Source: Candidatus Bathyarchaeia archaeon (GTDB lineage: Archaea; Thermoproteota; Bathyarchaeia; TCS64). From it: a DNA stretch of 64,000 bases. Below, piece after piece: positions 1-64,000 of the stretch. Each line of letters begins with the position of its first letter. Position 1 is the first letter of the stretch. The stretch covers positions 1 to 64,000 of the forward strand of contig JBEKDF010000011.1 in the NCBI GenBank assembly GCA_050014495.1, read 5' to 3'. The notes under the pieces are model-generated. The model ran no database searches. It had not been told where the DNA came from and worked only from the letters and a program-made list of their open reading frames with translations. Position numbers and translations under genes: made by a program.

Positions 1-235
1 CAGCAGCCTCGCAGTGGGCAGCTACACCCTCCAAGCAAGCATGAGTGGCTATGTTACTAATTCTGGCCAAGCCACCGTCACAGCCGGCAATGTAGTCTCC
101 TCATCGATAACACTTCAGACCCAATCCACCGGAGGCTCATCTTCAGGAGGAATACCCGGTTATACTTTTGAGGAGATCATGGCTGGCATCATTCTCAGCA
201 TCGTGGTACTCATCTGGTTGCGGAGGAGACAGTAA
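1..235 (+). CDS. C-terminal part of a cell-surface protein (PEGA/carboxypeptidase-regulatory-like repeat) with GGIPGY-TM-basic tail sorting signal; 5' truncated by window
   Basis: GSYTLQASMSGY beta-repeat, Ser/Gly linker, IPGY motif, hydrophobic helix, RRRQ tail. Confidence 0.7.
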   Translation, partial: SSLAVGSYTLQASMSGYVTNSGQATVTAGNVVSSSITLQTQSTGGSSSGGIPGYTFEEIMAGIILSIVVLIWLRRRQ

Positions 236-378
236 GACCTCAGCCTAACCCCTTTTCAACTTTTTCTCAGAACAACGCGCGCGTGCGCACCCGAGAGACA
301 AGAAATAAAAAAGTGAGAATAACAAGCTAAATTTTATATTCTCTCGCCCTCCACAAGGATTCGAGAGGAAAAGAAGTT

Positions 379-804
379 TTGCAGCAATCAAACCCCACAC
401 AGCCAGCTGCACCCACAGCACCCGCTGCGCCTGCAGCTATCATGCCAACAGCGCCAAAGAAGGCAACTATAGGCTTCGTGTTATCCCTCGTAGGAGCCGT
501 ATTCATTCTAGTACAAGGCGTAGTTAGAATCTTCAGAGGCGAAGCCTTAACATTCCTCGGCTCTGACACGATCCGCCTAAGAGTACTCTCAGGACTAAGA
601 GTAGAGGCTGTCGGCGCAATCGCCATGGTATTCGCAATAATAATTCTGGTTGGAGCATACTTCATTTACCATGTGGGGACCGAGACCGCCGGTGGAATCA
701 TAGTTCTGATCTTTGCTGCGCTGAGCATCATAACAGGCGGTGGCTGGCTCATCGGCTTCATACTAGGAATCATTGGCGGCATTATGGGCCTATTAAAGAA
801 ATAA
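379..804 (+). CDS. small multi-pass membrane protein (DUF4064-like)
   Basis: Pro/Ala-rich N-terminus, hydrophobic Gly-rich helices, GFILGIIGG end. Confidence 0.65.
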   Translation: MQQSNPTQPAAPTAPAAPAAIMPTAPKKATIGFVLSLVGAVFILVQGVVRIFRGEALTFLGSDTIRLRVLSGLRVEAVGAIAMVFAIIILVGAYFIYHVGTETAGGIIVLIFAALSIITGGGWLIGFILGIIGGIMGLLKK

Positions 805-1042
805 CAGCCGCATATCTGAAACACTATTTTTCTGTGTAACCCACTCTCCTCTTTCTTATTACCCGACTATCTTGGTTATCTTTGTGGCTATCTGCGCGTG
901 CGCAGTAAGTAAACTGAAAAGAAAGCATGCAAGTCATCCCTTTTCATAAATGCGTGAGCTCCTAAGAATGCAGCCTCACGCGCATTACGATTCAATACAT
1001 CAGGCTTAATAGCACTTCACACAAGAACCTTTATGACTGAAT

Positions 1043-1345
1043 ATGAGGGCGCTTGAAGAGTTACTTGGTAAGCTCATAGTCGACTCGAAGGGAAACGAGG
1101 TCGGTAAGATAGACGATGTCGAGGTAGACCTAAATTCGAAGCTAGTCGAAGCCATAGTCGTCAAGGGCAAGGGCATACTAGCAAAGCAGTTCCAAGCCGA
1201 GAAACTGGCCTCATTGATGAAGAGGCTTAGAATCACGAAGACCGAGGACTTACTGATACCATTCGACGAGGTGCAGGCCATAGGAAAATACGTCGTCCTC
1301 AAGAGCGGGATAGATCAAGCAAACGAGCCCCCAACTCCAAGTTAA
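1043..1345 (+). CDS. PRC-barrel domain protein
   Basis: LLGKLIVDSKGNEVGKIDDVEVD ... IPFDEVQAIGKYVVL signature. Confidence 0.85.
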   Translation: MRALEELLGKLIVDSKGNEVGKIDDVEVDLNSKLVEAIVVKGKGILAKQFQAEKLASLMKRLRITKTEDLLIPFDEVQAIGKYVVLKSGIDQANEPPTPS

Positions 1346-1446
1346 AGAATTCCATCAGTTTCCAAAACCGCAAATTGTTCACGATCACGCCAACTACTTA
1401 CAAAGCATTCATTTGAAATACTATTGGATCAAAATGAATCGATGCC

Positions 1447-2019
1447 ATGACGAGGACCGATGAGATGGCGGAGCAGTTTAAGGAATCCATAATCGGAAGG
1501 CTTGGACCAGAAGCTGAGGAAACCATATTCAACGGCAAAGCTGCTCCCAACGATCCTGCGAAGCGTGCACTATGGGTCAAAGAAGCCCTAACTAACCTCG
1601 ACAAGACCACAGAGAAGAAAATCTGCAACGAGATTATGCATGGGAACTGAGTCAACTGCGCAAACCATAACATAAGCATAGTAAAAAACTCCCTCAAAAG
1701 ACGGGCAAAGTACACGAGTTTGGACACATTCATAGACGCGGAGATCAAGAAACCCGTCAAGGGGACCATCCTGAGACGCGATGGCGACACCTTGACCCTC
1801 AGCTATCTCCCCCAGAAATTCTCCCACCCCATGCGTTGTTTCTGCGGCCTCGTGAACAGCCTCCCTAAAGATGAGATCTTGTCAGAGACATACTGTGGCT
1901 GCAGTGTAGGCTTTGTGGAAACGTGGTGGAGCCAGGTTGTAGGCAAACCCGTGAAGGTGCAGCTATTAGAATCAGCAATCACTGGCTCGGATGTTTGTCG
2001 GTTCCGGATCACATGGTGA
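1447..2019 (+). pseudogene. Cys-rich DUF6144/V4R-like protein interrupted by one in-frame TGA (1648-1650)
   Basis: ORFs 1447-1650 and 1720-2019 share a frame, and the linker is open (N*VNCANHNISIVKNS); CFCG and YCGCS motifs, VQLLESAITGSDVCRF end. Confidence 0.7.
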
Positions 2020-2132
2020 GGCAAATCATTATTCTAGGCGTATGGACGCGCAAAGCTGCTAATAACGCGTACTTCTTTGGATACAGCCTCGTGAAGCTTA
2101 AGTCCCCATAATCCTCCAGTGACTCGATCACC

Positions 2133-3071
2133 TTGAAGCGCTATAATGTCCAGGGCTCATGGCCAGCCCTAGTAACCCCCTTCGACGAACATGGGGAAGT
2201 CAACATTGAATCCCTCAGAAAGCTCATAGACTTCCACATCGAGTTCGGTAGCAACGGGGTCCTTCTCCTCGGCTCCACTGGGGAGCCTATCCTATTGACT
2301 AGGGATGAGAGGCGGAGGATAGTTGAGGCCTCAGTCGACCACGCGAATGGGCGAATACCAATAATGTGCGGCATCTCAGCACCATCCACAAGGGAGACCA
2401 TCGAGAATGGCCGACACGCGAAAGACGTCGGTGCAGACCTCGGACTGATGGTTCAGCCACCCTACGTTAAGCCCACACAAGCCGCCATCTACAAGTACTT
2501 TAAAGACGTCGCGGACCAGGTTGACCTCCCCCTCGTAATATACAACAACCCCGACAGATGCGTCGTCAACGTGGAGCCCGAGACCGTGGCCCGCCTGGCC
2601 CAGCACCCCAACTTCGTCGCCATCAAGGAGGCGGGCCCGAGTCCCTACGCTGAGATGAGGGTAATCGAGCTCACGAAGGGTGAGTTCAATGTACTCTGCT
2701 GTGACTGCGCTTTCTACGCACACATACCCGTCGTAATGGCCAGCGGCGGAAAGGGAACAAGTAACGTCACAGGCAGTATCTGCCCAACCGAGTTCGTGGA
2801 GATGAGTAAACCTTGGGAGAACTACGACGACGTCCTTCGGACTCGCAAAATCCTCTACACCTTCCTACCCCTCATCAGGATGATGTACAGTGAAAGCAAC
2901 CCAGTCCCCCTCAAGTCAGCATTAAACATGCTCGGGGCTAAGGTTGGGAAACCTAGGCCGCCTCTGACGGAGCTATCAGAAGCAAACGTAGCAACCCTCA
3001 GGCAGACGATGCAGCGCCTCGGAATACTCTCAGAGGACTCCTACCAGATGAGTTTCTTTAAAAAGAAATAA
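2133..3071 (+). CDS. dapA: 4-hydroxy-tetrahydrodipicolinate synthase / DapA family aldolase
   Basis: ALVTPF, GSTGE, YNNP, KEAG, NPVPLK motifs. Confidence 0.85.
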   Translation: MKRYNVQGSWPALVTPFDEHGEVNIESLRKLIDFHIEFGSNGVLLLGSTGEPILLTRDERRRIVEASVDHANGRIPIMCGISAPSTRETIENGRHAKDVGADLGLMVQPPYVKPTQAAIYKYFKDVADQVDLPLVIYNNPDRCVVNVEPETVARLAQHPNFVAIKEAGPSPYAEMRVIELTKGEFNVLCCDCAFYAHIPVVMASGGKGTSNVTGSICPTEFVEMSKPWENYDDVLRTRKILYTFLPLIRMMYSESNPVPLKSALNMLGAKVGKPRPPLTELSEANVATLRQTMQRLGILSEDSYQMSFFKKK

Positions 3072-3177
3072 TACTCGCTACTAATAGTTTGATTCTATAT
3101 CCGCGTCATATTAGCGCGCGCAAGTTCGCAAACGATTATATAAATAGAACAAATATCGTGATCCACAAGTGACTTAG

Positions 3178-3408
3178 ATGGTTGATTTAACCCTCGATGA
3201 GTTGAAGAAGTCTAACGGCAAAAACGGGAACCCTTCATATTTGGCGTATAAGGGAGTCATCTATGATGTTTCAGACAGTACATGGTTTACCGATGGGGAA
3301 CATTTTGATATTCACAGCTGTGGCCAGGACCTAACAGAGGAGATTAGTGAGGCCCCACACGACGATGATGTCTTTTCCAATATTCAGAAGATTGGTAAAT
3401 TAATTTAG
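3178..3408 (+). CDS. cytochrome b5-like heme/steroid-binding domain protein
   Basis: YKGVIYDVS..W..G.H...H..GQDLT....APH pattern. Confidence 0.85.
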   Translation: MVDLTLDELKKSNGKNGNPSYLAYKGVIYDVSDSTWFTDGEHFDIHSCGQDLTEEISEAPHDDDVFSNIQKIGKLI

Positions 3409-3517
3409 ATCTACGAGTGGATGAGCCCGATCCGTTAAATCCTTTTTTTCTTCTTCAGGGCCTAAATCACATGTAGTTTAATTAAGAATAATAAATGCAA
3501 TTACCCTCTGGTGATTT

Positions 3518-4060
3518 ATGAGTCGTTCAGGCAAGCACCTCGGATTCTTGTTCCACCTCGATGAAATGAGGTTTAAGATTTGGCTAGATGGCAACTCCCT
3601 CGCCTGCCTCAAAGAGATCGGGATCCGAGAAGGACAAACTGTCTTAGACATAGGCTGCGGCTCTGGCACATTCACGATTCCCTCCGCTACTCTAGTAGGC
3701 GAAACAGGGATAATATACGCCCTTGACATCGATGATAAAAGCTTAGAAAAACTGCGAAGCAAAGCAGAAAAAGCGGGTCTAAAAAACATCAGAATACTAC
3801 ACACTTCAGCGAATGAAAAGATAAAAATAGATGACAACTCCATCGACCACGTCCTGCTAATAGACGTCCTCCAGGAAGTATCCAACAAGGACCTGCTATT
3901 CGAGGAGGTGAAGAAAGTCCTAAGAACCGGGGGAATATTGACGGTGTTCCCTATGCACATCACCGATGATGAGGTCATCAAGCTAGCTAAAGAGAATGAC
4001 ATTGAATTACTGAGCCGAAAATTCGATGACCGTTTACTGGTATTCACAAAAAATAATTAA
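3518..4060 (+). CDS. class I SAM-dependent methyltransferase
   Basis: VLDIGCGSG motif I, ALDID, VLRTGG. Confidence 0.85.
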   Translation: MSRSGKHLGFLFHLDEMRFKIWLDGNSLACLKEIGIREGQTVLDIGCGSGTFTIPSATLVGETGIIYALDIDDKSLEKLRSKAEKAGLKNIRILHTSANEKIKIDDNSIDHVLLIDVLQEVSNKDLLFEEVKKVLRTGGILTVFPMHITDDEVIKLAKENDIELLSRKFDDRLLVFTKNN

Positions 4061-4157
4061 GTGAACTGTACATTAACTCGCACGCACACGCCCCCACGAG
4101 GATTGCGATCACCTTAAGGTTCACATCATAGTCTACTAACGAAGTTGGGAGACCCCT

Positions 4158-5111
4158 ATGTCCACAAACGAGTCAACTGAGATGGTCACTGTGACCAGCC
4201 TCACGAAGATCTACAAGGGAAGCGTCAAGGCAGTCGATGGAGTGAGTCTCACAATCCAGAAGGGCGAGGTCTTCGGCCTACTCGGCCCCAACGGGGCGGG
4301 GAAAACGACGACTCTACACATGCTCTCCACCATACTGAAGCCAACGAGCGGGGAAGCGAAAGTTAACGGCTTCGACGTCGCTAAGCAGCCTGGGAGAGTA
4401 AGGCAGAGCATCGGGATAGTCTTCCAGGACCCAAGCTCGGATGAGCTGCTGACGGGCTACGAGAACCTGAGGATGCACGCCCTTCTATACGGCGTACCCG
4501 GCTCAATCAGACGTCAACGCATCGACGAGGTGCTCGATCTAGTCGACCTAAAAGATAGGAGAAACGATCTCCTGAAGAACTACTCAGGCGGGATGCGGAG
4601 GAGGCTAGAGATCGCGAGGGGGCTACTCCACAGGCCTAAGGTCCTATTCCTCGACGAGCCGACGCTGGGCCTCGACCCCCAGACACGAGAACACATCTGG
4701 GAGTACATCGAGAAACTCGTGAAGGAGGAGAAACTCACAATCATCATAACGACCCACTACATGGATGAAGCCGACAGACTCTGCGACCGGATAGCCATCA
4801 TGGACAAGGGAGCGATAATCGTCCTAGATACACCCGATGAGTTGAAGAGGAGCCTCGGCGGAGACATCGTCAAGATCAAAGCAAAGACGCCAAACTTCTT
4901 CGCTCTGGAGGCGCTCGACTACGTGAAGCTGGTCGAGGCCGATGGCGAGGAAGTGAAACTCACCGTCGATGACGCGGGTACTCATATCCAGGAGATCCTA
5001 AGCGTCATCGGAAAGGTCGACTCAGTAGAGTTGCGACCACCATCACTAAGCGACGTCTTTCTGAAGTATACGGGGCGAGAATACCGTGAACAGGGAGGCG
5101 GTGGTTCTTGA
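4158..5111 (+). CDS. ABC exporter ATP-binding protein (DrrA-like)
   Basis: GPNGAGKT, YSGGM, FLDEP, TTHYM. Confidence 0.95.
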   Translation: MSTNESTEMVTVTSLTKIYKGSVKAVDGVSLTIQKGEVFGLLGPNGAGKTTTLHMLSTILKPTSGEAKVNGFDVAKQPGRVRQSIGIVFQDPSSDELLTGYENLRMHALLYGVPGSIRRQRIDEVLDLVDLKDRRNDLLKNYSGGMRRRLEIARGLLHRPKVLFLDEPTLGLDPQTREHIWEYIEKLVKEEKLTIIITTHYMDEADRLCDRIAIMDKGAIIVLDTPDELKRSLGGDIVKIKAKTPNFFALEALDYVKLVEADGEEVKLTVDDAGTHIQEILSVIGKVDSVELRPPSLSDVFLKYTGREYREQGGGGS

Positions 5112-5854
5112 CCGAGCTTACCGGACTCTACGCGATCTGGGAACGAGAGGTCAGAGTCTACCTCCGGGAGAGATCGAGAGTCATCTCATCAATAGTGAGC
5201 CCGATACTCTGGCTCGTAGTCTACGGCGTTGGACTAGGCTCCCAGTTCAACGTCTCAGGCATGAGCTACCAATCATACATCTACCCCGGAATCATCGTCA
5301 TGGCGCTGATATTCTCCTCGGTCTTCTACGGGGCCAGCATCGTCTGGGACAAGAAGATGGACTTCCTGAAGGAGGTGCTAGTTGCGCCGGTGAGAAGAAG
5401 CACAGCCTTCATGGGCAAGGTGGCCGGTGGGGCCACTGATGGATTGATCCAAGCTACAATAATACTCCTACTCTCGCCCTTCTTCGGAGTAAATGTGGGT
5501 CTAATCCTAGTCCTCGTCTACTTATTCATGTTCATACTACTCATCGGGCTCGTAAGCATCGGACTCCTCATCGGCAGCTTCATGGAGTCAAGCGAGGGCT
5601 TCAGCCTAATAGGTGGGTTCATAGTATTCCCACTCTTCTTCCTCTCAGGGGCACTATTCCCACTTAACAACCTGCCAGACTGGCTCCTCACCTTAACCAT
5701 AGCCAACCCGGTAACCTATGGTGTAGATGCGATGAGAGGCCTGATGCTCGGAACATACAGGTTCGGGCTCCTCATCGACTTCTCAGTCCTCATCATATTT
5801 GCTGCTGTTATGGTTGGACTCGGATCGATGGCTTTCAACAAGATGAAACTATAA
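5108..5854 (+). CDS. ABC-2 type permease
   Basis: Overlaps ATPase stop; FFLSGALFP, NPVTYGVDAMR. Confidence 0.9.
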   Translation: MTELTGLYAIWEREVRVYLRERSRVISSIVSPILWLVVYGVGLGSQFNVSGMSYQSYIYPGIIVMALIFSSVFYGASIVWDKKMDFLKEVLVAPVRRSTAFMGKVAGGATDGLIQATIILLLSPFFGVNVGLILVLVYLFMFILLIGLVSIGLLIGSFMESSEGFSLIGGFIVFPLFFLSGALFPLNNLPDWLLTLTIANPVTYGVDAMRGLMLGTYRFGLLIDFSVLIIFAAVMVGLGSMAFNKMKL

Positions 5855-5981
5855 ACCTGACACAAGCGCCTTAATCAGACGAATAACGCACGAAATGATT
5901 ATGGATGCATACGCAACGCCTAATACATTATCAACTATGAAAAATACTTCAAATTCCGTGGATCAAATCTAATAGTAGAGT

Positions 5982-6425
5982 TCACATAAGGTCAGGGTAG
6001 TATTGAGGCATCCAAAGATATTTTAGAACATCTTGTACTTCCTCTTTATCCACATAACTTCCAATGTTGCGCATTATATCTCCGGCTGTTAAGACGCCCA
6101 AGAGAGCCCCCTCTTTGACAACTACTAGTCTTCTAATCTTATGCTTGTTCATTTTATTGGCTGCTTCTGATAAATCCTCATCTGGGTCAACTACTATTAG
6201 AGGTGTCGACATTATTTCATCGATCTTCACGTTCTTGGGATCAAGGCCATTCGCAACAACTTTCCAAGCAATATCTTGTTCAGTCACGATGCCAAAGGGT
6301 TTGTCCTGCCTCAAAACTATTGAGCATGATTGTTTTTTTTCGCGCATACTCTTTGAAGCTTCTGTGACGGACATACCTTCGTGGATTATTACCACAGTTT
6401 TTCTCATAGCTTGAGCTACATTCAA
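5982..6425 (-). CDS. CBS domain protein
   Basis: GIVTEQDI, IMSTPLI, GVLTAGDI tandem CBS. Confidence 0.9.
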   Translation of the reverse strand: MNVAQAMRKTVVIIHEGMSVTEASKSMREKKQSCSIVLRQDKPFGIVTEQDIAWKVVANGLDPKNVKIDEIMSTPLIVVDPDEDLSEAANKMNKHKIRRLVVVKEGALLGVLTAGDIMRNIGSYVDKEEVQDVLKYLWMPQYYPDLM

Positions 6426-6579
6426 GGCCTTTTTCTCAATTACTTTAGAATAATCACACTATATTAAGAAATCGCTGCGCGCGCATTCGAGCTTCTCTAA
6501 ACGCAATGGTGGTCAAAGATAAAGAAGATTAGGGCATATGATGCATATGATATTCCAAATTTTTTAACTCCTACTTGAA

Positions 6580-7005
6580 TTATCTTAACATTGAGAAGTT
6601 TCGAGTAACATCCTTAACAATCTTGTCCGCGTATTCGCCAAATCTCAAAGCTAAGGTATTCGGGGTTATCACACCGTAGAAAATATTGTTTTTTACTACC
6701 AGAAGCAGATTCGCACCTCCTCGAATTATCTCCGAGGCGTGTATCATGTCGTCATCAGGGCTTATAGTCGAACACGATGTGGTCATAACATCCATGACCC
6801 TGATTTTAGCTGGGTCCAAGCCCGACGCTATGACTTTGGTTACAATATCTGTGGCGGAGACGAAGCCTTTCGGGATTCCCCTCTCCATTACAACTATGAG
6901 GTCGTGCACGCCATCAGCGATCATGTATGCTGCTTCAAGGATAGGTGTCTCAAAGCTTGTGACTGGGAAGCTAATCTCCATGAAATCCTTTACCTTGAAC
7001 GACAT
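6580..7005 (-). CDS. CBS domain protein
   Basis: VKDFM, GFVSATDI, VMDVMT; start taken at ATG 7005. Confidence 0.8.
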   Translation of the reverse strand: MSFKVKDFMEISFPVTSFETPILEAAYMIADGVHDLIVVMERGIPKGFVSATDIVTKVIASGLDPAKIRVMDVMTTSCSTISPDDDMIHASEIIRGGANLLLVVKNNIFYGVITPNTLALRFGEYADKIVKDVTRNFSMLR

Positions 7006-7167
7006 GGTTATCTCATGACTTCTTTGTCTTAAAAATGTAAGCAAGCCCGACATAAGCGAAAGTAGTAAAAAGCGCGTGCCAACTCCCTCTCTAAACTAAA
7101 TCCTTTGGCTCTGCACTCATTCATTTCAGTTATATATTGAAGGGGTAATTGACCATCTAGACAATCC

Positions 7168-8307
7168 ATGATAATTGGTATCCCAAGCGAGGTAAAGTCA
7201 GGAGAGAACAGAGTGGCACTAACACCCCAGGCCGTTGAATCCCTGAAAGAAAATGGACACCGCATCGTAGTTGAGAAGGATGCGGGAGTAGCTAGCGGCT
7301 TCGCAAACGAGGATTACATACGAGCTGGCGCCGAGATCACAGATAGCCATGAGGCAATATTCGAGTCGGATCTCATCGTAAAGGTGAAGGAGATCCTCCC
7401 CCAGGAGTTCGGGATACTCCGGGAGGGCAAGATCATCATGGCCTACCTCCACTTCACCGAGGGCCTACTAACATCGAAGCGCCCCCTGGCTGATGCACTG
7501 ATGAAGGCCAAGGTGATCGCCTTCTCATACGACACCGTCCAATCTAACGGATCAACTCCCCTCCTCGCCCCGATGAGCGAGATCGCTGGCCACAACGGCG
7601 TCATCATGGGTGCTTACCACCTCCAGACACACCTCGGAGGAGAGGGCGTCATGATTGGGAGAATGGCGGGATGCAGACCCGCCGAAGTCGTCATCATCGG
7701 CGGAGGCTCCGTCGGCACAGGCGCAGCGAAGGCAGCTGTTGGGCTCGGAGCTAACGTCACCATCCTCGACGTCAACGTTCGCCGCCTCAACGAATTGAAC
7801 GAGATCTTCGCCAACAAGGTAACCACGCTGGTCTCTGACACGCGCAACGTCGAGGAGTCCGTCAAGAAGGCCGACCTCGTCATCAACGGCGTCTTCTTCA
7901 ACCCACTCAGAACCAGGAAGAGGATCGTCACAAAAGAGATGGTAAGCCACATGAAGCCTGGGGCAGTCATAGTCGACATAGGCTGCGACCCTGACGGTCC
8001 CATCGAGACGTGTCAGGAGACACATCACGATCACCCCACATTCATATACGAAGGGGTCATACACTACTGCGTACCCAACGTGCCCGGGGCGGTCCCCAGA
8101 ACCGCATCCCAAGCCCTCTCAAACGCCATCCTACCCTATGTGAGAGACGTAGCAAACAAGGGATGGGTGAAGGCGGTGAGGGAGAACGCGGTTCTCAGGA
8201 CGGGTCTAAACATAGCCAATGGAGTGTTCGTCCACATGGAGGGAGCCGCCTGCCAGAAGATGGAATACCACGATCTGGAGGAATTCCTTAAGGAGAAAAT
8301 TATATAA
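7168..8307 (+). CDS. ald: alanine dehydrogenase (Ald type)
   Basis: IGIPSEVKSGENRVALTP, LLAPMSEIAG, GGGSVG, HYCVPNVPGAVPRT. Confidence 0.92.
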   Translation: MIIGIPSEVKSGENRVALTPQAVESLKENGHRIVVEKDAGVASGFANEDYIRAGAEITDSHEAIFESDLIVKVKEILPQEFGILREGKIIMAYLHFTEGLLTSKRPLADALMKAKVIAFSYDTVQSNGSTPLLAPMSEIAGHNGVIMGAYHLQTHLGGEGVMIGRMAGCRPAEVVIIGGGSVGTGAAKAAVGLGANVTILDVNVRRLNELNEIFANKVTTLVSDTRNVEESVKKADLVINGVFFNPLRTRKRIVTKEMVSHMKPGAVIVDIGCDPDGPIETCQETHHDHPTFIYEGVIHYCVPNVPGAVPRTASQALSNAILPYVRDVANKGWVKAVRENAVLRTGLNIANGVFVHMEGAACQKMEYHDLEEFLKEKII

Positions 8308-8427
8308 AATTCTCGCTGACGCGTGAAACTTATTTTAGGCTCGTAAAGGAGTTATTTCTACTTCGCGCGCATAGGTTCTATTTTCACGAGCACACTCATT
8401 CAGTCACGAGTCTAGTTGCCTGTGTAA

Positions 8428-9172
8428 TCATCCAAAAAGGTAGATCCACGCAACATAGACCAAGATATTTAGCACTGTTATGAACACCCCGCTCTTGAGA
8501 AAAGACAGAAAACTGAAGGAACGCCCACCCTGTTCTCAGCAGTCTCGAGGATGATGACATTACTTGCCGCGCCTAGAACAGTCAGGTTACCAGCTATAGT
8601 CGACCCCGAGGCTAGAGCCAACCAAGCGTATTGATGAGCACCGTTGAACCCCAGGCTCTTCATGACGTCGATGTAGAGCTTCACCAGTGGGACGTTGCTG
8701 AACACTTGACTCAGAAGAGTGCTCAACAGCATTATGTTGATGATCGCCGAACCCCTGTCCATTGGGTTCGGAGCGGTATGAGGTTTATGAAGATGTTAGC
8801 TGCGCCGGATTGCCAGAGGGCTCCCATGACCATAAACATGGTCAGGAAGAAGACGATGCTGCTCCAATCCACCTGGCGTAACAGTCCCCGCTTGTCCCTG
8901 GTGAGAGTGTAGATGGGAACCGACGCGAGGAACGCTATTATCCCAAGGTGCTCGGCGTGGGGGAGACCCCAGAGACTTAATAGGTCATTGAGGATGAAGC
9001 CCCCAACCGCGAGAACGAGGCAGGCTCCCGAGATCTTCGCCAACCCATAGTCGCTGATGTGTTCCTCCTCAATGACGACCATATTTTTCCCATCGACCCA
9101 TTTTCCACTCCTCTTAAGAGTAAACCAAAGATAGCCAGCGACGATTGCGAGGTTGATGAGGGTGGGGACCCC
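8428..9172 (-). pseudogene. ArsB/NhaD/SLC13-type anion permease, 5'-truncated and frameshifted
   Basis: Pieces in different frames: PTLINLAIV, VDWSSIVFFLTMF, SQVFSNVP, STIAGNLTVLGAASNVII, FSFLSFLKSG...*. Confidence 0.8.
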
Positions 9173-9902
9173 CGCGCGCGCACGGTGAGAGAGCGACCGC
9201 TTTCATGGACGTTGGCGACGACAACTACCAGGTACCCGGGTTGTAATCAAAGGAATACTCTCGGGTTGTTCGGGGGACGCATGCACACGCGCATATATCT
9301 CCTATACAGTGTGTGCATTGTTCCCGTTTACTATGGGATATTTGCTCTATTCGTGCGCAGTAATTCAATTGTGTATCGTTAGCTCTCAAACCGCTTTTTT
9401 ATTTGCGCATTCATTGTTGTTTTTCTTCTATGTATAAGCCTACTAAGTTTGAATGATGCTTTATTCCTTAATATGGTTCAAATAAATGCGTTTTAACTGC
9501 CTTAGTAAAGCCTAAGCCCCTGTTTATTCATCGAATCTTTACTTGAAATGGTTTGTTTGATATGGTTAGAGTTCGCATTGGTTGCTTGTATTATATGGTA
9601 GTATACGTTGCTCTATGAGCTCTTTAGATAGACTAGTGTAACTGCATCAATAAACCCACTAGAACCACTATTATGAGTATCTGCTGCTACTACTACTGCG
9701 CTAGCATAGGGGGTTAAGGTAACTAATTGTGTAAAGGGAAGGATAGATGTGGTGGCGCGTGTATATGCGCATCGTTAGTGTTATTGTCTTTCGATAGTTT
9801 TTGAGAATGTATCCGATTGTGCATATTTACGTTTTGTCAGATTTTTGATTATTGTATTAAATGCTATATGGTGACACGTTATTTTTATTTCAGTGGTCTC
9901 CG

Positions 9903-10673
9903 ATGCCTAAGATGAAGAAGGAGAAGTCAGACGAAATCGTAAGGCTCCTTAATGAGGGTTACACGAATGTGGAGATTGCGAAAAAGACCCACATAAGTGA
10001 GGGGACTGTGAGTAGGCTAAGGGGCAGGCTGAAGAAGAGTAATGATGGTGTCGCTAAGGTGGAGGTGAAGAGTGAATCGTCAGCTTCGATAAATGTTCTC
10101 CTGTCGGGGGAATCTCTGAAGAAGCTCGGGGCGATCCAAGTTGTCCTTGGCTGCAATACACTGGATGAGGCAGTTGATCTACTGCACAGCGACGTGCCAA
10201 AGATGATGTCCTATAAGTTCAAGGCCTACCCAGATTTTCACGGAACGCCGGGCGATGTCTTCAAAGAGGTTGTTGAGACCTCTAGGCTGTTTAGCGAAGT
10301 TACCGACCCTCGGAACAGGGAGACTGAACTTCAGTCTGAGGTATTGGCTAAAATGGGAATGAGTTGGTTCATTAAAGGACTCTACAGGCTCGAATGAAGA
10401 AATGAGACTCTTGTCCAGTTTATGGAAAGGAATTTGCTCGACTATTACAAGGAGAAGGGTTGGTCGTTTAAAAAGAAATTTAGGGATGAGTTGAGGCAGA
10501 TGGACCCCACATTGGAGGGTGAGCTAACTGGAGACTTGTTATCGATTCATCCACCCAATAGTGATTCATGGTTCTTCCCCATTGAGACAGAACATTACTT
10601 CGGAGTCATGACCGAGCCGTCCGAAAAAATGGCCTGGATTAGCTTGATGAAAACTGGGATAAAGCCACCTTAG
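9903..10673 (+). pseudogene. HTH DNA-binding protein interrupted by one in-frame TGA (10395-10397), or two adjacent genes
   Basis: GYTNVEIAKKTHISEGTVSR HTH; ORF 10422-10673 in the same frame with open linker E*RNETLVQFM. Confidence 0.55.
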
Positions 10674-10886
10674 CATGAGAATAATGACTCCCGTTATAAT
10701 ATCAAGGATGAGGCAAAATAGCCTCTGCTCCCCATTTAGAAACCCCAACTTTTAAACAATCAAGCGCGCGCATATTCAATTCTAACTATTCCAAAGAAAC
10801 TCCACCTGATAGCCTCTACCTATGAGGAATTCAGTAAAACGCATCTTGGATGATAAGCGCGAGTCTCTGCATGCCAGCTTATTCGA

Positions 10887-11771
10887 TTAAATCTTTGGTG
10901 GGCTTGGCGGTATCTGTCTCTTGTGTGCGGTGCCCGAGATCTTCTCCAGAACTTTATCCACAATTATAGTATCGATCCCGTAACTATCAGAAAGGACCTC
11001 CTTCGATGACTGTAGACTCATCTTTTTGCCTATTCCATCAACAACGGTTGCCAGAATCAGGTCCAGTTCCTCATAGCTAAAACCAAGCTCCTTCTCGGCA
11101 GTCATCCCGGGAACAAGGTTAGGCGAGGACCTCTTCGAGATGATCCCCCTAGGAAGGTCCAACTCTCTAGCGAGTTCTCTGACTTGGGTCTTGTACACGT
11201 TGAGGATTGGCTCAAGGTCCACCCCCCCATCCCCGTACTTCGTGAAGTAACCCATAAACCACTCCGACCGATCAGTCGTCCCCACCACAACTGATCTCCC
11301 AGGCATCAACTGACTAACCTCATAGAGTTTAATCATCCTAACCCTGGCCTTCAAGTTCCCATACTGGACCCCGTTTCTATAAACGCCTCCGGGACCCCGA
11401 TCAGCAATCTCCGGATCTTGTTGAACGAAGGCGGAGATAAGGGAGGAGATATCATATTTCTTAGTCCTAATACCCAATTTATCCGCGAGATGAGTCGCGT
11501 CCTCAACATCCTTAGGGTCTGTGACATCTCCATCGGGGAGAAGCACACCAATTACCTTCTCCCCCCCAAGGGCATTAACCAGGATCGATGCAACCACACT
11601 CGAGTCAAGGCCCCCCGAGAGCCCGAGGACAGCATACTCGAGCCGATGTTGTTCAAAGTAGTCTCTAATCCACCCTCGTATGCCTTGGGCCTCAGTTGCA
11701 GCACTCCAACCGGTTTCCCTCCAGAACTCCGTCAGATCCTTAAGATCCTTCATTAGTCTATTCACCCTCAA
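10887..11771 (-). CDS. nadE: NH3-dependent NAD+ synthetase
   Basis: GLSGGLDS, NLKARVRM, GYFTKYGDG, KTQV. Confidence 0.93.
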   Translation of the reverse strand: MRVNRLMKDLKDLTEFWRETGWSAATEAQGIRGWIRDYFEQHRLEYAVLGLSGGLDSSVVASILVNALGGEKVIGVLLPDGDVTDPKDVEDATHLADKLGIRTKKYDISSLISAFVQQDPEIADRGPGGVYRNGVQYGNLKARVRMIKLYEVSQLMPGRSVVVGTTDRSEWFMGYFTKYGDGGVDLEPILNVYKTQVRELARELDLPRGIISKRSSPNLVPGMTAEKELGFSYEELDLILATVVDGIGKKMSLQSSKEVLSDSYGIDTIIVDKVLEKISGTAHKRQIPPSPPKI

Positions 11772-12036
11772 GCAGGTGCTTCATCTGCTCCAATATCTGC
11801 CCTGTATTCCCAATACTCACGTTAAGGGATCGCCACCCGTCGATGCACGCTTTTATCTTATTGGCGTCAACACCCATAATCTCATCGAGGGGAACGGTCA
11901 CCTTGTAGCCAAGTATCTCGGCCAAGTACATCACCGCCAGATCGACACACATCAGACGCAACCCCGTAGACCACTACTCATCAGGCTCCATAAAGTCAAC
12001 CTGCGTATCAATATCCCAAAACAAGATTCTCCTCAT
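11758..12036 (-). pseudogene. pncA: nicotinamidase (cysteine hydrolase) relic with large internal deletion and frameshift
   Basis: MRRILFWDIDTQVDFMEPD joined directly to VVVYGVASDVC (shifted frame), then VDLAV...GYKVTV; lies between pncB and nadE. Confidence 0.75.
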
Positions 12037-12051
12037 CACTGTTTCACCTAC

Positions 12052-13404
12052 CTAGGCAGTGTACTGCCTCGTCAGCTTCTCGGTGAGATCCTCAAGCTCA
12101 TCACTTATCTTGAGTTCGTATGGCTTAGCACCTACAATCCTCTTACACTCATCCGGCAGCTTCGCCACGCAGCCCAAGGAGTACTCCCTGATATCCCTGA
12201 GATCTCTGATCCCCCTGATTCTTCTCCCACTCTCAACAGCTGGCTCAAGGAGAGACATTCCAATGCCTCCCTCCTTATCGAGCTGCAGAATATCATACAG
12301 GTATCTCCCATCCCCACCAGTGACTCTGCATAACTGCTTCCTACCCGGATGCGTCTGCTTACTATCCGAAAGTTTGATCCTCGGCCCAAAGTTGTCCTCG
12401 ACAAGTTTGTAGACCCCAGACAGTGCGGATATAGGTTTAGCTGTGATCATCTCGGTACCTACACCGTAGAAGTCAACTGGCACACCAGATCGCGTGAACT
12501 CATCGATCTTGTACTCATTCAGATCGCTGCTCACACCGATCTTCACGTAACTCAGGCCCTCCTCATCGAGCAAGCCCCTGATAATATTAGAAAGACTCTC
12601 CACGTTCCCTGAGTCGATCCTCACAGCAGCTAAGTGGTCGCCCCTCAACTCCATCTCCTTAGCCACAATCGCTGCCACCCTCGCACCCGCCAACGTGTCG
12701 TATGTGTCTATCAGAAACACGGAACTCTTGGGGAAAGTGCGCGCATAGGCCCTGAACGCGTCGGCCTCCTCGGGGAAGCCCATCACAAAGCTGTGAGCCA
12801 TCGTACCGGAGGGAGGAATATCATACTCTCTGGCAGCCTCCACATTACTTGTAGCATCGACTCCAGCAATGTACTCTGCTCGTGCACCCCTAACGCCTGC
12901 GTCGAATCCCTGGGCTCTCCTAAGTCCAAAGTCTACGACCTTGGCTTTACCTGCCGCGTTCACGACTCGGCTAGCCTTAGAGGCTATCAGTGTCTGGAAG
13001 TTTACGGTGTTGAGAAGCGCCGTCTCCAGAAGCTGAGCCTGTGGACGCTTAGCCGTCACCCGCATTATCGGAGAGTCCACGGTGATTGGGGTCCCCTCAT
13101 TGAGTGCAGTAATATTCCCTTCGAATCTGAAGTGACGGAGGTAGTCAAAATAATCGTCTTTGAAGATGTTTAACCCCTGAAGATAGGCTACATCATCATC
13201 TGTGAATCGTACCTTCGTAGCATAGTCGATAGCATCATCAATTCCTACCGCGACAAAGTAGCCCCAGTTGGTTGGCAGGGTCCTTATGAACATCTCGAAT
13301 GAGGCGATCTCGTCCTCCTTGTCGTTGTCGATATATGCGGCGTTCATCGTAAGTTGATATAGATCAGTAAGTAGAGCACTTCGTTTATTCTCGTATCCAC
13401 TCAT
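12052..13404 (-). CDS. pncB: nicotinate phosphoribosyltransferase
   Basis: LLTDLYQLTM, DFGLRRAQG, GTMAHS, LIDTYD, RIDSG, VYKLV. Confidence 0.95.
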   Translation of the reverse strand: MSGYENKRSALLTDLYQLTMNAAYIDNDKEDEIASFEMFIRTLPTNWGYFVAVGIDDAIDYATKVRFTDDDVAYLQGLNIFKDDYFDYLRHFRFEGNITALNEGTPITVDSPIMRVTAKRPQAQLLETALLNTVNFQTLIASKASRVVNAAGKAKVVDFGLRRAQGFDAGVRGARAEYIAGVDATSNVEAAREYDIPPSGTMAHSFVMGFPEEADAFRAYARTFPKSSVFLIDTYDTLAGARVAAIVAKEMELRGDHLAAVRIDSGNVESLSNIIRGLLDEEGLSYVKIGVSSDLNEYKIDEFTRSGVPVDFYGVGTEMITAKPISALSGVYKLVEDNFGPRIKLSDSKQTHPGRKQLCRVTGGDGRYLYDILQLDKEGGIGMSLLEPAVESGRRIRGIRDLRDIREYSLGCVAKLPDECKRIVGAKPYELKISDELEDLTEKLTRQYTA

Positions 13405-13574
13405 CTATACCCTTTCCTTTAGAAAGTTGGATGCGCGCTAGATATACCAATATCGAAGGTTGCATAAGTGATCAGGTAAAAGAGGCCAATCTTCGAGGCG
13501 TGAGAAAGTGTAGAACAACACATATGTACCATTTAGGGTGAATTGATTAGGTAAAAAGTAATTATTAGGATAGC

Positions 13575-13889
13575 TCATTTGCTAAAGATCGTGGAAGGGG
13601 AGCAAACTTGAATTGTCTGCTCAAGTACCCCAGCTTCTGTGAACACCTTTTGCATCTCAGGCGTCTTTACGAAGTCTACGAAATCGTTAGCTTCCTCATC
13701 GCTCCACTCAAAGACGATGTGGTGTTTGTTATGATCCTTCTCAAACTGTAGTATTACACCACCCTTAGACCCATTCCTGTGAGGTGCGTCACCATCGAAA
13801 GTCTTCAACCATCTAGCGTGATCCTTCACCCTCTCGTAGACAACTACATGAACCAAACCAATCTCATCTAATTTTCGCTTAGGAAACAT
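13575..13889 (-). CDS. small hypothetical protein (probable dimeric alpha/beta barrel)
   Basis: VKDHARWLKTFD...PEMQKVFTEAGV pattern. Confidence 0.6.
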   Translation of the reverse strand: MFPKRKLDEIGLVHVVVYERVKDHARWLKTFDGDAPHRNGSKGGVILQFEKDHNKHHIVFEWSDEEANDFVDFVKTPEMQKVFTEAGVLEQTIQVCSPSTIFSK

Positions 13890-13962
13890 TTTTATTAAAT
13901 ATTACGCGTGTGCAGGCGCACAACAAGGTCGTCCTAACTCGTGTAAGTGCGCTTGTTCTTCT

Positions 13963-14739
13963 CTAAGTTTTTCTTGTGTCTCTCATTTCTTCTCTTCTCG
14001 TTTTTCGTCTCTCATTTTCCTCCTTCTCTGATATCTTTTCTTTTTTCTCAGCATCTATTTCTTGTTTCCTTCTTTCTTCAGTTCTCTCTTTTTCTTTCTT
14101 TTCTTCTTCTTTATCTTTTTTCTCAGCTTCTCTTCTATTCTCTATTCCCATAGTTTTTATTTCTTTTCCTCTTAATTCCCTCCTATCTCTTTCTTCTCTA
14201 TCTGCTCTTTCCTCTAATCTCATAGATTCACCTCTCTTTATACTTCTTTCTTCACGTCTATCTATCTCACCAGACTCTTCTAATATCTCATTATAAAAGA
14301 GAGAAGATATTTTTACCACGTCTTCCACTCTTTCGCTCATAAATTCATAGTGATTAATTCTTCCTTCAAGATAAAATGGAGTAAATACCGCCTTCTCTCC
14401 CATATTTTTAATTTTCTTTGCGACTTTTATAGTTTTTAACGAAAGGTCTTTGATGACACTGATGTATCTATCCCTTTCTCTTGGGTTTTGAGCAGCCTCC
14501 AAAATGGCCTTATCCACTGTCGTTTGATATTTTTGCATTGCTTCTTTATAATTTTCATCATTTATACTTTTCTCTACCTCCTCGATGAGGCTCTCGAGAT
14601 CCGTTTTGGGTATGGCCGTTATAGGATTTAGATATAGGCTACTAGAGAGAAAATCATACAATTTTGTGTCATCTCCACATAGCTCCTTCAACAGATTTTC
14701 CTCTTTCTCTTCCTTCCTCTTTTCTTTCTTTTTCCACAT
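13963..14739 (-). CDS. hypothetical protein with E/R/K-rich helical C-terminus
   Basis: 258-aa ORF; last ~100 aa dominated by charged residues. Confidence 0.65.
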   Translation of the reverse strand: MWKKKEKRKEEKEENLLKELCGDDTKLYDFLSSSLYLNPITAIPKTDLESLIEEVEKSINDENYKEAMQKYQTTVDKAILEAAQNPRERDRYISVIKDLSLKTIKVAKKIKNMGEKAVFTPFYLEGRINHYEFMSERVEDVVKISSLFYNEILEESGEIDRREERSIKRGESMRLEERADREERDRRELRGKEIKTMGIENRREAEKKDKEEEKKEKERTEERRKQEIDAEKKEKISEKEENERRKTRREEMRDTRKT

Positions 14740-14917
14740 AAACCCAAGTCGCCACTTTATTATTTGAATCAGTTTGCAATAAAGTCTTTTGATTAAGAAT
14801 CAAGGTAGGATAGTTGTTTTAACACCCGCGAAAACAATTCGCGGCACACTACTCAGGTGCACCTTAACTTTAACAATGATATACCCTCGACATACAAGTC
14901 ATCATGTGCGCGCGCGC

Positions 14918-16258
14918 CGAGTATCTCGATATCTTCAATTCGGCGTCGACTGATTCACTCGGGTTAAATTGGGGGGAAACCGTAGCCCAACTGCAACGTG
15001 AAGATAAAAAGACTCTGATGAATGATGTTGAGATCAACGGAATATGGTACTCGTTGTTGCTTCACATAGTTCCTGGAGGGATAGAGTGCGATTCTACGCG
15101 ACGAATATCGATGATAGAAAGAGACATGAAGAGAGCTTAAGGCACAATGAGAATCTATCGGCTAAAGATCAAGGCTTGAGGGTGGCTAACGAGAGCACGC
15201 TGGAACACGCCTCCAAGCTTGAGGATATCGTTGATGAAAGGACCGTCAAGCTTAGTGAGAGCGATGAGACGCTCAGAGGTTTCATGGATTCAGCTCCCGA
15301 CAATTTCTGGATCTACTAATCTGATTTTAAGCTGATTGACATCAATAATAAGGCCTTGGAGTTTATGGGTGCTAGAAAGGAGGATGTCATCGGTAAGAGG
15401 CTTGAGGAAAATTAACCGGGGATAGAAAACGAGGAGAGATACCGGAGATTTCTCCAAGTGTTGGAAACAGGAGAACCCGAATATATTGAAGAGTATAAAA
15501 CATTACCCAGATTCGGCGATAAATGGGTGGAACTCTGGGCGTTTAAGATTGGGTATAACCTGGAGATTATTTCTCGTGACATAACGAATCGTAAAACGCT
15601 TGAGAATGAGCTTCATAAAGTCGAACACTTTGACACAGTGAACAGAATGGGTGCCACCTTTGCACGCGACCTACGTTCGCCTCTAAGCGCCATCAGCTAT
15701 GCTGCCTGGATAGGCAAAAAGAAGCCTGAACTCTCGGAGAAGATGTTTGACATAATCACAAGTAGCGTAGATCGGTCCATTCGGATGCTAGAGGAGTTTA
15801 GGAAAGGATCACGTGGCTTGAAGGTGGTGAAGATGAGAGTCGATCTATTCTCCCTCGTCAAGAATGTTGTGGAGGAGGTTCAAGTTCCCGAACAGATTAA
15901 TGTGAATTTGGACTTACCTGAAGGATTTGAGGCAGAGTTTGATCTTGAGATAATTCGCCGAGTACTTGATAACCTTGTGAGGAACGCCGTCGAAGCGATG
16001 TCGGGAGGCGATAAGCTGACTATTTCAGTAAAACAAAACGGCGGAGGTGTGGTGATCGAGGTAATGGACACAGGAACGGGCATAAGCGAAAAGGATGCTA
16101 AGAACCTCTTCGAACCATTGTTCACAACAAAGAAGGGGGGCTTGGGGTTAGGCCTCTATTTCGTTCGGATGGCAGCGGAAGCGGTTGGAGGTAGAGTGGA
16201 TTTTGTATCCAAGATCGGTGAGGGTACAACATTCACGATTAGACTGCCTCTCAGATAG
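14918..16258 (+). pseudogene. PAS-domain sensor histidine kinase, degraded
   Basis: In-frame TAA at 15317 and 15413, upstream frameshift, H-box reads ARDLRSPL (His lost); N, G1 and G2 boxes intact. Confidence 0.85.
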
Positions 16259-16430
16259 CCGGTAATGTGATATATACTGAGTTCTTTAAGTGCGTGCTAT
16301 TGTTTGAAGCACCCATCGTCATTATCGGATATAATGATGCGTGTGTGACATTGGGGGTGCGCGCTAAACACTCCATCATTATTCTAGCTCGGTACTAAAC
16401 CCAGAGATGGAGTAAAGATGGTAGAGTTTA

Positions 16431-16442
16431 AGGTATATGTGT
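16431..16442 (+). promoter_or_regulatory. AGGTATATGTGT motif, copy 1 (TATA-like)
   Basis: Identical 12-mer at 16823-16834; each copy precedes a Pro-rich micro-ORF. Confidence 0.45.
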
Positions 16443-16516
16443 AGAAATATGAAACATTCTTGGAGGAAATCAAGAATGTTTATATTAAAAAATTACTATT
16501 TTCTTTATGAGAGAAA

Positions 16517-16654
16517 ATGGTCAAAAAAAGACAGAAAAAATCAGTTAATGATACTCCCGAAAAGCCTGAGTACGAACCTCCTTCAATTCCCGGTGATAAA
16601 AAACCAGATGATCTCGCGAGCGATCAGGACCACCCAGACCCAAACCCAAAATGA
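16517..16654 (+). CDS. 45-aa Pro/Asp/Lys-rich microprotein MVKKRQKKSVNDTPEKPEYEPPSIPGDKKPDDLASDQDHPDPNPK
   Basis: Read manually (below ORF-track cutoff); shared upstream motif; T-rich downstream. Confidence 0.5.
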   Translation: MVKKRQKKSVNDTPEKPEYEPPSIPGDKKPDDLASDQDHPDPNPK

Positions 16655-16822
16655 TTAACTTCACGGATTAATCCAAATATTGGATTTATATTTTTACTAA
16701 ATTTATTCTTCCTTCTCCATCACCTCCCGTACGAAACGTAAAATATTATGGTGCTTATGATGTCAGCCGAGTTTTCGTCTAAGACTTAAAGGAAAGTGAC
16801 TCGTTATCGCACACGTGAGGAT

Positions 16823-16834
16823 AGGTATATGTGT
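16823..16834 (+). promoter_or_regulatory. AGGTATATGTGT motif, copy 2
   Basis: Identical to 16431-16442. Confidence 0.45.
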
Positions 16835-16877
16835 TTAGAAGTTGTTGAATGATTGAGTGAGTAGGAAGGATAAGAAG

Positions 16878-17015
16878 ATGGTCCCCGATCCGAAACCTAA
16901 CCAGAACCCGACACCGGATCCAACTCAGAACCCTACACCAAAACCGAACCCGAATCCAACGCCAGACCCAACTCCCAACCCGAACCCTGGTCCCAACCCT
17001 GGACCCCAAAAATAA
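16878..17015 (+). CDS. 45-aa Pro-X repeat microprotein MVPDPKPNQNPTPDPTQNPTPKPNPNPTPDPTPNPNPGPNPGPQK
   Basis: Pro codons vary synonymously (CCC/CCG/CCT/CCA), indicating a protein-level repeat; purine-rich leader; poly-T tracts downstream. Confidence 0.65.
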   Translation: MVPDPKPNQNPTPDPTQNPTPKPNPNPTPDPTPNPNPGPNPGPQK

Positions 17016-17022
17016 TCCAATT

Positions 17023-17052
17023 AATTTTTTTTTGGCTATTTTTTTTGATTTT
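17023..17052 (+). terminator. oligo-T archaeal terminator
   Basis: Two long T runs directly after the micro-ORF. Confidence 0.5.
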
Positions 17053-17106
17053 CTATCATAAACAACGCGAGTAAACAATTGTAAAATATATTCCAAATTT
17101 CTTTGC

Positions 17107-18144
17107 TTAGATCTTCTTAATGACTCTCCCCCAGTTTCTATACGTTTCAATATTGAATGATTGGATAAGCGATGGCTCTACATAGCAATGAAGTGTACAC
17201 TTATTACATTCTTTATATTTAGACCAGTCATATTTTCGCCACAACGAGTCAATGTCTATATTTGAGATATTCGTGGATGATTTATAGTTATTAAGACAGT
17301 AGCAAGGTTGAATAATTTTGCCCTCAGGGTCAACGTTCGCTACCAGCCAGGGCTTACAATCCCAAGCCAGTGTCTTCCCCATGATTCTGAGATAATCAAT
17401 AGAATGGACAATGGGGTAACCCTGTTTTTTCATATCAATCAGCGAGTTGGCTACCTTGTTTATTTCTTGGCTTGATAATTGCTCTACAGAAATGCCTTCG
17501 TAGTTGTATACAAGGGCAAGTGAGATACCAACTTTGAGTTCCTTCGCCAACTTGACCAAATCAGGGACTTCTTCAACATTCTCCTTCATGATAGTAGTGT
17601 TAATCGTCACAAAAGCCTTCCCCGCGCAGCTCTGTATTCCCTCTAAAGCCTTATCGTAGCACCCATTGGAGTTTCTGATCCTGTCATGCGTTTCTCCGAT
17701 TCCATCAAGGGAGACGTAGATTGATCCGTCAATGTAAGGCGCGATTGAATCAATTTTACGTTCAAGCAGGACACCGTTCGTGATTATGCTGGTACTCAAG
17801 CCCTGGCCCTTTGAATACTCCAGTATCTCTGAGAGATCCTCTCTTAACAAGGGCTCTCCCCCCTCAAATGCTATTAGACATACTCCGGCGTTGTATAGTG
17901 CCTTGATTATACGCTTTTCATTCTCGAGTGAGGTATCTTTATAGGATCTTTTCCAGAACGGGCACATCTTGCATCTGAGGTTGCAGTTGTAGGTTAGTTT
18001 GTGTCCGCTTATGTAGGGGTACTTTAGGCCTAAGGTGTTTAGAAAGAAGCCTCGGTAAAGTCTGAGGGCTAGCTTGAGGTAGTGTAGATAATATCCTGGT
18101 GGCTTATTTTTTGTAAAATAATTCATCTCATTTATATTGTCCAA
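17107..18144 (-). CDS. radical SAM protein with SPASM/twitch-like C-terminus (resembles archaeal PTO1314 family)
   Basis: CNLRCKMC, GGEPLL, SLDG, C-terminal CKPW...PCYCL...CNKCTLHC. Confidence 0.85.
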   Translation of the reverse strand: MDNINEMNYFTKNKPPGYYLHYLKLALRLYRGFFLNTLGLKYPYISGHKLTYNCNLRCKMCPFWKRSYKDTSLENEKRIIKALYNAGVCLIAFEGGEPLLREDLSEILEYSKGQGLSTSIITNGVLLERKIDSIAPYIDGSIYVSLDGIGETHDRIRNSNGCYDKALEGIQSCAGKAFVTINTTIMKENVEEVPDLVKLAKELKVGISLALVYNYEGISVEQLSSQEINKVANSLIDMKKQGYPIVHSIDYLRIMGKTLAWDCKPWLVANVDPEGKIIQPCYCLNNYKSSTNISNIDIDSLWRKYDWSKYKECNKCTLHCYVEPSLIQSFNIETYRNWGRVIKKI

Positions 18145-18304
18145 GATATGCTCACCTACTTTATTTGAATCCGTTTTATTTTTATAGTATTCAAGTCTGT
18201 ACTTTTCACATTTCGTGCATGTGCAATCGTATAGATTGTGTGAAAGGCGATTCCATGATTTATGAAACTTCGTTTGAAAAATCGTGCACTCGATTAACCA
18301 GTGA

Positions 18305-18454
18305 CTATATTCCCCTTCCCTGAATAAGTCTAATGATTATAACGATCAGTGCTATAACTAATAGTGCGTGGATTAAGCCTCCTCCGATTCCAGTTATAAA
18401 CCCGAGTAACCAGAGTATCACGAGGATTGCCGCTATGGTCCAGAAGAGATCCAT
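18305..18454 (-). CDS. lmo0937-family (DUF5670) small membrane protein, 49 aa
   Basis: MDLFWTIAAILVILWLLGFITGIGGGLIHALLVIALIVIIIRLIQGRGI read manually. Confidence 0.8.
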   Translation of the reverse strand: MDLFWTIAAILVILWLLGFITGIGGGLIHALLVIALIVIIIRLIQGRGI

Positions 18455-18712
18455 GTCAATTCTTCCCATTTATTTTTTGGGAATGAATGTTAATAAACCA
18501 ATTTATTCTCGCCGCTACTCCAGATCCTAATTTTTCCATGCAAGCGACGTATGTTAGTAACGCTTTATTGAAAGCCTCTTTCAGAGGCAGTTCGATTACA
18601 CTTTCTCTCCTCAGGGACTTTATGTCCTTGAAGAAAAGATACATGGAATCGGCGCCATATAAGGGGAAGGATAGGCTCACGATTTCGAAGAGCGCGCGCG
18701 CAGAGTGTCGTC

Positions 18713-18883
18713 TTACTCTTTGGCCTTTCTTTTAACTTTCCCTATTTCCTCTTGAGCTTGCCCTTCAACTTGCTCAATCTTGCCTTTGAGCTGTTCAGTT
18801 TTGTTATCCGTTATTTTACCTACTTCTTCACAAATCTGTCCCTTGATTCATTTACCTCCTCCTTCTACTTCGTCATTGCTCAG
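18713..18883 (-). pseudogene. csbD: CsbD-family stress protein, with in-frame TGA (18848-18850) and 3' frameshift
   Basis: SNDEVEGGGK*IKGQICEEVGKITDNKTEQLKGKIEQVEGQAQEEIGKVK. Confidence 0.7.
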
Positions 18884-18964
18884 GTTTGCTTGATAATCTT
18901 CGTAGTTAATAAAGCGCATATGCCACGAAAAACAGAAGCGTTTTCGCGCGCGCCAACTCTCCAA

Positions 18965-19261
18965 CTAAGTTTCGTCTACTGGTTTTAGGTACGCGTGAAG
19001 TTGTGTTTTTGGGACCTTTATGTTTAGCCCTTTTTCTGTCCATAGTGCAACCCCTTCCTCTAGGGCTGAAGTGGCCAACATGTTTCGTACCCCACCTTTC
19101 TTTGCGCCAAGAACAGATTCAGCTGCATCCTTGGTCAATTCGACTTCAAGATGAGTTACTTTCCAATTTTCTGGATCTATTCCAATATCTTTGACTTTAC
19201 CTATTTTCTCGCTACCAAGATAAACATCTTTGTCCATAAACTCTTTACTTTTCATCCTCAT
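18965..19261 (-). CDS. PRC-barrel domain protein
   Basis: KIGKVKDIGIDPENWKVTHLEVEL; BRE/TATA (GAAAAAAGCTTTATTAA) upstream. Confidence 0.75.
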   Translation of the reverse strand: MRMKSKEFMDKDVYLGSEKIGKVKDIGIDPENWKVTHLEVELTKDAAESVLGAKKGGVRNMLATSALEEGVALWTEKGLNIKVPKTQLHAYLKPVDET

Positions 19262-19388
19262 TTTTCCCTCCAGTTTTGATATTTGAAGCAATATTAATAA
19301 AGCTTTTTTCTCATAGGTTTAGATGCGAGTGCGCCTAGTGAAGTAAAAAGAGACTAAAAGAGATTGGGTGCGCGGACTTTAGGAATAG

Positions 19389-19463
19389 TGGGCCCGAAGG
19401 GACTTGAACCCATGACCACCCGGTTATGAGCCGGGTGCTCTAGCCAAACTGAGCTACGGGCCC
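19389..19463 (-). tRNA. tRNA with CAT anticodon, probably tRNA-Ile2 (agmatidine type) rather than Met
   Basis: Cloverleaf with GGGCCCG acceptor, CCCGG-CTCATAA-CCGGG anticodon arm, GTTCAAGTC T-loop; GGGCCC acceptor is typical of archaeal Ile tRNAs. Confidence 0.9.
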
Positions 19464-19560
19464 ACGCATCAGGTAAACCTCCACAGAGAATATAAAAATA
19501 CTACCGACAATTAGGGCTGAGCAACGATTATAAACGGGTCGAAGCCTAACATCTCAGCGC

Positions 19561-19639
19561 GCTCCCGTGGTGTAGACCGGACAAGCATACTGGCCTTTCG
19601 AGTCAGGGATCCCGGGTTCAAATCCCGGCGGGAGCACCA
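19561..19639 (+). tRNA. tRNA-Glu(TTC) with encoded CCA
   Basis: GCTCCCG/CGGGAGC acceptor, CTGGC-CTTTCGA-GTCAG arm, GGTTCAAATCC; TTATAAA box upstream. Confidence 0.95.
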
Positions 19640-19876
19640 ACCACCAAGTTCGATTCCCTTCCCTATTTCTCCTAAGGGTGTGGCACCTACGAGTAACGGG
19701 GACATCTACGAGACCAACCAGCGCGCACGAAGACTGTAATAACAATAATTAAACGAAGACCGAGCAAGATCATGAACAACTCATTGAATTTTAAGCCTAG
19801 CTATCTCCAGAACAGAAGAGAGAACCTTTGGTTGCTCCAAAAAGAGTGCGCATTGCTACAATTAATAACCAGATTG

Positions 19877-21115
19877 TTAAATTTCTCTCTCCAACTTCAA
19901 GGACTCAGGCACAGTAATCAAAACTGCCCCAGCGATGATCGTTGACGCAACTAAAAGTAACAGAACCGAGAGGGGACTCACCGCACCCCAGATGAAACCT
20001 GCCGTGATAGGTACAATAATCCCGACAAAACCTCCAAATAACCCCAAAAGGCCACCCCAACTACCGAGGAGGCTGATGGGTACGATCTCCGCCCTAATGG
20101 CGTTTCCCGTCACCGAACCTAAGACGTAGAATCCTTGGAACACCCCCGCAGCGATCAACATTAAGGAGTTACCCACAGGTGCAGTAGCTAGAAGCACTAG
20201 CGATAGACAGTAAAGTGGTATACATAGGTAGATCACCTTCTTCCTCCCAAAACGATCTGCCAGCTTACCACTCGGAATCGAGAGAATAAGCGGGACTAGT
20301 AGCGCCGCTGTCGCCATCCCTCCAAGGGTGAAGGCATCTGCATTTTTTACCTGAGCCGCATAGAGTGGGATGTAGATGACATTTAGATAGAAAGGAACCA
20401 TGAAGATGCTCTGATATAGAAGGAACCTCTTCACCGCGACACCCTTCTCCAGCACCTCCTTCAACCCCTCCAGCAGCCCCAACCCTTCTTTTGGAGCAGC
20501 TCTCTTGCTTGGGTTCGTGAACTTCCAGGCTACTAATATTAACTCCAAAATCAAGACTCCGAACTGGACGAAGAATATTGGCCTGATTCCCTCCGCTGTC
20601 ATTCCACCCGATGTAGCGATCACCGCGGCTCCCACAATTGGGGCAATTATCCCGGAAATGGATGCTAAACTATCACAGACCTGCATCCCAACGGCCCTGT
20701 CCTGGTTGATTAGCGAACTCCCACACACAACCGGACAGGAAGTCTGGTTCACCCTCGAAGCCAGAATGAAGATGAACATCGCCGGTATCGTGTATACCCA
20801 ATTGACTGCAAGGCCAAAGAGTAGCGCACCCACCGCCATGAAGATAGTGCCGAAATAGAACGTCTTCTTCAAACCATACCTGTCTATGGCCCAACCCGAT
20901 GGAAGAGCCGTGAGAGTCGAACCCACATTCGCAAGACTGTTCACGAGCCCAACCTGAACAGAGTTCGCTCCCAGCGCGATCAGGTAGATCGACTGATACT
21001 GTTGAACAAGAGTGTTAGAGAAGTTCTCAATTGATCTACGCAGCATGTTAACTGTAAAAGCCTTCTCCTGCCTCCTCAGAAACTGGACGCTACTAGAGAT
21101 CAGACCCTCACCCAT
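19877..21115 (-). CDS. MFS transporter
   Basis: GWAIDRYGLKK and GKLADRFGRKK motifs, about 12 TM. Confidence 0.9.
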   Translation of the reverse strand: MGEGLISSSVQFLRRQEKAFTVNMLRRSIENFSNTLVQQYQSIYLIALGANSVQVGLVNSLANVGSTLTALPSGWAIDRYGLKKTFYFGTIFMAVGALLFGLAVNWVYTIPAMFIFILASRVNQTSCPVVCGSSLINQDRAVGMQVCDSLASISGIIAPIVGAAVIATSGGMTAEGIRPIFFVQFGVLILELILVAWKFTNPSKRAAPKEGLGLLEGLKEVLEKGVAVKRFLLYQSIFMVPFYLNVIYIPLYAAQVKNADAFTLGGMATAALLVPLILSIPSGKLADRFGRKKVIYLCIPLYCLSLVLLATAPVGNSLMLIAAGVFQGFYVLGSVTGNAIRAEIVPISLLGSWGGLLGLFGGFVGIIVPITAGFIWGAVSPLSVLLLLVASTIIAGAVLITVPESLKLEREI

Positions 21116-21280
21116 TTTACATCAGCTTCAGCTAGTACCCACACGTAGCAATACCAGCAACCAACACAAGCAACGTATATAATCTTCACCCTCAGTGAGG
21201 ACATGTTAGACTTCCAATTCGACTTTTATACCTTATATCTAATGTAGGCCAAACACTACCTCAATCGCTAATCCAATAAA

Positions 21281-21360
21281 ATGCGCGCGCACGCGAGCTC
21301 TGTAAAAATTAGTAACAAATGATACTCTATTCAAAATTCTGCGCGCGCACGGCCCTGTAA
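21281..21360 (+). repeat. imperfect direct repeat TGCGCGCGCACG...CTGTAA (two copies about 58 bp apart)
   Basis: Copies at 21282-21305 and 21340-21360. Confidence 0.6.
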
Positions 21361-21565
21361 TACCTTGATCTAAGGTATATAATGCGGTGGCGAACGGTGA
21401 GTATGCACGAGAATTCTGACTAGAATAGCCAACTCTCGAGACAATCGATCGCTACACGAGCGTTGACGAGTAAATAACCTTGAAGCAACCTGAACTATAA
21501 GTAAAAACCTTCAAAGAGACAGTTCGACAAGCGTTTCTAAACTGATCATAAACTTGAATTCTATT

Positions 21566-21587
21566 AGGTTGTTTCAAATTACAACCT
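21566..21587. promoter_or_regulatory. inverted repeat AGGTTGT-N8-ACAACCT, candidate operator
   Basis: Perfect 7-bp arms about 95 bp upstream of the ORF at 21681. Confidence 0.4.
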
Positions 21588-21680
21588 CAGAGTGTATCAT
21601 AGTCTACAGGTGATTTGGAGAGTTTAAATGTGCAATAAATTTAATAACTCATATAATCACGCTTATTACAGGTGAAAAAA

Positions 21681-21932
21681 ATGAGTGATATACCATTCAA
21701 ATTGGTAGATGTTGAAAAAAAGCCTTCTAGGAAGTATAGAAAGGGTAGCAAATATGACCCCATCATCGATAGATTCGTCGGTGGTAAGTCCAGCCTAGTG
21801 AAGGTTGAGGTCACAGGTAAGGATGCAAACTACCTGAGGACTCAATTAAAGAAGAGAATCGATGCCCGAGACCTGAACGCTAAGATTGAGGTCTCCGTAG
21901 TAAATAACGTTGCCTACCTTGAGAAGATGTAG
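21681..21932 (+). CDS. small basic hypothetical protein (candidate nucleic-acid-binding)
   Basis: KKPSRKYRKGSKYDPII...YLRTQLKKRI; AGGTGA SD-like sequence upstream. Confidence 0.75.
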   Translation: MSDIPFKLVDVEKKPSRKYRKGSKYDPIIDRFVGGKSSLVKVEVTGKDANYLRTQLKKRIDARDLNAKIEVSVVNNVAYLEKM

Positions 21933-22081
21933 GAATTTCTGATCACCGTTTATTGTTACCTTTTTGATAGAGATAACTATAGATGACATCATCATTAATT
22001 TAAAACAATCAGATAGCCATTAACTCTATTGACGAAGACTTATCCTATCCCAGGTTGCAATCGCGTGCGATGCGATAGAAT

Positions 22082-22315
22082 CTACTTGAGGAGCAGAGCT
22101 ATCTGCTCGTCCGTCGCGCCCTTCTCTATCTGAATCTTCTCCTCAAGTGGCTTTAGGTGGTTGACGTTCACCCTGCGGCGGCGGACACCCGATACACTCT
22201 TTGGCCCCGTCACCAATGCGAAGTTCTTATCCATCAGGTCGATTATCACGCAGTGCTTACCCGCATCCCTGCCCGAAGTTTTAACGCAGACCCTACCGAT
22301 TTCAAATGCTGGCAT
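22082..22315 (-). CDS. rpl14e: 50S ribosomal protein L14e
   Basis: EIGRVCVKTSGRDAGKHCVIID...GVRRRRVNVNHL. Confidence 0.95.
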   Translation of the reverse strand: MPAFEIGRVCVKTSGRDAGKHCVIIDLMDKNFALVTGPKSVSGVRRRRVNVNHLKPLEEKIQIEKGATDEQIALLLK

Positions 22316-22320
22316 AATAC

Positions 22321-22866
22321 TCATCTTTCGCCAATGTATGCTTCAACCACGTTCTTAAGGATATTCGCAACACCATCCACATCAGCGATAGCAGTGTTTA
22401 ATACGATATCATATATGGAGAGGTCTTTGAGGTCGTACCCATAGTAGCGTCGAAACCTCTCATCCTCCACTTTCTCACGGTGCCTAGTCTCCTCCTCCAC
22501 CTCCGAAATACTTCGCTTCTCCCTCTCCGCAATACGCCTCACACGAACATCAAGAGGAGCCGTGAGGTAGATGCGTATGTCAGGATCTACAGCGACCAAT
22601 CCAGATAGCGTGGCGTCGAGTACGGCGCCACCTCTTCTAGTTTCTAGTCTAGCGCGATCGTCGAGGAACCTGTCTAGGGTGTCATCGGAGGCTGCGATCT
22701 TCGACAATTCGCTGAGGGAGACCCCGAGCTGCTGTGCCCTCTCCCTGAAGAGCGTCCCCGTGGAGATGTATCTAAGGTTGAAGGTTTCAGCTAATTTCAT
22801 GGCTTGCGCGGTTCTGCCGGAGCCGTGGGGCCCCGCGACGGTTATGACTAGTCCACGCTTACTCAT
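22321..22866 (-). CDS. cmk: cytidylate kinase (archaeal type)
   Basis: GPHGSGRT P-loop, RIAERE, RYYGYD; adjacent to L14e. Confidence 0.85.
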   Translation of the reverse strand: MSKRGLVITVAGPHGSGRTAQAMKLAETFNLRYISTGTLFRERAQQLGVSLSELSKIAASDDTLDRFLDDRARLETRRGGAVLDATLSGLVAVDPDIRIYLTAPLDVRVRRIAEREKRSISEVEEETRHREKVEDERFRRYYGYDLKDLSIYDIVLNTAIADVDGVANILKNVVEAYIGER

Positions 22867-23377
22867 CCTTAACATTCCTCTCCTCGGGGTCGATCTCAAA
22901 TGTGAGGCCGAGGAGGCGGCTGATAATTATACTTGCAGAGAAGCTACAGAGAAGGTACCAGTTTGCCACGCTCAGATCCAAGGGTATGAATGGGAACTGG
23001 AACGGGAAGTAAGCGATTATAATATTGCCGAAGAAGCTGCCGAGGAGTTGCCAGATGAGTAAGAATGGAATCATGAAGAAAAGGCTGATTTTCATTCTAT
23101 CCATGCTCATCTTACTCTGTTGCCCCATTACTTCCTGCTGCTTCTTCTGCGCCTTATCGATGGCCCTCTGGTTCCCAGTCTTCGCCGCCTCCATCATCTG
23201 ATGCTGGGCCTTAGCGCTTTCAAGCATCATCTTCCTGTAAGCCTTTAGGTCTGTCATTCTAGCGTTTACGAAGCTGGTGAGGAGGCCAAGTGCAACGGCT
23301 ATGCCTAGGATTGCGTATGTGGCAAAAGGCGGGGTTTTGAGGAAGTCTAACCCCTGTGAGACTAAGGCGGGCAGCAT
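22859..23377 (-). CDS. EMC3/TMCO1 (DUF106, Oxa1 superfamily) membrane protein
   Basis: TM-coiled coil-TM layout, WYLLCSF motif, synteny with cmk. Confidence 0.88.
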   Translation of the reverse strand: MLPALVSQGLDFLKTPPFATYAILGIAVALGLLTSFVNARMTDLKAYRKMMLESAKAQHQMMEAAKTGNQRAIDKAQKKQQEVMGQQSKMSMDRMKISLFFMIPFLLIWQLLGSFFGNIIIAYFPFQFPFIPLDLSVANWYLLCSFSASIIISRLLGLTFEIDPEERNVKDE

Positions 23378-23424
23378 CTTCGATCCTTACCCGCCTATCT
23401 GCACCCTAGGGATAAAAACTGTTC

Positions 23425-24963
23425 TTATTCTGCGATGAGTTGGCAGAGCCTCCGCCAACTGAGGCAGATCGTCTTCGGGTGAGCCGCCTTCGCCTCATCT
23501 ATCTTCCCAACCACAGTGTTGACCGGCGCTTTAAGCACCTCCTGTGGGTTCGTGTAGGCCATCTCACAGGTCTTCTTCACGACCTCTATGAAGTCATTGA
23601 GAACCTCAATGGGCTCCGTCTCCGTGGGCTCCACCATTAGCGCCTCTGGCACTATCTGTGGGAAGTAGATCGTGGGAGCGTGTAGTCCGTGGTCGAGAAG
23701 GTTCTTCGCAACATTAAGTGCCCTCACCTTCGTGTCTTCACTCAGCTTCTGGGCACTGAGCACTACCTCATGCATCCTCGGCTTCTCGGGGGCGAATGGT
23801 AGACTGAGCCCTTTTGTGTCCTTGAGCTTCCGCGCTATGTAATTGGCGTTGAGGACACTGAGCTCAGAAGCCTCCCTAAGACCCTCCGGGCCCATCGTGA
23901 TCATGTAAGCGTAAGCCTTGAGCATTACATTTACATTACCGTAGTATCCATGGACCTTACCTATACTCATCGGCTTATTGTATTCAAGGGTGTACTTGCC
24001 TTCCTTGAAAACGATGTCAGGGACTGGGAGATACTTAGCGAGAATCGCCTTGCAGCCTACTGGGCCGCTACCAGGGCCACCACCGCCATGTGGAGTGCTG
24101 AAGGTCTTGTGTAAGTTGACATGGACGACGTCGAAACCCATGTCTCCAGGGCGACACTTACCCATGATTGCGTTGAGGTTTGCTCCGTCGTAGTACATCA
24201 GGCCTCCTGCCTCGTGTACGATGTCAGCTATCTCCGCGATCTGGTGGTCGAAGATGCCGAGCGTGTTGGGATTCGTTAACATAAGCCCCGCCGTCTGGGG
24301 ACCGACTACCGCTCTCAGTGCCTCGAGGTTAATACAGCCGTCTGGTCCGCTGGGTACCTCAACTATCTTGAAGCCTCCCATTGCAGCGCTGGCTGGGTTC
24401 GTGCCATGGGCGCTATCTGGGATAATTATCTCTGTGCGTTTCGCCAAATCGCCACGATCCTGATGATAGGCACGGATGAGCATGATGCCTGTCCATTCGC
24501 CGTGGGCTCCTGCCGCTGGCTGGAGGGTTGCGTCGTCCATCCCCGTCACAGCGAGGTAGCCCTGCTTTAGCTTGTATAGGAATTCAAGAATACCCTGGAC
24601 TGTGGAGGAGTCCTGGTCTGGATGAGCACCAATTAGGTCAGGGTGGCTAGCCAGTACCTCATTAATTATCGGGTTGTACTTCATTGTACAGCTACCGAGT
24701 GGATAGATGAGGCCGGAGTTTACGCCATAGTTCATCTGGCTCAGGTGTATGAAATGTCTTAGAACCTCTACCTCACTGACTTCGGGTAACCCCGGGGGAG
24801 TCTCACGCGCTATTCCCTGAGGAATGAGCCACTCGACGTTGACTTCATCTCTTATCTCCTCCTCTGCCTCGGGCGGGTGGAAACCATACCTGCCTTTGTG
24901 GCTGAGCTCAAAGATTAGGGGTTCATCCCAGTCAGCTTGCCTAAACTTGCGTACAGTCATCAC
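23425..24963 (-). CDS. gcvPB: glycine dehydrogenase (decarboxylating) subunit 2
   Basis: YPLGSCTMKYNP, QPAAGAHGE, NLHKTFSTPHGGGGPG. Confidence 0.96.
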   Translation of the reverse strand: MMTVRKFRQADWDEPLIFELSHKGRYGFHPPEAEEEIRDEVNVEWLIPQGIARETPPGLPEVSEVEVLRHFIHLSQMNYGVNSGLIYPLGSCTMKYNPIINEVLASHPDLIGAHPDQDSSTVQGILEFLYKLKQGYLAVTGMDDATLQPAAGAHGEWTGIMLIRAYHQDRGDLAKRTEIIIPDSAHGTNPASAAMGGFKIVEVPSGPDGCINLEALRAVVGPQTAGLMLTNPNTLGIFDHQIAEIADIVHEAGGLMYYDGANLNAIMGKCRPGDMGFDVVHVNLHKTFSTPHGGGGPGSGPVGCKAILAKYLPVPDIVFKEGKYTLEYNKPMSIGKVHGYYGNVNVMLKAYAYMITMGPEGLREASELSVLNANYIARKLKDTKGLSLPFAPEKPRMHEVVLSAQKLSEDTKVRALNVAKNLLDHGLHAPTIYFPQIVPEALMVEPTETEPIEVLNDFIEVVKKTCEMAYTNPQEVLKAPVNTVVGKIDEAKAAHPKTICLSWRRLCQLIAE

Positions 24964-26339
24964 TGGGTCGCCTCCTTGAGCGCAGTCACTAGACCATCTA
25001 TATCCTTCTTGGTGTGCATCTCAGTGACGCAATAGAGGGCTGACTCTCCTAGTTCAGGGAACTCACCCTTGAGGGGCTTTCCTCCTTGATAACCGTGTGT
25101 TAGAAGCACTTTATTGATATCTGCTGCTCTCCCATTAGCATACCTGACGGTGAACTCCTTAAAGTGGTAAGAGTTATAGATTGGCGCCTTTACACCATCG
25201 AGATCATTTATTCTACGTATAGCGTAGTGTGCTCTACTTGTACAAGTTTCCGCGAGGTCCCTTAGACCATTAGGGCCAAGGAGGCTGAGGTAAGCCGCTC
25301 CCGCGACGCTGCAGAGGGCCTCATTACTACAGATGTTACTCGTCGCCTTCTCCCGTCGAATGTGTTGCTCGCGGGTCTGAAGGGTCATGACAAAAGCACG
25401 GCGCTTATCGGCGATGGTCTCAGTAACACCTATGATACGACCTGGCATCTGACGGATTATAGCGTTATCATGGTTACAAGCGAAGATGCCGAGGAGGGGA
25501 CCTCCGAAGCTCATATGGTTACCTAGGGGTTGCCCCTCTCCCACAACTACGTCGGCACCATAGCTGCCCGGAGCCCTAAGGATCCCGAGACTGATCGGGT
25601 CGACGCCTGCGATGTAGAGTGCCTTCTTCTCGTGGGCTATCTCTCCGATGGCCTCGACGTTATCTTCAGCGAAGCCGAGGTAGCTAGGTGTCTCGATGTA
25701 GACCGCAGAGGTGTTATCCTTGACCTTTTCCTTAAGATCCTCTAGATCTATCATACCCGTCTCGGAGTCGATATTGATCTTCACAATATTCATGCCAACC
25801 GGGCTAGTATAGGTTTTGAGGACAGCTAGGCGGCTTGGACTAATGTGAGTGGGGACAAGGATCGTTTCTCTATGATTGAGCCTACTTGCCAGTAATGCGG
25901 CCTCGCCTAAGGCGCTCGACCAGTCATACATGCTTGCGTTCGCAACAGCCATCTCGACTAATTCGCAGACGAGGCTCTGATACTCAAAGATGCTTTGAAG
26001 TATACCCTGACTTATCTCAGGCTGGTATGGTGTGTAGCTTGTTAGGAACTCGGCTCGATGGACAACCTCATCAACGACACTGGGAACATAGTGGGGCCAT
26101 ACTCCTCCACCAAGGAAAGGTGGACATTTTAGGTGCATGTTCCTCTCGAGCGTGTCCGAGACAATCCTCTTGACCTCCTGCTCCGTGTAGGGGCCAGGGA
26201 CCTGTAGTTCGCCCTTAAATCTGAGCTTCTCCGGTATGTTGACGTATAGGTCGTCGATGGATTCGACTCCTATATCATCCATCATCTTCTCCTTGATCTC
26301 GGGTACACTATTAGGTAGGTATGGGTGGGCTCTGCTCAT
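24960..26339 (-). CDS. gcvPA: glycine dehydrogenase (decarboxylating) subunit 1
   Basis: YTPYQPEISQG, NASMYD, REQHIRREKATSNICSN. Confidence 0.96.
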   Translation of the reverse strand: MSRAHPYLPNSVPEIKEKMMDDIGVESIDDLYVNIPEKLRFKGELQVPGPYTEQEVKRIVSDTLERNMHLKCPPFLGGGVWPHYVPSVVDEVVHRAEFLTSYTPYQPEISQGILQSIFEYQSLVCELVEMAVANASMYDWSSALGEAALLASRLNHRETILVPTHISPSRLAVLKTYTSPVGMNIVKINIDSETGMIDLEDLKEKVKDNTSAVYIETPSYLGFAEDNVEAIGEIAHEKKALYIAGVDPISLGILRAPGSYGADVVVGEGQPLGNHMSFGGPLLGIFACNHDNAIIRQMPGRIIGVTETIADKRRAFVMTLQTREQHIRREKATSNICSNEALCSVAGAAYLSLLGPNGLRDLAETCTSRAHYAIRRINDLDGVKAPIYNSYHFKEFTVRYANGRAADINKVLLTHGYQGGKPLKGEFPELGESALYCVTEMHTKKDIDGLVTALKEATQ

Positions 26340-26524
26340 TAGTTTGCCTCCGTGTTGGTGTCTCTGTTGGCGGTTCGGGGATTTAACCGCTTACTCATGC
26401 AAAGGCGCTGACTGAGTGGCCTACGCCAACACCAGATGTGAAAAAATATTCGTTAGAATATACAGAGGTGCAGTGCTGTATTTTTATATGCCTCGGCGCA
26501 ATCTCCGGGGGAGAGGCAACTGGG

Positions 26525-26728
26525 TTGCACAAGGTCACAATCGACTACGGGAAATGTGCATATTGCAAGACTTGCGTAAGCATCTGCCCTTGGGGAGTCT
26601 ACGAGGATACGGGAGACCGGGTAGAGGTAGCGCACATGAAGGAATGCGTATGCTGTATGAGCTGTGTTGCACCCTGCCCAACCGACGCCATAACAGTCGA
26701 AGAAGACCCCGACTACCTCAATAAGTAA
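26525..26728 (+). CDS. 2x[4Fe-4S] ferredoxin
   Basis: CAYCKTCVSICP and CVCCMSCVAPCP; start taken at TTG 26525. Confidence 0.88.
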   Translation: MHKVTIDYGKCAYCKTCVSICPWGVYEDTGDRVEVAHMKECVCCMSCVAPCPTDAITVEEDPDYLNK

Positions 26729-26810
26729 CCTCAAATCGTGCGCCTCAATAACCCAGAAAGTGTGTGAGTAGCCCAGCCAAGCTTAAACACTGATTCGCTA
26801 CTCATCAATC

Positions 26811-27857
26811 ATGGACACCCCACTAGACGACCTTGAGCAAATTGGGCGTGTCGACCCACGCGGGATGCTCGATGTAATTACCACCCTCCCCGAGAGTGCG
26901 GAGGACGCAATAGACTCCGCTGATAAAGTAGATCTCAAACTTAGGCGGTTCAAGAACCTAGTTGTTGCAGGTATGGGGGGCTCCGCCGTCGGCGGCCTCC
27001 TTCTAAGGGACTGGCTGCAGCAGACATCAAGTGTCCCCATAATCGTCTCACGCGACTACTCCCTCCCCGGCTTCGTCAGTAGGGACACCCTCCTCTTCGT
27101 CGTCAGCTACTCGGGCGGCACAGAGGAGACGCTGAGCGCCTTCGAGGAGGGAAAAATAAAGGGAGCTAAAATAGTAGCCTTCACCTCAGGCGGGGAACTG
27201 GAGAAGAGAGCAAAGGCTGCACACATAACTATCTATAAATTACCCCAGGGTTTCCAGCCCCGCGCTGCTATCGCCCACCAGCTCCTTTCCCTCATAGTCG
27301 CAGCAAAGAAAGCCGGCATCGCACAGGACTCCTGGTGGGAGGTGAGAGAAGCCATCGACGTTCTAAAAGCCATGCGCGAGGAGATGCGCCCCGAGACCCC
27401 ACAGTGGTCGAACCCAGCGAAGAAACTCGCAGTCGAACTTCACGGTTATATACCACTAGTCTACGGGAGCCGCATCCACGAGGCCGTCGCTTATAGGTGG
27501 AACACTCAGCTAAATGAAAACGGGAAAAGCCCCGCTGGATCGAGCTTCATTCCTGAGGCATTCCACAACGCCATCGTCGCTGGGGAGGCTGACAAAGAGC
27601 TGCTAGCTAGTGTTTGCGCTGTATTCCTAATCGACTCCGCTGAGGGTGAGCATCTCGCCTCCAAAACACGCCGATTCATGGACATCCTCAAAGCCCGCTT
27701 CGGTAAGGTCCTAGAGGTCCAAACATGTGGGGAGGGGCGCTTAGCCCGCATGCTCAGTGCCCTATACGTCGGCGACTTTGTAAGCGCCTACCTCGGCGTC
27801 CTCTACGGGAGGGACCCGAGCATTGTAGAGTCAATCGACCGACTCAAGCAGGGCTAG
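26811..27857 (+). CDS. bifunctional phosphoglucose/phosphomannose isomerase
   Basis: GMGGS, SYSGGTEET, QLNENGK, PEAFHN. Confidence 0.92.
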   Translation: MDTPLDDLEQIGRVDPRGMLDVITTLPESAEDAIDSADKVDLKLRRFKNLVVAGMGGSAVGGLLLRDWLQQTSSVPIIVSRDYSLPGFVSRDTLLFVVSYSGGTEETLSAFEEGKIKGAKIVAFTSGGELEKRAKAAHITIYKLPQGFQPRAAIAHQLLSLIVAAKKAGIAQDSWWEVREAIDVLKAMREEMRPETPQWSNPAKKLAVELHGYIPLVYGSRIHEAVAYRWNTQLNENGKSPAGSSFIPEAFHNAIVAGEADKELLASVCAVFLIDSAEGEHLASKTRRFMDILKARFGKVLEVQTCGEGRLARMLSALYVGDFVSAYLGVLYGRDPSIVESIDRLKQG

Positions 27858-27896
27858 CCCCTTTTAACCAGCCACATCCGATTATCTCCCGATCAC

Positions 27897-28418
27897 ATGG
27901 TAGTCGAGGTGGATGACTCCGGTTGGGGGGACCTCTTGGGCGGCGCCGTGATAGTGATGCGTAGAGTCGAGACCAACGAAGGGTATGTTGGCGAAGTGCC
28001 CGTCGAGGCATTTCAGGGGCAGTCATTCAAGGCAAAGGCATACCTTCAACACGTCCTCCGAATCGTCAGGGAGGGCGCGGATGCGCTTAACATAGCGAAA
28101 GATGAGCCCATCCACGTCTGCACGGGCTACATCCTATCAGATGTCAGGAAGGCTCTCATCAACGAGGGCTATTATGTTGTCCCCAGCAGGATTACGGGCA
28201 TAACCCAAAAGTTCGCGGAGAATGAGTATGCTAAACACCTCAGCCGCTTGGGATTGGGCACCCCCGACCAGGCGAAGAGACTCCGTGGCTTCGACAGTTT
28301 CCTCTCATGGGTCCTCCGAGACGTTGATAAGCGTGAGCGCCTCGTTAAGACCGGCTGGAAGGCGTGGCCCAGACTCAAGGCAGGAGAAGAAGTTGACCCC
28401 AAGCAGGCGAAGGAGTAG
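27897..28418 (+). CDS. hypothetical protein, possible RNase H-like fold; paralog of 54339-54851
   Basis: VDDSGWGDLLGG start; shared VCxGxIL and VKTG motifs. Confidence 0.7.
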   Translation: MVVEVDDSGWGDLLGGAVIVMRRVETNEGYVGEVPVEAFQGQSFKAKAYLQHVLRIVREGADALNIAKDEPIHVCTGYILSDVRKALINEGYYVVPSRITGITQKFAENEYAKHLSRLGLGTPDQAKRLRGFDSFLSWVLRDVDKRERLVKTGWKAWPRLKAGEEVDPKQAKE

Positions 28419-29235
28419 ACTCTCGATCGCGGTACCCGCATCCCTCGTCTCCGAATACGCGAACCTCAGGGAGAAGACGGAGGTAATAGGGCGTCTTGCG
28501 CGCAGCGCTGCCATCTTCCGCGCCGAGGAGATAGTAATCTACCCTGACCAACCCGACGAATCCGCCCTAATCAAGATCATCCTCGGGTATGTGGAGACCC
28601 CACAATACCTCCGAAAGTACCTCTACAAGGTACGCCCTGAGCTCCAGTTTGCCGGCACACTCCAGCCCCTGCGAACACCCCACCACCAACTCGAGGCTCA
28701 CGCCGACAACCTAATGGTCGGGGAATTCCGTGAGGGTGTCTTACTCGACCAACAAGGCGTCAACGTGGTCGACATCGGTGTTGAGAAGCCAATACGTTTC
28801 ATAGGGAAGTCACCCTCACGAGGGAGCAGAGTCACAGTCAGGGTGCTTACGACTGGCATTGAGCCACGCTGCGAGATGGCGAGGAGGATCGAGATACCAG
28901 TGTACTGGGGCTATGAGATACAGGCATCAAAGAAAAACCTAGGCGAATTGGCCTCAAGCGGGTACTACGACCTTACAATAGCCACTAGTAGAACAGGCTC
29001 GTCCCTTTCCTCTGAGGAGGAGCGCTTGAAATCCAGTTTAGCGGAAGCCCGTAATGTCCTAATCGCATTCGGTAGTCCGCGAGCTGGGTTACAGGAAATT
29101 CTTAAACACGAGCATAGGGAGATCTCGGATTGCTTCCAGTTCAACCTCAATACAATCCCCGAGCAAGGGACAGAGACCATTCGCACCGAGGAAGCGATGC
29201 ATGCTACACTCGCCGTGCTCAACAACCTATTCTAG
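28393..29235 (+). CDS. SPOUT RNA methyltransferase (DUF171 family)
   Basis: SIAVPAS, ETPQYLRK, YWGY, FGSP, NTIPEQGTETIRTEEA. Confidence 0.9.
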   Translation: MTPSRRRSRLSIAVPASLVSEYANLREKTEVIGRLARSAAIFRAEEIVIYPDQPDESALIKIILGYVETPQYLRKYLYKVRPELQFAGTLQPLRTPHHQLEAHADNLMVGEFREGVLLDQQGVNVVDIGVEKPIRFIGKSPSRGSRVTVRVLTTGIEPRCEMARRIEIPVYWGYEIQASKKNLGELASSGYYDLTIATSRTGSSLSSEEERLKSSLAEARNVLIAFGSPRAGLQEILKHEHREISDCFQFNLNTIPEQGTETIRTEEAMHATLAVLNNLF

Positions 29236-29278
29236 CACCAACGTTAAATCCCTCACATTTTTCTTAAAGGTGAAGCCA

Positions 29279-29713
29279 TTGGATGACGCTAGCATCGAGT
29301 CAGAGCTCAAGGGGAAGACGCTCCTCGTCTACATGCACATCCTAAAAGCTGGAAAGGAGACCATCGGCGTCCGTGAAATCCAACGCGCACTAAATTTCAG
29401 CAGCCCCAGCGTCGCTGCTTACCACCTCCAAAAACTCCAGGATCTCGGGCTAGTCGAGAACGCCTATGGAGACTACCACCTCATAAAGGAAGTACGCGTT
29501 GGCGTCCTTCGCAGCTTCGTCAGCTTCGGAGGGTTCATGCTACCTCGTTATCTCTTCTATGCCGTACTCCTCACCTCGATGCTCATTACCTTCCTCGTAA
29601 CCTTCTCATTCATACCAACAAGAGAGTACATCACCACCCTCGTTATGGGCATCGTCCCCGCTGCTATTTTCTGGTACGAGACCGTTAAGATCTGGAGGGA
29701 GAAGCCGAGTTGA
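29279..29713 (+). CDS. winged-HTH regulator with two C-terminal TM helices
   Basis: GVREIQRALNFSSPSVAAYHLQKL then PRYLFYAV hydrophobic segments. Confidence 0.8.
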   Translation: MDDASIESELKGKTLLVYMHILKAGKETIGVREIQRALNFSSPSVAAYHLQKLQDLGLVENAYGDYHLIKEVRVGVLRSFVSFGGFMLPRYLFYAVLLTSMLITFLVTFSFIPTREYITTLVMGIVPAAIFWYETVKIWREKPS

Positions 29714-29718
29714 TCACT

Positions 29719-29734
29719 GTTCTAACATTAGAAC
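29719..29734. promoter_or_regulatory. palindrome GTTCTAA-CA-TTAGAAC, candidate operator
   Basis: Perfect 7-bp arms between the wHTH gene and the next ORF. Confidence 0.5.
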
Positions 29735-29767
29735 GGGTGTTCGGAAACCTAGCATTAAGAGAGCCGG

Positions 29768-30262
29768 ATGGAGATGAATAGTTTGACAGCGATGAGGACA
29801 AGCATATACGTGATATTTGCAGTGATCGTAGGAGTGATGCTAGTGGGGATGCTCCCGGGGCAGCTGTCTAACATAGCCTCATCGACTATTATGCAAACAA
29901 ACTCCCTCAAATCCGGGAGCGCACCCGAATATACACTGAATAAGACCTCAGCGACTGGAAATACAGTGATCAGTGGGAGGAACTCCAACTCTACTTCACA
30001 AGTTACTCCATTGACACCGACCAACTCCTCATTGGCTAAAATATCACAATCGAATAGTACAGCGACTACAGCAACTAGTTCGACAACAAGTTCAAATAGT
30101 ACCACAAGGAGCTCAGCCGACGCAGCTTCTCCAGCCACTGCAAATGCGGGAACGAAAATTAACGTGAATTCGTACTCAGATCTAGGCTACTACGCCCTTT
30201 GGGCGGTTGGCCTTTTCATCGCTTTAGCAGTTTACTTTGTATCAAAGAGAGTGCTAGGATAA
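29768..30262 (+). CDS. Ser/Thr-rich membrane protein (N- and C-terminal TM)
   Basis: Hydrophobic ends with low-complexity S/T/N linker. Confidence 0.7.
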   Translation: MEMNSLTAMRTSIYVIFAVIVGVMLVGMLPGQLSNIASSTIMQTNSLKSGSAPEYTLNKTSATGNTVISGRNSNSTSQVTPLTPTNSSLAKISQSNSTATTATSSTTSSNSTTRSSADAASPATANAGTKINVNSYSDLGYYALWAVGLFIALAVYFVSKRVLG

Positions 30263-31138
30263 GCGCCTAACCCCCTCGCGTACTTTCTCCGCTCGTTCAA
30301 ATAGCTCCGATCTACCTATCTTAATTATTGGTCCAACTGTCTCCACGATGGCGGATGCGGCCGCTGAACCAAGAGCAGCGCACCACTCCACATCCTCCCC
30401 CGAGGAATAGGCAGCGAAAAAGCCAGCGATGAAAGCGTCCCCCGCCCCAGTCGGGTCAACCATCTCACCTGCATAGGCAGGTACAATCATTCTCCCTCTC
30501 TCGTATCTGATGCGTGATCCCTCATCGCCTCGTGTCTCTATTGCGACCCTTACACCGAGTCCAAACAGCTTGTCAAGTCCTTCCCAGCCCCACTCCCCAG
30601 ATACGAGGTGCAACTCTCTCTCCGAGGCCTTGAACACGGATACACGTCTCAGAAGATCAGAGTCATGCCATGGCTGTAGGTATATCTTGCCCCCAGGTTC
30701 AAGTCTCCTGACGAATCCCTGCGGGTCAAGGGCAAGGACCCGAGACTTCAGTGCTTGAAGTGTCTCCACCGGAATCTCCTGGACTATAGGAGCGAGTATC
30801 GTGACATCAGACAACCCCTCGATGTCCTCGGGCTCGATGGGTGTACAGAGGCTATCATAGCCGAGGCCTCTCTCTGGGTCCGTATAGTCGAGTACGAATC
30901 TCGTAGTCTTGGCCGATTGAACAATTGAGTCTCGGATGTCTAAGCCACTTGCAGCCAAATCCGAGGCATACTCATCAGGGAAGTCCCCACCCACCTTTGT
31001 CACAACTTTCAGTCGAACGTCCAGGAGGTGCGTAATCAGAGAAACATAAGTGGGTGGTCCTCCGAGCTGCTGCCTCTCACCGTCGTTTGTTATTATCCTG
31101 TCTATTGCGACATGGCCGATGACTGCAATAGGCTCCAC
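30254..31138 (-). CDS. PfkB family carbohydrate kinase
   Basis: LGGPPTY, DPTGAGDAF. Confidence 0.9.
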   Translation of the reverse strand: MEPIAVIGHVAIDRIITNDGERQQLGGPPTYVSLITHLLDVRLKVVTKVGGDFPDEYASDLAASGLDIRDSIVQSAKTTRFVLDYTDPERGLGYDSLCTPIEPEDIEGLSDVTILAPIVQEIPVETLQALKSRVLALDPQGFVRRLEPGGKIYLQPWHDSDLLRRVSVFKASERELHLVSGEWGWEGLDKLFGLGVRVAIETRGDEGSRIRYERGRMIVPAYAGEMVDPTGAGDAFIAGFFAAYSSGEDVEWCAALGSAAASAIVETVGPIIKIGRSELFERAEKVREGVRRLS

Positions 31139-31174
31139 GCCTAAGAGACGGATTTAGAAGATAAAAAGAGGAGA

Positions 31175-32053
31175 CTAGAGGAAGAGCCTCTTCCCGTTAG
31201 CGTCGAGGAGGTTCTTCCTCCGAGTGTCGGTCTCTCCCTGGAGGAAGTCAATCTGCTCGGGGGACATTCCCCTGAATCTGCCCTGAGCATCAAGATATTC
31301 CCTCACCGGCTTCTGCTCCGACCGGCTGTTCACCTTCAGGATGTTCGCCTCTATCTCGTAAAGAGGCCATACCCAGGTGTCGACGCCTAACTTAGTAACC
31401 TCTATTGCCTTAGCTGGGTCGAATCGCCAACCCGTGGGGCACGGGATGACTGTGTGGATATACTTGAAGCCCTTGATCTCCTTCGCTTTCCTGAGTTTAG
31501 CCTTGAGGTCGTTTGGGTAAGCGACGCTGGCAGTAGCTACATATGGTGGCTTGTGAGCCGCGATGATCATAGGTATATCCTTCTTCATCGCCTCCTTCCC
31601 TCTCGGTGTCGTCGTCGTCCAAGCCCCGAAGGGTGTAAGCCCACTTTTCTGTATACCAGTGTTCATGTAGGCCTCATTATCGACACAGATCTGAATCATA
31701 TTCTCGTTTCGCTCCGCTGCGGCGCTGACCTTCCCTAAGCTGATGTCTCCGATGCTACCGTCGCCTGCGCTGCTGACGACCGTGATGTCTTCCCTACCCT
31801 TAGCGCGAAGACCCGCCACTATGCCCGTGGCACCATCAGCAGCGAAGCTGAAATGAATGCTAAAATTGGGGAGTTTGATATTCCTGATAGCGCACATGGC
31901 GCAGGGGCCATCACCGTAGACAACAGTGTTTGAACCGACAGCGTCGAGGATCATCCTCCAGAGGAGAGGTCCTCCGCATCCAGGACAGCATGTTGTCCCG
32001 CCCTGTAGATGTACTCTGTCGTAATACTCATCGAACCGCTTATCTGTACTCAT
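31175..32053 (-). CDS. porB: 2-oxoacid:ferredoxin oxidoreductase beta subunit
   Basis: CPGCG, GDG...DNEAYMNTGIQ TPP motif, PCPTGW; substrate not determinable. Confidence 0.9.
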   Translation of the reverse strand: MSTDKRFDEYYDRVHLQGGTTCCPGCGGPLLWRMILDAVGSNTVVYGDGPCAMCAIRNIKLPNFSIHFSFAADGATGIVAGLRAKGREDITVVSSAGDGSIGDISLGKVSAAAERNENMIQICVDNEAYMNTGIQKSGLTPFGAWTTTTPRGKEAMKKDIPMIIAAHKPPYVATASVAYPNDLKAKLRKAKEIKGFKYIHTVIPCPTGWRFDPAKAIEVTKLGVDTWVWPLYEIEANILKVNSRSEQKPVREYLDAQGRFRGMSPEQIDFLQGETDTRRKNLLDANGKRLFL

Positions 32054-32054
32054 A

Positions 32055-33248
32055 TCACATCACCGGTCCGAGGTCATGGAACTCCACCCAATCCACGGCC
32101 TTCTTGAATTTGCCCGCCTTCGCGGCCCTAAGAGTCTGCTTAGCCATGTACTCAATCTGGTTCATAGTCACATCCGTACCACCTAACCCAACGTGAAAGT
32201 CCGCGATTACAGGCCGCTCGTCGATGTCGTAGAGAGCCCTAGCGAGGTCCGTCGCTACAATGCCCCCACCAGCGGAGCCAAAGCTTGTGTTCCTGTCAGC
32301 AACTCCTATTGCCTTATACTTCTTCGCAATCCTCCTTAGCTCCTCTCTTGGGAATGGTCGGAAGCAACGGAGCTTGATGAGACCTATCTTCTTTCCATTC
32401 GCCCTCATCTCGTCGACAACGTCGCGGGCTGTGCCCGTCATGCTTCCCATCGTCATGAGGACGGCGTCGGCGTCCTTACATTGATACTCCTCTATCATGC
32501 CATCATAATACCTGCCGAAGCGTTTTTTCCAGTCCTTTTCGACCTCCTCTATGACTGCCTTCGCAGTCTCCTGAGCCTGCTGCACCTCATAGCGCGCCTT
32601 TGCCATGTTGGTTTCCCTCCCATGCATACGGAAGTCCTCGGGTAAGAGACTGTACCACTCGTGCTTGTAGGGTGGAAGGAAGTCATCGACCTCACTTTGG
32701 TCAGGGACATTTGTGGGGGTTGCTGTTGCGGAGACGAAGTATCCATCGTAGCAAGTAGCTACCGGTAGGTAGACCCTTTTATCCTCTCCAATTCTATAAC
32801 CCATTATGATAGTATCCAGGACCTCCTGGCTATCTTCGCAGTAGAGCTGTATCCAGCCCGTATCGCGTTGGAGCATGGAGTCCATGTGGTCAGGGCGCAG
32901 TGTGCCGAGTGGGGCAATACTACGGTTAACTATACACATCCCTATGGGAAGGCGCATACCAGGAGGCATCCAGAAAGGCTCCTCCATGAATAATATTCCC
33001 TGGCTACTGCTGGCAGTGAAGACGCGAGCTCCCGTGACGGATGCACCAATAGCCGCTGCCATCGCAGTGTGCTCTCCCTCCACCTTGATGTACTCCGCCT
33101 TCATCTTCCCGTCCGCTATCATCGAAGCTAAGCTACTAATTAGCTCAGTCTGTGGGGTTATCGGGTACGCGGGAATGACCTCGGCTCGACTGAGCTTAGC
33201 GCTCCAGGCCGCTGCTTCGTTTCCCTCCATCATCCTTGTAAAGCTCAT
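32055..33248 (-). CDS. porA: 2-oxoacid:ferredoxin oxidoreductase alpha subunit
   Basis: AYPITPQT, EGEH, ASSSQG, FRPFP. Confidence 0.9.
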   Translation of the reverse strand: MSFTRMMEGNEAAAWSAKLSRAEVIPAYPITPQTELISSLASMIADGKMKAEYIKVEGEHTAMAAAIGASVTGARVFTASSSQGILFMEEPFWMPPGMRLPIGMCIVNRSIAPLGTLRPDHMDSMLQRDTGWIQLYCEDSQEVLDTIIMGYRIGEDKRVYLPVATCYDGYFVSATATPTNVPDQSEVDDFLPPYKHEWYSLLPEDFRMHGRETNMAKARYEVQQAQETAKAVIEEVEKDWKKRFGRYYDGMIEEYQCKDADAVLMTMGSMTGTARDVVDEMRANGKKIGLIKLRCFRPFPREELRRIAKKYKAIGVADRNTSFGSAGGGIVATDLARALYDIDERPVIADFHVGLGGTDVTMNQIEYMAKQTLRAAKAGKFKKAVDWVEFHDLGPVM

Positions 33249-33251
33249 AAC

Positions 33252-33458
33252 TTACCCCTCCTCCCTCACCATCTCGATCGCCTTAACTCTGCATTCATTT
33301 GCACAGACGCCACAACCCTTGCAGAAGCGGTAGTCAAATAATATCCCTTCATCGGTGAGTATGACTGTACCCTCGGGGCAATATGTCTGGCAGAGACCAC
33401 ACTTAACACACTTCTTTTGATCGACTGTGGGCCTGAAGCTACGAACAATACTACTCAC
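33252..33458 (-). CDS. porD: 2-oxoacid:ferredoxin oxidoreductase delta subunit
   Basis: CVKCGLCQTYCP, CKGCGVCANEC. Confidence 0.9.
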   Translation of the reverse strand: MSSIVRSFRPTVDQKKCVKCGLCQTYCPEGTVILTDEGILFDYRFCKGCGVCANECRVKAIEMVREEG

Positions 33459-33460
33459 AG

Positions 33461-34015
33461 CTAAGCCTCCCTCACGGCCTCCCAGCCACGCTTACACGCC
33501 TTAATATTTAGCTCCCCGACCTTGCCGGGGAGCTGATGAATTATTGGCTCGGTCAGAGACTCAAGTTTTATCCAGCCAGTCGACTTAGCAATGGCACCAA
33601 GCATAGGCGTATTTACTATAGGAATGGCACGGACACCGAAGACCTCTGCACTTATCCCCGTCGCATCTAGTGTTGCAACCTTCTCAAGTTTGACTCCCAG
33701 ATCGATCTCCTCTGGCTTTAATTCATCGTTGAGGATGGCGACACCCCCTTTCTTGAGGCCCGCCCTGACAAAGGGCTGACTCTTAAGGGTAGGGTCGAGA
33801 ATAATCAAGGAGTCGGGCTCGTAAATGCCACAAGTCCGCCTTATCGGCTTATCGTCGAGTCGAAGGAAGACTGTGACATCCCCTCCACGTCGAGCACCCC
33901 CATACATTGGGATCTTCTGGGCGTACTTTCCCTCGCTGAATGCGGCCTCAGCGAGTATCAGGGCTCCCATAACAGCGCCCTGTCCACCCATCCCGTGGAA
34001 TCTGATCTCATTCAA
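33461..34015 (-). CDS. porG: 2-oxoacid:ferredoxin oxidoreductase gamma subunit
   Basis: EIRFHGMGGQG, NTPMLGA. Confidence 0.9.
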   Translation of the reverse strand: MNEIRFHGMGGQGAVMGALILAEAAFSEGKYAQKIPMYGGARRGGDVTVFLRLDDKPIRRTCGIYEPDSLIILDPTLKSQPFVRAGLKKGGVAILNDELKPEEIDLGVKLEKVATLDATGISAEVFGVRAIPIVNTPMLGAIAKSTGWIKLESLTEPIIHQLPGKVGELNIKACKRGWEAVREA

Positions 34016-34211
34016 TAGCAGGACCTCATAACGTGGTTCTTGATTGACGTGAACTCCGAATAAGCTTTACCGATGGATCATGCGAAATCTGGGGTGGAGG
34101 GACATCCTCTCGACGGTTAGCCGACCATAACCATTGAGACGAATTTGGTTTACCCTCCCCCTTCTAGTAACCGATAAAAACCGGGGTTGCCACCGATCTC
34201 ATTGTGATATT

Positions 34212-34760
34212 ATGGTTAGAACGATGACCGAGTCATACCTAATAAGCGCTTTCTGCGGAGAGAGCCAAGCCCACATGAGATACCTTATATTCGCCAAGAG
34301 GGCAGCGGAGTCCGGCTTCCCAAACATAAGCCGCCTCTTCACCGCCGTATCTCACGCGGAGAGGATACACGCGGGAAATCACTACCGAAACATAGTGACC
34401 AAGGGAGCCCAGACCACAGTCGGAGGAGCCCTATTCGGCAGCAGATCCACAGTCGAGGACCTACAGCACGGCATCGACGGGGAGAACCACGAGGTAAATG
34501 AGATGTACCCCGCCTATATGGCTGTAGCTAAGGACCAGAAGGAATACGGCGCCGAGGTAACATTCCGATACGCTTGGGAAGCGGAGAAGACACACGCGGG
34601 GCTCTATACCCGTGCCAAGGAGGCAGCTGAGCAGAAGAAGGACGCCGACTTCAAACAAATAGGCGTCTGCGAGGTCTGCGGATGGACAACGGAGGGAGAG
34701 ATACCCGACCAATGCCCAGTATGTAAAGCGAAGAAGGACAAGTTCACGATCTTCGCATAA
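34212..34760 (+). CDS. rbr: rubrerythrin
   Basis: GESQA, ERIH, EMYP, EKTH, CEVCG...CPVC. Confidence 0.92.
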   Translation: MVRTMTESYLISAFCGESQAHMRYLIFAKRAAESGFPNISRLFTAVSHAERIHAGNHYRNIVTKGAQTTVGGALFGSRSTVEDLQHGIDGENHEVNEMYPAYMAVAKDQKEYGAEVTFRYAWEAEKTHAGLYTRAKEAAEQKKDADFKQIGVCEVCGWTTEGEIPDQCPVCKAKKDKFTIFA

Positions 34761-34770
34761 CCAACAAATC

Positions 34771-35235
34771 CTACCTTGAGACTACCATGTACTTTTGGAA
34801 AAGTTCCAAGTACTCCTCGAATGCTGCATTGTCCTGATCCATTAAGTTCGAGAGGGCTTGAAGAGTGGAGTGATGCCTCTTTTCGTCCTCCAGGATGTAC
34901 TGGATCACTGCCTTAACCCTCTTATCCTTCGCTTCCCGCGCCATGACCCCGACCCGTGACAGCATATCAGCCTCAACCCTGATGTGTTGTTTTATATCTT
35001 GGTGGAGGTCGACTGCAGTGCCCATGTCTATATCCATGGAGGCGGGAATCTCACCCCCCTTTACGTCGATGAGGGCTTGACAGAGGGCAGCATGCTTCTG
35101 GCTATCCAGAACTATGCTCTCCAACAGGGCCGCAACTATCTTGTTCTGAGCCTTCGCCACGCTCGGCTTTAGCTCCTTGACATGACTCAACTCTATCTTC
35201 TTTTGCTCCTTGAGCAGCTCGACTAGATTCGACAT
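34771..35235 (-). CDS. ferritin-like four-helix protein
   Basis: DSQKH, HIRVE, DEKRHH. Confidence 0.75.
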   Translation of the reverse strand: MSNLVELLKEQKKIELSHVKELKPSVAKAQNKIVAALLESIVLDSQKHAALCQALIDVKGGEIPASMDIDMGTAVDLHQDIKQHIRVEADMLSRVGVMAREAKDKRVKAVIQYILEDEKRHHSTLQALSNLMDQDNAAFEEYLELFQKYMVVSR

Positions 35236-35279
35236 AATTTCTTGTAGGGTATACGAGATAAAAAATGATGCCCCGAGGA

Positions 35280-35852
35280 TCAGCATGTATTCGGCTTTGT
35301 TATTATCTCCTTAACATAGAGGTCGAACATGTCGTTAAGGTGGGCGGGTTTAATAACGACGGATGTGTCCGCACCCCTTCCTGAGCCAGCGATAGCCACG
35401 ACGTCTCCAGTCATCGGTATCATTCCTGAGTCAGCAGCCATGAACGTGATCTCTACACAGACCTTCATTCCCTGCCCAAAGAGGCGAAGCACACTTGCAA
35501 TAAGCTCCGCGGGTCCAAGTGTGCTGAACTTCCTGTTAATGGCTCGGCTCACCCCAGCGAACGCATGGCCAGTCACGAGTATCTTTCCGCCTAATGCCCT
35601 GATCTTAGCCTGCACTTCCTCGGGCATCTCGTTACGCCCCGGCTCTTTGAAGCCCTGGCTGTGAGCAACAACGACAAGCTTGTATCCCTTGAAGAAATCT
35701 GCTGCTAGGAGTCCTACGTTACCTCTGGTGGAGGCTACTAGTATGTCCTTGATACCTAGTTCGTCTGCTCTCCTCTTAGCCGCCTCAAACGTGGGGAGCG
35801 TGTTTTCCTCCCCAAGTTTATCATAATAGATTATCTTCTTCTCCAATCCCAA
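35280..35852 (-). CDS. pyruvate kinase alpha/beta domain protein (MTH1675-like)
   Basis: VASTRG, FGQGMKVCVEI, GRGADT. Confidence 0.85.
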   Translation of the reverse strand: MGLEKKIIYYDKLGEENTLPTFEAAKRRADELGIKDILVASTRGNVGLLAADFFKGYKLVVVAHSQGFKEPGRNEMPEEVQAKIRALGGKILVTGHAFAGVSRAINRKFSTLGPAELIASVLRLFGQGMKVCVEITFMAADSGMIPMTGDVVAIAGSGRGADTSVVIKPAHLNDMFDLYVKEIITKPNTC

Positions 35853-36011
35853 AGCTATACACCAATACTCGCTGCAGTTAGGAAAGATAAACTAGTTTCG
35901 GGTTTGATTCTGACTAAATTAAATAATGGTGTCAGAAAATATTACTAAACTCTCTGAATTCAACCCCATAATAATAAGAAACACTGAGCCACAATACACC
36001 TTTGAACCCCC

Positions 36012-37274
36012 TTGGTCGAATGTTGGCTCCCTTACGGGGGCACCGAAGTCTATGTCACAGTTGACATGAGAGACTTACTCAGTATAGCTGAACCAGTGAG
36101 GCAAGAGCCTCAACTTAACGCGAGAGAGGTCGTCTCCAGGGCCTTGGCCGAACCACGTGGCTCTAAAAAGCTAGAGGACATGGTCGGCTCAGACTGCACG
36201 GTGTCCATCGCATTAGAGGGAACGACTATGCCCGCTAACGCAGTGGCGGCAATCGCCCCAATCGTCACTCAACTCGTCAATCTCATCATTCCAAGAGATA
36301 AAATAACAATAATCGTCGCCAATGGAATCCGTCAGAATAGTGCGAGAGAACTCCTCAAGGCTTTGAGGGTGTCTGACGACCTCAAGGGTGTGAACCTAAT
36401 CGAACATACAAGTTCAACAACCTCCCTCGCAAACTTGGGGGAAACTAAACAGAGGACCCCTCTCACGATCAACAAAGCGTACATAGAAGCGAAAGTGAAG
36501 ATAGCTGTCGGAGAGGTAGAGACAGACGGCTACACTGGCTTCACAGGAGCTCATACTGCGATTCTACCCGGCCTCGCATCGATAGAGACGGTTGAAGCTC
36601 ACAGGAGGCTCGTGCTGAAAGGGGACGTGAAGCCAGGTGTCGTCGAGCTTAATCATTTGAAGGAGGACGCCCTCGAAGCAGCGAAGATCGCCGGGTGCGA
36701 CCTCGCTATCCAACTAGTCACTAACTCCCATGGGAAGCTACTCTCCGCATTCGCGGGAGCCCTAGAAGAAACTTGGGGACAGGCCATCTATTCACTTGGG
36801 GCGAGTTACCAGATCAACGCCGAGGCTGGGGCTGACATCGTCGTAGTTAGTGCGGGAGGCGCCAAGCATGATTACACCCTCTACTCATCATCCTATGCGC
36901 TCCAATGGCCAACCAGGCTAGTTAAGAAAGGTGGTGCTATCATACTTCTAGCTGAGTGCCCTGAGGGTCTCGGAGCCGAGACCTTCACCAGCCTTGCTCA
37001 GGTTGAGCAGCAGTCAGAACTGGAGAGGCGCTACGCCCTTGGTGCAGAGGCACTACAATTGCTCAAGGCAGCGACGGCTAAAAGCGAGGTATTCATCGTC
37101 TCCAGCCTCCCTAGATACATGATTGAACCCCTTGGTGTCACAGTTGCTAGGACAGGGAACGATGCTTACTCGAAGGCCGTCGAGGGGAGGAGGGGGCGTC
37201 GCACGCTCGTCATCCCATACGGCTGCTCCACCGTACCCGTAGGGACCCCTGCAACCACACAAAGTCCACAATAG
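36012..37274 (+). CDS. LarA (lactate racemase)-like protein with divergent active site
   Basis: WLPYG start, GFTGA...ILPG, ADIVVVSAGG, AECPEGLG. Confidence 0.8.
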   Translation: MVECWLPYGGTEVYVTVDMRDLLSIAEPVRQEPQLNAREVVSRALAEPRGSKKLEDMVGSDCTVSIALEGTTMPANAVAAIAPIVTQLVNLIIPRDKITIIVANGIRQNSARELLKALRVSDDLKGVNLIEHTSSTTSLANLGETKQRTPLTINKAYIEAKVKIAVGEVETDGYTGFTGAHTAILPGLASIETVEAHRRLVLKGDVKPGVVELNHLKEDALEAAKIAGCDLAIQLVTNSHGKLLSAFAGALEETWGQAIYSLGASYQINAEAGADIVVVSAGGAKHDYTLYSSSYALQWPTRLVKKGGAIILLAECPEGLGAETFTSLAQVEQQSELERRYALGAEALQLLKAATAKSEVFIVSSLPRYMIEPLGVTVARTGNDAYSKAVEGRRGRRTLVIPYGCSTVPVGTPATTQSPQ

Positions 37275-37294
37275 AAGATGTTAAACATTCTCCC

Positions 37295-38413
37295 CTAAGT
37301 CTGGAGCAGAATGATCAACGATAAACCCATGAGTATGATATAACCGATGAAGCCGAGTTTACGAGTCAGGCTAGTCGGTGAGACATCGTCGAGGGGAGCC
37401 ATCGATTCTGTCCCCTCCCTCATTAAGAAAAATGCTATAATCACAGCCATGATCACATAGCCCGAAATAAGTAAGAGAAAGATTCCAGTGATGGATATGA
37501 TCTTATGCGTCTCCCTCCCGAAGAGGGACCTGATTATGTGTCCACCATCTAGCTGCCAGCTTGGGACGAGGTTAACGAATGTTAGGAGAAAGCCCACCCA
37601 GGCTGCGAAGCATAGCGGATGAAGGACGAGAATGGTATCCTTTGCTACTGGTCTTATGTAATCTGAGATCATCTGTAGGGCGATTGGCATTGGTATTTGT
37701 TGGAACCTAATCTCTGGGTAGGCGACAGCCCAGTCGGAGACTTGACTGAGGGGCACAGTGAATGATAGCGCCATCCCGATGATCCCGATCACTATGGATG
37801 CGATGAACCCAAAGAACGGTCCCGAAATCCCAAGGTCAAACAGGTCATCCCGGTTCGTTGGAGGTTCATCCTGGCTTATCACCGCCCCAAATGTCCCCCC
37901 TAACCCAGGTGGGGCGGGTATGAAGAAGGGCCAGGACGCACGAACCCCCCTCCTCTCCGACGCTAGCTTGTGGCCGAGCTCATGGATGCCAAAGACGACC
38001 AGTATGCCTACGGTGAATATTAGAGCGTTTAGGAAGACGGGTGTCCCCACCATTAGGACCTGCGTCAATACTGGGTTGTTACTTCTTAGATAGCCATCTA
38101 GGAAAACGGTCCCTATAGTCACCACGAAGAGGATGCGATTCCTCACGCTGCTTCTATTGACCTCCGCTGGCCTTGGCGTTAGAGTTACATAGTACCTGCC
38201 GACTATCCACCTGAACTCGGCTAGGTAACCCATAGGCCTCAGCTTATCCGCTAGGCTCCTGAAAGCCACCTTTAGGACGCGTTGCTTGTCCCCTGGCGTC
38301 TTCTGTGAAACGATATAGTTCGGCGTCTCTCTGTCTTTAAAACGCTCCTCGACAACGAATAGGGACTCGATGAGGCCATCGATCTCAGCACTGACCAGAT
38401 AATCCTCCGACAA
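37295..38413 (-). CDS. site-2 protease (M50) intramembrane metalloprotease
   Basis: HELGH, ISGP, NLVPSWQLDGGH. Confidence 0.92.
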   Translation of the reverse strand: MSEDYLVSAEIDGLIESLFVVEERFKDRETPNYIVSQKTPGDKQRVLKVAFRSLADKLRPMGYLAEFRWIVGRYYVTLTPRPAEVNRSSVRNRILFVVTIGTVFLDGYLRSNNPVLTQVLMVGTPVFLNALIFTVGILVVFGIHELGHKLASERRGVRASWPFFIPAPPGLGGTFGAVISQDEPPTNRDDLFDLGISGPFFGFIASIVIGIIGMALSFTVPLSQVSDWAVAYPEIRFQQIPMPIALQMISDYIRPVAKDTILVLHPLCFAAWVGFLLTFVNLVPSWQLDGGHIIRSLFGRETHKIISITGIFLLLISGYVIMAVIIAFFLMREGTESMAPLDDVSPTSLTRKLGFIGYIILMGLSLIILLQT

Positions 38414-38511
38414 GTCCCTCAGTTCTTCCTACATCAGAGGCACTAAAAAGCCTTGTAGGGTAATCCGACGTGTTTAAATTCGCGTTGCTCTGATTGAAAG
38501 GAGAATCGGGG

Positions 38512-39012
38512 ATGAGCCAAGGCTTCACACTCAGGACTTTCAGGGGGGAGGACCTGAACAGGGTCATGGCCATAAACTTTGAGTGCCTTCCAGAGAACTA
38601 TAGCAGCAGCTTCTATAGGGAGCTGTTCAGCCGTTTCCCTGAGACCTTCATCGTCGCTGAGGCAGATAATGAAATACAGGGCTACATAATGTGTCGTGTA
38701 GAGCGTGGCTTCAGTAAGCTTCGCAGCCTCAGCCCAGCACGACTCCTACACGTCGTATCTATAGCAGTGAGGGAGCCTTACAGACGCAGAGGTATAGCTA
38801 AGGCACTCATGTTCGAGGCTATGAACAGGGGACCAGCAACCTACGAGACGACCGAGTGTTTCCTCGAGGTGCGTGTTGGGAACGAACCCGCCGTGAAGCT
38901 CTACGAGAGGCTTGGCTTCACGAAGACTAAAAGGAATTACGGATACTACCTCGACGGGGAGGATGCGTGGGTAATGTCTCTCCCCCTCGCGGGCAAGGGG
39001 AAACTTCAATAG
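38512..39012 (+). CDS. N-terminal acetyltransferase (Ard1/RimI-like GNAT)
   Basis: LPENY, HVVSIAV, RRRGIA, LEVRVGN, YYLDGEDA. Confidence 0.92.
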   Translation: MSQGFTLRTFRGEDLNRVMAINFECLPENYSSSFYRELFSRFPETFIVAEADNEIQGYIMCRVERGFSKLRSLSPARLLHVVSIAVREPYRRRGIAKALMFEAMNRGPATYETTECFLEVRVGNEPAVKLYERLGFTKTKRNYGYYLDGEDAWVMSLPLAGKGKLQ

Positions 39013-39044
39013 ACCCCTCAACACAGCCCTTCATGGTGGAATAG

Positions 39045-39212
39045 GTGGACATAATCCTCGTATACACCATCCTCATCTACGTGGCCGCAATAGCTATGTT
39101 AGGCATATTTGCGATGTTCACAATCAAGCTAATCAAGCAACACTACGACATCTACCCCCTCCTCTATGACCTGGAGGAAGCGGAGAAAAAGAAGAATCGT
39201 GGCGAAGACTGA
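39045..39212 (+). CDS. 55-aa single-TM microprotein
   Basis: MDIILVYTILIYVAAIAMLGIFAMFTIKLIKQHYDIYPLLYDLEEAEKKKNRGED read manually; fills the gap between co-oriented genes. Confidence 0.6.
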   Translation: MDIILVYTILIYVAAIAMLGIFAMFTIKLIKQHYDIYPLLYDLEEAEKKKNRGED

Positions 39213-39273
39213 AGGTGTATGCTTTTTTCGGTAAAGTATTTAGGTTTCAAGCCTACAGGGGCTAGAGATTGAC

Positions 39274-39777
39274 ATGGGGGACAAGACGCTCATACCCTGG
39301 CGAGAGGTCGCCAGTTGGCAGTGCAGAGCATGCGGAAACTGCTGTGTCGGTTACCGAGTCCCCCTGAGGATGGATGAGTTCGTCAAGGTCGGGAGCGCCT
39401 GCGGGCAAGGTGTTTTCGAGTACGGCACCGGGAAAGTCTATCTTAGAAACGGACCAGATCGCCGATGCGTACTACAGCGTCCACTTATGGATAGGTGGAT
39501 ATGCACTATCCAGGGGATGAAACCGACGGCTTGCCGCCTCTTCCCCTTCCGCATACAACATAAACCAGTTTACCCCCGCGGAGACAACAGCGCCTACAGG
39601 CTCGGGGACAAGATTTACTACATCTATTTAGATCCAGATTGCGAGGGTATTGTACCGGGCCAGCCGACTGAGAGGTTTGCTAAACAGGTGCTCCCCGAGA
39701 TTATTAGGAGTGGCTTTGGCATGGCACAGAAGCAGAGGTTCACCACATCCAGATATATATCATGGACGCCTCCATGA
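39274..39777 (+). CDS. YkgJ-family cysteine cluster protein
   Basis: CRACGNCC, CTIQGMKPTACRLFPF. Confidence 0.85.
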   Translation: MGDKTLIPWREVASWQCRACGNCCVGYRVPLRMDEFVKVGSACGQGVFEYGTGKVYLRNGPDRRCVLQRPLMDRWICTIQGMKPTACRLFPFRIQHKPVYPRGDNSAYRLGDKIYYIYLDPDCEGIVPGQPTERFAKQVLPEIIRSGFGMAQKQRFTTSRYISWTPP

Positions 39778-39992
39778 ATCCAATTTCTAAAAGTTTAACT
39801 CATAATGAACCTGTTAAGAGGCGGATTTTTTGATCGGTGTTGTTTTCTCTTCTCCAACAATTTACAGATGCGTCAACATTATGGGACATTATTTAATCAT
39901 AGCAAACAAAATAGGCTTAGATCTCTATAAAAATACCACTGCAGTTGCACTCGGGGTACAACACAGATGCTATAATCACCGAAGATAGTTGT

Positions 39993-40147
39993 ATGGAATG
40001 CCCAGGTGGGAGCGCCTCAAGGGTCGGAGCAGCGTTCAAGACCCCCGCGAGACGCAGAACCAAGATGGACGGGCTGCGTAAGGCCTTGGGGGCTTAGGCT
40101 CCTAGGAATCCTTCGTCCCCTCGGTGAGAACACCTGGGCACCTCCAT
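39993..40147 (+). ncRNA. putative structured ncRNA, long rod-like hairpin (strand tentative)
   Basis: Nested helices: TGCCCAGGTG/CACCTGGGCA, CGCC/GGTG, AAGGGT/ATCCTT, GGAGC/GCTCC, CCCCC/GGGGG, ACGCAG/CTGCGT; GC-rich island in an AT-rich gap. Confidence 0.55.
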
Positions 40148-40254
40148 TTTATTAAAACAATAACTCTTCATCTCATCTGCAAAAATTATTCGATGGGATA
40201 AGGGGTTACATTATAGCCACCATCGACGACGCCCACTCGTTTCCCAGCTAGATT

Positions 40255-40902
40255 TTACCCAGATCTCCTTAAACCCGCGAAAAGACCGCTATTCTGTGCC
40301 CTAGTTGCTGCTGCTCCACCAAGAAACTGCCTAGTCAACAGAGCAAAAGCGAGGCTCAGGATCGTAGGAAGTAGAGCGACAATCGCTGCTTTCCTACCCG
40401 AGAGACCATAGTTCAACATCACCGCTACACCGACCAAGATCAGTCCGATTATGTTGAACACTGTGAAGCGGTCGACTAGTGTTGCGAGAATCCCCGCTGA
40501 TGAAGAGGCTGACGCTTGCTGACCCAGGACGACGTAGTAGATAAACCCGAGTAGTTGCTGGGCAAGCAATGGAATAGAGGCGTAACCACTGAGGGTGAAC
40601 ATCCTATTGAGGCTCCCCTTCCCACCGAGGACGCTAGCTCCAATATGGTAGATGATTGAAGATAGTACCCACCCCAGAAGTGTCATCACGACCGCCGCGA
40701 TAGCAGCGATGGACTGCACCATTCCCGCAACCCCCGCGACTGGAACTTGAATCCTAGATGCATTTGTGTAGGCCGTGGCCGCGGACAGCAGACCTGTCAC
40801 TAAAACGATCCCAGCGCCTCGTATCAGATGCTTCTCGGTAACTCCGTCGAGCCACCTCATGACCGGAGCGAGGCGCCCAGTGTATTGCTTCTTATCGGTC
40901 AT
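40255..40902 (-). CDS. Yip1 domain membrane protein
   Basis: LGGKGS...GYASIP, multiple TM. Confidence 0.75.
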   Translation of the reverse strand: MTDKKQYTGRLAPVMRWLDGVTEKHLIRGAGIVLVTGLLSAATAYTNASRIQVPVAGVAGMVQSIAAIAAVVMTLLGWVLSSIIYHIGASVLGGKGSLNRMFTLSGYASIPLLAQQLLGFIYYVVLGQQASASSSAGILATLVDRFTVFNIIGLILVGVAVMLNYGLSGRKAAIVALLPTILSLAFALLTRQFLGGAAATRAQNSGLFAGLRRSG

Positions 40903-41010
40903 CTTTTATCCCTGTAGAGGACCCGGCACCCGAATATATAGTTGACCTCTACCTAGTCAACGCCCCATATACCCTCATTTATATCCAGAGTGATAGAATG
41001 GGTTCTGTAA

Positions 41011-41487
41011 ATGGTCACATCTGATGATGTTCGGAGCCATACAGCAATTCATATACTGAAAGGGGCTGTGGTCCAAGTCCTCGGGATGGGCGCCAAGTGG
41101 TCCGCGAGCGCTTACAGTCAGGGCATCCATGGCGGGCTTGCAGTACAGTTCGATAGGAAGCCCACAGAGGAAGAGATGCAGAGGATTGAGGAGGCTGCTA
41201 ACCAGAAGATCAGGGAAGATACCCCCACAGAGGTCCACGAGTTGGCTCGATCTGATGCTGAGGCCTTGTGGGGCGAAGACATCTACGATCTCTTTCCCTT
41301 GTCCGCTGAGCTGAAGTTCGTTAAGGTTTTCAACATCCCTGGGTGGAATGTAAACACCTGTGGAAAACAACACTGCGAGAGAACAGGAGAAGTAAGCGGG
41401 ATCAAGATATCAAAATGGCGCTATAGAGCAAACAAGAAGCTCTTAGAGATGAGCTTTGACGTAACTGGTATAAACGGGTCGGGTTGA
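41011..41487 (+). CDS. alaX: free-standing alanyl-tRNA editing protein (AlaX-S type)
   Basis: HTAIH and CGKQH zinc motifs. Confidence 0.88.
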   Translation: MVTSDDVRSHTAIHILKGAVVQVLGMGAKWSASAYSQGIHGGLAVQFDRKPTEEEMQRIEEAANQKIREDTPTEVHELARSDAEALWGEDIYDLFPLSAELKFVKVFNIPGWNVNTCGKQHCERTGEVSGIKISKWRYRANKKLLEMSFDVTGINGSG

Positions 41488-42509
41488 TTACTACCTGGTG
41501 TAACCGTTTGAAGTTCAGCAGATACCTGTCGTGCATCGACACCCACTGCAGTGGCGAGTCCACTAGAATCGTCGTCGGTGGGCTGCCGAAGCTCAGAGGG
41601 AAGTCGATGGCGGAGAAACAGAAGTATTTCCAAGATCACTATCACAGTCTCCTCGGTACACTGATGAAAGAGCCTAGGGGTTTCGACGGCATGCTCGGCA
41701 GCATACTTACAGAGTCCACCGTCCCCGAGGCCGATGTGGGCGTCATCTACCTCTGGACCGACGGCTACTTCAGCGCATGCGGCGACTCGACATACAGTTG
41801 CAGCGCCGCCCTAGTCAACACGGGTATGGTCGATGTGAAGGAGCCATACACGGAGATCACCTTCGACACGGTCAGTGGTCTGGTAAAGACGAAAGTCGAG
41901 GTGAAGTATGGCGTCGCGAGGAGCATTGCTATGCAGGGCGTCCCTAGCTTCTATTGGAAGACTATGAAGTTTGACGTCCCCCAGGTCGGTGAGGTAGAGG
42001 CCGACATCGCCTATGGTGGACTTTGGTATGCTTTCATCGACGCTGATAGTATCGACCTCAAGCCAACCCTCGAAAATAAGGGGGATTGGATACCACTTGG
42101 GTGGAAGATCAGGAACTTCATAGCTGACCAGATCAAGGTTGACCACCCCGAGTATCCTGAGCTAAATATCCTAGACCTCGTAACCTTCTACACTAAACCA
42201 AGCAAGAAGGAGTATACGAGCAGGCACTGGAATGTCTTCGGTCCTAAGCAGACGTGTAGGAGCCCCGCGGGAACCTGCACAAATGCGAGGATGGCTGCTC
42301 TCTATGGCACGGGCAAGCTCAAGCCGGGACAAGAAGTAAAGTTCGAGTCTACCATTAGCACTGTGATGACTGGGCGGATTGCGAAGGAGGTCAAGGTTGG
42401 TAAGTACAAGGCGATAGTCCCCGAGGTTCTAGCCTCTGCATACATAACTGCCTTCACACAGGTTGTGATTGACCCTGATGACCCGCTAAAGGGCGGTTTC
42501 CTCCTCTAA
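41484..42509 (+). CDS. proline racemase superfamily protein with atypical catalytic motifs
   Basis: DTHCSGE, EPRG, DIAYGG, RSPAGT, DPDDPLKGGF. Confidence 0.88.
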   Translation: MITTWCNRLKFSRYLSCIDTHCSGESTRIVVGGLPKLRGKSMAEKQKYFQDHYHSLLGTLMKEPRGFDGMLGSILTESTVPEADVGVIYLWTDGYFSACGDSTYSCSAALVNTGMVDVKEPYTEITFDTVSGLVKTKVEVKYGVARSIAMQGVPSFYWKTMKFDVPQVGEVEADIAYGGLWYAFIDADSIDLKPTLENKGDWIPLGWKIRNFIADQIKVDHPEYPELNILDLVTFYTKPSKKEYTSRHWNVFGPKQTCRSPAGTCTNARMAALYGTGKLKPGQEVKFESTISTVMTGRIAKEVKVGKYKAIVPEVLASAYITAFTQVVIDPDDPLKGGFLL

Positions 42510-42518
42510 TCTTATCCA

Positions 42519-43283
42519 CTACTTATGCGGTTTTGGGAGGAGATCCCCGAGTCTCGTGGTCTTCAGTTCCTCCGCGAAAGCGCATAGTTCATCAATTTGG
42601 GTTCTCACGATTTGCTCGCCGTGTATAGCCGTGGCCTTGATTGCCTCAATATTCTTCCCAGCAGCGCCGAATACCCCAGTAGGACTTAAGTCAATTGTAT
42701 CCAACCCAAAGTCCGCTGGGCCGACCCTCTGAGCCTTCATCTTAATACCCGCGAGTGTCTCCTTCTGCTTCGTGTCGACAGCTTTCTCCATCTTTATCAA
42801 CTCAGGGCGAAGGTGAAGCATGATGCTCGTTTCGTCCTCCCCCGCATGGCCATCTAGATTAGTCGGGTAAGCGTTCGCGATTGCCACGAAAATGTCTTCG
42901 TTGCTCCGCAGCTCCTCAGCAACCTCTCTAAGGCTCGCTGTATTCCCCCCATGGCCGTTTATCACTATGAACTTCTTAGGGCCGTGACTCGATGCACTGA
43001 ATATGATTGCCTTGATGTATTCCCTAAAGATCTTGGGCGGAGCCCAAAGGGTGCCGGGGAACTGTCGGTGGTTGCTACTGACTCCAACCGGGACGACTGG
43101 GAGCACTGGGAGGTTGGTCCTCTCCCCCACCGCAGAGGCGACGGCTTCCGCTGTAATGTAATCTGTGCCCAATGGGCAGTGTGGGCCATGCTGCTCCGTA
43201 CTCCCCACCGGAAGGATGACGGTATCGACGTCCCCTCTTATCCTCTGAGCTTCCGTCCAGGAGACCTCAGCGAGCTTCACCAT
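42519..43283 (-). CDS. creatininase family amidohydrolase
   Basis: GSTEQHGPH, NGHGGN, HAGEDETS. Confidence 0.9.
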   Translation of the reverse strand: MVKLAEVSWTEAQRIRGDVDTVILPVGSTEQHGPHCPLGTDYITAEAVASAVGERTNLPVLPVVPVGVSSNHRQFPGTLWAPPKIFREYIKAIIFSASSHGPKKFIVINGHGGNTASLREVAEELRSNEDIFVAIANAYPTNLDGHAGEDETSIMLHLRPELIKMEKAVDTKQKETLAGIKMKAQRVGPADFGLDTIDLSPTGVFGAAGKNIEAIKATAIHGEQIVRTQIDELCAFAEELKTTRLGDLLPKPHK

Positions 43284-43321
43284 GTTTATCGATCAAATGT
43301 GCCCCTCGCTGGTATAAACAA

Positions 43322-43798
43322 TTGACCGACACCTACAGGTTTTTTCAATGCAAGGGTGATCAATATATTGTGTCCTCAGCCGAGCCAGGACTAATAGTCG
43401 TCTTTGAGGGGAAGCGGACACGGGTCCGGATCTTCCGCCGCTTCTTCTACCCTGTTCAGGCTAGGGACGAGGAAATTAACGTCGTCGTATACTCTGATAC
43501 TGGGCAGGAGAGAGAGATCACCTACAAGCGGGCCGAAAACTTCAGCCTCGATGACCCATTCAAGCTGGTTTCAATGATTCGTCTTGCCCGCGCTATGAAG
43601 GTCCTAAAGACAGATAAGCTAACTAATGGCGTCCAGAACCTCCGGTTCACAATCTGCAAGAGCGAGGAACTCATAGGCTCCCACACTGAGAGGGACGAGT
43701 GGATACCGTTCGACCCTACTAGGATGAGGCCTCTAGACGAACGTATAAGGGACGCAAAGAAGAGGGCTAGGTGGAAGCAGAGGCTCATGGCGCGTTGA
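43322..43798 (+). CDS. hypothetical protein
   Basis: 158-aa ORF filling the gap, divergent from creatininase. Confidence 0.65.
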   Translation: MTDTYRFFQCKGDQYIVSSAEPGLIVVFEGKRTRVRIFRRFFYPVQARDEEINVVVYSDTGQEREITYKRAENFSLDDPFKLVSMIRLARAMKVLKTDKLTNGVQNLRFTICKSEELIGSHTERDEWIPFDPTRMRPLDERIRDAKKRARWKQRLMAR

Positions 43799-44735
43799 GG
43801 GCCATTGCGATATCCTCTATAAAAAGTTCGAGTTTATCCCTCGGCACCTTTGCCCCGCTCGCGCGGGCGTGCCCCCCACCGAATCCACCATACTTATTCG
43901 AAACCCGGGAGACGAGGTCGCCAAGGTGCTCAGGGAGCCTTCTCTCACCCCGGAGGCTTATATTCACCATCCCACCCTGGTCCTTCCAGCACAAACCTAC
44001 CGGCACTAATAGAGCATCCATGATTATGTTAGCAACTTCCCCCGTTGATGAGTCGTCACTACATTCCATGACAGCGAGCCGACCCAATACGCGCGCCCTC
44101 CCCCGGATAGTCTCCTTAATTCTAACGATCTTCTCAAGCTGGTTGACTGAAGCCTCGACGACGCCCTGAATTCTATGGGGATACGCGTAGTTACTCAGCT
44201 CCCTCAGGAGCCTCTTCTTGAAGGCGTCAGACTGGTCATTGCCAAGGGCAGCGCTAAGCATCAACGCCTCGTGTTGAACGAACTTCCTATCCATGCCATC
44301 CATAAGGCGTGAAGCTATAGGTCCGTCATCGAACATATCCGAAACAGCAGCATACGCGATGAGTCTCGCTGCATCGACCTCAAGCCTGTCCCTGAAGTGG
44401 TCGTAGACTAGGGCCGAGGCACAGTCCCGGGTGGAGTGAACTATCTCGACACCAAGACCACGAAGGTGATTCGCGAGACTCGTCTCCATTGGGTGGTGGT
44501 CGATTATCGTCACAGACGTATGTGCCGTTATCCCCTTAAGGAGTGGTAAGAGCGCCTCCCTGAGATTTAGGTCCGTTATGAAAAGCCTGTCAAAGTCTTT
44601 TCCTACGTTGATGAGTGCATCTTCTAGATCATCATAGTTCGCTGGTATCACAACCGCATCGAAGAGGTGGATAAGAAGTGCCCCACATGTGAGTCCGTCG
44701 ACATCGTCACCATGGGTTATGTTGGCGTTGGGCAT
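43785..44735 (-). CDS. DHH/DHHA1 phosphoesterase
   Basis: HGDDVDG, ITDL, IDHH, GGGHARASG. Confidence 0.88.
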   Translation of the reverse strand: MPNANITHGDDVDGLTCGALLIHLFDAVVIPANYDDLEDALINVGKDFDRLFITDLNLREALLPLLKGITAHTSVTIIDHHPMETSLANHLRGLGVEIVHSTRDCASALVYDHFRDRLEVDAARLIAYAAVSDMFDDGPIASRLMDGMDRKFVQHEALMLSAALGNDQSDAFKKRLLRELSNYAYPHRIQGVVEASVNQLEKIVRIKETIRGRARVLGRLAVMECSDDSSTGEVANIIMDALLVPVGLCWKDQGGMVNISLRGERRLPEHLGDLVSRVSNKYGGFGGGHARASGAKVPRDKLELFIEDIAMALNAP

Positions 44736-44768
44736 TGATTCTTCAAAACATGGCGACTGTTCTTGGTC

Positions 44769-45632
44769 TTAAACACTGTCCCTCAAGAGCTTTCGCCCCT
44801 GTGGGGTAGATGTTGAAACCTCCTCGAAGTAGCTGTGAATAAGCCTCGCGGCCTCGGTGAGGATATTTAGTGTGTTGACCATATGGAGGTCTGACGACGG
44901 GATGTTTTTGGCCAGGAGCGCCATGGCATATGGTCGTTTTGGCTGATACACTATCCCCGCGTCTAATGTCGCTCCTTCTACCCACCCTGATTTATCCGAG
45001 ACATCCACTGAGTCTGGGACTGCGTTCCTAATGACCCCTTGGACCATCCCCTCTTTTGGCTTCCCAAGCAATTTCAGGGTCTCACTACAAACGTATGGGC
45101 TGAGGACACTAGGCTTATAGAGCTCCTGAAACATCGCTATGAGCTCCCTAGGCGTCGTGAAGCTATCTCTACCGGCCTTGAAAGCCTCCACATCCATCAT
45201 CTTCCGGGCTAGGTACGTTTCCCTAAGGCCAAGTGATGATATGAGAGTGTTAATCTGATTCATCCCAAGTAGGTCGATAAGGTAGTTCGTGGAGGAGTTG
45301 TCACTCACGTTTATCATCAGAGTAAGATAATCAATGAGGGGCATCGTGACAGCGCCGGGAGTCAACGTCTTGATTACCCCGCTCCCCCCCACCTTATGCC
45401 CTTCAACATATGTTAACATCATCATAGTGTCGAGGGTCCCCGCCTCTACTCGCCGATAGAACTCCATGAGTATAGGCACCTTGATTGTGCTCGCGATGGG
45501 GAAGACCTCATCACTATTCACAGCAAAGAACTCGCTTGAGGTAAGATCTTTTACAGCAACCCCCATGACACCCTCGTAGTGCTCCGAGACCTCTGCGAGC
45601 CTTAACCCAAGTTTCCTGAAGAGAAGAGACAT
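44769..45632 (-). CDS. class A beta-lactamase-like serine hydrolase
   Basis: STIK, SDN, KSG motifs. Confidence 0.85.
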   Translation of the reverse strand: MSLLFRKLGLRLAEVSEHYEGVMGVAVKDLTSSEFFAVNSDEVFPIASTIKVPILMEFYRRVEAGTLDTMMMLTYVEGHKVGGSGVIKTLTPGAVTMPLIDYLTLMINVSDNSSTNYLIDLLGMNQINTLISSLGLRETYLARKMMDVEAFKAGRDSFTTPRELIAMFQELYKPSVLSPYVCSETLKLLGKPKEGMVQGVIRNAVPDSVDVSDKSGWVEGATLDAGIVYQPKRPYAMALLAKNIPSSDLHMVNTLNILTEAARLIHSYFEEVSTSTPQGRKLLRDSV

Positions 45633-45663
45633 TGAGGAAAAGTTGATCGGTGGGGATTTAACT

Positions 45664-46680
45664 CTAGTAGCCACGGTGAGGATCACAGACGTTTAGGAGA
45701 GGTTCACCCACAACGTATCTACGGAGGTTCTCGCAGAACTGGGTGACTATCCTGTTCCCGATCTTCGGGCTCGAGTGGCTGTCGTGCGGCACAATGAATA
45801 CGTTTCCCAACCCCCACAGAGGGCTATCCGGAGGGAGGGGTTCGACCCCGAAGCAGTCGAGGTAAGCACCCGATATCCATCCCTCACGAAGCGCTCTCGT
45901 CATGGCCTCCTCGTCGGCTACTCGGCCACGGCCCACATTGATGAAGTAACAACTTTTCTTCATAGCCCTAAAGGCTGCTTCACCTATGAGTGCTACCGTC
46001 TCCGAAGTGAGTGGAGCGAGCTCTACTACATAATCCGCCTCGGGGAGGCGATCAATTAGATCCGAAGAGGAAAATACTTCATCCACATTCGGCACAGGCT
46101 CGATTCTCACTTTTGTGCCTATGACCCTCATGTCAAATGCCTTGCAGAGGCGGGCCACACGCTTGCCAAGGTTACCAAGGCCAATTAGGAGAATAGTCTG
46201 CTCATCAAGGTCTTCACATAACACCTGCCTCCATCTCTTATCCCTCTGGTCGATTCTCCTCTGCCCAAAGCGCTTAGCCTGCTCAAGAACTGCTGCTAGG
46301 ACGCTCTCAGCAATCGAAATTGTATGTATTCCAGGGCTATTGGTTAGGGTCACTCTGCCATCAAGTATCTCACTCGTTATATTGTCGCTGAATCCCGTGC
46401 TGCATAACTGAATCCAACGGAGACTCGGGGTGAAGAACTTCTCGTAGTCCGTTCTATCAAGCTCCCCCACGTAATGTGTGTAATTTCCTCCCTCCGCGAG
46501 GGCGACCTCAACATTATCGACTCTCTCCATTTTGTGGACGACCTGCTCGGGGAGTTCCAGTAACTCTATTACAGGTGAGATTGAGAGAATTTGTTGGCGC
46601 TGCTCCTCCGTGAGCCAGTTTCCATCAGGTCGTGGGAATTGATGGCCTCGTGGGATACCACTGACTACGACGTGAATCAT
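45664..46680 (-). CDS. D-2-hydroxyacid dehydrogenase family
   Basis: GLGNLG, NVGRG, LDCFGVEPLP, PH. Confidence 0.9.
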   Translation of the reverse strand: MIHVVVSGIPRGHQFPRPDGNWLTEEQRQQILSISPVIELLELPEQVVHKMERVDNVEVALAEGGNYTHYVGELDRTDYEKFFTPSLRWIQLCSTGFSDNITSEILDGRVTLTNSPGIHTISIAESVLAAVLEQAKRFGQRRIDQRDKRWRQVLCEDLDEQTILLIGLGNLGKRVARLCKAFDMRVIGTKVRIEPVPNVDEVFSSSDLIDRLPEADYVVELAPLTSETVALIGEAAFRAMKKSCYFINVGRGRVADEEAMTRALREGWISGAYLDCFGVEPLPPDSPLWGLGNVFIVPHDSHSSPKIGNRIVTQFCENLRRYVVGEPLLNVCDPHRGY

Positions 46681-46768
46681 TTTAATCCACTACCCTCCAC
46701 ACTGGCATAAAAATTATTCAGAAAATTGCTCGAGCCGAAATTTAAAATTCATGATGATCAAGAATGTC

Positions 46769-47254
46769 TTAGGATGCAGGCTTCCCAGCACTACTAACCG
46801 TTATCTCACTCCTCATTTCACGGAACTTTACTACAGATTGAAGCACACTTATTGCCACAACCCCAACTGACAACCAAATAAAGACCCGGAGATCTAGAAC
46901 AATTTCTGTTACGACCTTCTCCTGCATAAACTTGAAGCTGCTATAGCCGAGGCTCCCTACGTTTCCCACACCTATAACAAGGAGCGCGAAGGCCAAGGAG
47001 ATTAGGTCCGAAGATACACTAAATACGAGGTAAGCAATCGACGTCCTCCTGATTATAGCTTTAACCAGAGTAATAACTGAAATGATGAGACCGAGTACTG
47101 CTGTCTGCATTAAAAAGTCCTGAATATCAAGTCCCGTGACTTTGAGTTGGTCGAGGGTTTGAGCTGGAACGAGCTGGATAGCAATGAGGGGCAGTGCGAC
47201 TAGCCCCAGGAATGTGAGTAGTACTGCTGCTGCCTCACTCCACCTTACGGTCAA
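46769..47254 (-). CDS. membrane protein, hypothetical
   Basis: About 4 TM helices; start taken at TTG 47254. Confidence 0.65.
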   Translation of the reverse strand: MTVRWSEAAAVLLTFLGLVALPLIAIQLVPAQTLDQLKVTGLDIQDFLMQTAVLGLIISVITLVKAIIRRTSIAYLVFSVSSDLISLAFALLVIGVGNVGSLGYSSFKFMQEKVVTEIVLDLRVFIWLSVGVVAISVLQSVVKFREMRSEITVSSAGKPAS

Positions 47255-47255
47255 C

Positions 47256-47681
47256 TCAGCCACCTCCCTCCGACATCGAGTTGTAGTCGATCCTAACCAA
47301 ATCATTCAATGTGATGATACTTGTATAGATATCCAGGGTTCCCTTCGCGTTTGTGTAATCCTGAAAATTTTTCATAGGCACCTTGATGGATAGGTCAATG
47401 TTTTCCTGAGCACCAGGAGGGAGGTAGACTGATGTAGTGTTCTTTACCGTAAACGAGCCATCTGTTAGTGTTAAACCGAAGCCAAGATTCATGTGAGCCG
47501 ATAGGTAACCAGTATTATGTGGTGTAAAGGTGAACGTTATCGTGGCTATCTGAGTTGGCTCGTCGACTGTGACGGGCAAATTTCCGCCATTATGTATAGC
47601 TGAGCCAAATAACGATAATATTGTCTGTCCACAAAGGAGGAATAGTCCAACTCCTGCTACCTCTATGATGAGAAGTGCCAC
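47256..47681 (-). CDS. membrane-anchored beta-rich hypothetical protein
   Basis: N-terminal TM then beta-strand-like sequence; frame is open upstream to a CTG at 47705. Confidence 0.6.
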   Translation of the reverse strand: MALLIIEVAGVGLFLLCGQTILSLFGSAIHNGGNLPVTVDEPTQIATITFTFTPHNTGYLSAHMNLGFGLTLTDGSFTVKNTTSVYLPPGAQENIDLSIKVPMKNFQDYTNAKGTLDIYTSIITLNDLVRIDYNSMSEGGG

Positions 47682-47755
47682 ACCAATTATTTGAGATATC
47701 TTCAGGAATTATCCCCCTAAAACCTGCTGTAGAATTTGTAGAAAAGTTTAATGGA

Positions 47756-48853
47756 TTACTTTTTCCGATAAACTTCTACGTTGTGTTGTAAGTTACTCTT
47801 GTCGAGTGCCTTAACGGTGGCTGCTATAAGCTTCCCGGCATTGGTGAGGTCACTTAGGCTGACGACCTCATTGGGACTGTGCATATATCGGTTGGGCAGA
47901 CTGATGAGGCCCGTGATAGTCCCCCCACGTGTCACCTGTATAGCCCACGCATCCGTTCCACTCGCGGATGGAACCCCTTGCATCTGCATTGGTATCTTTC
48001 CTTTCTTCCCCTCCTTCTCCATCATCTCCCAGAGGGCCCGTGTGAAGTTCGCGCCAATGCCTACAACAGGGCCCTTACCGATCTGGATGTCCCCAACCCT
48101 ATTGGCGTCCACCCCAGGGGCCACAGCGTGTGTAACATCTGCCGCGATGGCTGCCCAAGGTTGTATGTTGTAAGCACTCACCTGAGCACCTCTCAGTCCT
48201 ATCTCCTCTTGGGTTGTCGCGACAGCGTATACCTTCACTTTTTTTGGCGGGTCTTTAGCGAGGATGTCTAAGGCCTCTATGAAGGAAGCTACAGCACAGA
48301 TGTCGTCGAAGGCAGGGCCAATAACCATATCGGAACCCTCCTTACCGAGGTACTCTACCTCCGCGATGGGGGTGCATGGGCAACCTATCTTGACCCCCAT
48401 TTTCTCTGCATCCTCCGCAGACGAGGCCCCGAAGTCTATCCTCATGTCCTTGAGAGGAACGGCCTTCTCCCTCTCACTCACATCTGTGAGGTGTGCAGCC
48501 TTAGTCCCGATGGTGCCGACTATGTAATCCTTAGGACCATCTCCGACCCAGATTCTAACCCTCGTCCCGTACGCAACCCGTGGGTCCCAGCCTCCAACCT
48601 GGTCAAAGCTGGCATACCCTTTTTCGTCGACGTGCTTCACTAGAAACCCGATCTGGTCGTAGTGCCCCGCGAGCATGACGGCCCTCTCCCCAGAGCCGAT
48701 GGTCCCTGTAACGTTTCCGATAACGTCCACGGATACCGAATCGCAGTACTTTGAATACTGCTCGATGACCTTCTTTCTCCTCGGCTCCTCGAATCCAGTC
48801 ACCGCAGGAGCGCTCATGAGTTCTTTCAGGACCTTGTACATGTCAACCGGCAT
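47756..48853 (-). CDS. M42 (TET-like) aminopeptidase
   Basis: GHYDQIG, AFDD, QEEIGLRGA, GTDA, RYMHSP. Confidence 0.92.
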   Translation of the reverse strand: MPVDMYKVLKELMSAPAVTGFEEPRRKKVIEQYSKYCDSVSVDVIGNVTGTIGSGERAVMLAGHYDQIGFLVKHVDEKGYASFDQVGGWDPRVAYGTRVRIWVGDGPKDYIVGTIGTKAAHLTDVSEREKAVPLKDMRIDFGASSAEDAEKMGVKIGCPCTPIAEVEYLGKEGSDMVIGPAFDDICAVASFIEALDILAKDPPKKVKVYAVATTQEEIGLRGAQVSAYNIQPWAAIAADVTHAVAPGVDANRVGDIQIGKGPVVGIGANFTRALWEMMEKEGKKGKIPMQMQGVPSASGTDAWAIQVTRGGTITGLISLPNRYMHSPNEVVSLSDLTNAGKLIAATVKALDKSNLQHNVEVYRKK

Positions 48854-48950
48854 TATGCTTCACAGTTATGATTGGGGCGGGCAGCTGTTTAAGGTTTGGC
48901 GGGCTCAATGGTTTTAAGGGCTTAACGTCGATACCAAACCAGTGTCCTCT

Positions 48951-49706
48951 ATGAACCCAAAGAGAGCCCTCGTCCGCGATATAGGCGACAGGTACAAGAG
49001 CTGCCTGTCGACGCACCCTCTCCACTCAACCCTCGACCTGAACTTAGCGAGGGAGCAGCACATGGCCTATTGCTCAGCGCTTAAGGAACTGGGGTTGGAG
49101 ATCATCCGTGTCCCTCGAGACGATGAGCGCCCCGACTCAGTATTCGTCGAGGACAACGTCGTTGTCCACGGTGGAAAGGCCATCATCTGTCGGATGGCCA
49201 AGATGAGTCGCCGCGGTGAGGAGACAGGCGTGGAGACGGTCCTCAAGCAGTACTTGAAGGTGAAGAGAGCAACCTCCCCCGCCACAGTTGAAGGAGGAGA
49301 CGTCGTCCACCTAGATAACAAACTCATCAGTGGAATAAGCCAGAGGACGAACCCGGAGGGTATTGCCCAGATGCAGGAGTGGTTGGAGGTCCCTGTGGCA
49401 ACCATCTTCGATCCTAGTATCATGCACTTGAAGAGCTATGTGACGTATCTCGGGAGGAAAATAATGATTGCAACGGAGCGATACGCTACTCACCCAGCCC
49501 TCGAAGGATTCCAGATCATAATCCCTCCCAGCAATAACGAGTATGCAGCGGACACACTCGCCGTTGGCGAAACTGTACTCATGGCGGAGGGTTACCCCGA
49601 GGCTCACAAGATGGTGGAAGAGGCTGGTTTCGACGTCGTTGTTCTAAATGTCTCGGAAATACAGAAATGCGATGGAGCTCTGACCTGCATGAGCGTGCTA
49701 TTCTAA
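48951..49706 (+). CDS. dimethylarginine dimethylaminohydrolase / amidinotransferase family
   Basis: PDSVFVED, EGGDV, HLKS, GALTCMS. Confidence 0.9.
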   Translation: MNPKRALVRDIGDRYKSCLSTHPLHSTLDLNLAREQHMAYCSALKELGLEIIRVPRDDERPDSVFVEDNVVVHGGKAIICRMAKMSRRGEETGVETVLKQYLKVKRATSPATVEGGDVVHLDNKLISGISQRTNPEGIAQMQEWLEVPVATIFDPSIMHLKSYVTYLGRKIMIATERYATHPALEGFQIIIPPSNNEYAADTLAVGETVLMAEGYPEAHKMVEEAGFDVVVLNVSEIQKCDGALTCMSVLF

Positions 49707-49796
49707 TCACCTCTCAAATCACCCACAATGCTTTTCTCCGTTGGGCACTTGGTGCTAACCGCCCCAAGCAAGTGACGAAAAAACGAGGACACAAGC

Positions 49797-51215
49797 TTGA
49801 TTGAAACAGTGTTAGTAGCCATCTACTTCCTGTTTAGCTTTCTGATGCTGCCCTACGGTTACAACTGCTTCCTCATGGTCCTCTACTCGAGGAGGTACAA
49901 GGGACCGAACCCTAATATCGTCAGGAATCATAACATGGTCACTATTCAACTGCCTGTCTACAATGAAAAGCACGTCGTAAATAGATTGATAGACGCGATC
50001 TGTAACCTCGACTGGCCCCGGGACAAACTAGAGATACTCGTACTCGACGACAGCACAGACGAGACTAAGGACATCGTAGACCAAGAGGTAGCGATGAGGA
50101 GCGCACAGGGCGTCAACATAAGCGTTATCCGACGTCTTGATCGACTTGGCTACCGTGCGGGTGCCCTGAAGAATGCCCTCGAGTTCACTCACGGTAAATA
50201 CCTTGCTGTCATAGACGCCGACTTTGTCCCACCCACGGACTTCCTCGAACGCACCGTTGCCGCAATAGAGACTGACCCTAAGATAGCAATCGTTCAGGCG
50301 AGGTGGGACCATCTGAACAGAGATTACAGCAAATTTACCGAAGCATTTTCCCTCGGTATTGATGCGTATCACATCATTGAGCAGTCCGCACGTAGCGCCA
50401 TTGGCATAGTCAATTTCAACGGTTCAGCCGGACTCTTAAGAACCGAGGCAATTAGGGACGTCGGAGGGTGGAGCTGGGATATACTCAGCGAAGACATTGA
50501 CATCAGTTATAGAGTGCAGAATAAGGGGTGGAAGACTCTCTATCTGCGTGACCTCACGGTTATGGGGGAGATACCGCCAAACATGTCGGCTTTTAGGACC
50601 CAGCAGGGGCGGTGGGCGAGGGGAAGCGTGCAATGCGCCAGGAAATTCCTTGTCGCAGTGTGGAGGAGCCCGCGTACGCTTCTACAGAAGGTCGAGGCAA
50701 GCATCCACCTCACATATTACATGGTGATAATGTGGATGTTTATCGGGCTACTGGTCACAGTTCCACTCCTAGCCATGAACCAGTTCCCCTATGTCACAAC
50801 CCCATGGTACATCGGCCTCTTTGGTGTCTGCACTCTCAGCAGCTTCACACTCTATTACGCCACCCTAAGATGGCAAAATCAGAGCATCCTAAAGAAGCTC
50901 CCATACATGGGACTCCTCGCCCTCGTTGGATACGGTATCTCCGCCAAGGTCTCAGTTGAGATGTTCAAGGGCCTCATTAAGAATGGCGGTCAATACCAGC
51001 GCGTCCCCAAGTTCAATATCGTAAAGAAGGGCGATAAGATAGAGTCCAGTTACGCTACACTGAAGGAACTTCCATGGCTAGAGATGTTCATGCTTGTCTA
51101 CACATCATTGGGAATAATGTTTGCCTTCATGAACGCCACCTGGGGCGTTATGATGTACCTCTTCGTCTATTGGATGGGGTACTTCGCCGTCGCCTTTAGT
51201 ATTACCCCCTTATAA
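49797..51215 (+). CDS. processive GT2 glycosyltransferase (cellulose synthase-like)
   Basis: QLPVYNE, DDSTD, IDAD, SED, QQGRW; C-terminal TMs. Confidence 0.9.
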   Translation: MIETVLVAIYFLFSFLMLPYGYNCFLMVLYSRRYKGPNPNIVRNHNMVTIQLPVYNEKHVVNRLIDAICNLDWPRDKLEILVLDDSTDETKDIVDQEVAMRSAQGVNISVIRRLDRLGYRAGALKNALEFTHGKYLAVIDADFVPPTDFLERTVAAIETDPKIAIVQARWDHLNRDYSKFTEAFSLGIDAYHIIEQSARSAIGIVNFNGSAGLLRTEAIRDVGGWSWDILSEDIDISYRVQNKGWKTLYLRDLTVMGEIPPNMSAFRTQQGRWARGSVQCARKFLVAVWRSPRTLLQKVEASIHLTYYMVIMWMFIGLLVTVPLLAMNQFPYVTTPWYIGLFGVCTLSSFTLYYATLRWQNQSILKKLPYMGLLALVGYGISAKVSVEMFKGLIKNGGQYQRVPKFNIVKKGDKIESSYATLKELPWLEMFMLVYTSLGIMFAFMNATWGVMMYLFVYWMGYFAVAFSITPL

Positions 51216-51217
51216 TG

Positions 51218-52558
51218 CTAAGCTTTCTTCCTAATCAGTGTAATTCCGACCAAGTTGAGTAGCATATATGCCGACAAGATCGCGTTGCCGTAAAATAGGG
51301 CGAAGAGGAGTGTGGAACCAGTGAGAATAATGAAGAGCGCATCGACAACGGTCCACTCCGTTGTCGAGTTGACCCTCATCACCGCCCTGTTAGCCCCGGT
51401 CTCGAACAGCCCTTTCAAAAGGTTGTAGCTGACGAAGAAAACGGAGCCGTACCCTACGACAACCGCTAGGATTAGGTCACGGAAATGTCTCTTCACTGGG
51501 AGATCCCGGAACTTTGTGACGTGGTAGTAGTAGATGTAGAGTGAGAAGCCTGTCACGGAGACGACGCTCCATAAAGCAGTATACTGGGGCCCGGGTATGG
51601 CATTTAACCCGATTAAAATGAGCACCGCTATGAGGTTGACAACGCTGGCGAGCATTTGAACGAATCCAGTGGAGAGAGTGAGAAGTAGGAACTTGTCAAA
51701 TTTGTCAATCTTTCCCCTCAGAATTGTGCATATATCCTTACGCATGTACTGCCCGGATGCCCTCGCCCACCTCTCCGCTGTCCTCCTGTATTCCTTAAGT
51801 GTGTCAGGAGCCTCGCATGGAAACTCGACGTCCCTAAGGAAGAGGGAGCTATATCCCTTCGAGAGTATCCTGGCGCCCGTATCGTAGTCGTCGCAGATCG
51901 TGTCCCCTTGCCAGCCACCTGCGTCTATGATGGCTTGCTTCCTGATGACGACTCCGAATCCGGTGAGCATGGATAGTCCGTTAAGGTTCATTATACCCAT
52001 GTCTAGGATGAATGAGGTTACCCGTGTCTGGCCACTTGAGGACCTGTTGTGGAAGACGTGGTTTGACATGACGTAGCCGACCTTTGGGTTAGCGTGTATT
52101 GCACCCACCATCTTCTCTAGGAAGTCGGTGGGGGGGATGCAGTCGACGTTGATGATGGCGATGTATTCCCCGCGTACGCTGGGCATAGAGTTGGCAAATG
52201 CGCCCGCCCTGTAGCCTTCCCTTGTGTTCCTGTGTAAGAACTCTATCCCCTTGGAAGCGCAAGCTTCTCGGACGAAGTCCACAACATCCGGATTCGTGCT
52301 GTCATCGAGCACCTGTATCTGTAGGTGTTCGCTTGGGTATTTCATTTTCACGACAGCGTCAAGACAGCGGGTGAATTTTTTCACTTCAGGATTGTAGACA
52401 GGTAGCTGAACCGTGACATTTGGAGTCATATTTGAGATATTGACAGAGGTCGGGGGCCTGTAGCGCCTGTACCTGACTATAACAATGAGCAGAGCGACCG
52501 TGTATACAGAGATTACCATGAAGCTGGCGAAGTAGATGGCAATTAACCACTCTATCAT
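51218..52558 (-). CDS. GT2 glycosyltransferase paralog with degenerate motifs
   Basis: QLPVYN, DDST, INVD, CDDYD, AERW. Confidence 0.85.
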   Translation of the reverse strand: MIEWLIAIYFASFMVISVYTVALLIVIVRYRRYRPPTSVNISNMTPNVTVQLPVYNPEVKKFTRCLDAVVKMKYPSEHLQIQVLDDSTNPDVVDFVREACASKGIEFLHRNTREGYRAGAFANSMPSVRGEYIAIINVDCIPPTDFLEKMVGAIHANPKVGYVMSNHVFHNRSSSGQTRVTSFILDMGIMNLNGLSMLTGFGVVIRKQAIIDAGGWQGDTICDDYDTGARILSKGYSSLFLRDVEFPCEAPDTLKEYRRTAERWARASGQYMRKDICTILRGKIDKFDKFLLLTLSTGFVQMLASVVNLIAVLILIGLNAIPGPQYTALWSVVSVTGFSLYIYYYHVTKFRDLPVKRHFRDLILAVVVGYGSVFFVSYNLLKGLFETGANRAVMRVNSTTEWTVVDALFIILTGSTLLFALFYGNAILSAYMLLNLVGITLIRKKA

Positions 52559-52712
52559 TACCGAGCCTCTTCGTTTATAGGCCTCCTCTTTCCCTTTATT
52601 TCATTTTCCTGAGAATCAAAGGCGTTTGTGAGTGCTCCATGGGTCTTCGCTGGGAAAAGATAATATACCTCGGACCGTATAGCTTCAGAGCCCGTTAGAA
52701 AGGTGGATCAAA

Positions 52713-52877
52713 ATGGCTTTACGTGACCCATTTAAGACTGAACTCAGCCGCGAAGCAAACCTGGAGAAGACTGTTTGCAGGCAATGTGGCGCCACCAACC
52801 CCAAGAGTGCAAAAAAGTGCCGTAAGTGCCACAGCAAGAATCTCCGCCCAAAGAGGACGAAGAGCAGAGGCCGCTAA
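52713..52877 (+). CDS. rpl40e: 50S ribosomal protein L40e
   Basis: [27 protein letters not shown] read manually (missing from ORF track). Confidence 0.95.
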
Positions 52878-52997
52878 GCAGCTTAGTCTCACAACACACC
52901 AATTATTACTTCGATTCGATTTCAATTCAATTTTACATTAGCAGGGAGCACGTGCCATGGGGTAAAGTGTAATAACACCTCACCCGACTACCTAACT

Positions 52998-53783
52998 ATG
53001 ATCAGCTTCACGCTCTTCTTCGCCCTCTTCATTTCGGGGCTCCTCGAGATATTTATCCCTATATTCCTTGGCATCTGGGTCGGGTCCAAGCTGGGCGCTA
53101 AGTGGAGTGTCTTCTTCATCGGTGCGATACTATGGGTAACGGCATTGGTAGTAAGGTTACCCATCAATAACTACGCTGCCGTCTGGGTCTACGACAACTT
53201 CAACGGGCCTATTTACATCTATCTGAGTCTAGCCATCCCATCCCTCACGGCAGGGGTCTTCGAGGAGGGAGCGCGCTGGGTAGCATTCAGGTTCGCTATT
53301 AAGGATCATAAGCTAGAGAACGGCATAATGTACGGGGCAGGACACGGTGGAATTGAATCCATCCTACTAGTAGGTATCTCTGTCTTAGCCACTGCAATAA
53401 CCGCTTATTTCTACCCGCAGAGCTTAACCTCCACTCAACTCGATGCCATAGCCGCGACGCCAGCGTGGGTGGCCTTCGTCGGTGTCTGGGAGAGGCTCGC
53501 TGCTATAGCTTTTCACCTAGGGATGAGTGTGCTGATCCTACAGTCATTTCGACAGAAGCAACCCTACCTCGTTATAGTCGCCATTGCATCCCACTTCTTC
53601 CTCAACTTTACAGCTGTTTATGCTGGTGAATGGGGAATATTCGCATCCGAAGGTGTTACAACGCTTTGGGGTATTATCGCACTAGCATATGTATGGATGA
53701 CTTGGAAGTCATACAAGGCCGAGATGGCAGCCACCTCTGTAAATCAAACAGCAGAACCCCCTGCTCCGCCTACTCCAGTTTAA
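52998..53783 (+). CDS. YhfC-family (PrsW-like) intramembrane protease
   Basis: AGVFEEGAR, GAGHGGIE, ERLAAIAFH. Confidence 0.88.
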   Translation: MISFTLFFALFISGLLEIFIPIFLGIWVGSKLGAKWSVFFIGAILWVTALVVRLPINNYAAVWVYDNFNGPIYIYLSLAIPSLTAGVFEEGARWVAFRFAIKDHKLENGIMYGAGHGGIESILLVGISVLATAITAYFYPQSLTSTQLDAIAATPAWVAFVGVWERLAAIAFHLGMSVLILQSFRQKQPYLVIVAIASHFFLNFTAVYAGEWGIFASEGVTTLWGIIALAYVWMTWKSYKAEMAATSVNQTAEPPAPPTPV

Positions 53784-54297
53784 AGGGTTTACCCGTTTCA
53801 AGGACTTTACTGGGGACAACTCCTTTCCATTTCCCAAGCCACTCTAATTCCTTCTCCGGTTCTCTAAGCTCGTCTGGCATAAGCTCCGGAATGGATTCAA
53901 CTGATCGACCGATAGGGTACCAGCGACTACACTCCGGGCAGACGAGTAGGCCCTCCCTTACCTCGAGGATGTTAAGATAGCTGTATAATGTGTCCAGATC
54001 CTCTTTCGACTCAAGTTTGGCACTCAGTAAAGTAGTTACTTTTGTTTGGAGGGTGATTATTTTATTAAATCCTGTAAGGTCTTTTATTGCTTCGATTGAG
54101 GGTGGACTTATCGTTCCGTCGCTGAGCTGCTTCCTGAGAATTGTATACTTTTCCTCCAACTCCTTCTTTGGCTTCCCAGAGTCAGCAACAATGTCATTTG
54201 TCTCCTTCTCCGGGGTCTCCCAGCTGAAGATATAGGCCTCGAGTGGATGGTGCTTGTCGATGGGACAAGCCAGAATGTTGAGAAGCCAGGGCTTCAT
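53770..54297 (-). CDS. Trm112-like protein with long insertion
   Basis: MKPWLLNILACPIDK ... EGLLVCPECSRWYPI...IPELMP. Confidence 0.85.
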   Translation of the reverse strand: MKPWLLNILACPIDKHHPLEAYIFSWETPEKETNDIVADSGKPKKELEEKYTILRKQLSDGTISPPSIEAIKDLTGFNKIITLQTKVTTLLSAKLESKEDLDTLYSYLNILEVREGLLVCPECSRWYPIGRSVESIPELMPDELREPEKELEWLGKWKGVVPSKVLETGKPFKLE

Positions 54298-54338
54298 CCT
54301 TATCGTTGAATCAGGTAGCTCCACCGGTTAAAAGATTA

Positions 54339-54851
54339 TCAACGACTCTGGAAGATCTTGAACTTTCTAAGGTTTGGGAAGCCTGTTTTCACCCACTTAA
54401 CTCTCTCCTCAGGATCCCTCTTAACCCAGTCATACATATGCCAGAAGCTCTTACCCCACCTCTCGGTGCGGTCAGGAATAGGTTCGTAGCCAAGGTTCCG
54501 CAGTTCATCCGTGTAGGCACCCTCGATCAACTCCTGGGCTCTACCCTCGACATGCACCCTCTCAACGTTGTCTTCCCCGTATCGCTCCTTAAGCCTATCA
54601 GCAGCGATGTTGAGGATGTCCCCCTGACAGACCTTGATCTTCTCATATGGCTTCAGGTCTAGGCGATCGACCAGGTTGAGGGCGATCCTGGTAGCTTCCT
54701 CGAAGTGCTTCTTCTCTTGGAACATCCCATTCTTGAAGAAAGAGACATCAATTATGTCATAAAGAAAGGCTTCAGTCTCGGGCTGGTATGCGCCGATGAC
54801 GACGCCCCAAAGGAGATCGCCAGTCCCAGCGTCGTCTATGAGGATCGTCAA
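54339..54851 (-). CDS. hypothetical protein, possible RNase H-like fold; paralog of 27897-28418
   Basis: IDDAGTGDLLWGVVIG, VCQGDIL, VKTG. Confidence 0.7.
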   Translation of the reverse strand: MTILIDDAGTGDLLWGVVIGAYQPETEAFLYDIIDVSFFKNGMFQEKKHFEEATRIALNLVDRLDLKPYEKIKVCQGDILNIAADRLKERYGEDNVERVHVEGRAQELIEGAYTDELRNLGYEPIPDRTERWGKSFWHMYDWVKRDPEERVKWVKTGFPNLRKFKIFQSR

Positions 54852-56119
54852 GCTTTCTGGCCTTTCAGTTTGGCTACTATTTCCTGTGCCTTCGGGAAGC
54901 GTATCTGACCAGAGTCAATTAACTGCTTCAGGGCCTCTTCCATGATCTCAGGGGAAGCTCCGGCCATTACAATGAGGTTCCTGGCATGTAGTCTCATATG
55001 ACCCTGTTGAATACCCTCCTGCGTGAGGGCGCGGAGGGCACCGAGGTTCTGAGCAAGCCCAACCGCGGTCATAGCCTCTCCTAGTTCTTGGGCTTTGGTG
55101 CATCCGAGAATTTTAACAGCGAGTTGGGCCATGGGGTGGCTCCTAGTCGCGCCTCCGACCAATCCGACCGCCATCGGCATCTCAAGCTCTCCGACTAGGT
55201 CACCCGCCTCATTCTTACTCCATTTGCTGAGACTCCTATACCTTCCCGTTCTAGCGGCATAGGAGTGAGCGCCCGCCTCGAGGGCGCGGTGATCCTGGGC
55301 GAAGGCGAGTGCGACCGCGACAGTGCCATTCATGATACCCTTGTTGTGGGTGGAGGCCCTGTAAGGGTCTGCGTCCGCGAAGGCCCATGCCTTCACTATT
55401 CTGTCGACCTTTTCCTCGCCACCGAGGTCCTCTTTCTTCACAATGGCTTCAGCTTTGCATGTGCGCTTGTCGGCTAGGTTGCTGATTATGCGTAGAAGGG
55501 ACTTACCCCCAGTGAGCTCAGCAAGCATAGGAGCAAGGGTCTCCGCCATAGTGTTGACAGCGTTAGCGCCCATGGCGTCGCGGCAGTCTACTAGCAGGTG
55601 GCAGATGAGCATTGGTCCCGCTGCAGTCTCCAGAGGGCGTAATTCCATATCCTTTGCACCTCCCCCGAACTTGACAAGTACAGGGTCGACCTCATTCGCC
55701 ATGTCGAGGATCTTCTGCTTCTTCTCATGAAGCGTATCTATTGCCTTCTTCATGTCGGGGATGTCGGTAAGCTGTATCTGTCCAATCATAATAGGTGGGC
55801 TGCTTGTGACCTTGATGCCGGGACCGTTCCTCATTATTCGCGCCATGTTACTCGCGGCCGCGACGACGCTAGGCTCCTCTCCCGCCATCGGTATGAGGAG
55901 GTCCCTACCATTAAGCATGAAGTTAACCGCCACGCTGAACGGGTAGTTTATTGTGCTGATCACATTTTCTGTCATATGATCCGCCTGATCCAAACTGAGG
56001 CCACCACCCGCTTTGAGAAGCTTGACCTCATCGGATGTTAGTCCGACCTGCTCAGTAACGATCTTAACCCGTTCATCGACGGGCATCTTGTAAAAGCCCG
56101 AGATTCTGCTCGATACCAT
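54848..56119 (-). CDS. mvaA: HMG-CoA reductase, class II
   Basis: ENVI, EEPSVVAA, DAMGAN, HNKGIMNG, GIQQGHMRLH. Confidence 0.93.
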   Translation of the reverse strand: MVSSRISGFYKMPVDERVKIVTEQVGLTSDEVKLLKAGGGLSLDQADHMTENVISTINYPFSVAVNFMLNGRDLLIPMAGEEPSVVAAASNMARIMRNGPGIKVTSSPPIMIGQIQLTDIPDMKKAIDTLHEKKQKILDMANEVDPVLVKFGGGAKDMELRPLETAAGPMLICHLLVDCRDAMGANAVNTMAETLAPMLAELTGGKSLLRIISNLADKRTCKAEAIVKKEDLGGEEKVDRIVKAWAFADADPYRASTHNKGIMNGTVAVALAFAQDHRALEAGAHSYAARTGRYRSLSKWSKNEAGDLVGELEMPMAVGLVGGATRSHPMAQLAVKILGCTKAQELGEAMTAVGLAQNLGALRALTQEGIQQGHMRLHARNLIVMAGASPEIMEEALKQLIDSGQIRFPKAQEIVAKLKGQKA

Positions 56120-56218
56120 GTGTGAATCCTCTTGTTGCAGATAGCTTCCCCGAGCAGTGATAAAAGCTAGGCGATATTGAACGATAAAACTATCGACGAT
56201 TGTCTAAAGAAGGTAAGA

Positions 56219-57400
56219 TCAGTTGAGTGGGCTTTTGAAGCTCTCTGTTATTCTGATGTCCCGCCGCGCCATCTCCCTGAAGAAGATACCAGAGAGCTTC
56301 TCATCATAGCCGATTCTCGCGGGGTGGATGACACCGCGTTTGTTCATCTGCCCCTTCGCAATCATCTGAGCGACTATACTGCACGGGAAGGCAGTCGTCT
56401 TCGCCATGGCTGAGAGGCCATTCTTAAAGTCCTGGAACTCCATAAACTCGTAAGTATAGGAGGCTGATGCCCCGTCCTTCTTGCCGCTTACGATTACGCG
56501 TTGGCAGATGGCGTCACCCTCATCAAGTTCATATTGTAGGTACTTATTGCCTAATGCCTCCCAGAACTCAAGAGGACTCACGTCAATACCCTTCACCTTG
56601 AGTGGCTCCTCATCCATGAGATGAATGTCCTTGAGCTTCGTCCACATCGAGCAGTGACCAGGCCATCTTATCGTCTGACCGTAGGCGTCCTTGACACCCT
56701 TGAGACCCAGGTGCTCCACAGTGTCCATAAGGCCACTATTGGTGAACGCCTCTAGCATACCGAGAGGCTCGGGGAACTCTATGGGAGAGGGGTCGCTAAG
56801 CACCTTAACCTCAATAGTCTTTCCATTTTTAAGAATCTTGCAGGTTCCTATACTCCCCTGGATGGCGAAGGGCCAGCTCCAGCTAATCTTGTAGTTCAGG
56901 GGATTATAGTAGCCTGGTGTCCCTTTCTGGGGAAAGCCTCCGCATGCAACATAGAGCTTATCAACGCTGTCTAGTTTCCTCGAACCAACGCCGAGGAGTA
57001 TCCTGTCTGTGCCAACATCTAGGCCGCAGTGCGGGATGACGGTGACACCAGCCTTCTTTGCGGCCCCATCCATGCTGAATACTGTCCCGAAGTCCGCTGC
57101 AATATCAGCCCAGTTCACACCCGCCTCAATTGTGGCGGCTATCGCCTGGTCGCAGAACGTCCTCGGGATCGCAGCGACCACTATATCGAAACCCTTGATG
57201 AGTTTCACCGTCGATTTCTTATCAGTGACATCGAGCTTCTGATATCCCTTCATTTTATCGCTGCCGATCCTTGCAGTGACGCCCTTTGCAGCCTCCACGT
57301 TCGCATCAGCTGCAACTATCTCCTCAACCTCCTTCTGGGCTACAAGGTCCTTTATGAGGCCGTAGCCCATCTTCCCTGTGCCAAGCACAAGTACTTTCAT
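56219..57400 (-). CDS. saccharopine dehydrogenase family (lysine 6-dehydrogenase-like)
   Basis: GTGKMG, CGGFP, YKISWS, TIRWPGH, SAMAKTTAFP. Confidence 0.85.
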   Translation of the reverse strand: MKVLVLGTGKMGYGLIKDLVAQKEVEEIVAADANVEAAKGVTARIGSDKMKGYQKLDVTDKKSTVKLIKGFDIVVAAIPRTFCDQAIAATIEAGVNWADIAADFGTVFSMDGAAKKAGVTVIPHCGLDVGTDRILLGVGSRKLDSVDKLYVACGGFPQKGTPGYYNPLNYKISWSWPFAIQGSIGTCKILKNGKTIEVKVLSDPSPIEFPEPLGMLEAFTNSGLMDTVEHLGLKGVKDAYGQTIRWPGHCSMWTKLKDIHLMDEEPLKVKGIDVSPLEFWEALGNKYLQYELDEGDAICQRVIVSGKKDGASASYTYEFMEFQDFKNGLSAMAKTTAFPCSIVAQMIAKGQMNKRGVIHPARIGYDEKLSGIFFREMARRDIRITESFKSPLN

Positions 57401-57456
57401 GATTAACCCCGCTATGGATGCGCAGGGTTCTGAATAAAACCCCTATGATTCGGGCA

Positions 57457-58209
57457 TCACTTCTGTTGGTCGACTTCCCAGCCATCACGATCCATATCCT
57501 CAATGAATGACACGAGGTGGTCCACCAGCGCGTTCCACATGAGTATGCCCTTCTCTGATGTAGCCTTGGTCGGATCGCCTGTGACACCAAAGGGGGTGAT
57601 CTCCTTAAAGAGCCACTTAACTTGGACATGCTCGGGGAGGTTTGGGATGTGTCCTCTCGCTCTGCTTAGGTTGACAAGCTCCGGAGCCACCTTGAGCATG
57701 ATGGATGTCTCGCCCTCCCCCGCGTGACCAAGGCCCCCCCAAGCCTCAAATGTCCCTTTCGGGAGGAGCTCAGCAGCGGTGACCCACCAGGCATCAAGAA
57801 CAGCGATCTTCATCTCCGAATGGTCAGCCCTATACTCTCGTGTTGCGGCCTCGATGGCTGGAAGATTTCCATCATGCCCGTTGATTATGAGGAGCCTACG
57901 CAGCCCCTGTTGATTCAGGGAGTCAATCACCTCCTTGATAACATGTATCTGGGTCTCTGTTGAGAGTGTAATCGAGAGTGGAAAGCTTGCGTAGTGACGA
58001 CTCATGCCGAATGGAAGTGTTGGTAGGCAGAGCATACCCGCAACCCTCTGGGATACGGCCTCTGCGAGGCTTTCTGCGACGAGCGTATCAGTGCCAAAGG
58101 GGAGATGGTCGCCATGATACTCTGTCGACCCTAACGGTAGGACCGCTTTATCAAAGTAGTTCTCCTTGAGGAGGTACCCGGTCATTCTTAGTAAGCGAAC
58201 GTCAGTCAA
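57457..58209 (-). CDS. creatininase family amidohydrolase
   Basis: GSTEYHGDH, NGHDGN, HAGEGETS. Confidence 0.9.
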   Translation of the reverse strand: MTDVRLLRMTGYLLKENYFDKAVLPLGSTEYHGDHLPFGTDTLVAESLAEAVSQRVAGMLCLPTLPFGMSRHYASFPLSITLSTETQIHVIKEVIDSLNQQGLRRLLIINGHDGNLPAIEAATREYRADHSEMKIAVLDAWWVTAAELLPKGTFEAWGGLGHAGEGETSIMLKVAPELVNLSRARGHIPNLPEHVQVKWLFKEITPFGVTGDPTKATSEKGILMWNALVDHLVSFIEDMDRDGWEVDQQK

Positions 58210-58280
58210 TCAAACCACCAATGTATAATTGTGGGAATTGGAGTAGAAATATCTTGCAAGTACGTGTGTTAGGTTTATAG

Positions 58281-58637
58281 CTATCCTAGAATCTCCGCTA
58301 TCGTCCTAATTATTAGCTCGGGGTGAACTGGTTTCAGAAGTACTCTCTCATAGTTATTCTCTATCCTTTCTCCCTCATTCTTTGTGTATCCAGTGAGTAG
58401 CACAATCCGGAGACCCGGTGAGACCTCCTTCATCTTAGATGCGGCGTCATTCCCTCTCATATCTGGGAGGAGAAAGTCGAGTAAAACGAGGTCATACTTA
58501 TTGGCGGACACTTTTTCGATACCTGCTCCACCTGTCGCGGCAAGATCGACATCATAGCCCTCGTCCATTAAGATGAGGCTCAGTATCTGGCTACTCGCCT
58601 CATCATCGTCGACCAGCAGGATGGCAGCTTTGCCCAT
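58281..58637 (-). CDS. single-domain response regulator
   Basis: LLVDDD, LLDFLLPDMRG, LTG, KP. Confidence 0.92.
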   Translation of the reverse strand: MGKAAILLVDDDEASSQILSLILMDEGYDVDLAATGGAGIEKVSANKYDLVLLDFLLPDMRGNDAASKMKEVSPGLRIVLLTGYTKNEGERIENNYERVLLKPVHPELIIRTIAEILG

Positions 58638-58817
58638 AATTAAAATAACTTCTCAGGTCTTTTTTAATGATGATGGATCTATAATATTTTTTATAAATTA
58701 ATACTAAGTATTCACTATTTAATATAGATTAGGAATAATTTTGGGAGTATTTGAGACGATTTGAAGCTATAGACCTATTACCGTTCTCCAATCAGTGTCC
58801 AGCGGATAAATACGCAG

Positions 58818-59903
58818 TTAGACTCTTGTAAGGTTGAAGCCTGGGCCAAGTCCTTGTATCGCTTCGGTAAGTATCTTTATGAGGTTCTTGAGGTCTATAG
58901 TGGAGAACACCTCGACTGGACTATGGCTGTATCGTCGAGGTATGCCGATCGTCGCGGATGGTATGCCTCCGCGAGTTTGCATCATCTCCATGGCATCCGT
59001 CCCTCCACTCATTATTCCAACCTGGTGAGGAATATTGTGATCCTCCGCCGTTTTACGGAGCCACTTGTGTACCTGCTGGCTCTGGATGCGGACTCGTTCT
59101 CCCAGTTCCCCCACATGAATGCCGGGCCCCTTACCTACCTCATAGAATAGGTCGCGCATATTGACATCGGGCTGATATCCCGCGGGGAAGGTGTCGACAG
59201 CGATGGCCATGTCGACATCGATATCGTAGAGGCATGTCTCCGCCCCTCTGAGTCCAATCTCCTCCTCGACTGAGCCGATGTAATAGATCGTTGCTCTTGG
59301 GCGCCTCTTGGCGAAGGTCTTAGCGATGTGGATTATAGCCGTGCATCCTGTACGGTCGTCAATGCTAGGGGCCGCAAGGAGGTCATTGGCGAGTTTAACA
59401 TGTGTCGTCGCATAGGTAATCGGGATACCCCTTCTTACCCCCAATGCTTCCGCCTCGTCCCTGCTGGTAGCACCGATGTCGATATACATATCCTCAATCA
59501 GCGGAATCACGTGCTCCTCCACAGGGGTAGTTATATGGCCGGGCTTCATTCCCACGACACCGACGACTGGGCCCCCTTCTGTGAGTATCTGAAGATGCTG
59601 CCCCTGAATGGCACGTGTGACGCTGCCCCCTATTTTTCTGAACCTTATGAAACCAGTATCATCGATATTGAAAACTATGAATCCTATCTGGTCGAGGTGA
59701 GCGACAAGGGCGACCTTAGGCGCCTTAGGATCAGTACCAGTCTGCGTCGCTATAACATTCCCACGTGGCGTCCCGTGGACATCGTCCACATGGAGCTTAA
59801 TCTCATCGATAAAGGCCCTCATCATTGGTTCCTCAAAACCAGAAGGAGCCTGTACCTCTTCTAGTCTATAGAATAGTTCGAGAATCGAGTCCTTCTTGTT
59901 CAT
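58818..59903 (-). CDS. M42 aminopeptidase family
   Basis: AHLDQIG, IDDR, EEIGLRGA, GGTDA, RYSHSP. Confidence 0.92.
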   Translation of the reverse strand: MNKKDSILELFYRLEEVQAPSGFEEPMMRAFIDEIKLHVDDVHGTPRGNVIATQTGTDPKAPKVALVAHLDQIGFIVFNIDDTGFIRFRKIGGSVTRAIQGQHLQILTEGGPVVGVVGMKPGHITTPVEEHVIPLIEDMYIDIGATSRDEAEALGVRRGIPITYATTHVKLANDLLAAPSIDDRTGCTAIIHIAKTFAKRRPRATIYYIGSVEEEIGLRGAETCLYDIDVDMAIAVDTFPAGYQPDVNMRDLFYEVGKGPGIHVGELGERVRIQSQQVHKWLRKTAEDHNIPHQVGIMSGGTDAMEMMQTRGGIPSATIGIPRRYSHSPVEVFSTIDLKNLIKILTEAIQGLGPGFNLTRV

Positions 59904-59942
59904 TAAGCAAGAATTGACAGGTGAGGGGAAAGAGGTTTTGGG

Positions 59943-60269
59943 TTAGATGTCGATGATGTCGTCCTCGAGACCGCCCTTCTGCTTCTTCTGGGATAGGGGG
60001 TTTACCTTATCCAACATCTCGAAGACGGTCTCCATCTTCTCGTTGCTTAGAATTTCCTTAAACTCTTCATATTCGGAGACGTCTCTGATTAGGAGGCCCT
60101 TCCTCTTTGTGGGGGTGCCGGAGGCGTCGACCGGGTTTACCTCAATGGCGAGGCGTGCGGGTTGGCCGTGGTAAGAGGGGAGCTTCTGTATGAAAACTCC
60201 AGGGACGGTGGTCTTAACCTTCGCCCAATCTTTCCCAGTTGCTAGGAACTCCTGTAGTTTCTCAGACAT
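59943..60269 (-). CDS. hypothetical protein
   Basis: MSEKLQEF...EVNPVD...KRKGL; start taken at ATG 60269. Confidence 0.7.
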   Translation of the reverse strand: MSEKLQEFLATGKDWAKVKTTVPGVFIQKLPSYHGQPARLAIEVNPVDASGTPTKRKGLLIRDVSEYEEFKEILSNEKMETVFEMLDKVNPLSQKKQKGGLEDDIIDI

Positions 60270-60350
60270 GTATAGTTGATGTGTAGCTCGGATATTCAAG
60301 TTTAACCCTAAAGAGGGAAGGGGTTTAAGCACCCCCACTGATCTCTGATC

Positions 60351-62042
60351 ATGTCCGACTCCAAGTATATTTACCAGCTTAGGCGTTGGGGAGGCCCAGG
60401 GAGGTACGACTGTGTTGCCCCTAACGGGGTTGTCGCCTCTAAGCACACCTTAATAGGAGAAGCGGGGTGCAAAATGATTCGCCGGGGCGGAAATGCCATT
60501 GACGCCGCGGTAGCTGCCACTTTCATGGATTGCGTCGTCGAACCCGCAATGAACGGTATCGGTGGGGAGGGCGTTATGGCCATCCACCTAGCCTCGGGGG
60601 AGAACGTAATAGTCGATTACGTCGGGAGGCCCTCGAAGGATTGTACGCCCAACATGTACAAGCTATCGGAGGCGACTGAGCCAGGGTGGATGGGGTGGAG
60701 GGCAGTCGAGGGAGACGCTAACGTGATTGGCCATAAGGCCTGCGTGACACCGGGCACAGTCGCAGGTCTAATCGAGGCACTAGAACGGCATGGTAGCATG
60801 AAGCTCCCTGATGTGATGGCTCCCGCAATAAGCATCGCCGAGGAGGGATTCCCCGTAGGCTGGTGGACAGCAGGATCCATCTTCCAAGGAATGAAGACCT
60901 TCTGGCATCTCCTTGAGTGGAGGAAGATCTTCTTACACGACTCACAGTTCCCCTACATTCCTTTCACTTACGACATACCCAAGCCAGAGATGCTTGTACA
61001 GAAAGACCTGGCGAAGAGTCTCAGGGCGATAGCTGAGGGGGGAAGAGATGCCTTCTACAAGGGGTGGATCGCAGACGCAATAGCCGAGGAGATGTCATCG
61101 AACAACGGCCTCATTAGCAGGGAGGACCTTGCCGCATACGAGCCAATAGTATCCGAGTCAGAACCCGGCAGGTACCGCGGCCATGAAGTCGTATACGATC
61201 CAACCCACGGTGGCACCACGCTTATGGAAATGCTAAATATCCTCGAGGGATATGACCTCGCACACTTTGGCTTCGGATCGCCAGAGCACCTGCACCTCGT
61301 GGGGGACGCAATTGGACTAGCCTACGCGGACAGGTTCGAGTTTATGGGCGACCCAGGCTACGTGAAGGTTCCACAAAGGGCACTCGTATCGAAATCTTAT
61401 GCAGCAGAGCTTAGGAAATCCATGAGTCTTGATAAGGCAACGAAGATAGGCTTTGGGAGGCCCTGGCCCTTCGAGCCAGACCACACGACCTCCCTCGCAG
61501 TTGCCGACAAGGTGGGTAACATGGTCTGCGTGAACCAGACCCTTGTCAACATCTTCGGCTCAGGCGTCGTCGTTCCAGGGACGGGGATTACGATGAATAA
61601 CGCCATGTATGGGCTAAATCCGGAGCCAGAACACGCGAACTCGATCAATGGGCGGAAGAGACGAATACAGAACGTATGTCCAATAATTGTTTTAAAGAGC
61701 GGGGTGCCACTCCTCGCCTGCGGTGCCCCCGGTGGTAGGAACATCCCAGTAGCTGTTCTACAGGTGATCCTCCACGTTATTGACTTCAAGATGGGTATAC
61801 AGGAAGCGATAGAGGCACCTCGATGCACAAGAGAGACTGGGCGCCTTTTCATCGACAGCAGGTTCTCACAAGAGGTGAGAGAACAACTCAAAGCCATGGG
61901 CCACGATATCGATTGGGTCGACGAAGAGCTTAGGAGCTGGGCTCGCCCTGTTGGCGTACTCAGGGACCCCAAGACAGAGATGCTACACGGCGGCGTAACA
62001 ACTACTCTGACTAACTTCGAGTCCAGGGCAGTGGGCTGCTAA
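60351..62042 (+). CDS. ggt: gamma-glutamyltransferase family
   Basis: GGNAIDAAVA, GIGG, HTTSL nucleophile, FGSGVV, GAPGG. Confidence 0.92.
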   Translation: MSDSKYIYQLRRWGGPGRYDCVAPNGVVASKHTLIGEAGCKMIRRGGNAIDAAVAATFMDCVVEPAMNGIGGEGVMAIHLASGENVIVDYVGRPSKDCTPNMYKLSEATEPGWMGWRAVEGDANVIGHKACVTPGTVAGLIEALERHGSMKLPDVMAPAISIAEEGFPVGWWTAGSIFQGMKTFWHLLEWRKIFLHDSQFPYIPFTYDIPKPEMLVQKDLAKSLRAIAEGGRDAFYKGWIADAIAEEMSSNNGLISREDLAAYEPIVSESEPGRYRGHEVVYDPTHGGTTLMEMLNILEGYDLAHFGFGSPEHLHLVGDAIGLAYADRFEFMGDPGYVKVPQRALVSKSYAAELRKSMSLDKATKIGFGRPWPFEPDHTTSLAVADKVGNMVCVNQTLVNIFGSGVVVPGTGITMNNAMYGLNPEPEHANSINGRKRRIQNVCPIIVLKSGVPLLACGAPGGRNIPVAVLQVILHVIDFKMGIQEAIEAPRCTRETGRLFIDSRFSQEVREQLKAMGHDIDWVDEELRSWARPVGVLRDPKTEMLHGGVTTTLTNFESRAVGC

Positions 62043-62159
62043 ACATCTCTGTCATAACTCATCTATTCTTTGTCGAGTCTTAGGCCCTACTTCCAATGAT
62101 ATGACAAAACATTGTTACGCGCGAGAGATTTGTAAGTAGTAAATCGTGTATCACGATGT

Positions 62160-62360
62160 CTACCAGAAAGTTATTGGTATTCGTATGTGGATGGCATCGG
62201 CGGGGCACTCCTCCTGACATATGAAACACATCTGGCATTCCTCCTCATAAGTTACGATTGGGCGCCTAGTCTGTTCATCCCAGGTGTAAACGTCTAGTGG
62301 ACAGACCTCGTAACAACGACTGCATCCTATGCACTTTTCATTCTCGACATTGACTATCAT
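62160..62360 (-). CDS. 2x[4Fe-4S] ferredoxin (AprB-like)
   Basis: CIGCSRCYEVCP, CQMCFICQEECP; ATGA overlap with the upstream flavoprotein. Confidence 0.88.
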   Translation of the reverse strand: MIVNVENEKCIGCSRCYEVCPLDVYTWDEQTRRPIVTYEEECQMCFICQEECPADAIHIRIPITFW

Positions 62361-64000
62361 GGCTTGACCTCCTTGACAGCAAGATACTCTTCGCGTGTCG
62401 GGACCCTCTGCTCGGTCGTCTGCCTCCTTGAGAGCATCATCTCCCCATTTTCGTGTCTGATTACTACACGTTGCCTGTACCAACCCGGTTGCTGGTTGGG
62501 GTAATCGATCCTATGATGAAAGTGACGACCATAGGGGATGGTCTCTGTGCGGAAAAGAGCAGCAGCCATATGCATTTCGGCCACATCCATTATATTTCGC
62601 ACCTCAACCGAACGCATCAGATCGTGAGGATTCTTCGCTGAAAGTTGGGGTATGACTCTATCTCGAAGCTCCTTGATGAGCCTCAGGCCGTGCTTCAACA
62701 TTCCCTCCGACTTGACGACGTTACCGTAACGGGTGAGGACTCCGCGTATCTTCTCCTCAAGCTCCTGTGGCTGGATCCCATTGGGCAGCTTCGAAGGTGC
62801 AAATGTCGTCTCCTCTATCGTCATTAATTGTTTGCTATCGATGGGTTGGATCATAGCTTGTCTCGCATATTTTGCAGCGGCTTCTCCAGCTCTTCGGGCG
62901 AAGACGAAGGCACCGCTGAGGCTATCCATCCATATTTCATCACCAGCAGCATAGAGTCCCTTCATACTGGTGCTCCCGTTGTATCCAAAGTCGGCTCCAC
63001 CGAGGAAACCTATAGGGGTAGGTATAGCCTCAACCTTGTCTCTCCTCGGGTCTAGCCCCCTTTGCTGGTATGACTCTGGGAGATAGATGTCGGGTTTATG
63101 TTTCTCGTAGCTAGCGTAGGCGTTACGTTTCTTCATCTTCTCATCGCTTAGACCAGTGGCGTCCCAATACAGTGGAGCGTTTTCCTCCATTGTCTTGAGA
63201 TGCATCGACCAGAGGCGCCCCCACTTCTTCGCGTAGGTCTCTTTAAGGAAGTCCTCCCCCTTCCAGTTGACCATCTTGCCCCCCCAGTAGCGGCCCATTG
63301 TGTTACCGATCATGTGGTCAGTTCGTATGAGCTCCATCATGGTCATCTCCACTCCTGCACGGTAACACATTCCTCTACCATCACCACTATTCGTACCTAC
63401 ATCACGCATCCAGAACCAACGCCTACCGGGGGAGACAATGTAAGTGCGGCTGGATGAGCCCGTGCACATGATCACAGACTTTGCGTGATAGGCGGTGAGC
63501 TCCCCTGTCCTGACGTTTAAACCGACTACGCCAGCAACAACGTTGAGGTGAGTAAGTAGGTCGACGGCCGTCGTACGCTCCACTACCATAATATTTCGGC
63601 GTCCGAGCTCAGCGATTAGGCACTTCTTCATCGAGCCCCCTTTAATTTCCACGCCCGACTCCATTCGCTCGCCTATGAACTTCTCCCAATAGTTCGCGTA
63701 GCTGCCGTCGGGATTCTTGTATATCTCAAGCCCCCATTTTTCCAGGTCCCTCACAATCGCCGGGAACTCCTCCGCTATTATATACTTGTCGAGGGGACGC
63801 TCAATGCCGGATAAGCCAGAACTGGAACTCAGATACCCCTCGACGAATTGTTCGGAGGTGGGTCCTCCTGGCATGTTGGTCATCGGGTTTAGTTCCCCGG
63901 AGTGGTGGCCCATGGCGAGGTTACCGCAACTACGAAGGACAGCCTTCTCGAGTACCAGTACTTTATCCGTGAATTCACTCGCCTTAATGGCAGCCATACT
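62357..64000 (-). CDS. FAD flavoprotein of the AprA/SdhA/NadB superfamily; 5' truncated by window
   Basis: VLVLEK, NSGDG, GLYAAGD, AALFRTE...HHRIDYP. Confidence 0.85.
   Translation of the reverse strand, partial: SMAAIKASEFTDKVLVLEKAVLRSCGNLAMGHHSGELNPMTNMPGGPTSEQFVEGYLSSSSGLSGIERPLDKYIIAEEFPAIVRDLEKWGLEIYKNPDGSYANYWEKFIGERMESGVEIKGGSMKKCLIAELGRRNIMVVERTTAVDLLTHLNVVAGVVGLNVRTGELTAYHAKSVIMCTGSSSRTYIVSPGRRWFWMRDVGTNSGDGRGMCYRAGVEMTMMELIRTDHMIGNTMGRYWGGKMVNWKGEDFLKETYAKKWGRLWSMHLKTMEENAPLYWDATGLSDEKMKKRNAYASYEKHKPDIYLPESYQQRGLDPRRDKVEAIPTPIGFLGGADFGYNGSTSMKGLYAAGDEIWMDSLSGAFVFARRAGEAAAKYARQAMIQPIDSKQLMTIEETTFAPSKLPNGIQPQELEEKIRGVLTRYGNVVKSEGMLKHGLRLIKELRDRVIPQLSAKNPHDLMRSVEVRNIMDVAEMHMAAALFRTETIPYGRHFHHRIDYPNQQPGWYRQRVVIRHENGEMMLSRRQTTEQRVPTREEYLAVKEVKP

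Follow-up and report, generated by a model that had tools for sequence, protein, structure and literature searches.

The spacers between genes in the first 22 kb of the window, the whole stretch of 64,000 nucleotides of a Candidatus Bathyarchaeia archaeon genome (G000) analyzed here, carry short tracts in which purines and pyrimidines alternate. What are these tracts, and how did they come to lie there? An earlier note had listed 18 of them as a signal enriched in spacers; all 18 were recovered in sequence and position, and all are perfect alternations. Enrichment was measured against 200 dinucleotide shuffles of the window, CG-rich tracts being defined as at least 8 bp with at least 5 CG/GC steps and gene limits being taken from our own gene calling, not from an existing annotation. 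In the intergenic DNA of positions 1-22075 (6,618 bp), 20 CG-rich tracts were detected against a shuffle mean of 1.0 and a maximum of 5, while CG-poor alternating tracts stood at chance (15 vs 15.0). The proposed enrichment thus applies to CG-rich tracts and not to alternation as such, indicating that the signal is (CG)n, for example runs of CGCGCGCG; the (CA/TG) variants resemble CG runs that have decayed or been varied. The rarity of tracts within ORFs was borne out by a single CG-rich tract in the coding DNA of 1-22075 (1.4 in shuffles), and their scarcity in the core by a single one in the intergenic DNA of 22076-64000 (0.16 in shuffles); given its 3,637 bp of spacer, the core is therefore poorer even per intergenic base.

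The first 22 kb are enriched as the earlier note had it, but the pattern is not peculiar to them. The whole genome contains 1,256 CG-rich tracts, of which 976 are fully intergenic. Against a Markov background, the excess was confirmed: GCGCGCGC occurs 902 times in intergenic DNA (both strands), where an order-1 model predicts 4.2 and an order-3 model 175, and GCGCGC in coding DNA was observed 596 times against 773 expected. Low-coverage assembly joins had been named as a possible source of the tracts; this was contradicted by contigs of another public run, not marked as a possible source, which bridge the tracts at 893, 6476 and 9755 unchanged (among the matches listed, 8 of 69 pieces, in the region 1-13950). 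A separate metagenome contig, which may be from the source sample, is identical to window DNA over 20,864 bp. The tracts are not a MITE or REP family, as had been stated; they are intergenic and concentrated in variable DNA. An Rfam search of the window returned two tRNAs and nothing else, and the metagenome comparison for the window found no close strain with a pre-deletion allele. The tracts and pieces of the window are as follows (a strand is assigned to the transporter gene only).

275-290: CG-rich tract 3' of the first ORF; in the DNA compared, no homologue ends at or spans it.
893-904: CG-rich tract, bridged unchanged by a contig of another run.
3114-3122: (GC)4A tract 3' of the DHDPS gene, matched in sequence.
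4079-4091: varied tract 3' of a methyltransferase gene; a G016 homologue stops at 4076.
6476-6486: junction tract; G012 homology (77%, 478 bp) stops at 6474, the parent lacks the tract, and the tract is bridged in another run.
8364-8373: tract 3' of the alanine dehydrogenase gene, matched in sequence.
8428-9173, minus strand: truncated CitMHS/ArsB-type transporter gene, whose 5' part was lost at the tract; four homologues (73-83%) break off at 9168-9173 and continue tract-free.
9173-9184: two-sided junction linker; the left parent G002 (83%, 750 bp) and the right parent G012 (83%, 59 bp) both lack the linker.
9277-9298: varied tract of 22 bp, matched in sequence.
9755-9772: varied tract, bridged in another run.
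10764-10775: (GC)4ATAT tract, matched in sequence.
13903-13914: junction tract; two homologues (76-79%) stop at 13899-13904, both without the tract.
14903-14917: tract, probable junction; a weak homologue (66%, 207 bp) begins at 14918, without the tract.
16357-16364: tract, matched in sequence.
18214-18225: decayed tract, absent from the earlier list, present also at a paralogous locus; contig C89 carries a purer CG run at the same place, from which the window copy differs by transitions.
18692-18702: (GC)5A tract, probable junction; a 41-bp homologue (85%), a weak match, stops at 18692, without the tract.
18714-18913: 200-bp piece between two tracts, with homologues elsewhere.
18914-18923: varied junction tract, absent from the earlier list; three homologues (74-82%) stop at 18913, none with a tract at the break and one with a tract 9 bp further on.
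18945-18953: pure tract of 9 bp, matched in sequence.
19721-19729: junction tract downstream of tRNA-Glu; the C8 homologue (80%, 165 bp) stops at 19721, without the tract.
21281-21295: tract, matched in sequence.
21340-21351: tract, matched in sequence.

The tract at 22062 is not a junction, because a spanning orthologue lacks it through point changes. Another tract, at 12737, is located inside a conserved ORF.

The homologues that stop at tracts in this list are part of a genome-wide relation between tracts and DNA junctions. The ends of internal repeats lie inside tracts in 96 of 1,432 cases, against 12.9 for shifted positions, and a homologue spanning an intergenic tract was found for only 10 of 980 tracts in the DNA compared. 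The parents examined are not true ancestors but paralogues or relatives sharing 75-100% identity. Among junction sides unconnected with insertion sequences (IS), such a parent lacked the tract in 171 of 199; with more DNA and looser cut-offs the count was 226 of 255, the remaining 29 having a tract common to parent and junction. For the two-sided junctions, the tract was present in neither parent in 11 of 18 (one being window 9173-9184) and in one parent in 7. Those without a tract in either parent contain 4-12 unexplained bases, and the two-sided set includes internal deletions of 169, 1,994 and 2,031 bp. When 56 colinear indels were picked irrespective of tracts, the tract was found in the short allele only in 13 and in both alleles in none, a raw count that includes one duplicate and two weak motif matches. 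The same junction type was observed in 5 of 5 sides in G021, where searches detected neither Ku nor LigD. This assembly is an N-joined scaffold, of which 980 kb (43%) were compared locally, so gene absences in it do not have the weight of those in a closed genome. From the junction position and the absence from intact parents, the tracts are likely to be linkers written during end joining. They sit where DNA was cut and rejoined and, as far as sequence comparison can tell, are likely scars of an undescribed DNA-repair route.

The inserts follow simple rules. Among 88 clean sides, the step from parent to insert was C then G in 33, G then C in 26 and out of phase in 1, while about 16 out-of-phase sides would be expected at random (hand estimate). 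The insert thus continues the C/G phase of the broken end, that is, bases are added in register (59 in phase, 1 out). Pure intergenic runs of 8, 9, 10 and 11 bp number 180, 130, 97 and 4, showing a sharp stop at 10 bp; in G021 the limit is softer, with 59, 20, 8, 2 and 1 runs at 9-13 bp. In 137 of 171 sides, insert and parent share at most one base, and the mean run length rises little with this overlap (8.1, 8.3 and 9.0 for 0, 1 and 2 shared bases). Since the cap is nearly independent of the overlap, a fixed template accounts for it more easily than untemplated synthesis, though long runs may instead have been purged afterwards. A G-start is preceded by T in 58% of cases in G000 vs 39% in G016 (p = 5e-6), a difference that fits a genome-specific template edge and that could also come from base composition or mutation bias. 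Transitions predominate among the variants inside tracts, with 2-5 for each transversion; non-coding alignments as a whole give about 1.4.

Within the genome, the tracts are located after stop codons and 40-60 bp upstream of starts. Convergent gaps shorter than 500 bp are densest (2.3-3.7 tracts per kb), and divergent gaps of 60-500 bp are lower (0.75-1.7 per kb). Among the Bathyarchaeia, (CG)n tracts are typical of one family. GCGCGCGC was counted 351 times in G013, 177 in G015 (20 contigs), 164 in G057 and 75 in G003; a cut-off of 20 per Mb was used to separate tract-rich from tract-poor genomes among 71.

Among the options raised in the earlier note, recombination scars gained ground from the junctions and the tract-free parents, and the Z-DNA buffer, insulator and methylation site lost it. 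A selected cis-signal acting as a Z-DNA torsion buffer, insulator, or protein or methylation site would agree with the strong intergenic enrichment, the non-random position, the preponderance of transitions and the alternating sequence expected of a Z-DNA element, which is present. The tracts, however, are not conserved at homologous positions, CG-poor alternating tracts stand at chance, and tracts are densest in convergent gaps, whereas transcription unwinds DNA in divergent gaps rather than convergent ones. Runs of 8-10 bp are also short for stable Z-DNA. No match to GyrA was found in 5 genomes, none to Z-alpha in G000, G013 and G021 (one weak match in the tract-free G024), and none to a C5 methyltransferase in this genome and two tract-rich relatives. 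With no gyrase or Z-alpha gene found and convergent gaps densest, a Z-DNA buffer is unlikely, and a selected cis-signal of any of these kinds is extremely improbable. An IS5-like family reshuffling the accessory genome could instead have left the tracts as target duplications and excision footprints. Elements of the IS5/IS1182 type (DDE_Tnp_1), with a 4-bp palindromic target, are indeed present and insert at CGCG inside tracts: CGCG flanks 17 of 22 paired copies at either end, and transposase matches are highest in G000 (14) and G016 (20), both tract-rich. None of the 22 copies is spanned by a homologue; one has both flanks in one parent, 420 bp apart, and so lies in the scar of a 420-bp deletion. 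Against this origin, CGCG occurs near the break in the parents of only 7 of 171 sides, compared with 5.6 at random (28 shared sides, IS-end junctions left out), so that most parents lack a target at the break, and the elements account for a few dozen of about 1,000 tracts. Transposase matches are absent from the tract-rich G013, G015, G057 and G003, absences that weigh less as IS elements are often unassembled, and close copies (69-77%) are present in the tract-poor G045, G067 and G084. An IS origin, already largely refuted for most tracts, is very unlikely for the pattern as a whole; the family uses the tracts as targets and does not explain them.

Three further explanations were considered. 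The Ku-LigD operon of this genome, complete with LigD polymerase, Ku and ligase-phosphoesterase (G000:C3:64206-67463), is found in 14 of 17 other genomes of the genus, and prokaryotic NHEJ of the Methanocella type likewise joins ends free of homology, with deletions and added bases. As the writer of the filler it was convincing at first, but its genes do not track the scars across 71 genomes: LigD polymerase was detected in 13 of 30 tract-rich vs 20 of 41 tract-poor genomes (Fisher p = 0.81; kin not independent, GC uncorrected), and no LigD was found in 5 of 5 genomes of the tract-rich genus g5. We know of no constant repeat insert among the products of prokaryotic NHEJ, and regard this operon as a highly improbable writer. 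A nucleotidyltransferase such as PolX-PHP, PolB2 or an unrecognised enzyme might alternate C and G by protein-directed selection with no nucleic-acid template, long runs being purged later. Protein-directed alternating synthesis is known in DRT3, as described in the part of the source available, an untemplated enzyme reading the last base would fit the phase rule, and all 4 tract-rich genomes tested encode a canonical PolX-PHP, including two that lack LigD. PolX, however, is also present in the tract-free G053, relative to which the tract-rich PolX has no insert; PolB2 is broken in G016, was not found intact in the tract-rich G005, G008 and G009, and is present in the tract-free G028 and G030; RVT_1 and Y-family searches gave no match (5 genomes for each). 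We consider untemplated writing unlikely. Finally, existing tracts may be fragile or recombinogenic sites, through Z-DNA breaks or short-homology exchange, the junction inheriting the tract of one partner. The 29 of 255 sides and the 7 of 18 two-sided junctions with a parental tract agree with this, as does the instability of (CG)n in other organisms, to the extent covered by the accessible part of that literature. Fragility nevertheless gives no origin for the first tract, some internal deletions have both their ends in a single tract-free parent, and no gyrase match supplies a source of negative supercoiling; this explanation is quite improbable.

We return to linkers written in end joining, and consider it reasonably probable that (CG)n tracts are such linkers, written probably by a primase-type polymerase copying a short alternating C/G template. 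The terminal one or two bases of a broken 3' end would pair with a (CG)n template no longer than about 10 nt, which might be a free oligomer or part of a small RNA, and the end would be extended along it. As (CG)n is self-complementary, two ends extended in this way could always anneal and be sealed. The scar would then decay mainly through transitions, by which the alternation of purine and pyrimidine would be kept. Selection against loss of promoters and gene ends would set the scar positions, and IS5-like elements would insert later into the CGCG core.

Two enzymes are candidates: PriSL, which is the replicative primase, and an additional, compact primase (G000:C53:7058-7864). PriS and PriL are both encoded in the genome; PriS is universal and hence not discriminating, and comparison of 24 PriS sequences by eye revealed no residue diagnostic of tract-rich vs tract-free genomes. 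Only G000 (one near-complete copy and five fragments) and G016 (fragments) yielded the compact primase, which was not found in the 980 kb compared of G021 or in viral contigs; its homologues comprise 91 proteins, with 48 representatives at E <1e-30. A conserved block upstream of it contains (A/G)TGCG in 3 of 3 copies (three copies only), located in a predicted stem, and has no GCGC run. Comparison of G000 with the part of G021 covered here revealed no conserved non-coding RNA that contains an alternating CG stretch. It is possible, if doubtful, that the Bathyarchaeia of this family possess a compact PriS-fold primase dedicated to end joining which, guided by a short RNA template of its own, tails whatever end is broken with self-complementary (CG)n and makes the ends mutually cohesive. 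If so, such ends would drive deletion and fragment capture in the accessory genome, following the logic of telomerase but gluing ends rather than capping them. Several other genes were set aside, and no enzyme was seen to follow the trait: of 41 genomes, only 5 have an intact copy of a 439-aa primase-like gene (on C20), which has no conserved flanking RNA; NurA copy number does not distinguish tract-rich and tract-free genomes; and none of the PolB2, PolY, PolX, RVT_1 and NTP_transf_2 profiles matches the trait.

Known systems resemble the scars in part. In eukaryotic end joining by TdT, Pol mu and Pol theta, inserts are random or flank-copied; such filler and N-nucleotides likewise are non-parental junction bases and accompany fragment capture, whereas here one sequence is found everywhere. 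Telomerase adds a constant repeat in register with the last bases of an end and caps it; in-register addition is common to both, but here two ends are joined, and no RVT_1 match to a telomerase-like reverse transcriptase was found in 5 genomes, a search that might overlook a divergent enzyme. Like the tracts, HIP1 of cyanobacteria and DNA uptake sequences are short, lineage-confined motifs in hundreds of copies; those motifs abound in coding DNA and keep their positions, while the tracts are intergenic, length-variable and absent from parents. According to the available parts of PMC12019639 and PMC3333859, Saccharolobus PriSL brings ends together by annealing at 2-4 GC pairs, extends them with added bases and mends breaks in vivo, and the scars of this primase-mediated microhomology end joining are mostly 1-2 bp indels forming CC, GGC, CGG and CCG. 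As far as those parts allow comparison, the Ku independence, the bases added at ends, the G:C annealing and the C/G-biased insertions are shared, but the inserts described here are of 4-12 bp, alternating, self-complementary and capped near 10 bp, and join unrelated DNA. In place of 2-4 GC pairs of microhomology with 1-2 bp indels, the overlap is mostly 0-1 base. No published description of such CG scars was found, though supplementary tables of Z-DNA or repeat surveys could list Bathyarchaeia.

The novelty is the scar and its rules, not the enzyme; if the writer is ordinary PriSL, the scars would count as the product of a variant form of primase-mediated end joining. How archaea with no working Ku pathway rejoin broken DNA is described as an open question in the available part of PMC12019639. 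With about 1,000 readable scars in each genome, whose sequence is fixed, whose phase follows a rule and whose length is capped, this question becomes testable, and candidate enzymes can be judged by whether the (CG)n they write is in phase and ends near 10 nt. An enzyme making any two ends cohesive would also be a useful joining tool. For the organisms themselves, the scars map rearrangements in uncultured genomes and explain why the IS family stays outside genes.

All 18 alternating purine-pyrimidine tracts that the earlier note had placed in the spacers of positions 1-22075 were confirmed at their coordinates, and the enrichment it had claimed was found for one class of tract only. CG-rich tracts (8 bp or more with 5 or more CG/GC steps) numbered 20 in these spacers against a mean of 1.0 and a maximum of 5 in 200 dinucleotide shuffles, whereas CG-poor alternating tracts were at chance (15 observed vs 15.0 by shuffles), indicating that the enriched feature is (CG)n. 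Three window tracts were bridged unchanged by contigs of another public run, which argues against an artefact of assembly joins. The window belongs to contig C11 of the 3.1-Mb assembly (G000); the nearest relatives of its cytidylate kinase (74-84% identity) are in Bathyarchaeia (5/6 loci), pointing to this class for the genome. Using gene calls made in this analysis for the intergenic/coding split, GCGCGCGC occurred 902 times in intergenic DNA, where Markov models of order 1 and order 3 predict 4.2 and 175, respectively, and 976 of 1,256 CG-rich tracts were fully intergenic. Pure runs of 8, 9, 10 and 11 bp numbered 180, 130, 97 and 4, respectively. Among other genomes of the family, TGCGCGCGCG was present in 22 of 24, vs 2 of 16 outside it, and 30 of 71 family genomes carried 20 or more GCGCGCGC per Mb (tract-rich). 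Two members of the same genus, G001 and G010, held one GCGCGCGC each vs 40-512 in the remaining members; with 33-36% GC over the stretches examined, both are AT-rich.

A recombination scar was among the options raised earlier, and it is very probable that the tracts are written junction scars. Ends of internal repeats fell within tracts in 96 of 1,432 cases, vs 12.9 for shifted positions. Junction sides were taken where the alignment to a paralogue or relative, here called the parent, reached a tract, IS ends being excluded. Of 199 such sides, 171 had no tract in the parent, and with more DNA this held for 226 of 255. None of the parents is an ancestor; they are paralogues or relatives of 75-100% identity, and since contamination of the assembly is 7.5%, a co-binned relative may be the source of some of the paralogues. 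At 11 of 18 two-sided junctions the tract was in neither parent, with 4-12 unexplained bases there; these include three internal deletions, of 169, 1,994 and 2,031 bp, whose two ends map to a single parent. Among 56 colinear indels, chosen without regard to tracts, a tract was confined to the short allele in 13 (including one duplicate and two weak matches) and present in both alleles in 0; in 6 events the long allele bore one at either of its ends. Within the window, junction evidence was obtained for 6 of the 18 listed tracts, those starting at 6476, 9173, 13903 and 19721 and, weakly, 14903 and 18692; no homologue ended at any of the other 12, and none of the 18 was spanned by a homologue. 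One of these junctions is the following:

Window 9173-9184: junction tract between a 5'-truncated transporter gene and an unrelated piece, the tract being in neither parent.

The insert obeys a phase rule. At 88 clean junction sides, G came next after a last parent base C in 33 cases and C after G in 26; after T, the next base was G in 12 cases and C in 6. Only 1 side was out of phase, vs about 16 estimated if phase were random. Overlap between insert and parent was slightly above chance (one base or more at 95 of 171 sides, 74 expected). Run length was nearly independent of this overlap and stopped at 10, except for single runs of 13, 14 and 18, possibly IS footprints of +4. Internal variants of the tracts were mostly transitions, and the copies of a scar common to window 18214 and contig C89 also differed by transitions. 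The letter preceding a G-start was T in 58% of ends in G000 vs 39% in G016.

A less likely reading makes the tracts footprints of an IS5-like family (DDE_Tnp_1): of 22 paired copies, 17 were flanked by CGCG left and right, and the two genomes richest in transposase matches are also tract-rich. In the parents, however, CGCG was near the break at 7 of 171 sides vs 5.6 at random (shared sides set aside first), and close copies of the transposase occur in tract-poor G045, G067 and G084, but it was not found in tract-rich G013, G015, G057 and G003, where IS copies may escape notice as they are often unassembled. IS5-like elements and 380-490 bp derivatives were themselves seen inserted at CGCG within scars (G000:C5:82610-83895; copies in G016, G012 and G002), and many G000 contig ends stop at such elements. 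A role in Z-DNA or methylation, also suggested in the earlier note, was not borne out, no match to GyrA, Z-alpha or C5 methyltransferase being detected in any of G000, G013 and G021.

With the tracts read as junction scars, several enzymes were considered as the writer, including Ku and LigD, which are encoded in one complete operon:

G000:C3:63436-67463: LigD polymerase, Ku, ligase-phosphoesterase and DUF72 genes.

In the part of a preprint consulted, archaeal NHEJ genes are described as not in a single operon (10.1101/2023.09.30.560322). Of 17 other genomes in the genus, 14 have Ku. Ku/LigD was rejected as the writer, LigD polymerase being present in 13 of 30 tract-rich genomes vs 20 of 41 that are tract-poor (p = 0.81). 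In G021 (92% complete, N-joined scaffold), a search for Ku and LigD detected neither, and 5 of 5 sides were of the same junction type as in G000. PolB2, PolY, PolX, reverse transcriptase and a 439-aa primase-like gene showed no match with the trait either, the comparison covering 5 genomes for several of them. PolB2 is in three pieces in tract-rich G016 (C21:144145-146243); the 439-aa gene (G000:C20:26047-27707), paired with a conserved 114-aa ORF, is intact in 5 of 41 genomes, in differing neighbourhoods. Three NurA loci, named from sequence motifs, were also noted (G000:C2:92203-98407, C9:4106-10600 and C35:12362-14919), two with HerA, Mre11 and Rad50 and one with HerA only.

The closest known activity is that of PriSL, which, in the portions of the reports consulted, extends ends by added bases, joins strands through 2-4 GC pairs, can switch templates and repairs breaks in vivo (PMC12019639, PMC3333859); its scars are mostly 1-2 bp, in contrast to the 4-12 bases left here. 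By-eye comparison revealed no diagnostic change of PriS in tract-rich genomes. A candidate enzyme is encoded near an integrase-like gene:

G000:C53:7058-7864: compact PriS-fold primase, 268 aa.

This protein has intact catalytic motifs, belongs to a family of 91 proteins, and its model (pLDDT 86) best matched archaeal PriS (E 1.7e-12). Fragments were found on five other G000 contigs and in G016; the primase was not found in the 43% of G021 searched. The upstream sequence of about 70 nt, conserved in three copies, contains (A/G)TGCG, which echoes the ATGCG at scar edges but lies in a predicted stem. An HPEP or YPEP motif closes the shared part of many homologues, with variable sequence beyond it, and this pattern may reflect a conserved element at the nucleic-acid level.

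The proposed mechanism uses a short (CG)n template, with which the phase rule, the nearly constant cap and the self-complementarity of the sequence all agree. A broken end would pair by its last base with this template and be extended on it, and two (CG)n-extended ends would then anneal to each other. The full model, a short template plus a primase-type enzyme, is somewhat favored.

In the portions consulted, surveys of prokaryotes find either suppression of such runs or, at most, mild enrichment (PMC4060949; PMC12699852; bioRxiv 10.64898/2025.12.30.697008), and the main-text portions of the latter two do not name Bathyarchaeia. The earlier note knew of no archaeal description, and our search of listings of openly accessible papers likewise found none of the tract pattern in Bathyarchaeia or of filler at archaeal junctions, nor any account of the pattern under NHEJ in Bathyarchaeia, alternating synthesis or RNA-templated primase end joining.

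Other features were observed in the window and genome. tRNA-Met and tRNA-Glu lie at window 19388-19721, near the edge of the variable region, and contig C8 carries another copy of tRNA-Glu together with 80 bp of its flank. A low-complexity Glu/Lys/Arg-rich ORF without Pfam match occupies 13963-14739, and a short Pro/Asn/Asp repeat ORF (16857-17015) adjoins a radical SAM gene. A dispersed repeat of about 30 bp, with 163 copies on contigs C24, C50, C75, C74, C15 and others and none in the window, precedes by 22-28 bp the starts of short, paralogous tandem-array genes and is a putative shared promoter-leader or cassette site. A 54-bp non-coding stretch (G000:C4:47185-47237), 89% identical to G021, is possibly a small RNA.

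Relative to start codons, the tracts show depletion within the preceding 40 bp and a peak at 40-60 bp; they are also enriched directly after stops, and their density is greatest in convergent gaps. This placement would reflect selection on where deletions may end.
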